Shown here piece by piece: positions 1 to 32,000 of a DNA stretch of 32,000 nucleotides. Positions within the stretch are counted from its first letter, which is position 1; each line of letters starts with the position of its first letter. The position numbers and the translations under genes are program-made. The notes beneath the pieces were generated by a model that saw only the letters and a program-made list of their open reading frames with translations, searched no databases and was not told the origin of the DNA. This DNA is from Candidatus Saccharimonadota bacterium. GTDB lineage: Bacteria > Patescibacteriota > Gracilibacteria > UBA4473. The stretch is from contig JAUIFI010000001.1 of the NCBI GenBank assembly GCA_030429505.1, positions 510,001 to 542,000 of the forward strand, read 5' to 3'.

Positions 1-1
1 C

Positions 2-286
2 CGAGGAGTAGAACAAATTAATAACTACGTGTTAACACAGCTAAATGAAACACTTTTTAATACAGAAGAAATAAAGTGGAAACCATGGTGGACACAAACA
101 CAAAAAGGATTGAGAAAATTTGGAACTCTTATCCAAGAATACGCTCAGTCCTACCACCCACCACACGAAAATCTGGAACTCATAGTCCAAAGAGCCATCC
201 GAGATCATGACAAGCAAGTGATAAAAAACACCAAGCCCGTTGATAAACAACCAATCTTTCGAAAAATGAGACAAAATCATCATTAA
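2..286 (+). CDS. hypothetical protein, C-terminal fragment (gene starts upstream of the window)
   Basis: The frame is open from nt 2 to TAA 284-286; track ORF 29..286 simply begins at an internal GTG. No recognisable motif (…IKWKPWWTQTQKGLRKFGTLIQEYAQSYHPP…). Confidence 0.45.
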   Translation, partial: RGVEQINNYVLTQLNETLFNTEEIKWKPWWTQTQKGLRKFGTLIQEYAQSYHPPHENLELIVQRAIRDHDKQVIKNTKPVDKQPIFRKMRQNHH

Positions 287-424
287 TCCTCTATTCAAAA
301 ATTAAATAGCCACAAAAAAGGCAATTATTCTAGAAATTATCACTCAACACGAAAAGTATAAACACAGGAAAAAAATTCGTTGGTTGAGAATAAAGATAAA
401 AAGAAGAAAGGAAGGCAAATAGTC

Positions 425-453
425 TTGCTTTTTTCTTTTTACTGTGGTAAAAT
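425..453 (+). promoter_or_regulatory. candidate sigma70-type promoter with extended -10 for the 1,935-aa gene
   Basis: TTGCTT (425-430), 17-nt spacer, TG at 445-446, TAAAAT (448-453). ATG 479 lies about 20 nt past the predicted start site. Sequence match only. Confidence 0.4.
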
Positions 454-478
454 AGAGAGATTTTTTCAGCAAACATCT

Positions 479-3400
479 ATGAAAAAACTCTTCAATGCCG
501 CTTTCCGAAACCAAGACAACACTTCAGGACGATTCATTTTTCAACGCCATATAAGCAAAATGGAAAAACTGTCTGAAGGCTACATCGATGATAAACTCGA
601 TGATCTCGCCAAAAGACAAAAAAAACAGCTTGAAAAATGGGGAATTGATATAGACACCAAAGTCTATGCAAATCCAAGTGTCAAAAACGGTCCTGAATAT
701 CAAAGACAACCTGATCAAAGTCATGATGAATCATTGGTATTTGCAGATGAAATGAACAAAGAAGAACTTAAAAAACGCCTTAAAGACGCTCCGGAAACCT
801 TCCCTTTTAACTCAGAAAACGTTCTCGATATCTACAACTTACTGGACCAAAACAGTAAGCACTATATCAATATGAATAGAAGTGGCCTAGAAAGACTAAA
901 CTTTGGAGATGACGATCTAAAAGAATTTATTAAATATGAACTAAGAAATTTCCGAGGACAAATCGAAGAACTTGTAGGCATAGGAAATCTAAACATCGGA
1001 AATACACAAGAAGTAATGAGACTCATAAACTTAGGAGCGAAAACTCCCCTCACGCTCCAAGAAACAGAGTCCTTTATTAACCTGATGAATACGGGAACAG
1101 CCAGTGGAACAAGCCTACAACTTGTAGACCTTCAAACACGAGGCGGTACAGACAATGTAATTGGATCAACACCTGTAAGCTCAAGAGCTGAGCAAGGAGA
1201 AGCGCACAAGGGAGCCACTTTCGATGTCCAAGTTCTTCAAACGGTCGTAAAAAAAATACAGCGTACATCTTATAATACTCCTACATCACAAGAAGATGGG
1301 AAATACGGACGAATGACTTTTTTACGAAACCGACCTTTAGGACTAGAACATACAAAAAACTTCAATATTGATGCCGGAGTGAGAGTCATTTACGTCGAAA
1401 CCGATACGAACGGAAATCCTGTTTCATTTGCCTCTCAAAGTGACTTTATGGTCGCTCCCATTCCACAAAATGAAAGACCTAAAGACTATCAAGATGCTCA
1501 AATCTACCTCAAACAAGGCGGAATAGCACAAGGGCAACCATTTTCTCCTGGAAAACCCCTTCTACAAAGCCAATTTAATCATTATTTTAAAAATGTAAGT
1601 GGCCCCTACACCATTGAAGGTACTCATACCAAAAAAGCACCAAATAATGCTTATACATATACATATAAATGGACTGGAGAAGTTATTTTCCAAATAGAAA
1701 CAAACGAAAATCTAAAACAACACACAGAAATTGTAAATACAGAGTATGGACAAATAATCAACCCAACCGTCATTCCTTGGAATAGTGGTGGACTCGATAC
1801 TCCAAACAAACCTATCACCAGATTAAGTGATAACAGAACCATCCCTAGCCCATCTGGACTTGACTTAAACGATCCTTCCACATCATTTGGAAAAGCAGAA
1901 TTTAACAATGGAGAAAGAGTAAGCTTTGAATGGAAAAATGAAGTCGAACAAGGAAATCAAACACGTCATGTCCCAAATCGACTCCACATCGAATTTCTAA
2001 ATCAACTCGTAAACCTGACACAAACCTATAACGAAAGTACACCAGAACCTTTCATTGTTGATGATCAAAAAAACTTCGTCTCAACAGATGGGAGAAACAA
2101 TACCCACAACAACGGATTTCAGTGGTACCCAGATAACCTCACCCAATCAAACGAAGGTCGTCCAATTCAAGCCGTAAAACTCGGAAATGAAACAACCACC
2201 GTTACACTTTCACACAATGGACATACCGCAAGAATAAACAAAAAAATTGGCGATAAAGTTACACTCAAAGAAGTAACCGACGCATTTAATGGAAAATTTG
2301 TCTCTGGACAAATCACCATCAGTGCTAACGGAGAGTTTAAAGATCCAAAAAATTACGAAAAAGTAACCATAAACTACAAACGAACTATAGAAGTTCTTGG
2401 ACAAAACGAAAAAGGAATAAGACACACGGAAATCCTTAAAATCCAAGATGGACAAGTCCTCGATCCGAAACCAACCATCATAGAAATAACTACCAATGAT
2501 GCAAACTCAGAAGTAGTTCCAGCAAAAGAAGTCCTTGAAGATATGATTATTAAAAATGAAGACACCAATCAAGAACTAGGAAGAATCAGTAAGTCAGACA
2601 TTACCCCATACCTAACCGGCAATCAACAATTCAATGTGGGCATGTTCCTTGATGCCATCTACAAAAAGAACCCTGACTTCAAATTTGAACCCAGCCACAA
2701 TATCATAGCCACTACGAAGGGACGATTTCTCGACAAAACAAAAAATCCTGCCGTCGAAACCAATGTCAGTTATGTCCTCGACATCGATCTAGAATACAAA
2801 GCTCAGAAAAAACACGTAGAAGTAAGAAACAACATAACCATCGACCTCAAAGCTGGTACTATCATCAAAGACCAACCTATCAGCATCCCTTGGGATAAAG
2901 ACGGAAGTAATAGTATCCATCCCACCGGAGCGGTACAACTCGAAATATTTGAAGCCACAGATCCAAGCACCCCAAAAGGCAGTATTTCAAAAACCGTTGG
3001 TCAAGATATAACCCTCCATGAACTTGAGAATATCGTCGGAAAAGGTATTGATGAAAACGCACAATTCATCGTTCGGCTCGCTCCAAATCCTACACAAAAC
3101 AACGCTCGAGTCGTCATGTGGGATAAAAGTGAAAAAGGTACAGTCACAGAAAAATATACCGGAGAAATTGAAACTGTTATCAACGTGAAAGAAACCATGG
3201 CTGATCGTAAAAAAGTCACCCGAAACGAAACAATAACCACCGACAAATGGGGTCGAATTCTTCTCAATGAAACCAAAGGAGAGATTGAATGGTACTGGAA
3301 CGAACCCGAAGGAGAAAAAAAATATGTACCAAACATGAAATGGGATGAAGCTAAAAAAGAGTATGTTCCCGGTAGTCCTCTCGTCAAACTCGAAATTCTC

Positions 3401-6286
3401 AAAAATGGCAAAGGTACTGGCATATATCTTGAATTTCAACCAGGATCCAGTGGTCAATACGGCTTTCTTAGCTTCCAAGAACTTCTTAAAGCTACAGAAG
3501 GGTTGAATATCAATCCAAAAACAGACTATTTCGAACTAAAGGGACTCGCCTACCTCCAAGAACCAGGAGGAAAACTAAGACCTGTCGAATTCATGCCACA
3601 CATCAACTTTGAAGTAAACTGTGATGAAGGCGGCGAATGTGAAATAAACAAATGCCGAGTTGTCGATCAGGAAACAGCTATCGAAGAAGCAACTCAAATC
3701 GCTGAGAAAAAAGAAAGACACACCAGAAGACAACTCACCGCTCATGCCATTTTCAATTATTTCCTCACCTGGGGAGGACTCGCCTCGAGAAGACATGGTT
3801 GGTTGAGTGTTTTATCAGAAGGGATGGATAAACTAGGCATAGACCCACTCGATATGACAGACTATGACGAAGATAGTATTATTCCAAAAGAATACCTCAA
3901 ACACTATGAAGACTTTCTGAAACTCACACCTGCAGATGAGGAAGAAATTGTCAAAAATCTAGCCCGAATAGGCGTACAAGATAAGATCAAACAACTCGAA
4001 GATCTAGACAAACTCTTTGCAGACGAACAGAGGCTAACTGATGATGATATAACAACTCTAAGAGAGAGTCCCCTCCTCGAAAACGTAAACGATGAACGCT
4101 TCCGAACCTTCTGGACTAAACTCAAAGATACTACATGGGAAACTATCAAGCAGTCATTTTACGCCAGTATTACTGCCAGCGCTCTTACCCTCGTAGGAGC
4201 TGCTCCGCCAGCCTTAGTCGGTGTCGTCTTTATCGAGCTTTTCCGGTCAACTTTCCTAGCGGATTCAAAACTCGAAGTCATGTCAAACGATAGACTGGAT
4301 ATCGTTGCTGAACACGCTCGACTCTACAAAGAACTCGGTATTCCTATCGCCTATGCAGAACAAGTTGGTGGAGAAATAGCCACCGAAGGATATGAAGCTC
4401 ACAGATACTATTCTGTGTTTGTCGCCCTAGACAAAAAAATCAAAGGACTAGAACTCACCGCAGAAGATCAAAACCTCGTAGATGAATTCCTCAATAAAGC
4501 TCCGAGTAATGTAGAATACGCAAAAATGACGTATCAATCAGTTTTTGATTACAACGAAAGAATAGAACTCGATCGAACTCTTCCTGTCGCTTCCAAATAC
4601 TCTCGAGCTATCTCCAGACTCAAGCAAGCTCATCTCCTCGAACTAGAAGAAGCCATAGAAAAAGGAATGATTGATCCCATAGATGGAAAAATTGGACACG
4701 GAATACTCGGAGTCGAAAGACTATGGGAGTGGACATTTGGGGACAGTACCGATACTCCTGAAGAAGCATATGAAGCCATAGACAAAGAAATTAAAGAAAG
4801 AGAAGAAGAGCTCGAAGAACTAGTAGCAGAATTAGAAAACGAAGCGAAAAATGTTGACGACAAAAAAAGTATCAAAAGAGACTATGATAGCAAAAAAGAA
4901 GAACTTCTTGCACTCTACGCACTACGAGGAAAAGCCTTCAATCAATGTAAACTTGGTCCACAAAGCGAACTACTCGTCACCTACTCACAAATAGAAGAAA
5001 TTTTGTCTTTTATGGGACAAAATGCCAAATACAGTAGTGCTGCAGCAGCCCTCGAACCCTATATCCAACAAATTATAGCTATAGATAAAACCTATCAAAA
5101 CAATATCGCTCACCGAAGAGCCGGGTTTTATACCGGAAAACTTGATGGAACCAGCTGGATGCTCGGACATGATGATCGAATGTCAGAAGCTTTTGCACAG
5201 ATTCGTGAATACATAAGTGAAGTACATGACATCATCAATAACGACGAACTCAAAGAAATCTACGGAGAAATTCGACGCCTAGAAGATGCCAAAGACAGAT
5301 TTGAATCACTCAAAGCTCAAGCAGAAGTCGCCGGAGATGCTTCAACAGCAAAACAACATGAAGCAGAAATAAACCGAATTCAAGTACAACTTGAAGGAGC
5401 GAAAAAGAAAGAAGCAGAAACAAAAGCTAAAATCTTCAATGAAAATACTACCGCCAGTCGATTAGAAAGTCGAATAAGCGGAGGTGATATAGAATACTTC
5501 CGAGATCTTAATAAAGCCCTCGAACAAATTACCAGCCGAGACGATCTCGCACAAATTCCTGAATGGCTAGAACCAGGAAAAGACTGGGGAGATGGAGCCA
5601 ATCTGAGTATCTGCGATCTCGCTAAAGCTGACTACCACGTCGTAGAAAATTGGGATCAAGACACAGGAATGCCTATCGGATTCGCCTTTGAAGTCGGAAG
5701 AACTGGACCAAATCAAGAAATGAAAGATATCATTCAAGAAGAAAAAGACTTTGAACTCAACATCACGGAAGGAAATGAAGTCGGAGCTAATGACCTAGCC
5801 CAAGCTCTTGAAGAAAACATTCGAGACCTTCCAGAGTCAGTAAAACAAATTTTGGAAAATTTCAATCCAAACCAAGAAACATTCCTTGAGGTTCTCCAAG
5901 GACTATCAAAGGATCAACTCAAACAAATTTATGATGCCGCTATCAAAGCCGGAATTCCAACAGCTCCTGTCTTCAATGAGATAATCAATAGAGTCGTAGT
6001 CGGAACAGAACCAGTCGGCGGAATCCTTTGGAACTGGGCCCTTAAGCCAAGTATAGAAGGAACAATTGGTGCTATTGGACTAACAATGCTCGAAGAAAGA
6101 TTACTCCGAACAACCAATATAATTGTCCAAGGTGGTGAAGAACATGACTACCGTCCTGCAGTCAAAGTCGCACTTGAGAAATACCGAATCAAACTCATAA
6201 AAGAATCTTTATCAGAAGATAATAAAAATATGGCTAAAAAAATGTCTTACAATCAACTCCACCGCCATTGGAAAGGTATTAAATAG
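479..6286 (+). CDS. giant hypothetical protein (1,935 aa from ATG 479); no signal peptide, no nucleotide-binding motif; beta-rich N-terminal half, central hydrophobic hairpin, coiled-coil-rich C-terminal half
   Basis: Uninterrupted ORF (track 380..6286), stop TAG 6284-6286. ATG 479 (MKKLFNAAF) is preferred because the candidate promoter at 425-453 lies inside the TTG-380 extension. Cys cluster VNCDEGGECEINKC at ~3615-3660. Hydrophobic segment ITASALTLVGAAPPALVGVVFIELF at ~4150-4250. Glu/Lys-rich heptad-like stretches at ~4750-4920 and ~5270-5440. No GxxxxGK[ST]. Confidence 0.85.
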   Translation: MKKLFNAAFRNQDNTSGRFIFQRHISKMEKLSEGYIDDKLDDLAKRQKKQLEKWGIDIDTKVYANPSVKNGPEYQRQPDQSHDESLVFADEMNKEELKKRLKDAPETFPFNSENVLDIYNLLDQNSKHYINMNRSGLERLNFGDDDLKEFIKYELRNFRGQIEELVGIGNLNIGNTQEVMRLINLGAKTPLTLQETESFINLMNTGTASGTSLQLVDLQTRGGTDNVIGSTPVSSRAEQGEAHKGATFDVQVLQTVVKKIQRTSYNTPTSQEDGKYGRMTFLRNRPLGLEHTKNFNIDAGVRVIYVETDTNGNPVSFASQSDFMVAPIPQNERPKDYQDAQIYLKQGGIAQGQPFSPGKPLLQSQFNHYFKNVSGPYTIEGTHTKKAPNNAYTYTYKWTGEVIFQIETNENLKQHTEIVNTEYGQIINPTVIPWNSGGLDTPNKPITRLSDNRTIPSPSGLDLNDPSTSFGKAEFNNGERVSFEWKNEVEQGNQTRHVPNRLHIEFLNQLVNLTQTYNESTPEPFIVDDQKNFVSTDGRNNTHNNGFQWYPDNLTQSNEGRPIQAVKLGNETTTVTLSHNGHTARINKKIGDKVTLKEVTDAFNGKFVSGQITISANGEFKDPKNYEKVTINYKRTIEVLGQNEKGIRHTEILKIQDGQVLDPKPTIIEITTNDANSEVVPAKEVLEDMIIKNEDTNQELGRISKSDITPYLTGNQQFNVGMFLDAIYKKNPDFKFEPSHNIIATTKGRFLDKTKNPAVETNVSYVLDIDLEYKAQKKHVEVRNNITIDLKAGTIIKDQPISIPWDKDGSNSIHPTGAVQLEIFEATDPSTPKGSISKTVGQDITLHELENIVGKGIDENAQFIVRLAPNPTQNNARVVMWDKSEKGTVTEKYTGEIETVINVKETMADRKKVTRNETITTDKWGRILLNETKGEIEWYWNEPEGEKKYVPNMKWDEAKKEYVPGSPLVKLEILKNGKGTGIYLEFQPGSSGQYGFLSFQELLKATEGLNINPKTDYFELKGLAYLQEPGGKLRPVEFMPHINFEVNCDEGGECEINKCRVVDQETAIEEATQIAEKKERHTRRQLTAHAIFNYFLTWGGLASRRHGWLSVLSEGMDKLGIDPLDMTDYDEDSIIPKEYLKHYEDFLKLTPADEEEIVKNLARIGVQDKIKQLEDLDKLFADEQRLTDDDITTLRESPLLENVNDERFRTFWTKLKDTTWETIKQSFYASITASALTLVGAAPPALVGVVFIELFRSTFLADSKLEVMSNDRLDIVAEHARLYKELGIPIAYAEQVGGEIATEGYEAHRYYSVFVALDKKIKGLELTAEDQNLVDEFLNKAPSNVEYAKMTYQSVFDYNERIELDRTLPVASKYSRAISRLKQAHLLELEEAIEKGMIDPIDGKIGHGILGVERLWEWTFGDSTDTPEEAYEAIDKEIKEREEELEELVAELENEAKNVDDKKSIKRDYDSKKEELLALYALRGKAFNQCKLGPQSELLVTYSQIEEILSFMGQNAKYSSAAAALEPYIQQIIAIDKTYQNNIAHRRAGFYTGKLDGTSWMLGHDDRMSEAFAQIREYISEVHDIINNDELKEIYGEIRRLEDAKDRFESLKAQAEVAGDASTAKQHEAEINRIQVQLEGAKKKEAETKAKIFNENTTASRLESRISGGDIEYFRDLNKALEQITSRDDLAQIPEWLEPGKDWGDGANLSICDLAKADYHVVENWDQDTGMPIGFAFEVGRTGPNQEMKDIIQEEKDFELNITEGNEVGANDLAQALEENIRDLPESVKQILENFNPNQETFLEVLQGLSKDQLKQIYDAAIKAGIPTAPVFNEIINRVVVGTEPVGGILWNWALKPSIEGTIGAIGLTMLEERLLRTTNIIVQGGEEHDYRPAVKVALEKYRIKLIKESLSEDNKNMAKKMSYNQLHRHWKGIK

Positions 6287-6336
6287 GCAAAAACAGAGAA
6301 AGAAGAAAAATAAAAAAACAAAAATTCTTTCATCAG

Positions 6337-6368
6337 AAAAAACCAGGGAAAACAAACCTGGTTTTTTT
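6337..6368 (+). terminator. rho-independent terminator after the 1,935-aa gene
   Basis: Stem AACCAGG (6341-6347) / CCTGGTT (6357-6363), extendable with A:T pairs. 9-nt loop, then a run of seven T (6362-6368). Lies 51 nt after the TAG. Confidence 0.7.
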
Positions 6369-6414
6369 ATAATCCCTCTTTATAAAAAAACAAAGACTCT
6401 ATAAATATAAAAAT

Positions 6415-6458
6415 ATGTACATCTTAAAAAAATGTATGATATTTTTTAACATACATTT
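6415..6458. promoter_or_regulatory. palindromic ATGTAYAT-type elements upstream of the DUF11-giant promoter (possible operator or activator site)
   Basis: Perfect palindrome ATGTACAT (6415-6422). 9-bp inverted repeat AAATGTATG (6430-6438) / CATACATTT (6450-6458) with an 11-nt AT loop. All share the ATGTA core. Confidence 0.3.
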
Positions 6459-6486
6459 TATCTACAATTTTTTCTTTGGAAAAAAT

Positions 6487-6516
6487 TTTACAACCTCAAA
6501 CTCCCTACGCTACAAT
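6487..6516 (+). promoter_or_regulatory. candidate sigma70-type promoter for the DUF11-giant / coupling-protein operon
   Basis: TTTACA (6487-6492), 18-nt spacer, TACAAT (6511-6516). ATG 6552 is about 28 nt downstream of the expected start site. Confidence 0.4.
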
Positions 6517-6551
6517 TGACAGGAAAAAATGAACTTTTATCGATTCTCTCT

Positions 6552-9500
6552 ATGAAGAAATTTCTGAGTACGCTCTTCGTTTTCAGTAGTATCCTATTAA
6601 TTCAAACAGCTCTCGCTGGGAAAAACGACTTTTCACATACGAGTCTGACAAACTCTCCAGACTGTCCAGAAGGTCCTGAAGTCGTCAGGCAATCAGGAGA
6701 TCCGTTTTTCGAAGAAGATGGTGACTGTCGAATGGCTATAAATAGGACTCTTTTTCCAGACGGACTCGACTGGAATGAATTTAATCGATACATAGATAGC
6801 TCCTCTGCTTCAAGCTTTCGAGCCAATGCAGTCCCTGGAAATAGATTCGGTAGTAATCCTAATTGGCAAGATGAACGAGATTTCTTCACCGCCAAAAAAG
6901 AGCATTGTGCAGACCTTGATTGTGAAAGAGTATTTGATCACACCATTACTGACATTGCACAAGATGACGATATCGCTCTACACATCTATATCAATAACAA
7001 TGCTCGAATTAATGAAGGGTATACAGCAAAAAATGTCTCACTCACCCTCGATTGGAATAATCCAAAAGAAGTTAAAGCCACTATCAATGCTGGTGAAATC
7101 GGTTATGACAATCAAGGAGAAGGTCTCTGGGATCGCCCAAATCCTATCTATGATATAGTTTCACTTCGTTTCGTAGAAGATGATGCTCAGATTCAACTTG
7201 CACTCAACCAAATCACCCAACCCAATACACATAACGAAGCAGGAAAAACAGCTACTTGGAATCTCGGAGATATTGAGAGTAAAAGTCCTGGTGGTATCAA
7301 CCAAATAATAGTAAATTTCGACGTCGTCGCTCCAAAACTAGAAATAATCAAAACTTCAGATGTAGACGATGGAGCCACCGTCCTTGTAGGTGATACCATC
7401 ACCTATACCGTCCAAGTCGAAAACACCGGTACCATGGATCTCAACGACGTCATTCTATCTGATCAAATCGGAGCTGGGCAAGAATACGTCAATAATTCCG
7501 CCACCAACGGCGCTACCTACGATCCAGATACCAATACAGTAGAGCTTTTAGTCCCTTCACTCACCATCGGAGACACCGCCTCATTTTCTTTTCAAGTCAC
7601 AGTCACAGAAATTCCAGAACCAGCAAATGAAGTCTGTAATCAAGCTCACGGATTTGATAATAATAACGAAGATCCTACCATTACATCTTCATCTGAAAAA
7701 ATCTGTTATGATGTCGAAGAAAGACCTATTGAACTTGATCTCTTAGAAATAAACAAAAGAGCAGTCACTCCTTCAGCCGGATCAATCATTAAAGCCGGAG
7801 ACACTATTACCTATGAAATAACCGTCACCAATCCCAATGACACAGACATTCCGAATGTCACCCTCGAAGATTTTCTACCCGACGGAGTCGATCTGGTGAA
7901 CTACACTCCAGTCAGTTGCGATGAAAGTCTTCCTTTTATCATATGTGATATTAATCCCCTACGCGCAAATGAAACCTTTACCCTTCGTATTACCGTCAAA
8001 GTCAAAGACAATATCGAAGCTTTTTTTAATGGAGATCTACCAGACAAACTCTGTAATGGTTCTACGGTTTGGTTTAATGAAGATCTTTTTCCCGATGCCT
8101 CAAACAATTTTCTTCAATCAGATCAAGTCTGCCATCCACTACAAATCGAAACACAAGCGCCTCTAGTCAATAAAACCGCAGAAGACGAAAACGGACAAAA
8201 GCTCGAAGACGGTGACAACATCAAACCAGGCGACACAATTACCTATATTATCACCGTCGAAAACCCTAATGAGTTTCAAGATCTTCAAGATGTAACGATC
8301 GAAGACGTAATCCCAAATGAACTCAGTATTCAATCTGTCACTCCAAATACCAATTGTAATATAAACGGTCAAACTGTCTCCTGCACCTTTGCTACTATCA
8401 CCGCCGGAAGTACCGTTACAATTCGAGTTACCACCGTTGTACGAGATAACGCACAAGCTGGAGAGATTTGCAATACTGCCGACTATCAAAACAACAGTAA
8501 TACGCTTATCAACCCTATTAACAATACCGGCACCAATTCAACCTCTCCATCCTCCATCTTTCAAAACATCTCTCGTTTCCTCGGAATCAATTCCTTCCTT
8601 GATCAAATCTTTAATCCTGGAAATATCGAAGACATAACCGCTCCCAACAACAATCAAAACTTCACCGAAGATATAAGTCCAATCACCGCAACAGAAGGTA
8701 ATAACATCATTTGTCTCGAAATCCAAGAGGAGGGAGAACCAGAACTCGAGATTACAAAAACTGCTGAAGACGAAAATGGAGCTACCATTCAAGAAGGTGA
8801 TGAAATATCTGCAGGACAAACTATTTCCTATGTATTAACTGTTGAAAACACTGGAGCAGAAGACGAAAGGAATGTTATCGTTGAAGATATTCTGCCTAAC
8901 GAAGTTGAGTTTAAATCTGTCACCCCAACACCAGAATGTTTATTTGATGGTCGTCAAATCACATGTACTTTTGATGTCATTCCAGCTGGAGATACAGTAG
9001 AAATTAGAATTATCACAACAGTCCAAAACAATGCTCAAGAAGGCGAATTTTGCAATACATCAATTGTCACTATGCAAGGAAGGCAAGCACCTATTGATTC
9101 AGATGAAAATTGCTTGCGAGTCGGAGAAGGAGAAGAAGCTGAAATTACAAAAGCAGCGAATCCTACAGAAGGAACAGAAGTCGAATCGGGAAATACTATT
9201 ACCTATACTATACGGTATGAAAACCCAAATGAATTCAATGTCGAGTTTGTTTCCTTTACAGATGAACTTCCAAATGGGCTTGATTTCGAAAACGTAAATA
9301 CTAGGGTTATTGATAGTAATGGAGACGAAGTACCTAAAGTAGACAATGAAGGCAATCCTGATCTAACTCCTTACTGTGTCGGTGATGAAGGAACCGATAT
9401 TGTAACCTGTTCATTCCGATTTATTCCTCGACAAGGATTTGTTGAAATCATTATCACCGCTACTGTAAATAACGATGCCGAAGACGAAGTCTGCAACATC

Positions 9501-12500
9501 GCTGAATTTAGTACTTTCTTCCCATCACCAATTGGTCCTATCATTGAAAATACCAATGAAGTCTGCCATCCACTAAGCGGGTCTCCAGACGGAGGACCAT
9601 TTCCAAGCTTCGCTAAATCATCAGACCCTGAAGAAGAAGATGAAAATGGAGAACCAATAATGCTTCAAGTCGGACAAGAAATCGAATACACCATCAGACT
9701 TGACAATACCACAGACAACCCCATTGAAGACGTTACCATTACAGACCAACTTCCTGAATTTCTAGAAATTGATGAATCAAGTTTTCTCGAAATAGAATCT
9801 CCTCCAGGAAAACCATTCAGTTGCACCCTTGATCAACCAACTCGCACCATCAATTGTCAGTTTGAAGACGAAAATGAAGTTCTTGATCCAGACGAAGAAG
9901 TCGTCATCATTATTACCGGAACAATCAGCACGAATGCTGATCCAAATGAACAAATTTGTAATGAAGCGGATCTTTTATATGTAGGGGAACTTGTATCTAC
10001 TACCAACGAAGTTTGTCATAATATTTTAGACCCCGAAGTATTTCCGAGTGTCTCAAAAGTTACTGATCCTGAGACAGAAGATAATGAAGGGAACCCCATT
10101 CTCGTGTCAGAAGGTGACACAATCACCTATCAGATTATTATAGATAATACCACCAACGCTCCACTTGAAGATATTATCATCACAGACGCTCTTCAGGACG
10201 GATTAGAATTCGATGGTTTCACTGATAGACCAGAAAACGATAACTGTGAATACAATAACAACACAAACACTATCACTTGTACCTTTCCAGAACCTCTTCC
10301 CAATAACCCTACCGGGAATGATCCTGACAGCCAATTAATCATTGAATTTACCGCAACCGTTACAGCAGATGCCGCGGACCAAGTCTGTAATCAAGCTGAT
10401 GTTGAATTCGATGGCAACAGACTTATTAGATCTAATACTTCATGTCATGAAGTAGACGCCGAAGACACTATCACAGTTACCAAAACAGCCAATCCTTCCG
10501 ATGCCGAAGCTCTTCAACCAGGCGCTCAGGTCATCTACACCATAAACTTTAACAATCCTACCAATCAAGACGTACAAACCATCGAGTTCACCGATGAACT
10601 CCCAGAAGGAATTCTTTTTCAGTCAGTCGAAGCTACTAATCTTGATGCTGACGGAAACGTCATTCCACCAGCTAACCCTCCAGTATGTAGTGAGGATAAT
10701 AATAGCATTACCTGTGATATCGACAGCATCGTAGCAGGAGGTTCCCTCGACATCGTTATCACCGCAGTAGTAGAAGATGATATCTTAGACCGAGAAATAA
10801 ACGAAGTCTGTAACACCGCACGCTTCTTAGCCCTGACTCCACCACTCGATATCACTACTAATCAAGGAAACGAACTTTGTCACAACATCAACGAAGGCGG
10901 AGGGAATGAAAATCTCATCACAAAATCCTCTGAACCAGAGGCAGGAAGTCAAATTTCTGCTGGAAGCGATGTCTTCTTTACCATCACCATTAACAACATC
11001 ACTGATGAAATATTATCAGAACAAGAAGTTGATTCTGTCTTTATTGAAGATATCATCCCTGAAGGTTTCACCTTTGTCTCCGTAGACAACGATACTGAAT
11101 GCGTCGGACTCGATACGGATGATCCTGCTGACGAAGAAATCGACGTTGTTCAATGTACCTTTGACAATCTTATTCCTGGACAAGAAGAGACTATCATCAT
11201 TCACGTTACCGTCGATGAAGACGCCACAGGAGAAATCTGTAACACAGCCCTTATCAGATATGTAAATGGACAAGGTGAAATTGTAGAAGAAACTTCAAAT
11301 GCAGTCTGCCTTGACGGAGGAGGAGGCAATGGAACGGGGGGAAGCGGCAGTGGAAATTCCAGTGGTAGAACGAGTAGTGGAAGTGCTCCGAGTCATCCCA
11401 CCATTGGTACGTGTGTCCAAAACTGGAAAGGAAATCAAGGAGATACCGGTGACAGATGGCAATGTGTAGCTCGATACCCCAAACCACCTACTGCCCTCTA
11501 CGAAGATCCATATTACGACGCTTATGTCAGATGTAGCTCTGGAGGAGGAAGTGATACTGACATTAGTCTCCGCGCTAAGTGCTTAGTCGAATGGGCATAC
11601 TTAAATGGATATGAAATCTGTGGACCCGCACAACCCGGTTACACAAGCGGTACTGAAGGCTGGTTCTCCTTCGAAGACTATCTCTCCGCCAACCCCGGTA
11701 TTATTGTTCCCTACGTCGGAAGTCAAGATGCTGATCAAATATTCCGCAATTCGCAGAGTACTGGTCAAGAAGTCGTAAACTACCAATGTGGCGACTTATC
11801 CGTAAATATACCATGTGATAGTCTAGGGGCACAGAGCTATCCTCCAAGTATCAGTTCTCAATCTGATATTATCAAAACTATCGATAAGGACACTATTGCT
11901 CGAGGAGAAACTGTTACATACGACATCGAAGCCAATCTCAAACTTGATATCCCAAATCCTTCGAATCGAACAAATTTTCAATTCGAAATCCTAGACGGAA
12001 TCATTAAAATTTACGACTATACCGTCCCTAACGCTTCCGGAAACATTTGGTACCGAAAAGGAATCGAAAACAGTACCGTCTGGTCCGGAGGAAGTAACTG
12101 GAATAATCAAAGCTGGAATATTGATGGAGGTTGGAGTGCAGCACTCAAAGCTCCATCTGGAGGAGTAGTTTTCGAACGCCCCCTCACCTCAAGTGAAGAA
12201 AATTTACTCGAAAATGGAGTCCCCCAAAATTTCAACATCTCATACGAAATGGATAGTGAACTCGCTATTGATAGCGATGTAGCACAACTTCAAAACGTCG
12301 CATTCGCTGTCGTCGAAATCGGTTACATCTATAGTTACGATGTCATAGATCCAGTCGACGGTACAATCACAACTATTAGAAGCTCACTCAATGAGTATAC
12401 TTATTCCTTCGGAACTCCTAATGCTGACATATGTACTGCTACAGATATCAAAAGCCTATCTACCAAAGGAGCTCTCTCTACCGTCAATGTAGTAAGACCA

Positions 12501-13298
12501 TTTCTAGAAAGTAAAGGAGGCGGAAACATTGGCTTTGATTTTCAAAACAGTGCGGAGAAGAATTTATTTGGAAGCACAAAAAACATTACCGACACACTAG
12601 GAGACGTAATCGCAGATAAAACACAAACATCCGGTCAAGTATTCCAAACTCAAATTGATAGCCGATTTGATAACGCCAAAAAAGGAAATTTTGACATTAT
12701 CGGAGATTTTACTTCTCGAGACAAAGCACAAAAAGACGCCTTCTTCTTTAACCTTAAAAACAATCTCGATCGCACCCAAGGATACCAACCTCCACCTGCC
12801 AGAAACGCATGGAATTTTGTAAATAGTAATAGTTTTTATACTACCTTTGATAACTCTGGCATTTATTTTCTCGAAAACGGAAACGCTGAGATATCCGGCA
12901 CACTCAATATGGATGGACAAAGTAAAACCTTTATCATTGAAAATGGAGATTTATTGATCAACCAAAACTTTGAAGTCGAAAATGGATTCATTGCCTTCAT
13001 TGTTAGGAATGGAGACCTTATCATCAAAGATAACGTCAACCAAATCCAAGGATTATTTTTGGTAGAAGAAGGAGCTATTAAATCTGAATCTGATACCCCC
13101 ATTTTTGATACACAATTAATAGTATCTGGAGCTCTCATTGGAGACGCCACTGACCTAATCGGCGATAGAAGGTATATCGGTAACCCAAGCTTACTAGAAC
13201 CGAGCATCAAAATCATATCTGATTTGAGACTAATAGAAAAAACCCCACCCGCTCTGGAACAATTTTTAGGAAAAAATTGGCGACAAGAAGTTCGATAA
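6552..13298 (+). CDS. giant secreted surface protein with nine DUF11-type (conserved repeat domain) modules, a Gly/Ser linker, a Cys-rich domain and a beta-helix-like C-terminus (2,248 aa)
   Basis: Track ORF 6516..13298. ATG 6552 gives a classical signal peptide, MKKFLSTLFVFSSILLIQTALA/GKN. Repeats carry the DUF11 signature (…GDTITYTITVxNxG…V.V.D.LP.g..f.sv…) and each is closed by xxCNxA…xxC(H). Stop TAA 13296-13298. No LPXTG and no SLH. Confidence 0.9.
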   Translation: MKKFLSTLFVFSSILLIQTALAGKNDFSHTSLTNSPDCPEGPEVVRQSGDPFFEEDGDCRMAINRTLFPDGLDWNEFNRYIDSSSASSFRANAVPGNRFGSNPNWQDERDFFTAKKEHCADLDCERVFDHTITDIAQDDDIALHIYINNNARINEGYTAKNVSLTLDWNNPKEVKATINAGEIGYDNQGEGLWDRPNPIYDIVSLRFVEDDAQIQLALNQITQPNTHNEAGKTATWNLGDIESKSPGGINQIIVNFDVVAPKLEIIKTSDVDDGATVLVGDTITYTVQVENTGTMDLNDVILSDQIGAGQEYVNNSATNGATYDPDTNTVELLVPSLTIGDTASFSFQVTVTEIPEPANEVCNQAHGFDNNNEDPTITSSSEKICYDVEERPIELDLLEINKRAVTPSAGSIIKAGDTITYEITVTNPNDTDIPNVTLEDFLPDGVDLVNYTPVSCDESLPFIICDINPLRANETFTLRITVKVKDNIEAFFNGDLPDKLCNGSTVWFNEDLFPDASNNFLQSDQVCHPLQIETQAPLVNKTAEDENGQKLEDGDNIKPGDTITYIITVENPNEFQDLQDVTIEDVIPNELSIQSVTPNTNCNINGQTVSCTFATITAGSTVTIRVTTVVRDNAQAGEICNTADYQNNSNTLINPINNTGTNSTSPSSIFQNISRFLGINSFLDQIFNPGNIEDITAPNNNQNFTEDISPITATEGNNIICLEIQEEGEPELEITKTAEDENGATIQEGDEISAGQTISYVLTVENTGAEDERNVIVEDILPNEVEFKSVTPTPECLFDGRQITCTFDVIPAGDTVEIRIITTVQNNAQEGEFCNTSIVTMQGRQAPIDSDENCLRVGEGEEAEITKAANPTEGTEVESGNTITYTIRYENPNEFNVEFVSFTDELPNGLDFENVNTRVIDSNGDEVPKVDNEGNPDLTPYCVGDEGTDIVTCSFRFIPRQGFVEIIITATVNNDAEDEVCNIAEFSTFFPSPIGPIIENTNEVCHPLSGSPDGGPFPSFAKSSDPEEEDENGEPIMLQVGQEIEYTIRLDNTTDNPIEDVTITDQLPEFLEIDESSFLEIESPPGKPFSCTLDQPTRTINCQFEDENEVLDPDEEVVIIITGTISTNADPNEQICNEADLLYVGELVSTTNEVCHNILDPEVFPSVSKVTDPETEDNEGNPILVSEGDTITYQIIIDNTTNAPLEDIIITDALQDGLEFDGFTDRPENDNCEYNNNTNTITCTFPEPLPNNPTGNDPDSQLIIEFTATVTADAADQVCNQADVEFDGNRLIRSNTSCHEVDAEDTITVTKTANPSDAEALQPGAQVIYTINFNNPTNQDVQTIEFTDELPEGILFQSVEATNLDADGNVIPPANPPVCSEDNNSITCDIDSIVAGGSLDIVITAVVEDDILDREINEVCNTARFLALTPPLDITTNQGNELCHNINEGGGNENLITKSSEPEAGSQISAGSDVFFTITINNITDEILSEQEVDSVFIEDIIPEGFTFVSVDNDTECVGLDTDDPADEEIDVVQCTFDNLIPGQEETIIIHVTVDEDATGEICNTALIRYVNGQGEIVEETSNAVCLDGGGGNGTGGSGSGNSSGRTSSGSAPSHPTIGTCVQNWKGNQGDTGDRWQCVARYPKPPTALYEDPYYDAYVRCSSGGGSDTDISLRAKCLVEWAYLNGYEICGPAQPGYTSGTEGWFSFEDYLSANPGIIVPYVGSQDADQIFRNSQSTGQEVVNYQCGDLSVNIPCDSLGAQSYPPSISSQSDIIKTIDKDTIARGETVTYDIEANLKLDIPNPSNRTNFQFEILDGIIKIYDYTVPNASGNIWYRKGIENSTVWSGGSNWNNQSWNIDGGWSAALKAPSGGVVFERPLTSSEENLLENGVPQNFNISYEMDSELAIDSDVAQLQNVAFAVVEIGYIYSYDVIDPVDGTITTIRSSLNEYTYSFGTPNADICTATDIKSLSTKGALSTVNVVRPFLESKGGGNIGFDFQNSAEKNLFGSTKNITDTLGDVIADKTQTSGQVFQTQIDSRFDNAKKGNFDIIGDFTSRDKAQKDAFFFNLKNNLDRTQGYQPPPARNAWNFVNSNSFYTTFDNSGIYFLENGNAEISGTLNMDGQSKTFIIENGDLLINQNFEVENGFIAFIVRNGDLIIKDNVNQIQGLFLVEEGAIKSESDTPIFDTQLIVSGALIGDATDLIGDRRYIGNPSLLEPSIKIISDLRLIEKTPPALEQFLGKNWRQEVR
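7335..11315 (+). repeat. array of nine tandem DUF11-type domain repeats (about 125-145 aa each) inside the 2,248-aa gene
   Basis: Repeat starts at residues (numbered from 6516) 274 LEIIKTSD, 408 LLEINKRA, 548 PLVNKTAEDENG, 743 LEITKTAEDENG, 874 AEITKAANP, 1030 PSFAKSSDPEEEDENG, 1176 PSVSKVTDPETEDNEG, 1317 TITVTKTANP, 1466 LITKSSEP. Divergent at nucleotide level. A degenerate tenth copy occurs at ~11865-12000 (DIIKTIDKDTIARGETVTYDIE). Confidence 0.8.
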
Positions 13299-13300
13299 CA

Positions 13301-16300
13301 ATGAAATTTATAGAACCAGTAATCAATATCCTCAAAACTCATGTCCTATCAAGCTCTCTTTGGTCATGGGTTTTTTGGGGAATTATCGCACTCTTGGTTA
13401 TTTATATCTTTCGATGGATTCCGCGGTATATGTTTAGACGATTTGAATTCTTAGGAGATAGATTTGTCCATCTTCGAGTCAAACTTCCTCGAAAAGACTC
13501 TAAACTCGATACTGAAAAAAGAACAGAAAAAGATTTTCATGAACAAATTGCAAAAGCCGAACAATTTTTCCGCTCTCTCTCTGAAACAAGAGATCTCAAT
13601 CTCTACAATATGATCTTCAAGCGCATGCTATGGAAAAAACCACAAATATCCTTTGAATTACAATTTGAAAATCAAAAACTCTGGTTCACCATCGTATGCG
13701 ACAAATACTATCAACGCATTATCCAAAAACAAGTTACTTCTTTTTATGAATCTGCCGAGATTGAAATTCTAGAACCCAAGGAAAGATTTGAACTCAAACC
13801 CAAAGGTAATCACGTCAATGGATTCTATATGCACACTACAAAAGCTCCATGGTTTCCTGTCCAAACCTATAAAGACATTGAAGACGATCCACTCAACACC
13901 CTCGCAAACTCGTTCTCAAAACTCACCCCTGAAGAAACTGGCGCCATTCAAATGGTCATTCATCCAGCATCTAAAAGATGGCAACGAACAGCCACGGAAG
14001 TTGGAACACAAATGTTTAAAGGAAAAGGGAAGGACTCAAAAGGCGTTAGCATTCCTATCATTGGCCCCATTCTCCGTATACTTTGGTGGCCTATTCGAGT
14101 GTTATTCAAAGGCTATGATCCAGCCACAGACAGTATGGGAACGAATCAACCCGGAGCCTCTGGAGGAGACTCATTCGTCAGAATGCTACAAACCGAAGAA
14201 GAGATAGCCAAATCGATTGGAGATAAAGCCAACAGAGCTGGCTTCGAAACAGTCATTCGCGTGTTCGCCAGCTCACCAAACAGAAGTCGAGTTCAGGAAA
14301 TTTTAGACGGAATTTTTGTCTCATTTAATGTATTTGAAGGGAACGGTACCAATAGATTCGAAAATAGACGAATTATTCCTCTAAACATAATAAATTCTCC
14401 GTGGATTTTTCATAATTACCGTTACCGCTTGCTAGCATTTTTTGAAAAAAAATCCCTCCTCGCCACCAACGAACTCGCCACTATATTCCACTTTCCGGAT
14501 GCCAGATACAACAAAATTCCCACCATTAAATGGATGGACTATAAAGTCCTCCCTCCCCCTATCAATCTTCCCAACGAAGGTATTGTACTTGGAAATTCTG
14601 TCTATCGAGGCATCACCAAGCCAGTACAAATGCTAAGAGAAGATAGAACTCGTCATACCTACATGATCGGAAAGTCTGGAAGTGGTAAATCTGTACTTCT
14701 CTGGAATATGGCCCGCCAAGACGTAGCCAATGGTGAAGGAATTTGCCTTATTGATCCTCATGGAGACCTTGTAGAAGATGTCCTCGCCTGTACTCCAAAA
14801 GACAGAGCAAAAGATGTCATTGTCTTTGATCCAGGAGATAAAGAACGTCCCATGGGTTTGAATCTTCTTGAAACTAAAAACCCAGATGAACGAGATCGAG
14901 CTTCCCTCGATGCCATGGAAATTTTCATTAAACTCTTTGGAAATGAAATATTTGGTCCTCGTATCCAACATTACTTTCGAAACGGATGTCTGACCCTTAT
15001 GGCCGATGAACAAGAAGGAGCCACTCTTATCGATATTCCTCGACTTTTTATCGATGATGACTTTCAACGCTATAAAGTCTCAAAAGTCAAAAATCCCGTC
15101 GTACGAGCTTTCTGGGAAAACGAAATGGCAAATACAGGACAAAGAGAAAAACAAGAAATGATTCCCTACTTCACTTCAAAATTTGGTCCTTTTGTGACTA
15201 ATACCATAATGAGAAATATCATCGGACAAACAAAATCTGCCTTTAATGTCAGAGAAGTTATGGACAGTGGAAAAGTACTTCTCATCAATCTTTCCAAAGG
15301 AAAAATCGGAGACATCAACGCACAACTTCTCGGAATGATCGTCGTATCCAAAATTAATATGGCCGCCATGGGCAGAGCCGATATGCCTCAAGAGAAAAGA
15401 AAAGATTTCTATCTCTATGTCGACGAATTTCAAAATTTTGCTACCGATACATTTGCCTCCATTTTGTCTGAAGCCAGAAAATATCGACTCAATCTCATTA
15501 TGGCTCACCAATATATCGCCCAGCTTACAGAATCTCCCGGTGGTATCTCCATTGGACAAAAAGACAGTAAGATTCGAGACGCAGTATTTGGAAATGTGGG
15601 AACCATGATGAGCTTTAAAGTCGGAGCTGAAGATGGAGAATATCTAGAAAAAGAATACGCTCCAGATCTATCTCAACAAGACATCATCGGCATTGCTAAC
15701 TACAAAGCCTACATCAGACTCAATATACAAAACACCACCTCCCGACCATTCTCTATGGAAACCTTGTACGACCCAAGCCTTAAAAACGAAAAAGTAGCCG
15801 AAGTCGTAAAAAAATACTCTCGGATGAAATACGGACGAAAAAAAGAATTTGTCGATGCCGAAATCGAAGCACGCATGGGAATGAACGTCATTTCCAGTAT
15901 CAAAAAGAATGCTCAAGCAGACCCGACTGTTCACAACGACCTTCTCAAAGAAGACGCAGCACCAAATGACATAGAAGCCATTCAAAAAGCAGGAATTACC
16001 GATATACCAGCTGCTGCAAAAAAAGACGCTCCTCCGGGTAGCATCGCCACCATACAACCACCAGCATCTCCTGCTCCTCAAGAAACAACAAACACTCCTA
16101 TGACACAACCTGGGCGAACTCAACCAACACCACCGGCACCACCTATCGTTCCCCCAACCACCACACAACCATCAAAAATAGAAACATCTACTCTAACTGT
16201 AGAAACATCACCAGCATCCCCTGCTCCCCAAACAGCACAACCTGTTACCACTTCAATAGCGACACCAGAATCCTCTCCCCCACCGACTCAATCACCTGAA

Positions 16301-16411
16301 AATTCGGCAACACAAAACACTACAACAACTCCAAACATAGTAGCTGACGAACCTACTGCTCCCGCACCTTCTGAGCAACCTCTATCAGAATCAAATTCTA
16401 AAACGGAATAA
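13301..16411 (+). CDS. type IV secretion coupling protein-like P-loop ATPase (VirD4/TraG/TraD, TrwB_AAD_bind + TraG-D_C type) with N-terminal TM helix and Pro/Thr-rich tail
   Basis: ATG 13301 lies 2 nt after the upstream TAA. N-terminal TM helix LWSWVFWGIIALLVIYIF. Walker A HTYMIGKSGSGKSVLL (GKSGSGKS = 14669-14692) followed by ICLIDPHGDL. Walker B FYLYVDEFQNF (15407-15439) and ARKYRLNLIMAHQYIAQL. This motif order is typical of T4SS coupling proteins. Stop TAA 16409-16411. Confidence 0.8.
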   Translation: MKFIEPVINILKTHVLSSSLWSWVFWGIIALLVIYIFRWIPRYMFRRFEFLGDRFVHLRVKLPRKDSKLDTEKRTEKDFHEQIAKAEQFFRSLSETRDLNLYNMIFKRMLWKKPQISFELQFENQKLWFTIVCDKYYQRIIQKQVTSFYESAEIEILEPKERFELKPKGNHVNGFYMHTTKAPWFPVQTYKDIEDDPLNTLANSFSKLTPEETGAIQMVIHPASKRWQRTATEVGTQMFKGKGKDSKGVSIPIIGPILRILWWPIRVLFKGYDPATDSMGTNQPGASGGDSFVRMLQTEEEIAKSIGDKANRAGFETVIRVFASSPNRSRVQEILDGIFVSFNVFEGNGTNRFENRRIIPLNIINSPWIFHNYRYRLLAFFEKKSLLATNELATIFHFPDARYNKIPTIKWMDYKVLPPPINLPNEGIVLGNSVYRGITKPVQMLREDRTRHTYMIGKSGSGKSVLLWNMARQDVANGEGICLIDPHGDLVEDVLACTPKDRAKDVIVFDPGDKERPMGLNLLETKNPDERDRASLDAMEIFIKLFGNEIFGPRIQHYFRNGCLTLMADEQEGATLIDIPRLFIDDDFQRYKVSKVKNPVVRAFWENEMANTGQREKQEMIPYFTSKFGPFVTNTIMRNIIGQTKSAFNVREVMDSGKVLLINLSKGKIGDINAQLLGMIVVSKINMAAMGRADMPQEKRKDFYLYVDEFQNFATDTFASILSEARKYRLNLIMAHQYIAQLTESPGGISIGQKDSKIRDAVFGNVGTMMSFKVGAEDGEYLEKEYAPDLSQQDIIGIANYKAYIRLNIQNTTSRPFSMETLYDPSLKNEKVAEVVKKYSRMKYGRKKEFVDAEIEARMGMNVISSIKKNAQADPTVHNDLLKEDAAPNDIEAIQKAGITDIPAAAKKDAPPGSIATIQPPASPAPQETTNTPMTQPGRTQPTPPAPPIVPPTTTQPSKIETSTLTVETSPASPAPQTAQPVTTSIATPESSPPPTQSPENSATQNTTTTPNIVADEPTAPAPSEQPLSESNSKTE
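16027..16408 (+). other. Pro/Thr/Ala/Gln-rich low-complexity C-terminal tail of the coupling-protein-like ATPase
   Basis: …PPGSIATIQPPASPAPQETTNTPMTQPGRTQPTPPAPPIVPPTTTQPS…TSPASPAPQTAQPVTT…. The 21-nt PASPAPQ unit occurs twice (16061-16081 and 16211-16231, 2 mismatches). Confidence 0.8.
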
Positions 16412-16481
16412 ATATATCATAAATTTTTAGTATAAATATTAAAAATAGAAAGTATTTATAAGAAAAAACCGTTTTCAGTTT

Positions 16482-18905
16482 TTAATCGAAAGAAAAAATT
16501 AACTTCAACGCCTGAACCCGAGTCAAAGCTTCATGAGGCGCAAATTTTCCGTTTCCTATACCCTGAATCATCCCTCTCCGGAAAGCCTCGTTAATCCAAG
16601 GTTTTTCCCACCCTCGTGAGTCAGAAAATACAGCCTCATCATCATTATCTTCATGAGGAAAAAATCCGTCACTTGCCAACAAAATCTTCACCGCCTCAGC
16701 ACGAGTCAGTCCATTATCAGGACGAAAGAGACGTATACCATCTTCTTGTACATATCCTCCAACAATACCTTTTTGACGCAACTTCGTTACAGCATTAAAA
16801 AATTCTGAATCACGTCCTGTATCAGCAAAAAAATCATCATTTGTCGTATAAGGAATACTCGCACCAAACAAATGTTTCCAAATCATCTGTGCAAACTCGC
16901 CACGAGAAAGAGGTTCATCTGGTAAAAGGTTACCTTCCTCATCAGGTTCAAGTAATCCTTCTTTTATCCCTTGGACTAAATATTGTTGCCCCCAATGATC
17001 ACGATAATCATCAATAAAAAATACAATATCTTCAATTTGAAATTCCTCAGACGCACCTTTTTTCACAGAAACACAAGGAAACCCACTACAAAAATCAACC
17101 TCTTCTCCTACCGAGAAATATCGCCCCACTCGATCTGAAAAACGAAGCCAAAACTCTCGTTGCGCTTCAGAAAAAGGTGCTATCTCAATCAAAGTATCCT
17201 CACGCATAATTTCACCAAAGTTAAAAGGCTGCCATATTTGAGAAGAGTTTTGATAAAAAGGAATGCCGTTTATCTTTTGAACATCAGCTGAAAAAAAACC
17301 ATGTGAACGCTCTAAATCCATAATAACACGTGCCAAATCATGAGAGTCTTTATTTTCTTCTAAACGAGATCGTAATGTTTGACGATCTGTCCATTCGTCA
17401 AAAAACGATGTCTTTATCCCAAAAATACGCCCCACCGCCAAAATATCATCCACTCTACTATCTGAAAAATTACGCTCTCGAAGTAAATGGGCAATTTGCC
17501 TAGCTCCCCAAACACTCGGCAAAAACTGAGCTACACTTGAAAAAGGCTCAGTAGTAATTTCAGTTCTTCCTATCCAAAAAAGTGAATGCGGTGAAAAAGA
17601 CGATTTAAATTCATCTGGCAACACATCTGACCCCACTTCAAGCTCAGGATCACGAGAGATAGCAGGACGCCAATAATTCCACAAATCTAACCAATCATCC
17701 TTCTCTATCAAAGACAAAGCTTCACGAAAAAGTCGTTGAGAAAAACCTCCTGACAAACGAGATGATAAATCCAACGCAGCAGAAATATTATCCGAAAAAT
17801 ACATAGTAATCATCGGAGCATTTATTTTTTCAGTAGGAATAAAGACGTCATTATCAGTGAACAAAAAAAGTATTCTATTTTTTTCCGGAACAGACCATAG
17901 ATCTTTCACAAAATCAAAAGCTTGCGATAAATTTGTCTTTCCCACAGGCTGAGTTGTGGAAAAAGAGTGGAAAAATTTCTTTCGAAACGAAAACGTATTA
18001 TCCTCAAAGCTATCATTATACTCGTGAATTCCATCATCAAAAAAAACAACTCGAATTTGAACCTCTTCCCCCAAATGTTCAAACAAAAAACGAAGCCATT
18101 CTTCTGTCCTCTTCCAAGCTCCACCCAAAAGTGAACCAGATCGATCAATCAAGAAAAGAACCTCCTTCATTTCTTTCCGCTCTGGAATTTCAAAAAAAGA
18201 AGCTCGATATGTTTTTCCTAAAAAAGGAAATTGCAATGTTGGACTTTCTTTTGAAGACCAGAAAAAAGCTATATTTTGTGAAGGCACAAAATCATCTTCT
18301 TCTACAAACCAGATCAAACGTTTGTCTTGTCGATCTATCAGAGCATCAGTCGAAAAAGGCACCAACCAATGACGAATCATATGAGCGCTTGAAATAGACA
18401 AAGACATTTCAAAATGCTCAGCCGCAATACCATCATCTAAAAAAATTTCTCCCAAAAACCAATCATCCATAAAATCTAAACGCGCCTCATACGAGAGTTT
18501 TGTCTTTAAAGTTTTACCAGGAGTAAAAACAAGCGGTTGGGATTGAAATAATGTTGGAAAACCATATCCTCCCAACCGAAAAAAACGATGGTCTTGATGC
18601 TTTTGAGCTTGGTCAAACAACAACTCCAATCGATCCTGACCTGTCAAAGTGTCAAACAAACGCGCTTGTGAATCAACAAAAAAACGAACATCTTGAGCAT
18701 TTGGTCGTAACGGATACCACAACACTACATCCTGATTTTGATCAGAATTATTTCGAATCGTCTCATGAATCTCAATGAGCAAACGTTCATCCTCTGTCAC
18801 CTCGATGACCACTCTTTGATTGATACGCTCCAAACCATCACCGACAAAAAAAGCTTGCGTCGTCCCACTCAAAAATAACAGTCCCAATAGTAATAATCTT
18901 CTCAT
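16482..18905 (-). CDS. secreted VIT-like / von Willebrand factor A (complete MIDAS) protein with three C-terminal SLH cell-wall-binding domains
   Basis: ATG 18905 gives the signal peptide MRRLLLLGLLFLSGTTQA (the track starts 3 codons earlier at a TTG). MIDAS: LFLIDRSGS (DRSGS = 18132-18146), GKTNL, LFTDND. The N-terminal VVLWYPLRPNAQDVRFFVD region is VIT-like. C-terminal SLH-type repeats LSRGEFAQMIWKHLF, LTRAEAVKILLAS, LTRVQALKLIFSF (~16482-17000). Stop TAA. Confidence 0.8.
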   Translation of the reverse strand: MRRLLLLGLLFLSGTTQAFFVGDGLERINQRVVIEVTEDERLLIEIHETIRNNSDQNQDVVLWYPLRPNAQDVRFFVDSQARLFDTLTGQDRLELLFDQAQKHQDHRFFRLGGYGFPTLFQSQPLVFTPGKTLKTKLSYEARLDFMDDWFLGEIFLDDGIAAEHFEMSLSISSAHMIRHWLVPFSTDALIDRQDKRLIWFVEEDDFVPSQNIAFFWSSKESPTLQFPFLGKTYRASFFEIPERKEMKEVLFLIDRSGSLLGGAWKRTEEWLRFLFEHLGEEVQIRVVFFDDGIHEYNDSFEDNTFSFRKKFFHSFSTTQPVGKTNLSQAFDFVKDLWSVPEKNRILFLFTDNDVFIPTEKINAPMITMYFSDNISAALDLSSRLSGGFSQRLFREALSLIEKDDWLDLWNYWRPAISRDPELEVGSDVLPDEFKSSFSPHSLFWIGRTEITTEPFSSVAQFLPSVWGARQIAHLLRERNFSDSRVDDILAVGRIFGIKTSFFDEWTDRQTLRSRLEENKDSHDLARVIMDLERSHGFFSADVQKINGIPFYQNSSQIWQPFNFGEIMREDTLIEIAPFSEAQREFWLRFSDRVGRYFSVGEEVDFCSGFPCVSVKKGASEEFQIEDIVFFIDDYRDHWGQQYLVQGIKEGLLEPDEEGNLLPDEPLSRGEFAQMIWKHLFGASIPYTTNDDFFADTGRDSEFFNAVTKLRQKGIVGGYVQEDGIRLFRPDNGLTRAEAVKILLASDGFFPHEDNDDEAVFSDSRGWEKPWINEAFRRGMIQGIGNGKFAPHEALTRVQALKLIFSFD

Positions 18906-18988
18906 TTCGAACAAAATTATAGTTCAAAAATAAAAAAAAGAAAGAGAGAAAAATCAATCAAAAAAATCTCTTTTCTAAAACCAAGCAA

Positions 18989-19435
18989 CTAACCCACAAA
19001 ATGCTCTACCACCGGCTTCACATTCGGACCACAATCCTCGGGTAAATCATCAATATCCAACCACTCACAAACCTCCACGTCAAAACGAATCGGATTCATC
19101 ACACCTTCATACTTTTGAACAAAGTAGTGTATTAAAATATACATTTTTCTTACACCCTCTTTATCCTTTTCAAACGTAAGTACAAAAGGAAGGTCATCCA
19201 TATTTAAAACTGTTAATCCACTCTCTTCGTAACATTCTCTGACAGCCGCCTGCTCCCATGATTCATCAGTACGAATCGTTCCTCCCGGAAATTTCCAAAA
19301 ATCATCCTTATCATCACGAATCAAAAGCACCTTCCCATCCTGAACTATCACACACCCAGCAGCAATCGTCAGCTCTGATGATTCCCCATCTATTCGTAAT
19401 ACCGGAAAGTTACCAATCTCAATCATAGTCTTCAC
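18989..19435 (-). CDS. NUDIX hydrolase
   Basis: Complete Nudix box GTIRTDESWEQAAVRECYEESGL (Gx5Ex7REUxEExGU; 19214-19282). The start is uncertain. GTG 19435 is 11 nt after a perfect AAGGAGG (19453-19447). Alternatives are ATG 19426 or the track TTG 19471. Stop TAG. Confidence 0.85.
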   Translation of the reverse strand: MKTMIEIGNFPVLRIDGESSELTIAAGCVIVQDGKVLLIRDDKDDFWKFPGGTIRTDESWEQAAVRECYEESGLTVLNMDDLPFVLTFEKDKEGVRKMYILIHYFVQKYEGVMNPIRFDVEVCEWLDIDDLPEDCGPNVKPVVEHFVG

Positions 19436-19488
19436 ACAAAAAATACCCTCCTTCTCGCAAAAATCAAGCAAACAATCGCCACTCTCAC

Positions 19489-20616
19489 TTACCTACCCCA
19501 ATAAATAGTGGTATCTATTTCTGAGTCATTGATTTCATACTTCTTCTTCCTATAAAAAAGTTTCAACAGTTTTTTCGCAATATACCCCACCGCCACCAGA
19601 ATAAAAAAGTACACCAATCCATTCCAAGTAAAAGACGGTAATTCTTCTGTGAAAAGTCCCAAAATAGTTCCTCCCACACCCATCGAAGTAATAATCGTCA
19701 AACTTTCCACAGATTGGCTGGTTCCACGATTCTGAATACCCGTAAAAACCTCAATCGCCGAATTAACATAGTTTTCTGTCATTGTCCAAACCTCCTTCAC
19801 ATAACTCAAAGTATTTTGCATCGTGTCATACTTAAACTCAAACGCATCACCCAATTCACGGAATGATATTTCTTTTTTCAAAATACTTGGACGCGTATGA
19901 AGATACAACCCCATCTGGTTGATACGAGTTCCAATCAAATTAATCGTTTTTTTATAATCCTCCAAACGATTCAGAAACACTGCCGCCTCTGCAGCATAAA
20001 TCTTCTTTTATTCCTTCACTTCGGCAATCCGTTCCCAGATAAACCGATGAAGGTTGAGATAGCGATGAATTTGTCCTTTAAATTCACGAATAAAAACCCG
20101 CTCCTCAATCAATCGCTCGATCATCCGATCGCTTTCCGATAAGTTATTGATCAAATAAAGCTTATCTCCTCGATAAATCTCAAACGATTTTTTATGAAAT
20201 TCAAATGTCTGTGACTCCTCAAACTCAGCTAAAAGATCCTTTACCTCCTTGGGCTTCGCCTTCTGCAGAACCACAAAATAAGGATAAATCGTCTCCACAT
20301 TCACCAGTTCTTTCGGAATCGGAGCTCCTAAACTAAACAAATACTGTAACACCGGAGAAAGCTTTTCCTTATTATAAGAACGCAATACTCCAATATCATC
20401 CTTGATCTTTGCAGCTGATCGACTCAAAAGAATCAAGCCATCCTCAAAAAGCTTTATTCGAATCCCATTGCAGGTAATCATCTCCACATATTCGATCGAA
20501 TCCACCTTGAGTTCAAACGAATCCAGATCAAGATTCGCATGAAGAGACGCTAGTTTCTTTTTATTCAGATCCAAAGGACTTGTTCGCGTATCTAAAAAAT
20601 CATACACCTCAAACAA
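19489..20616 (-). pseudogene. CorA-superfamily-like 2-TM cation channel gene, split by one in-frame TAA and carrying GLF in place of the GMN motif
   Basis: Track ORFs 20008..20616 and 19489..19980 are in the same frame, separated by TAA (20010-20008) plus 9 sense codons (KKIYAAEAA). Combined length is 375 codons. The C-terminus VESLTIITSMGVGGTILGLFTEELPSF…LVYFFILVAVGYIAKKLLKLFYRKKKY matches the CorA TM1-(GMN)F-xxMPE-TM2-KRKK layout. The only available start is TTG 20616; there is no upstream ATG. Confidence 0.55.
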
Positions 20617-20678
20617 ATGCAGACCTGTCCGCTGAAACCATCCACCAATAGAAACTGTTTAAACCTTCATGAGTCACA

Positions 20679-21635
20679 CTAAATAAGAGCAAATATCTTC
20701 GCAATGAAAAAACCATAAAACAAAATCAAAAACCATCCTTCCCATTTCGTAATCTCTTTTTCTTGAGTCATAAAAAAGTACAAAAGCGTCGCCGCGATCA
20801 TGACCGGAAAACTGAACATCAAAACTTCTTGAGAAATACTCAAACTTCCGAAAAAAGCTGGCACCCCCATAACCACAAAAGAATTAAAAATATTCGAACC
20901 CAAGACATTCCCTACCGCCATCTCCGCGTTTCCTTGTTTGGCGGCTGAGATCGTTACCATCAATTCAGGCAAAGACGTTCCAAGCGCCACCGCACTCATA
21001 GCAATAATCTCTGTCCCAATATTGAGGATCGCAGAAAGCTCAATAATCGAATCAATCGTAAACTTTGCGCCTAAAAAGATAAAAACACAACTCGCCAATA
21101 AAACAAAAATTGTCTTCCAGGACAAACTCTCTCGCTTTGTTTTTACAGCTTTCTTCTGAGTCTGCTGAGATTCTAAATCTTTCTGAGAAGCAGTCGTGTA
21201 CCACAGATAAATCACCATCCCCAGCAATAAAATAATCCCCTCCCGCCACGTAAAAACTCCATCCCAGATCGTAAACAACAAAAGCATTGCTGATCCCACC
21301 AAAATCGGTAAATCCACATGAATCAATTCATAACTAATCTCCAATTTTTTCCCCAAAATAGCCGCAATCCCCAAGATCAAAAATATATTCGCAATATTCG
21401 AACCAATCACATTCCCCGCCACAATCTCCGAAGATCATTGCACCACTGCCAAAATCGAAGACACCAATTCTGGCAAAGACGTCCCCAGAGCCACAATCGT
21501 CACTCCGATAATAAACGCCGGAATCCCAAAAAACTTCCCTATCTTCTCCGCCGACTGAATAAAATAATCAGAAGCCTTTACCAATACCCCCAAACTGATA
21601 ACAAAAATGGAGACTTGAATCAAAATGTCCATCAT
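20679..21635 (-). CDS. YrbG-type Ca2+/Na+ (CaCA family) antiporter, interrupted by a single in-frame TGA (recoded Gly or recent nonsense mutation)
   Basis: Track ORFs 21435..21635 and 20679..21422 share a frame, separated by TGA (21437-21435) plus 4 codons. Read through, the product is 318 aa. Both alpha-repeats are present: GTSLPELVSSILAVVQ*SSEIVAGNVIGSNIANI and GTSLPELMVTISAAKQGNAEMAVGNVLGSNIFNS. About 10 hydrophobic helices. Start ATGATG 21635, stop TAG 20681-20679. Confidence 0.75.
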
Positions 21636-21695
21636 GCAAAAAGCAATATATTTGTTTTCCTTAGGGTAAGACTTTTTCCTTTCTTTGAAAAGTTT

Positions 21696-21762
21696 TTTCT
21701 CATCATCAAAACTTTCTCAAAAAACAGAAGGAAAAAATTTAATTCCGTGTCGTGATGAGAAA
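21696..21762 (-). promoter_or_regulatory. 10-bp perfect inverted repeat in the leader/promoter region of the antiporter gene
   Basis: + strand TTTCTCATCA (21696-21705) and TGATGAGAAA (21753-21762), 47-nt spacer. Located 61-127 nt upstream of the ATG at 21635. Confidence 0.3.
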
Positions 21763-21785
21763 TTCTTATCTCAACTACATAAGAC

Positions 21786-21829
21786 AATAAGAAAAAATCA
21801 CTATCCCCTTTGGGAACACTGATTTTTTC
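21786..21829 (-). terminator. probable rho-independent terminator after tRNA-Gly
   Basis: On the minus strand, directly after the tRNA CCA: AAAAAATCA…CCC-AAAG-GGG…TGATTTTTT, followed by CTTATT. The outer stem is 9 bp and A/U-rich, with an internal loop and a GGG/CCC inner stem, so stability is moderate. Confidence 0.4.
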
Positions 21830-21830
21830 T

Positions 21831-21905
21831 TGGAGCGCGTGACGGGAATCGAACCCGTATCACCGGCTTGGAAGGCCGGGGTAATAGCCTTTATACGACA
21901 CGCGC
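21831..21905 (-). tRNA. tRNA-Gly (anticodon UCC), CCA encoded
   Basis: Minus-strand sequence GCGCGTG-TC-GTA…TAC-CC-CCGGC-CTTCCAA-GCCGG-TGAT-ACGGG-TTCGATT-CCCGT-CACGCGC-T-CCA. It has a 7-bp acceptor stem, a 5-bp anticodon stem with loop CU-UCC-AA, and a canonical GTTCGATTC T-arm. Confidence 0.93.
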
Positions 21906-21965
21906 TTCGCTGGAATACGACACAAAGAGCCCATGTATTGTAAAAATTTCCCCCAACGGGTCAAA

Positions 21966-24170
21966 TTATTCAATGACAATAGTCTTTGTCCTCCGAGAAA
22001 CCAAACCTTTCAAATTCGTGATCTTGAGAGAAGCTTTGTATTCTCCTGGAAGAGAATAAATATGCGTCGGACGAACTTCATCTGATGTTTTTCCATCGCC
22101 AAAATCCCACTGATACCGAACAATAGTTCCCGTAGATTCTGATGGATCAAAAGAATATTGAAGTGAATTATCTCTGTCAGCAGAAAATTCAAATTCAGCC
22201 TGTAAAGACTTGGCTCGAACCACCACCGTCTCCTCAGTCTCAGCAGAATCTCCCGTAGAAGTCAAAACCCGTAAACGCACCGGAAAAGTCCCCACCGAAT
22301 CAAACTCATACGATACTTTCGCATCATAATTAAAAGGATCTTCATTAGGGAACTCCCATACATACGTCACGATGTCTCCATCATCTGTACGAGACGCTGA
22401 ACCATCAAATTCTACAAAAAGAGGAACTGTTCCCGTCAACTGACTCGCTGAAATCTTAGCCTGCGTTCCCACTGGATCTACTACTACTTGCTTAATACTA
22501 GAATACTCTCGCTCTAGAGAATCAACAATCGTAAGACGAGCCATATACGTACCAGCCTCTCTATACATATGGCGAGCTGAGGGAGAAAAATCATCAGTCC
22601 GACCATCATCCTCAAAATCCCACTTCCACTCAATCGGATTTTGAATCGTAGACCGAGTCGCATCAAAATTCACCTCAAAAGGCGCAAAACCACGCAATAC
22701 TTCACCTTTATTTGAAGGAGGTTGTGTTCGAATATCTACCACCGCCCCCAATTGATTATCTGTTACCACAATAGTCCGTTTTGCACGATGACGTTCTCCA
22801 TTCTCATTTTCGACCGTCAGAGAGACTTCGTATTCTCCTGGCTTTCGAAAATCACGCTTAATCGTCCGTCCTGCTACCGGCTCTTTTTCACCTTCGACAA
22901 ACCATTCATAAGAAATAATATCTCCAAATCGACTAAAAGACTGTCCACCATCAAGCGTCACCTCAAAAGGCATCACCCCTTCAAATCCTTGATCGGAAAA
23001 AATCTCTGCCACAATATTTTGATTGGAGTCTCCTACTACAATCGTTTTTTCCACAGTAGACACATCATTACTCGATCCTGTAACTCGCAAGCGCACAAGA
23101 AAATTTCCCACCTGAGAAAAAGTTTTACTCGCTACAGATTGATCTTCCCCAAAAACTTCATACTCTCCATCACCGTCTAAATCCCATTCATAAAAAACAA
23201 TACTTCCATCTGGATCCCGAGATCCAGTCGCACTAAACTCAACCGACAAAGGAGAAGGTCCAGACTCTTTGTCCGCAGTAATATTTGCAATCACAGACTC
23301 ATTCAGAATAATAACATCGCGAGTAACCGTAAATGATTTTTCTTCATCTGCAGACGGAGAAAAATAATCCACTGTTACCGCCACATTATACCGACCGTTA
23401 TTAGCCCCTTTATCTAAAAAACGGTACACCACACTCGTCCCCGCAGCATCAAAAACACCATCACCGTCAAAATCCCAACTAATCTGACGAATTAAATCTT
23501 GATCAATTTTTTTATACAAACCTTCAGTAATATCAAACTCTACCCTTATCGGAGCCGTTAAGCCAATAGTATTATCAGGAATGGTAACAATCATAGAATC
23601 ATCAAACTGATTCGCCGATGGATCAATACTCGCATTAGTAATCAAAAAGAAAAACATCAACCACAAAGCAAAAATACCAAGAAAGATAGAAAAATGGAGA
23701 CCGGAACGAATCAAAAGGTTTCTTCGATTCGCCGCGTTTTTCTCAATGATAATCCACTGAAAAACTTTTACTAAAGTAGAAATAAGAAAAATAAGCGCCA
23801 AAAATCCAAAAATGGAGTGAGTCAAAACCAAAAGAGTTTCTTTTAAATCTCCAGTACCAATGCCTAGAATTTTGAATAAAGGATTATCAATATTACCTCC
23901 CAAAAGCCCCCATAAAAGCACAGCATAAAAAAGCACAACTAAACCTCCCCCTAAAATCAAAAACCATTTCAACAAAGCACTATTACTCGTGGTTCTCGAA
24001 TCACCAGAACGCTCTGAAGATACAAGAACAGAATCCTGATCATCCGGCATAGAAGAAAGAACTTCCCGTTTTTCCGAAGACTTCTCTTCAACCTCAGGAG
24101 TCCCTTCACCTAATTCAGGAGTTATATTTTCTGCCTCAAATGAATCATTTTTATTTGTATTTTCGTCCAT
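21966..24170 (-). CDS. membrane-anchored PKD-repeat surface protein (acidic N-terminus, 3 TM helices, about 5-6 PKD domains)
   Basis: ATG 24170, stop TAA 21968-21966. TM helices WFLILGGGLVVLFYAVLLWGLLGG, LLVLTHSIFGFLALIFLISTLV, LHFSIFLGIFALWLMFFFLITNA. PKD signatures VEFSATGSRDPDGSIVFYEWDLDGDGEYE, ISYEWFVEGE, WKWDFEDDGRTD, YVWEFPNEDP, YQWDFGDGKTSDEVRPTHIYSLPGEYKASLKITN. Confidence 0.85.
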   Translation of the reverse strand: MDENTNKNDSFEAENITPELGEGTPEVEEKSSEKREVLSSMPDDQDSVLVSSERSGDSRTTSNSALLKWFLILGGGLVVLFYAVLLWGLLGGNIDNPLFKILGIGTGDLKETLLVLTHSIFGFLALIFLISTLVKVFQWIIIEKNAANRRNLLIRSGLHFSIFLGIFALWLMFFFLITNASIDPSANQFDDSMIVTIPDNTIGLTAPIRVEFDITEGLYKKIDQDLIRQISWDFDGDGVFDAAGTSVVYRFLDKGANNGRYNVAVTVDYFSPSADEEKSFTVTRDVIILNESVIANITADKESGPSPLSVEFSATGSRDPDGSIVFYEWDLDGDGEYEVFGEDQSVASKTFSQVGNFLVRLRVTGSSNDVSTVEKTIVVGDSNQNIVAEIFSDQGFEGVMPFEVTLDGGQSFSRFGDIISYEWFVEGEKEPVAGRTIKRDFRKPGEYEVSLTVENENGERHRAKRTIVVTDNQLGAVVDIRTQPPSNKGEVLRGFAPFEVNFDATRSTIQNPIEWKWDFEDDGRTDDFSPSARHMYREAGTYMARLTIVDSLEREYSSIKQVVVDPVGTQAKISASQLTGTVPLFVEFDGSASRTDDGDIVTYVWEFPNEDPFNYDAKVSYEFDSVGTFPVRLRVLTSTGDSAETEETVVVRAKSLQAEFEFSADRDNSLQYSFDPSESTGTIVRYQWDFGDGKTSDEVRPTHIYSLPGEYKASLKITNLKGLVSRRTKTIVIE

Positions 24171-24197
24171 AACGATGACCTTATTTTTTCACTAGAT

Positions 24198-24227
24198 ATA
24201 ATGACCGATAACCAAAGCTATTGTCAA
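24198..24227 (-). promoter_or_regulatory. candidate internal sigma70-type promoter for the 734-aa PKD gene
   Basis: Minus strand: TTGACA (24227-24222), 18-nt spacer, CATTAT (24203-24198). ATG 24170 follows, with a weak AAGG about 10 nt upstream. Confidence 0.35.
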
Positions 24228-24243
24228 TGTTATTTCTCCAGAG

Positions 24244-27200
24244 TTAATCCCCTTCTTCCTGAGAAGTTACCCGAAATTCAGTCACATAAGTCAAGGTCTT
24301 TTCTCCATCAAATACATCTACCTCCACCACATGGAGTCCTTCTGAGCTCGGAATATGAAGGATAAAGAATCCAGCATCAGAACGTTCGGTCGTCTGTCCC
24401 AATGGATCAATAATCCGCCAATTATAACGCAAAGTAGTATGACTTTCTTTTTCTGGTTTTACAGACAAGAGGAATTTTTCACCTAAATTCGATTGGGCGG
24501 GTTTCACAAAAAGGTTTTCCGTATGATGAGTCTCCAAAGGAAATAGTTCTTTTTCTCCAAACTGGCACGTAACCGTTCTCTGTCCATCAAATGAACACTC
24601 TTCCGGAGTCACAGATTGAAACTGAACATGATCAGGTAAAATACTTGAAATCACAAATGTAGAATTATCCTTCTTAGGGTTTTTTGCTCGAATTGTATAC
24701 GTAATTCTATCTCCCGGGAAAATCTTCTGCCCCTCTTTCAAATCTTCCAAAACCTTGCTCACCCGCAGCACACTACTCCGTGGCTCAAGCACAAGACAAA
24801 AAGTAGATTCTCCATCAGAAAATCGAACTGGTTTTAAAATCTTAGAAATGTTACAAAACCGACCTTTAGGCGCATCTTGCCGCACCAAAGCTACAATCTT
24901 GATCGGGACACCTTCATCATCCAAAATAGATGTTTTTGAAGAGGAAGAGGAAGAAAACGATTTTGGCGGAGAAAGACTCCATTTTCCGTCAACAACTTCC
25001 GGCTGAGATTGCTCTAAAGTCTCAGTAGCCTGAAATATCACAAACTGAGTAAAATTCATACGAGTACCATCCACAGTAGTAAAAACGACAGACTCAGATG
25101 ATTGACGTGGTACCTCAAGGTCATTTGCCCGTCCAGGAGATGAAGGATTAGAAACAACAGCCAAAGGAGCTACTCCATCTAAGACAGAAAATTGAGCCGC
25201 TGGTGAATCGATACTATATTTTTCATTTCGAACCGTCACAAAAATCGAATGCTGACCAGGTATTTTAGCCTCATAAGAAAAAGAAGTAGTTCTATTTTTA
25301 ACCGTTTCAATTTCTCCATCGGGTCGTTGTACCGTCCAATCAAACTGAACCCCTTCTTGACGAGCACTCCCTACTCGAATAGTAGAAACAAAGATATCTC
25401 CCACATTCCCCTCAGAAGGTGTAACTTGAATACGAGACACGTTAGGCAAAGCATCCTCCTCATTGACTACCTCCAAAGTATGTTGACGAGAATTGACCGT
25501 ATTCAAACCGTCCGTCACTGTCACCCAAAAAGTGTAGATACCAAGAACATCAGGCGTGTAAGACAGTATTCCAATCTCAGTCTCTTCTTTTTGCTCTTCA
25601 CCACTAGGACCCGCTATATGCCAGATATAACTCAATGGATCATCCTCTTTATCTGACACTTCAGCAAATAAACGAATCGATTGCTCCAAAATTCCTTGTC
25701 CGTAAGGAGAAACCTGAAAACGTTTAATAAAAGGAGGGTCATTTTTAACCGTACGCTGAGTAACCAAACGCACCGAAAACTTCTTCTCATCAGATAAAGT
25801 ACGACTAAAAATACCTCCTTTATCCTCAATCATTAATTTTACAAAAGAAATCTTATCAAGAACCAAATTAGAAAGAATTTTATCAGGAGCAATTTCTTCG
25901 CCATTCAAAAGCCAAGTTTCCTCAAGTTTATTATCCGGTGATACATTTCCTTCTCGATCCATAGATACAGAAGAAAATAAAACCTCATCATCAGGCAAAA
26001 ATTCGATCACATCCCCTACCCACTGCTCTTCTCCATTTACCATCACTTTAGGCAATGCCGCCGGCTCTCCATTCGTACGAACGGTTATCGTTTTCGTAAC
26101 CGAATTTGTATTCCCCGATCTATCAGAAACCGTGAGAGTAACCTCTTTATCCCCAGGAGTCTGGTAGACATGCTCCACTCGTTGCCCAGTTTTTTCCAAA
26201 GGATTTTGTGTCTCAGGACTGTCTGACGCAAAAGACCAAGTAAAGGAAATCGCATTCGGACTCACTCCTTGAAATGCAAAAGATTCTCCAACTACAAAAA
26301 GCTGGTCCGTATCAAAATTCACCGGCAGAACTTTATCAACGACCCTTTCTTCAACTTTTCGAATTCGAAACGCCTTTTCATCAGTAGAACGAACACCAGT
26401 CGCCCCTTTCTCTTTCACAACCAATCGAATCGTCGCCGTCTGCTCAAGCTTGAGAGCCTCTACAATCCGATCAATCTCAATCTCAGTTCCATTGAGATAC
26501 CATATCTCTTCCAAGTTATTATTCGGAGAAACCTTTCCGGAACGATCCACCGATTGAGACAAAAATACCACCGCATCCTTTTCCGTAAACTCAATAATAT
26601 CACCGATCCACTGCTCCTTTCCATTGACACGTACTACCGGTAAAGCGGTCAAAGGACCATCATTTTCTACCTCAATAGTCTTGGTCACAGAATTCGTATT
26701 TCCATCTTTATCTTCCACCGTGAGAGTCACAGATTTTTCTCCTACAGAGTTATACACATGCCGCACCACTTCACCTTCCTTTTCTTCAATCTCACCATCA
26801 TCCATCTCAAATTCCCACACGTATCGAACAGCTCCTACGCTTACTCCTCGCAATTGAAAAGGTCTGTGAATGACAAAATTTTGATTTGTATCAAAATTCA
26901 CCGGCAACTCCACCACCTTTTCATTAACCGTAACCGCAAGAGACTCCGTCACCTCATCAATTCCATCAGTCACCGTCACCAAAACAGTATACGTTCCAGG
27001 TTCAAGAAATGTGTAATGTAAAATACTTCGCTTTGGAAAGACTTCATCAATCCCATCAATACTCCATTCATACGAAAGTCTATCTCCATCTTCATCTTCT
27101 GTCACCGCCTGAAACGAAAACAATGTCTCAGTATCTCCAGCATTCGAACCATTCAAAGGTACAACTTCTACCTTCGGTGGATGATTGATACTATGATTAT

Positions 27201-29172
27201 TAACATAATATTCATCTCTATTAGTCCGAGTCGTCAAAGCTCCATCATTATCCTTCACCGTCACTCGAACCGAATAATTATGTTCTCCCAAAAACTGTGT
27301 CAGATTAAAAAATACTTCAGGAAATTCAGAGATCTGAACATCAGCTGTACGATTTTGCTCCATTATCTCAAATTTATACTGCACAATTTCTCCATCCGGG
27401 TCAGTAGCTCCCTGGACTTCCACCGGAAAATTCACCGCAAATTCAGGACCTTCTGTCGGATAAATAATCTGAGAAGCTTCAAGCAAAGGTGCAACATTCT
27501 TCACATGTATTGAAAAACGATCTGTATCACTGATATTCGGATTTCCCGGACGAGATACTTTCAATACAACTTCATGATGTCCGACATTCGTGAGTAATCT
27601 AGGAATACTCTCAGGTCCAGATACAATCCTACGATTCACAGACCATGTTTCCGTGAGACTCTCACTCGATCCGGCATTACCCTGTTCATCAATAGACTCA
27701 GACGAAAACTGCAGCCCCGAAATAGGTCGCTCAATATCCAACGGTGGTAAAACTTCCGAACCATTGAGCGTAACTTTCATACGAGCCAAAGGCAAATCAT
27801 CTTCTCGCACATAGACCATCTTTGAAACTGTATCAGAACGAATCTCGCCATCATCAGAAGGCTCCGAATCTGTAACTGTCAATGTCACTTTATGAGCCCC
27901 TTTCTCTGAGAAAAAAGCACGAATAATCGGAAAAGAAAGATCATCAAGAACTGTCGCAGCCTCCGAAAATTCCCATTTATAAGTAAAAGAATCATCTTGA
28001 GGTTGGGCCCGAAAAGAAAATGAATCTCCAATTCCCACAAAAGCAGGTACACGAAAATCAGCTTTTAAATCTTTTTCTTCCTCTTCTTCTTTTTTAGGAT
28101 CCCCTCTCACAGATAAAACCTGGGTAGTCGTATTCCTAATACCTAAATTTGACTGGACAGTAAGAGTGATCTCATACTGCCCCCCCGCTCCAAAAGAAGC
28201 AACAAATACAGGTCCCTTTCCCTCAACAAAACACTCATTCTTAGCGACATCACCAATTCCGGCAGATTCCACCCCCAAAACCTTACAAGTCCAAGTATAG
28301 TCCACCACTGATCCAATAACAGCACGAGACATTCCAGCATCAAAAGTAACCTTTTGGTTAGTCAAAGGACGTCCTGGATTCATTCGAAAAACAGCCTTTA
28401 CCCCCCCCACCATAACCGTCTTCGAAGCTCGAATCAGACCATCATCAGTAGAAGCTACTACATTAATTCTATAAGCCTTTTCTTGTCCATATCGATGTTC
28501 AACTGGCCCCTCAGAACTTCGAATACCATCACCAAAATCCCACAAAATTTCATTATAATTCGTATTTAGATTAAATGTTACCCCCGATAAAGCCGTCTCA
28601 AAAGGAATCGCAAAGCCATTTCCAAAATCTACCACACTCTCCCCCTCTGCTGTAATAAGCCCGGGAGAAATTTCCGACAAATCATCTTCCTCGGAATCAC
28701 CACCCGGATCGCCATAATCATACTCAGCCCCACTCCGATCATCATCCCCAGAACCAGCACTTTGAATCAAAGTATTAACCAATGCAAAAGACACCAACAC
28801 TACCAAAATACCAATACACGCATACAAAATAATTTTCTTTGCCTTTTCTGTATCTTCTCCTCCAACAATTATATACAAATAACCAGCATAAATAATTGCA
28901 ACTACTCCAGCCAATCCCAAAAAAGACAAAGTGAAGTTTAGTACATTCAAAATAAATTGACGTAATGAGGTATTATCACCAATCTGATTAAACTCTCCTG
29001 GGTGAGGTAATGAAAAAGAACCATCAGGCACCGGTCCCTGACCAAAAAGATCATCCACAACATTATTCACTGCAGTATCTAAAGGAGACAATAAATCTTG
29101 CGCTTGAACAAACTGAGTGCCCAAAAACAAAAATATCAAAGCGAAAATAAATTTTTTCATAACACTACTCAT
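24244..29172 (-). CDS. giant surface protein: signal peptide + T4SS-pilin-like (VirB2/TrbC-type) two-helix hairpin + about 1,500 aa of PKD/Ig-like repeats with one DUF11-type module
   Basis: ATG 29172 overlaps the upstream TAG by 8 nt (ATGAGTAG). An alternative ATG 29160 gives MKKFIFALIFLFLGTQFVQA/QD. Hairpin LRQFILNVLNFTLSFLGLAGVVAIIYAGYLYIIVGGEDTEKAKKIILYACIGILVVLVSFALVNTLIQ. PKD-like motifs ILWDFGDGIRSSEGPVEHRYG, YKWEFSEA, YEWSIDGIDE, YVWEFEMDDGE, FTWSFASDS, YIWHIAGPSGE, FDWTVQRPDGE, YNWRIIDPLGQ. DUF11-like PGDRITYTIRAKNPKKD…SSILPDHVQFQSVTPEEC. Stop TAA 24246-24244. Confidence 0.9.
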   Translation of the reverse strand: MSSVMKKFIFALIFLFLGTQFVQAQDLLSPLDTAVNNVVDDLFGQGPVPDGSFSLPHPGEFNQIGDNTSLRQFILNVLNFTLSFLGLAGVVAIIYAGYLYIIVGGEDTEKAKKIILYACIGILVVLVSFALVNTLIQSAGSGDDDRSGAEYDYGDPGGDSEEDDLSEISPGLITAEGESVVDFGNGFAIPFETALSGVTFNLNTNYNEILWDFGDGIRSSEGPVEHRYGQEKAYRINVVASTDDGLIRASKTVMVGGVKAVFRMNPGRPLTNQKVTFDAGMSRAVIGSVVDYTWTCKVLGVESAGIGDVAKNECFVEGKGPVFVASFGAGGQYEITLTVQSNLGIRNTTTQVLSVRGDPKKEEEEEKDLKADFRVPAFVGIGDSFSFRAQPQDDSFTYKWEFSEAATVLDDLSFPIIRAFFSEKGAHKVTLTVTDSEPSDDGEIRSDTVSKMVYVREDDLPLARMKVTLNGSEVLPPLDIERPISGLQFSSESIDEQGNAGSSESLTETWSVNRRIVSGPESIPRLLTNVGHHEVVLKVSRPGNPNISDTDRFSIHVKNVAPLLEASQIIYPTEGPEFAVNFPVEVQGATDPDGEIVQYKFEIMEQNRTADVQISEFPEVFFNLTQFLGEHNYSVRVTVKDNDGALTTRTNRDEYYVNNHSINHPPKVEVVPLNGSNAGDTETLFSFQAVTEDEDGDRLSYEWSIDGIDEVFPKRSILHYTFLEPGTYTVLVTVTDGIDEVTESLAVTVNEKVVELPVNFDTNQNFVIHRPFQLRGVSVGAVRYVWEFEMDDGEIEEKEGEVVRHVYNSVGEKSVTLTVEDKDGNTNSVTKTIEVENDGPLTALPVVRVNGKEQWIGDIIEFTEKDAVVFLSQSVDRSGKVSPNNNLEEIWYLNGTEIEIDRIVEALKLEQTATIRLVVKEKGATGVRSTDEKAFRIRKVEERVVDKVLPVNFDTDQLFVVGESFAFQGVSPNAISFTWSFASDSPETQNPLEKTGQRVEHVYQTPGDKEVTLTVSDRSGNTNSVTKTITVRTNGEPAALPKVMVNGEEQWVGDVIEFLPDDEVLFSSVSMDREGNVSPDNKLEETWLLNGEEIAPDKILSNLVLDKISFVKLMIEDKGGIFSRTLSDEKKFSVRLVTQRTVKNDPPFIKRFQVSPYGQGILEQSIRLFAEVSDKEDDPLSYIWHIAGPSGEEQKEETEIGILSYTPDVLGIYTFWVTVTDGLNTVNSRQHTLEVVNEEDALPNVSRIQVTPSEGNVGDIFVSTIRVGSARQEGVQFDWTVQRPDGEIETVKNRTTSFSYEAKIPGQHSIFVTVRNEKYSIDSPAAQFSVLDGVAPLAVVSNPSSPGRANDLEVPRQSSESVVFTTVDGTRMNFTQFVIFQATETLEQSQPEVVDGKWSLSPPKSFSSSSSSKTSILDDEGVPIKIVALVRQDAPKGRFCNISKILKPVRFSDGESTFCLVLEPRSSVLRVSKVLEDLKEGQKIFPGDRITYTIRAKNPKKDNSTFVISSILPDHVQFQSVTPEECSFDGQRTVTCQFGEKELFPLETHHTENLFVKPAQSNLGEKFLLSVKPEKESHTTLRYNWRIIDPLGQTTERSDAGFFILHIPSSEGLHVVEVDVFDGEKTLTYVTEFRVTSQEEGD
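25759..26916 (-). repeat. tandem duplication of a 193-aa (579-nt) two-domain unit inside the 1,642-aa gene
   Basis: Copy 1 VVELPVNFDTNQNF…GNTNSVTKTIEVENDGPLTALPVVRVNGKEQWIGDIIEF… and copy 2 DKVLPVNFDTDQLF…GNTNSVTKTITVRTNGEPAALPKVMVNGEEQWVGDVIEF…. The nucleotide anchor ATCAAAATTCACCGGCA occurs at 26890 and 26311. Confidence 0.8.
28762..28971 (-). other. T4SS-pilin-like two-TM hairpin module of the 1,642-aa protein
   Basis: Residues 68-137: hydrophobic helix, then the GGEDTEKAKK loop, then a second hydrophobic helix. This is the layout and loop motif of VirB2/TrbC-type and CPR/Gram-positive T4SS pilins. Assigned by recollection of the family, not by a search. Confidence 0.6.
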
Positions 29173-31078
29173 AATAGTAATAAGGAATTATATCTAAGGT
29201 TTCTGTCTCTGTATACTTCGAAGTCTTAACAACCGCCTTTATAATATGACGAGGGGCTATCACAAGTCCAGAAGAATCTTTTAAAGGTTCAAAATCAAAA
29301 TTATCTGGAGGTCGAAATTCAACAAAACGAGCAGCGCTACTTCCGATACGTGACTGAGATAAATTAAATTTCGAACGAGCGCAATGATTTCCCGCTCCCC
29401 CACCAGGACCCTGACATTCAAAAGATATTTCTTTAATATCTTTAAAATCAGGATGTTCTGTACGAAGTTTAATATCAAAAACAGCTTCAAACCCTTTATC
29501 TTCAGGAAGTGATTCTTTTGTCCCCGTAGTCCGAATCAATCTTCGCTCCAAAGCAACAATAAGCACATCATCACTTGAAAACTTTATCTGTTTATTTCGA
29601 CCATTATCCGGATCTTGCGCATCTTCAAAAATTTTTCGAGATGTATCAAATGAAGTTGGATACTTTTCTCGAGCTTCTCTATGAGATTCAGTCTCTGAGG
29701 AGTCGAAACTATCCGTATCCGTATTTTCATTTCCATTTTCATTTTCATCACCCGCCCCATCCCGACCACCAGAAGAACCATCTTTCTCCCTCCCATCTCC
29801 AGAAGAAGAATCTCGACCTTGTCCATCCTCGTCATCATTCTCACCAGCACCATCTCCTCCTTCTTCTTCAGGCTTCTCCACAAAAGCAGGCTCTGCCAAG
29901 ACCTTAAAAGTCTCCCGATATTCCTTATCAGTAACAACAGTATAGGTCAGTTCCTGATCGGGATAAGACCCAGGATAAGGCAAAATCATAGTAACCGTAA
30001 ACATCGGTTGATCTGGAGATACAGGAATAAAAGCATGATCACATAAAAGAGGACCATCGGTTGGACGACACATCAGAGTCACATCATTAACTCGTCCCCT
30101 CTTCTCATAAACCTCTTGATCTTCTGTGAACTTAATCATAAAAGTATGCTTTGCATAAATTTTACCATCTTCAGGATTGCGCTTAGTTTCCGCCCCCACA
30201 AGCAGTATAAATTCAATGATTTTTCCGTCTCCATCAGTCTTTTCAATCTCCTGACGAACTTCTCTCACGGCACCAAAACGTCCTGTCATAAACGTGCTAA
30301 CAATAGCATATGCTCCCAAAATCAAAATAATTCCTCCCACAACCCCAATCATTGTTTTCTTGGCTGTCTCCATCCGACCTGAATCACCAAAAGAAGTAAT
30401 CAATGTAAACCCTGCCCACACTCCAGCCACTACCCCTCCAGTCGCTGCTATCGTCAATAAAAACATTGTCCATCGCAAAGCTAAAAAAATCAAATCGCCT
30501 TGCGTTATAATACCTTTTTCAATATTACACCGCACAAAACGAGCACTACGTCTTAGTCCTCCTCCATCATAAACAGGTCGTTCTGCTGTCGTCGGGAAAA
30601 AAGCATCCAGTAAATCTCCCGTACCAACATTATTAATATCCGAAAAACCATTAATAACACTACCAACAGCCCCTACACCATCTCCCACAGCTCCCACAAT
30701 ATCTCCAACTCCACGAACAGCTCCTCCCACGCCAGCCCCTAATGCCTCTCCAAAACCAAGCTCTCTAGGATCACCGCCAGAAAAACCTGCCGCTTCCTGA
30801 ATACTTTCTCCCGCAGAATCAAGCCCTCCTGACAAAAAATTAAGCCCTCCTCCAACTAACTGAAAAGGATCTCCCAGCTGAATTCCAAAACGATCATTCA
30901 AAAGATCAAGTAAACATTCACTATCTAAATCCCCTAGTTTCAGACCATCAAGTCGAGAAAGTGTTTGATCATCCAAAATTCTCGCAGAAGCATGATTACC
31001 AAAAAACAAAGCCAAAAAAATTCCTCCCACCAAAACGGCTTGTTTAAGGCAAGAACAAAATCTCATAAGAAAAGACAT
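29165..31078 (-). CDS. secreted/membrane protein with Gly-rich N-region, T4SS-pilin-like hairpin, Cys-loop domain, acidic linker and a second Cys-loop domain (637 aa)
   Basis: ATG 31078 with hydrophobic leader AVLVGGIFLALFFGNHASA. Hairpin at residues 177-268. TLMCRPTDGPLLCD (30041-30070). Acidic low complexity EEGGDGAGENDDEDGQGRDSSSGDG…ENENGNENTDTD (29681-29875). ISFECQGPGGGAGNHC (29381-29416). Stop TAG 29167-29165. Confidence 0.85.
   Translation of the reverse strand: MSFLMRFCSCLKQAVLVGGIFLALFFGNHASARILDDQTLSRLDGLKLGDLDSECLLDLLNDRFGIQLGDPFQLVGGGLNFLSGGLDSAGESIQEAAGFSGGDPRELGFGEALGAGVGGAVRGVGDIVGAVGDGVGAVGSVINGFSDINNVGTGDLLDAFFPTTAERPVYDGGGLRRSARFVRCNIEKGIITQGDLIFLALRWTMFLLTIAATGGVVAGVWAGFTLITSFGDSGRMETAKKTMIGVVGGIILILGAYAIVSTFMTGRFGAVREVRQEIEKTDGDGKIIEFILLVGAETKRNPEDGKIYAKHTFMIKFTEDQEVYEKRGRVNDVTLMCRPTDGPLLCDHAFIPVSPDQPMFTVTMILPYPGSYPDQELTYTVVTDKEYRETFKVLAEPAFVEKPEEEGGDGAGENDDEDGQGRDSSSGDGREKDGSSGGRDGAGDENENGNENTDTDSFDSSETESHREAREKYPTSFDTSRKIFEDAQDPDNGRNKQIKFSSDDVLIVALERRLIRTTGTKESLPEDKGFEAVFDIKLRTEHPDFKDIKEISFECQGPGGGAGNHCARSKFNLSQSRIGSSAARFVEFRPPDNFDFEPLKDSSGLVIAPRHIIKAVVKTSKYTETETLDIIPYYYYE
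30275..30550 (-). other. T4SS-pilin-like hairpin module of the 637-aa protein
   Basis: SARFVRCNIEKGIITQGDLIFLALRWTMFLLTIAATGGVVAGVWAGFTLITSFGDSGRMETAKKTMIGVVGGIILILGAYAIVSTFMTGRFG. Same helix, G-D-x-x-x-x-ETAKK loop, helix layout as at 28762-28971. Confidence 0.55.
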
Positions 31079-31162
31079 TCAACGCTTCAAAAAGAAAGAA
31101 AAAATACACACCGCACATTGTCCCACGTTTCCACCAAAAGAGTCAAACACCACAAAGAACAC

Positions 31163-32000
31163 TTAACGAGTTCGCTCAGTATACAGAGGCGTAATAGAAA
31201 CAGACTGTGACTCCATATGTCCAGAATCAGTACGAATATTCAGTCGCATTTGATGAGGCGCTTTAACAGTTATTTTTGAAACACCAAAAGCATACGTTAC
31301 TTTTCCTCCCGAAAAAGGCACTGCAACAGAATCTTCAAAATCACAAAGATTTACCGAACCGGAAGGCTCACAAAAAAGACGAGCCGATTCAACAGCCCCA
31401 TGCTCAGTATCATTAAAACTCACTTCGATATCATAATTCATTGTAGGAAAGCGCCTTCCTGGACCAGGAGGAGTATTATAAGGCCCTCCTACCACACGCA
31501 AAACGCCAATAACAGTATCCGAACTTTCATAACCATCATCATAACCACCATTTTCTGATTCATTATCACCTTTATTGTTAGGCTGTTCCTGATCTCCAGG
31601 AGGAGATGATAATGGAATCGATGCAATTGGACCGAATCTAGACTGAAGAAAAGTATTAACAATAGCATACGCACCTAAAATCAAAAGAACGCCAGCTATT
31701 ACTCCCAAAAGAGTTTTTTTAGCTGTCTCAATACGATCACTACCAAAAGCAGTAATCATGGAAAAACCTGCCCACACTCCAGCCACAACTCCAGCAATAG
31801 CCGCTATAGAAAGTAGAAGTTTCGTCCATCCCAAAATCAAAGAAATCAAATTTTCCTGAGTCGAAAGTCCTCTATCGAGATGACACCTCACAATACGAGC
31901 ACCACGCTTTGATCCGGGTCCATCAAAAACAGTATTTTGAGCGCTTCCCGGAAAAAAAATATCCAAAACATCTTTCGTCCGAATGTTATTAATATCAGGA
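31163..32000 (-). CDS. paralog of the 637-aa protein (pilin-like hairpin + one Cys-loop domain); 5' end lies beyond the window
   Basis: The frame stays open upstream of the track start (TTG 31966) to the window edge, giving PDINNIRTKDVLDIFFPG…. This aligns with SDINNVGTGDLLDAFFPT… of the 637-aa protein, so the gene is 5'-truncated here. Stop TAA 31165-31163. A 20-nt identical run CCTGCCCACACTCCAGCCAC is shared with the neighbouring paralog. Confidence 0.8.
   Translation of the reverse strand, partial: PDINNIRTKDVLDIFFPGSAQNTVFDGPGSKRGARIVRCHLDRGLSTQENLISLILGWTKLLLSIAAIAGVVAGVWAGFSMITAFGSDRIETAKKTLLGVIAGVLLILGAYAIVNTFLQSRFGPIASIPLSSPPGDQEQPNNKGDNESENGGYDDGYESSDTVIGVLRVVGGPYNTPPGPGRRFPTMNYDIEVSFNDTEHGAVESARLFCEPSGSVNLCDFEDSVAVPFSGGKVTYAFGVSKITVKAPHQMRLNIRTDSGHMESQSVSITPLYTERTR
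31631..31903 (-). other. T4SS-pilin-like hairpin module of the truncated paralog
   Basis: GARIVRCHLDRGLSTQENLISLILGWTKLLLSIAAIAGVVAGVWAGFSMITAFGSDRIETAKKTLLGVIAGVLLILGAYAIVNTFLQSRFG. Confidence 0.55.

Follow-up and report, generated by a model that had tools for sequence, protein, structure and literature searches.

A region of a Gracilibacteria-class CPR chromosome rich in giant envelope proteins carries a DUF8128/T4CP-type ATPase and pilin-module proteins, probably as three independent units

The window, the whole 32,000-nucleotide stretch of DNA analysed here, contains seven large genes (637-2,248 aa) and one truncated paralog. On the ORF map these form two convergent arms that meet at 16411/16482, with g1, g2 and g3 on the + strand and g4, g9, g10, g11 and the truncated g12 on the - strand. 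At the left edge (1..284, +), frame +2 stays open from base 2 until a stop near position 284; this is the 3' end (94 codons) of an upstream gene. The domain set of the window comprises DUF11/CLIPPER, PKD (including two Pfam matches at 1e-63 and 3e-56), VWA-MIDAS and SLH domains, three VirB2-like pilin modules and one T4CP-like ATPase. Hydropathy analysis revealed a signal peptide or TM helix in six proteins, and neither was called for g1 from its 1,935-aa start. GC content was uniform across the window (0.37-0.43). All genes stop at TAA or TAG, so the gene ends are valid whichever of codes 11 and 25 applies. That genetic code 25 is probably the one in use in this organism is a new point. Pfam and NCBIfam profiles detected no relaxase, integrase, VirB4 or VirB6 among the window ORFs of at least 150 aa, and the window ORFs included no replication or partition genes. 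The 4.6 kb past the right edge held only prfA (RF1) and two genes of no assigned function, and a conjugation module (including VirB4, VirB3, VirB6 and TrsD) was absent from both the 32 kb and this right flank. Since relaxase and integrase genes are lacking and GC is uniform, the region is chromosomal and not a conjugative element. The original prediction had described the two arms, the six exported or membrane-anchored proteins, the DUF11, PKD, VWA-MIDAS and SLH domains, the missing conjugation genes and the chromosomal setting, and each of these was borne out by the ORF map, hydropathy, the profile searches, the GC content or the MIDAS motif.

The first gene of the + arm, g1 (380..6286, +), encodes 1,968 aa from TTG 380 (public call P0121); counted from ATG 479, the protein spans 1,935 aa. 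It lacks a signal peptide. Hydropathy shows a single hydrophobic segment in its central part (residues 1234-1252), and by composition its C-terminal half is helical and charged, with a K/R-rich extreme C-terminus. Searches of Pfam, NCBIfam and PDB gave zero matches, a search for internal repeats found none, and among 5.8 billion clusters g1 matched itself alone.

The second gene, g2 (6552..13298, +; 2,248 aa), encodes a Sec-exported, fibrillar-adhesin-like protein with the signal peptide MKKFLSTLFVFSSILLIQTALA. Pfam assigned at least eight DUF11/CLIPPER-type domains together with DUF7927, DUF7507 and DUF7619, with DUF11 matched in 8 stretches (5.5e-80). CLIPPER domains build stalks and are isopeptide-bonded (bioRxiv 10.1101/2025.04.25.650565), and g2 resembles the CLIPPER fibrillar adhesins of that report in its signal peptide, its tandem CLIPPER/CLIPPER_2/DUF7619 stalk and its length of more than 2,000 aa. 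Unlike them, it has no known adhesive tip domain and no OmpA, LPXTG or TM-helix anchor, and carries instead a conserved, previously unannotated C-terminal module (last ~155 aa; 12828-13295, +). This module ends a C-terminal region of ~660 aa (11316..13295, +) for which Pfam and PDB searches gave no match. The same module was found in 207 representative clusters at E<=1e-3, at the extreme C-terminus in all of them, in giant proteins of up to 2,638 aa that were either CLIPPER-rich or unannotated. This sharing of the g2 C-terminal module among ~200 giant-protein clusters is new.

The third gene, g3 (13301..16411, +), encodes a membrane-anchored T4CP-family ATPase of 1,036 aa, a member of the Patescibacteria DUF8128 family identical to P0001, and its ATG starts 2 nt past the g2 stop codon. 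Hydropathy showed a single N-terminal TM helix (13346..13402, +); the segment after it is Arg/Lys-rich, and by the positive-inside rule the remainder of g3 would therefore be cytoplasmic. The DUF8128 domain (residues 48-440; 13418..14596, +) precedes a T4CP-type P-loop core (14597..15913, +), which matched TrwB_AAD_bind (PF10412, residues 453-752; 31.9 bits, cut-off 20.5) and T4SS-DNA_transf (PF02534, residues 458-784; 25.6 bits, cut-off 20.1). A motif scan located an intact Walker A (GKSGSGKS, 14669-14692, +) and an intact Walker B (YLYVDE, 15410-15427, +). The C-terminal tail (15914..16408, +) is Pro/Thr/Ala/Gln-rich and probably disordered (pLDDT <50), and its length varies between homologs, which span 781 to 1,381 aa. 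The best PDB sequence match was TrwB (E 8.7e-6), and the NCBIfam TraD and CD1115 matches fell far under their equivalog cut-offs. Thus g3 shares with the TrwB/VirD4 T4CPs a P-loop core with both Walker motifs and two Pfam families above cut-off. Its N-terminal membrane anchor resembles theirs in part: it has one TM helix where two directly before the ATPase are usual, and the extra DUF8128 domain of ~390 aa lies between anchor and ATPase. Unlike them, g3 is a core gene across a phylum; in the window and the right 4.6 kb it is linked to no relaxase or Dtr genes and to no T4SS channel operon.

The AF2 model of the DUF8128 domain (pLDDT 88.4, pTM 0.83) was searched against PDB with Foldseek. TrwK/VirB4 made up the whole of the top 14 matches (E 1e-5 to 2e-4), ahead of a match at E 0.025, and the list for this model contained no P-loop ATPases. 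A structure search with the full-length g3 model also ranked VirB4 first. The modelling thus predicts that the N-domain of g3 folds like the VirB4 N-domain, which is a new point. Like TrwK/VirB4 (R388 structures 7O43 and 8RTD), g3 has a two-domain layout, with its P-loop near residue 465 as in pCF10 PrgJ, and VirB4 chains are the only PDB entries that the predicted DUF8128 fold matches at E<=2e-4. Unlike TrwK/VirB4, g3 carries a TM anchor, its core matches a T4CP domain family (TrwB_AAD_bind), and it has no sequence-level VirB4 match beyond the P-loop: TIGR00929 aligned over 16 P-loop residues only (E 0.0085), the CagE_TrbE_VirB / VirB4 sequence profiles did not identify g3, the PDB profile search returned no VirB4 chain, and hhalign against PrgJ gave a probability of 3%. 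The VirD4-like coupling ATPase named in the original prediction was confirmed for the T4CP-type core, whereas the label of coupling protein alone is incomplete, given the predicted VirB4-like N-domain.

The g3 family is large, with 1,183 homologs at E<=1e-10 whose source names are Gracilibacteria, Peregrinibacteria or Patescibacteria, and 593 relatives in metagenome contigs. Mean column identity was 61% over 14 homologs, similarity dropped along the taxonomic labels of the homologs, and the family was often present as two tandem paralogs. The g3 ATPase, combining DUF8128 with a T4CP core, is a highly conserved, Patescibacteria-wide chromosomal core gene.

We compared the context of ~90 loci carrying the ATPase family, with five informative close relatives (L003, L086, L085, L089 and L090). 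The results showed a fluid context of mostly housekeeping neighbours, among which gyrB/gyrA recurred, as did TGT, pheT, L,D-transpeptidase and PG-binding/lytic transglycosylase genes. In the close relatives the neighbours were adk/map (L003), relA (L085), PNPase/yidC/rnpA (L089) and IF-2/rpoB (L090), and no giant-protein neighbours of the ATPase were seen in code-25 relatives. A g2 ortholog lay directly upstream of the ATPase in two of the five close relatives (L086, E 3e-111; L003, E 1e-56), and this adjacency was missing in the other three (L085, L089 and L090) and in every distant one. In 3 of ~86 loci a pilin module occurred 10 kb or less from the ATPase, approximately the chance rate by a rough estimate; in L011, L012 and L014 pilin genes lay 4-5 kb or less from it, and L012 also had a PKD protein there. 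No relative had a - arm gene beside the g2-ATPase pair. The only recurrently conserved link is therefore that between the DUF11 giant g2 and the ATPase. Of the synteny looked for across related genomes, the g2-ATPase pair was kept in two of five close relatives and the rest of the gene set was not. An island organised around the ATPase, as originally proposed, was not supported, given the housekeeping neighbours in most loci, the near-chance pilin co-location and the orphan genes.

The - arm begins at the convergence point with g4 (16482..18914, -), a secreted VWA protein of 810 aa with three C-terminal SLH wall-binding domains (VWA_2 and three SLH by Pfam) and the MIDAS motif DRSGS at residue 257. 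Amid the arm lies a block in which no role at the surface or in secretion can be recognised (18989..21905, -). It consists of a NUDIX hydrolase (18989-19471, -), two small proteins of unassigned function (19489-19980 and 20008-20616, -), a Na/Ca exchanger (20679-21635, -) whose frame contains a TGA at 21435-21437, and tRNA-Gly(TCC) (21831-21905, -). The NUDIX, exchanger and tRNA genes thus break up the arm.

Beyond this block, g9 (21966..24170, -) encodes a membrane protein of 734 aa, in which three TM helices lie at the N-terminus and PKD domains number five. The adjacent g10 (24244..29172, -; 1,642 aa) starts with a signal peptide and a two-helix pilin module of VirB2/TrbC-like type (28735-28971, -; 43-44% identical to the pilin genes of L011 and L012). 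It also contains at least six PKD domains, Big_9 and a single DUF11, and an internal stretch of 193 aa is duplicated in tandem. g11 (29165..31078, -; 637 aa, 633 as called) overlaps g10 by 8 nt and has a signal peptide, a Gly-rich segment and a pilin-like module (~30269-30511) followed by a 370-aa C-terminal extension. g12 (31163..32000, -) is a g11 paralog (49% identity) that is open to the window end and reaches 407 aa at full length (P0123), with its pilin-like module at ~31631-31861. Neither g11 nor g12 has detectable homologs outside the source genome. The three adjacent pilin-module genes are 31-49% identical to each other. Their modules scored 25.3, 17.2 and 22.6 bits against PF18895, all under the 26.6 cut-off, but aligned well with pilin genes of related loci that score above it. 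By architecture, the three pilin-like modules of the original prediction are present. Like VirB2/TrbC/PF18895 T4SS pilins, they follow a signal peptide with two hydrophobic helices and a short charged loop (E-x-AKK). Unlike these pilins, whose small mature subunit is about 70-120 aa, they belong to proteins of 407, 637 and 1,642 aa with C-terminal ectodomains of 130-1,500 aa, and g11 and g12 contain a 150-aa Gly-rich N-terminal insert. The fusion of a pilin module to the 1,642-aa PKD protein g10 is a new observation.

Several parts of this picture match what has been published. In Patescibacteria, it is the norm for T4CPs to stand alone at a distance from virB4, for VirB2-like pilins to form arrays and for relaxases to be absent or rare, with only 148 of 5,713 patescibacterial T4CPs located near virB4 (PMC12102498). 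The window resembles the Patescibacteria chromosomal T4SS-like system (Quinonero-Coronel et al. 2025, PMC12102498; Wang et al. 2023, reviewed in PMC12857230) in being chromosomal and relaxase-free, with a T4CP homolog away from virB4, a divergent array of VirB2-like paralogs of low mutual identity and a presumed epibiotic role in host interaction. Unlike in that system, the pilin modules are N-terminal parts of 407-1,642-aa proteins and not small pilins, and the partner of the ATPase is a CLIPPER giant. Giant PKD/DUF11 membrane proteins have been described in Vampirococcus (PMC8080830), where V. lugosii (Absconditabacteria), with a CPR genome of ~1 Mb like the present one, encodes 1,400-4,100-aa proteins with PKD, DUF11 and integrin/VWA-type domains that were proposed to mediate host attachment. 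The proteins themselves differ, with g1, g11 and g12 being orphans, and that paper reports neither T4CP linkage nor pilin-module fusion. The lone T4CP, the pilin arrays, the absence of relaxases and the giant PKD/DUF11 proteins are thus already published and not new, and a coupling protein standing alone beside adhesins, tempting as it is to over-read, is the normal state in these genomes.

Taken together, we read the window as an ordinary, envelope-gene-rich stretch of a Gracilibacteria-class CPR chromosome that holds three independent units and not one apparatus, with a probability of roughly 0.6. Unit 1 (380-16411, +) would comprise the orphan giant g1, the CLIPPER/DUF11 giant g2 and the DUF8128/T4CP ATPase g3, with the tight abutment of g2 and g3 suggesting translational coupling. 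Unit 2 would consist of the wall-bound VWA-SLH protein g4 and then the NUDIX, transporter, small unassigned and tRNA genes. Unit 3 (21966 to ~32387, -) would contain the PKD-rich membrane proteins, three of which start with a signal peptide and a VirB2-like module; this module would either anchor them in the membrane or build them into a T4SS filament, with the large ectodomains outside. In the mechanism that we infer, as we do the topology of g3, the adhesins would form a sticky, host-holding surface, retained by the C-terminal module, SLH domains, TM helices or the pilin hairpin. The ATPase would act in the membrane as a hexamer, together with T4SS-like machinery (VirB4, VirB3, VirB6 and TrsD) encoded at dispersed sites elsewhere on the chromosome, where VirB4 and VirB6 elsewhere in the source genome are an assumption from the literature. 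The co-location would then reflect how densely such genes are packed in these genomes, together with a single local operon, that of g2 and the ATPase. Against this reading, g2 and the ATPase lie 2 nt apart and form orthologous pairs in L003 and L086, so at least this pair may be functionally coupled; the pilin-PKD fusion in g10 and the proximity in L011, L012 and L014 also hint at a real link among the parts. In addition, five genes of ~1,000 aa or more fall within ~36 kb of this 1.02-Mb genome, which may be denser than chance.

In line with the original prediction, the genes might instead form one dedicated attachment or transfer apparatus, in which the ATPase would power export or assembly, the pilin-module proteins would be the conduit or filament, and docking to the host would fall to the giant adhesins. 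All parts lie inside 32 kb, the g2-ATPase coupling is kept in two relatives, pilin genes (and a PKD gene in L012) lie near the ATPase in three loci, pilin and PKD are fused in g10, and a T4SS with a pilin array is essential for epibiotic growth of a Saccharibacterium (PMC12857230). However, most of the ~90 loci have housekeeping neighbours, pilin co-location is near chance, no relative joins a - arm gene to the g2-ATPase pair, NUDIX, transporter and tRNA genes interrupt the - arm, and the T4CP is reported to be dispensable in S. epibionticum (PMC12102498). Furthermore, the orphan status of g1, g11 and g12 keeps them out of any conserved complex. We therefore consider a single apparatus unlikely.

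Alternatively, the ATPase may have been exapted from classical T4SS work, either serving the upstream adhesin g2 (for example by recognising its C-terminal module in export, anchoring or assembly) or acting as a general DNA/protein translocase unrelated to the VirB4 machinery. The 2-nt gap and the conserved adjacency with orthologous C-terminal domains favour this, as do the always terminal, sorting-signal-like position of the module in ~200 clusters and weak CedB/CedD-type matches of the ATPase. The family is usually far from virB4 and non-essential where tested, the authors of that work raised exaptation (PMC12102498), and the modelled VirB4-like N-domain suggests that action without a separate VirB4 may be possible. 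On the other hand, g2 has a normal Sec signal peptide and so needs no cytoplasmic coupling ATPase, the adjacency is missing in L085, L089, L090 and all distant relatives, and the ATPase family is far commoner than the module, which means that the ATPase must have a broader role. These points make exaptation rather improbable. In a further reading, the DUF8128 protein, with its membrane anchor, VirB4-type N-domain and TrwB-type core, would be an intermediate between VirB4 and VirD4 in both evolution and function, kept across Patescibacteria as a stand-alone translocation ATPase. In this Gracilibacteria lineage it would be dedicated to giant CLIPPER adhesins with the conserved C-terminal sorting module, while VirB2-like hairpins anchor PKD ectodomains. 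This is a long shot; if true, the result would be a T4SS-derived pathway for adhesin display and not one that injects DNA or effectors. A decayed or unconventional mobile element (an ICE or conjugative-plasmid remnant) retaining only coupling protein and pilins is hardly credible, since its support (best ATPase sequence matches to conjugative TraD, TrwB and CD1115-type T4CPs, weak resemblance of the pilin modules to ICE pilins (NF045849), and a tRNA gene in the window) is set against uniform GC, a window and right 4.6 kb with no integrase, relaxase, VirB4, VirB6, replication or partition gene, prfA as the right flank, a tRNA with no flanking repeats or recombinase, and an ATPase that tracks taxonomy amid housekeeping genes across Patescibacteria.

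It is an open question by what means CPR bacteria attach to their hosts and feed on them, and the role of their essential T4SS-like genes has been called "completely unknown" (PMC11665869). Under the three-unit reading the window offers no new machine but three testable handles. The predicted VirB4-type N-domain in a phylum-wide T4CP-like ATPase bears on the divergence of the two T4SS ATPase families and on whether the DUF8128 ATPase can act alone. The recurrent operon joins the ATPase to a CLIPPER giant whose shared C-terminal module may serve to sort or anchor giant surface proteins, and the VirB2-like modules fused to large PKD ectodomains hint at what patescibacterial pilin arrays display.

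Mechanical ORF calling resolved the window into two convergent arms. Behind the 3' end of an upstream gene (1-284, +), the forward arm comprised g1 (starting at 380 or 479 and ending at 6286; 1,968 or 1,935 aa), g2 (6552-13298; 2,248 aa) and g3 (13301-16411; 1,036 aa). The reverse arm carried g4 (16482-18914; 810 aa), a stretch with a NUDIX gene, two small unknown genes, a Na/Ca exchanger gene and tRNA-Gly(TCC) (18989-21905), g9 (21966-24170; 734 aa), g10 (24244-29172; 1,642 aa), g11 (29165-31078; 637 aa) and g12, which runs off the window edge (31163->32000). Spacing was short, with a 2-nt gap between g2 and g3 and an 8-nt overlap between g10 and g11, and GC was even along the window (0.37-0.43). 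Six proteins had a signal peptide or TM segments, and g1 had neither. Family and domain searches detected no relaxase, integrase, VirB4 or VirB6 among the window proteins. These results confirm the inventory of the original prediction: seven large genes plus a truncated paralog in two convergent arms, with adhesin-type domains, pilin-like modules, one coupling-type ATPase and none of those conjugation genes. Promoter and terminator scans of the window performed no better than chance, and the tRNA was the sole Rfam match. Two adjacent reverse-strand ORFs at 19489-20616 (202 and 163 aa; two genes or one split gene) had no family match, and the 163-aa ORF ended in two hydrophobic segments.

We read the window, with a probability of roughly 0.6, as a chromosomal stretch of three units: the g1-g3 operon, a VWA-SLH wall protein with small genes, and a PKD array. 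In the first unit, an orphan giant, a CLIPPER (DUF11 stalk) adhesin and a core ATPase would share an operon; in the second, the wall protein would be joined by NUDIX and transporter genes, small unknown genes and a tRNA gene; and the third would be an array of PKD proteins, specific to the lineage, with TM helices or pilin hairpins as anchors. The stretch would thus supply 'elaborate sticky surface' genes, as described earlier for CPR predators and epibionts (PMC8080830), together with one component of a dispersed patescibacterial T4SS-like system, the role of which is still unknown (PMC11665869, PMC12857230). T4SS-derived parts alongside giant adhesins are a known kind of arrangement in Patescibacteria.

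The g3 protein was 100% identical to a public protein (P0001) and had more than 1,000 strong homologs, with Gracilibacteria, Peregrinibacteria or Patescibacteria as source names; the organism belongs to the CPR bacteria. The family was conserved over its full length (mean column identity 61% across 14 homologs of 59-72% identity), with the precomputed Pfam domain DUF8128 preceding the type IV coupling protein (T4CP) domains. We collected about 90 loci (L handles) carrying a g3-family ATPase and compared their neighbourhoods. Among the close relatives (67-73% identity), L001 lay at a contig end and was not counted as informative. In L003, the ATPase followed a 1,129-aa PG-binding/Hint protein and a 1,437-aa DUF11 protein and preceded housekeeping genes including adk and map, and in L086 it followed a 2,723-aa giant and a 1,271-aa DUF11 protein. 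Upstream of the ATPase were relA and GIY-YIG genes in L085, a glycosyltransferase gene, PNPase and S15 in L089 (downstream: yidC, rnpA), and pth and IF-2 in L090 (downstream: HU, rpoB). Relatives readable in code 25 only (ATPase 60% identity) had no giant neighbours. Across 80 metagenome loci (32-61% identity), gyrB/gyrA recurred near the ATPase, along with TGT, pheT, L,D-transpeptidase and PG-binding/lytic-transglycosylase genes, and a second full-length ATPase paralog was often present. In distant loci, genes of 658 and 835 aa recurred on the downstream side of the ATPase; they were considered as VirB4 and rejected, being GyrB and GyrA.

These housekeeping neighbours indicate that the ATPase is a core chromosomal gene in fluid surroundings, in agreement with a published survey of 2,918 Patescibacteria genomes, in which merely 148 of 5,713 T4CP homologs lay near virB4, relaxases were rare and T4SS parts were especially dispersed in Gracilibacteria (PMC12102498). 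The survey authors raised exaptation on the grounds that the T4CP was dispensable in S. epibionticum (PMC12102498). The original prediction had made the ATPase the hub of one island, a candidate surface apparatus for attachment or transfer that combines it with the adhesins and pilin-like modules. The gene content of the window fits such an apparatus, but across the collected loci only the pairing with g2 recurred, in the window and two of the five informative close relatives, and a single apparatus is unlikely. By BLAST, g2 was orthologous to the DUF11 gene directly upstream of the ATPase in L086 (E 3e-111, alignment reaching the C-terminus) and in L003 (E 1e-56, C-terminal 630 aa).

Several smaller patterns emerged around the relatives. 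Two tandem full-length DUF8128/T4CP paralogs, 33-35% identical including the N-domain, were present in many Patescibacteria, among them L022 (9959-15576), L025 (9977-15027), L017, L018 and L020, in line with the published count of roughly two T4CPs per genome. In distant Patescibacteria (L060, L021, L039-L041, L046, L048, L062, L072, L080), the ATPase lay a few kb from gyrB-gyrA, directly preceded by two small unannotated ORFs (~130 and ~145 aa; one multi-TM), the second of which overlapped the ATPase start in L060; these ORFs could encode unrecognised partner proteins. Same-strand genes of ~340, 465 and 220-350 aa stood directly upstream of the ATPase in L012 (6255-9854), L011 (1433-5600) and L008 (6305-9890) (52-56% identity). 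In L012, the locus scanned, the trio encoded a peptidase M24, a PG_binding_1/3D protein and a DPBB lytic-transglycosylase-like protein, all candidates for opening the cell wall in the manner of VirB1.

Pfam searches of g2 identified at least eight DUF11 stretches together with DUF7927, DUF7507 and DUF7619; DUF11, now renamed CLIPPER, is an isopeptide-bonded stalk domain in fibrillar adhesins (bioRxiv 10.1101/2025.04.25.650565). The C-terminal 660 aa of g2 had no Pfam or PDB match. An exhaustive HMMER search recovered this module in 207 representative clusters, always at the extreme C-terminus, in proteins of up to 2,638 aa; its nearer members were likewise CLIPPER-rich, and conservation was strongest in the last ~155 residues. 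Among the collected loci, only L003, L086 and L047 (at a distance of 9 kb) shared with the window an HMM match to the module near the ATPase. That the ATPase specifically serves the upstream adhesin via this module is quite unlikely, with the recurring pair on one side and the few module-ATPase loci on the other. A C-terminal module common to CLIPPER giants and ATPase-linked in some genomes may be a new detail. As for g1, only the protein itself was detectable among 5.8 billion clusters, and BLAST revealed no similarity to the giants at the same position in L003 and L086. Giant genes seem to be interchangeable in the slot that precedes the DUF11-ATPase pair. The unrelated protein in this position in L003 (1818-5207; 1,129 aa) carried PG-binding and C-terminal Hint/pretoxin-HINT domains. 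In the reverse arm, g4 contained a VWA domain, with the MIDAS motif DRSGS, and three SLH domains, and g9 and g10 contained five to six PKD domains each.

At the sequence level, g3 matched TrwB_AAD_bind and T4SS-DNA_transf, both above the Pfam cut-off, and its core was nearest to TrwB, DotL and TraD. The AF2 model of full-length g3 was poor (pLDDT 57), and its top Foldseek match was full-length TrwK/VirB4 (E 1.6e-8, ~800 aligned columns), above Cag-beta and DotL. DUF8128 alone (g3 residues 48-440), modelled with 88 homologs, reached pLDDT 88.4 and pTM 0.83. Its best 14 PDB matches were all TrwK/VirB4 chains (E 1e-5 to 2e-4; query TM-score 0.35-0.44), followed by a hit at E 0.025. P-loop ATPases (TrwB, Cag-beta, HerA) were absent from this match list, so it must be the N-domain of VirB4, and not its ATPase domain, that the predicted fold resembles. 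A PDB profile search and hhalign against pCF10 PrgJ and PcfC gave no sequence-level signal, and the link between DUF8128 and VirB4 is thus one of predicted structure only. The P-loop of pCF10 PrgJ/VirB4 falls at the same residue (~465) as in g3. A single TM helix in g3 is followed by an Arg/Lys-rich stretch, suggesting that DUF8128 and the ATPase core are both cytoplasmic, and the C-terminal 165 residues form a Pro/Thr-rich tail that is probably disordered. A VirB4-like N-domain within the T4CP family may be a new detail. A T4SS-derived adhesin display pathway powered by such a VirB4/VirD4 intermediate would suit this architecture and the g2 pairing, but is improbable.

The g10, g11 and g12 proteins each gave one sub-threshold T4SS_pilin/TrbC match in Pfam. 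The three modules aligned together, with a pair of hydrophobic helices and an E-x-AKK loop in common, and the g10 module was 43-44% identical to small genes of L011 and L012 that exceed the PF18895 cut-off (best 62.5 bits, E 3.9e-17, in L012). These similarities suggest that the modules are genuine relatives of patescibacterial VirB2-like pilins; embedded in proteins of 407-1,642 aa, they depart from the small-subunit form of that family. For g11, only itself and g12 (49% identity) were found as relatives. Of ~86 loci searched with a pilin HMM, only L011, L012 and L014 had such modules no more than 10 kb from the ATPase; we estimate that one or two pilin clusters placed at random in a 1-Mb genome would lead to about this frequency. 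At L012, a double-pilin gene lay with a PKD gene of 692 aa, divergently, 3.6 kb from the ATPase, and the pilin-PKD fusion in g10 hints, in Rosetta-stone fashion, at a pilin-PKD link; such fusions may be a new detail. The L012 pilin gene (5584-6261, -) encoded a 225-aa pilin-pilin fusion with two tandem T4SS_pilin modules, followed by the PKD protein. Residues ~754-1143 of g10 (window 26000-26900) comprised two tandem copies of a 193-aa unit, made up of PKD and one further domain, that were 50.5% identical (E 2e-61).

The right flank was read from a Logan contig (L087), reached via the public full-length g12 (P0123); this contig was 100% identical to window 21163-32000 and ended 4.6 kb past g12. 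Beyond g12 lay a 114-aa gene, a 960-aa gene (L087 1233-4466) and prfA (RF1, 3e-142; L087 95-1153, ~4 kb past the right window edge), and then the contig end. The original prediction had set the locus apart from conjugative elements, and on this side no conjugation module directly flanked the window within 4.6 kb. A decayed mobile element, to which the coupling-type ATPase and pilin relatives might be ascribed, is scarcely plausible beside this flank and the even GC. Neither the 114-aa nor the 960-aa protein had a family match. The acidic 114-aa protein adjoins the 960-aa protein, which is helical and Lys/Glu-rich with a Gly/Ala-rich hydrophobic stretch, resembling the C-terminal half of g1 in general composition, with no similarity to g1 by BLAST. 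The 960-aa protein was rejected as a divergent VirB4, since it lacks a Walker A motif and matched no family.

The Na/Ca exchanger gene (20679-21635, -) contained one in-frame TGA at 21435-21437. Reading this TGA as Gly yielded a full-length NCX_Mj-like protein of 318 aa (E 6e-37), and the codon corresponds to a position that is Gly in the second alpha-repeat of the same protein (AVVQ*SSEIVAGN versus AAKQGNAEMAVGN). All 12 window genes stopped with TAA or TAG, and none with TGA. Genetic code 25, with TGA codons used very rarely, is the probable code of this organism; otherwise, the in-frame TGA would mark a pseudogene or a sequencing error. The release factor beside the locus was RF1, the one expected to persist in a code-25 organism. 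In seven relatives (L026, L029, L035, L069, L081, L013, L014; ATPase 46-61% identical), genes were open in table 25 only, and in the closer relatives L003, L085 and L086 some gene calls ended in TGA. TGA usage seems to vary inside this clade.

Follow-up and report, generated by a model that had tools for sequence, protein, structure and literature searches.

Premature stop codons in adjoining antiporter and CorA-like genes point to a probable recent pseudogenisation of a cation-transport locus in a Peribacteria-related genome

Introduction

The solved exchanger NCX_Mj and the YrbG-type antiporters of the CaCA superfamily (TIGR00367, PF01699) are the closest described counterparts of the first gene considered here, which resembles them in its two Na_Ca_ex domains, its pair of alpha-repeat signatures and its ~318 amino acids. 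In NCX_Mj, the Glu residue of the GTSLPE motif is established as ion-coordinating. The gene described here differs from these antiporters in that its frame is broken at codon 67 and its read-through product falls below the equivalog cutoff for E. coli YrbG. The gene next to it encodes a protein whose predicted model resembles the CorA/Mrs2 channels of the MIT superfamily, with an N-terminal alpha/beta domain, long stalk helices and C-terminal membrane helices.

The codon that breaks the antiporter frame is TGA, which is a routine glycine codon in genetic code 25. According to a recent review, the reassignment of UGA to glycine is confined to the Gracilibacteria(BD1-5)/Absconditabacteria lineage, GTDB JAEDAM01 (PMC13293708), and a CPR-wide study likewise assigned code 25 to Gracilibacteria(BD1-5) and Absconditabacteria alone, with the standard bacterial code elsewhere (PMC9297842). 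For an organism that does use code 25, 97 of 820 peptides matched only the translation with UGA as glycine (PMC4032931). The two code-25 phyla have the Peregrinibacteria as their sister group (PMC8080830).

A third point of comparison is offered by the nonsense pseudogenes of reduced or symbiotic bacterial genomes. These share with the present locus single-base stop gains, genes that are intact in relatives, hits within what is here probably one transcription unit, and a host genome of ~1 Mb. In this study, we analysed a stretch of 32,000 nucleotides (hereafter the window) and compared its interrupted genes with their counterparts in related genomes.

Results

An antiporter gene interrupted by one in-frame TGA

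A Ca2+/Na+ antiporter gene of the CaCA superfamily, TIGR00367 type, occupies 20679..21635 on the minus strand and comprises 318 codons with one interruption. As the first-pass annotation had described, its N-terminal ORF (21435..21635, minus strand, 66 amino acids) and C-terminal ORF (20679..21422, minus strand, 247 amino acids) lie in one frame and are separated by a TGA and four sense codons. The TGA is codon 67 (21435..21437, read 21437-21435 on the minus strand, in the context ...GTG GTG CAA TGA TCT TCG GAG ATT GTG GCG GGG AAT...) and falls in the loop that joins the GTSLPE and GNxxGSN halves of alpha-repeat 1. With the TGA at this codon, no uninterrupted frame carries all 10 transmembrane segments in one chain.

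Each of the two pieces matches Pfam Na_Ca_ex separately. On the one hand, the 318-amino-acid read-through product matches PF01699 in two stretches (E=2e-61), passes the NCBIfam model TIGR00367 'calcium/sodium antiporter' (233 bits vs a cutoff of 179.65), aligns end to end with NCX_Mj (E=6e-37) and retains the GTSLPE...GNxxGSN signature in both alpha-repeats. These results bear out the earlier description of a 318-amino-acid read-through exchanger with its hallmarks in place, and its two Na_Ca_ex domains, both repeats and score above the family cutoff make it a member of the CaCA antiporters. On the other hand, it does not reach the threshold set for the E. coli YrbG equivalog (NF008005/PRK10734; 177.9 bits vs 432). 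The intact orthologue P0001, from locus L004, is 79% identical to it.

The TGA is already present in the source assembly, because the database product P0036, which has 202 amino acids and is 100% identical to the window, was called there in truncated form. The contig that carries this shortened gene call measures 1,023,206 bp, and the call begins at an internal ATG. Among the 5.8 billion proteins searched, none besides this truncated self-match is more than 79% identical to the antiporter, and the same search, made also for the allele at the TGA site, returned no intact copy from the same species.

At 60-65% identity, more distant homologues occur both among CPR bacteria and in DPANN or other archaea (Woesearchaeota, Nanoarchaeota, Methanosarcinales/Methermicoccus), a distribution that suggests inter-domain transfer of this antiporter subfamily. 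The source records label several of the archaeal copies 'conjugal transfer protein TraR', a name at odds with the assignment of these copies to PF01699 (Na_Ca_ex).

Across the 13 long ORFs of the window (10,213 codons, stop codons included), the in-frame TGA count is one, and out-of-frame TGAs are plentiful in the same ORFs. The first-pass claim that this is the only in-frame TGA therefore stands, but that annotation missed other premature stops nearby, namely two TAA codons in the adjoining gene. In total, the antiporter gene and its neighbour carry three premature stops, one TGA and two TAA, and each of the two genes is one unbroken ORF in the syntenic locus L004. Elsewhere in the window, the other ~9,500 codons include no premature stop.

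The residue at the interrupted position

Among 116 close full-length homologues, the column of the TGA is occupied by Gly in 59, Asn in 40, Asp in 16 and His in 1. The closest orthologue (L004) has Asp there, encoded by GAC, and NCX_Mj has His, while more distant orthologues (L005-L008) have Gly encoded by GGA or GGG. An ungapped alignment of the two internal repeats puts a Gly codon of repeat 2, GGA, opposite the TGA. That part of the earlier observation holds, but the position that had been called a consensus Gly is Gly in 51% of the homologues, and we read the aligned column as a variable G/N/D turn position and not as an invariant Gly.

We also asked how often a new TGA would fall on glycine in this gene. 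GGA accounts for 8 of the 23 antiporter codons that lie one step from TGA when the hit codon is counted, and for 7 of 22 without it. The chance that a TGA-creating substitution falls on Gly is thus about one in three, and because GGA makes up this share of the susceptible codons, the coincidence of the TGA with Gly is unremarkable and expected by chance. The ancestral codon at this site was likely GGA, since TGA is one transversion away from GGA and three changes away from GAC; the Asp codon of L004 was rejected as the ancestor on the same count.

Two TAA codons in the adjoining CorA-like gene

The next gene (19489..20670, minus strand) starts 8 nt past the antiporter stop, runs from an ATG at 20670 to a TAA at 19489, and falls within a family of ~391 amino acids that is conserved across CPR. 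The two genes are probably co-transcribed. The first premature TAA is codon 4 (20659..20661, minus strand), where the window reads MKV-stop-TVSIGGWF and L004 reads MKIKNVSIGGWF, with Lys (AAA) at the site. The second is codon 221 (20008..20010, minus strand), where the window reads EVKE-stop-KKIY and L004 reads KVKEQKRVY, with Gln (CAA) at the site; the family column at this codon is R57/K51/Q7. The L004 counterpart lies directly after the exchanger as a single ORF of 390 amino acids (L004:3961-5133), and the window gene aligns to it at about 72% identity, gapless save for a 3-codon C-terminal tail.

The family has more than 2,000 CPR matches, with >50% identity over many Patescibacteria classes, and the best 120 of these >2,000 homologues have lengths of 362-429 amino acids, nearly all being ~390. 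Neither Pfam nor NCBIfam holds a model that matches it. Its invariant residues G9, G10, W11, R14 and T15 lie downstream of the codon-4 TAA.

The window copy (19489-19503, minus strand) ends three codons past the family norm, in I-Y-W-G-R-stop where the family has I-x-stop. The usual stop position is TGG in the window, one step from TGA or TAG, and the three-codon extension may represent a stop-loss change.

The antiporter and the CorA-like gene are adjacent in the window and L004 only. They stand apart in L005/L006, L011/L012 and L013, and no gene of ~390 amino acids is annotated beside the exchanger in L014-L016. A conserved operon of the two genes was accordingly rejected, given their separation in three other contig contexts, and a functional link between them is only suggestive because their adjacency is limited to these two loci.

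Predicted fold of the CorA-like protein

An AF2 model of the CorA-like protein, built from 28 homologues (pLDDT 79, pTM 0.73), predicts an N-terminal alpha/beta domain, very long helices and C-terminal membrane helices. In a Foldseek search of the PDB with this model, the top 43 matches (E <= 0.001) were all CorA-type Mg2+ channels (CorA, CmaX, Mrs2), with E values down to 3e-5 and TM-scores of just about 0.3. In contrast to the CorA/Mrs2 channels, the protein gave no match to Pfam CorA (PF01544) at E <= 1, and the family has a conserved SMGVG motif in place of the GMN tripeptide, which is absent. We use the term CorA-like for the predicted fold only, and the function of the protein is putative. 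Based on the model, the family may be a CPR-typical, uncharacterised family of CorA-like cation channels. By this fold, both damaged genes plausibly encode cation transporters.

Related genomes and the genetic code

The loci nearest to the window come from uncultured MAGs of Candidatus Peribacteria, a class-level group within Peregrinibacteriota (L004 79%, L006 67%, L005 66%), and L004 has the same gene order as the window over three ORFs. The locus thus groups by identity and gene order with Peribacteria and not with BD1-5/SR1 (GTDB JAEDAM01). Crude ORF calling in these loci gave TGA as the terminator of 6 of 38 ORFs (~16%), namely 1 of 13 in L004, 4 of 19 in L005 and 1 of 6 in L006. Some of these terminators coincide with the end of a Pfam domain, as with AIRS_C (profile positions 1-154 of 156), and one directly abuts a second stop in a TGA-TAA tandem.

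In the window, the 13 visible terminators (those of the long ORFs and of an edge ORF at 2-286) are TAA or TAG, with TGA at 0 of 13, which is not significant at the rate of the relatives (P about 0.1). TAA is the main terminator, ending 8 of 12 long ORFs when the TGA-interrupted fragment is left out. The sole tRNA of the window lies upstream of the antiporter and is a tRNA-Gly (21831-21905, minus strand; ARAGORN; Rfam tRNA 62.9 bits). Its anticodon is UCC, as had been noted before, and it is an ordinary reader of GGA/GGG, not a UCA suppressor. A tblastn search with an approximate E. coli RF2 query gave no match in any of the fetched loci, and no release-factor homologue was found in the window.

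These data bear on the alternative that UGA is decoded as glycine in this Peribacteria-related lineage, either as code 25 or as an early stage of low usage, so that the full-length antiporter would be expressed. Such decoding would suit a TGA that stands opposite Gly in many homologues and opposite GGA in repeat 2, in an antiporter with no other damage, and it would also suit the lack of TGA terminators in the window and a host from the sister lineage of the code-25 phyla; yet standard usage would give that lack with P about 0.1, the site is Asp in the closest orthologue, and the only tRNA-Gly seen in the window is UCC. Common use of UGA at Gly columns, which distinguishes code 25, was not observed here: one in-frame TGA in 10,213 codons contrasts with 734 ordinary Gly (GGN) codons in the window. 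Moreover, the two in-frame TAA codons of the adjoining gene are left unexplained by glycine decoding, and the closest relatives terminate genes at TGA. The first-pass annotation had offered UGA-as-Gly as one of two options; with Peribacteria relatives ending genes at TGA and about one TGA-creating change in three falling on Gly by chance, we found it unsupported.

Sequence constraint and a neutral test

We compared deviations at strongly conserved columns between the window genes and their intact sisters. The exchanger has 9 in the window vs 7 in the sister, and the CorA-like gene has 24 vs 23. There is no excess of missense changes at conserved columns and no frameshift in either gene.

For a neutral test, all single-base changes in both genes were enumerated and then evaluated with a negative-binomial model. 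The probability of three or fewer conserved-column missense changes before the third nonsense change was 0.02-0.03, or 0.09-0.13 when one nonsense change was discounted for ascertainment. Naive expected counts had suggested that long neutral decay is strongly rejected; this conclusion was withdrawn, since P = 0.02-0.13 under the negative-binomial model amounts to mild tension only.

Surroundings of the locus

The window is dominated by genes for giant surface-type proteins of 1,968, 2,260 and 1,642 amino acids with DUF11, PKD and Big_9 repeats (380-16411 on the plus strand; 21966-31966 on the minus strand). T4SS-pilin-like N-termini are present at 24244-29172 and 31163-31966 on the minus strand, a VirD4/TraG-like coupling protein at 13277-16411 on the plus strand, and an SLH+VWA protein at 16482-18914. 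From these domain assignments, the regions 380-16411 and 21966-31966 look like a CPR-style type IV secretion/adhesion island.

Discussion

In our view, the two genes very probably form a cation-transport locus that recently became a pair of pseudogenes through nonsense mutations, in a genome of about 1 Mb that is related to Peribacteria and uses the standard code. The TGA of the antiporter most likely arose by a plain GGA-to-TGA nonsense change and does not look like the mark of a new genetic code. The decay reading of this TGA follows from the two premature TAA codons in the next gene, and the nonsense reading is further supported because the corresponding codon is GGA or GGG in more distant orthologues and the conserved residues of the antiporter are intact. 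Of the two options first proposed for the TGA, the very recent GGA-to-TGA mutation is thus the one favoured by these observations, and the other is opposed by the ratio of standard Gly codons to TGA.

According to this proposal, the host would be a relative of Candidatus Peribacteria (Peregrinibacteria) that uses the standard code, as its relatives appear to do. The antiporter would have been inactivated by the change of GGA to TGA at codon 67, and the CorA-like gene struck at codon 4, most likely by AAA to TAA, and at codon 221, most likely by CAA to TAA; these ancestral codons are our reconstruction. With UGA acting as a terminator, the antiporter gene would yield a 66-amino-acid product that lacks TM3-TM10, and the antiporter would be non-functional. 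Polarity, or a loss of need for the module, may later have relaxed selection on the downstream gene, if the events occurred in this order.

The inactivation is judged to be recent because neither gene has an excess of missense changes or frameshifts. In this respect, the locus differs from the nonsense pseudogenes of reduced or symbiotic genomes, since all three lesions here are nonsense changes, accompanied by neither indels nor measurable missense decay; therefore, either the genes were inactivated very recently or the sample is somewhat unusual (P about 0.02-0.1). Three nonsense codons with zero frameshifts speak against our proposal, as does the lack of TGA among the 13 window terminators (P about 0.1). 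We consider the excess of nonsense changes to be a mild tension that is compatible with a very recent inactivation and gives artefact or read-through a small chance. In addition, the loss of a member of the CorA-like family is somewhat unexpected, as this family is highly conserved across CPR.

It is improbable, in our judgement, that the stops arose as errors of sequencing, assembly or consensus, or stem from minor alleles in a mixed population, and that the real genes are intact. The source genome is of the uncultured type and is the lone genome of its species for comparison, and both genes are otherwise perfectly conserved, all of which would agree with such an error. However, three stop-creating substitutions within about 7% of the coding sequence of the window, next to unbroken ORFs of 1,000-2,260 codons elsewhere, are unlike random error. 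No homopolymer or indel errors were seen, and comparison of the sequences around the three stop sites showed no methylation or error motif common to them.

Slightly less probable still is that the genes are functional despite their stops, through leaky or programmed read-through, insertion of selenocysteine, or split polypeptides that reassemble, for example after re-initiation at GTG 21422. This possibility draws on constraint that is not detectably relaxed and on a ratio of nonsense to conserved-column missense changes that is mildly improbable under neutral decay. For re-initiation in particular, a GTG lies four codons past the TGA with a GGAG before it; however, this GGAG is just 3 nt from GTG 21422 and is part of the conserved Ser-Glu codons, and by the NCX_Mj alignment a product from this GTG would lack TM1-2, including the ion-coordinating Glu of GTSLPE. 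Read-through of the second gene would have to act on the main terminator of the window, and TAA is the least leaky stop codon. It would also have to start at codon 4, upstream of the invariant N-terminal residues. Selenocysteine insertion was rejected: the 66 nt from the TGA onward form no stable or SECIS-like hairpin when compared with shuffles (z=+0.89), the tRNA is the only Rfam element in the window, and the TGA column contains G, N, D or H and never Cys or Sec in the 116 homologues.

The reading of UGA as glycine fares worst, and we hold it to be highly improbable, as the window uses UGA once per ~10,000 codons. We assign a similarly very low probability to an early or intermediate stage of reassignment, in which genes would have lost TGA as a terminator and the codon would, on rare occasions, be read as Gly, with the antiporter TGA among the first to be captured and the TAA codons of the neighbour being coincidental. 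If this were true, a genome that lacks both RF2 and TGA terminators would reveal an intermediate stage on the way to code 25.

In summary, recent nonsense pseudogenisation accounts best for the three stops, and the case is most likely routine gene decay in a small CPR-type genome. For annotation, it means that the loci 20679-21635 and 19489-20670 should be flagged as pseudogenes. Our study also indicates caution in the search for recoding, since a lone in-frame TGA at a Gly-rich column of a GGA-rich gene is a chance expectation and should not be taken for a changed code.
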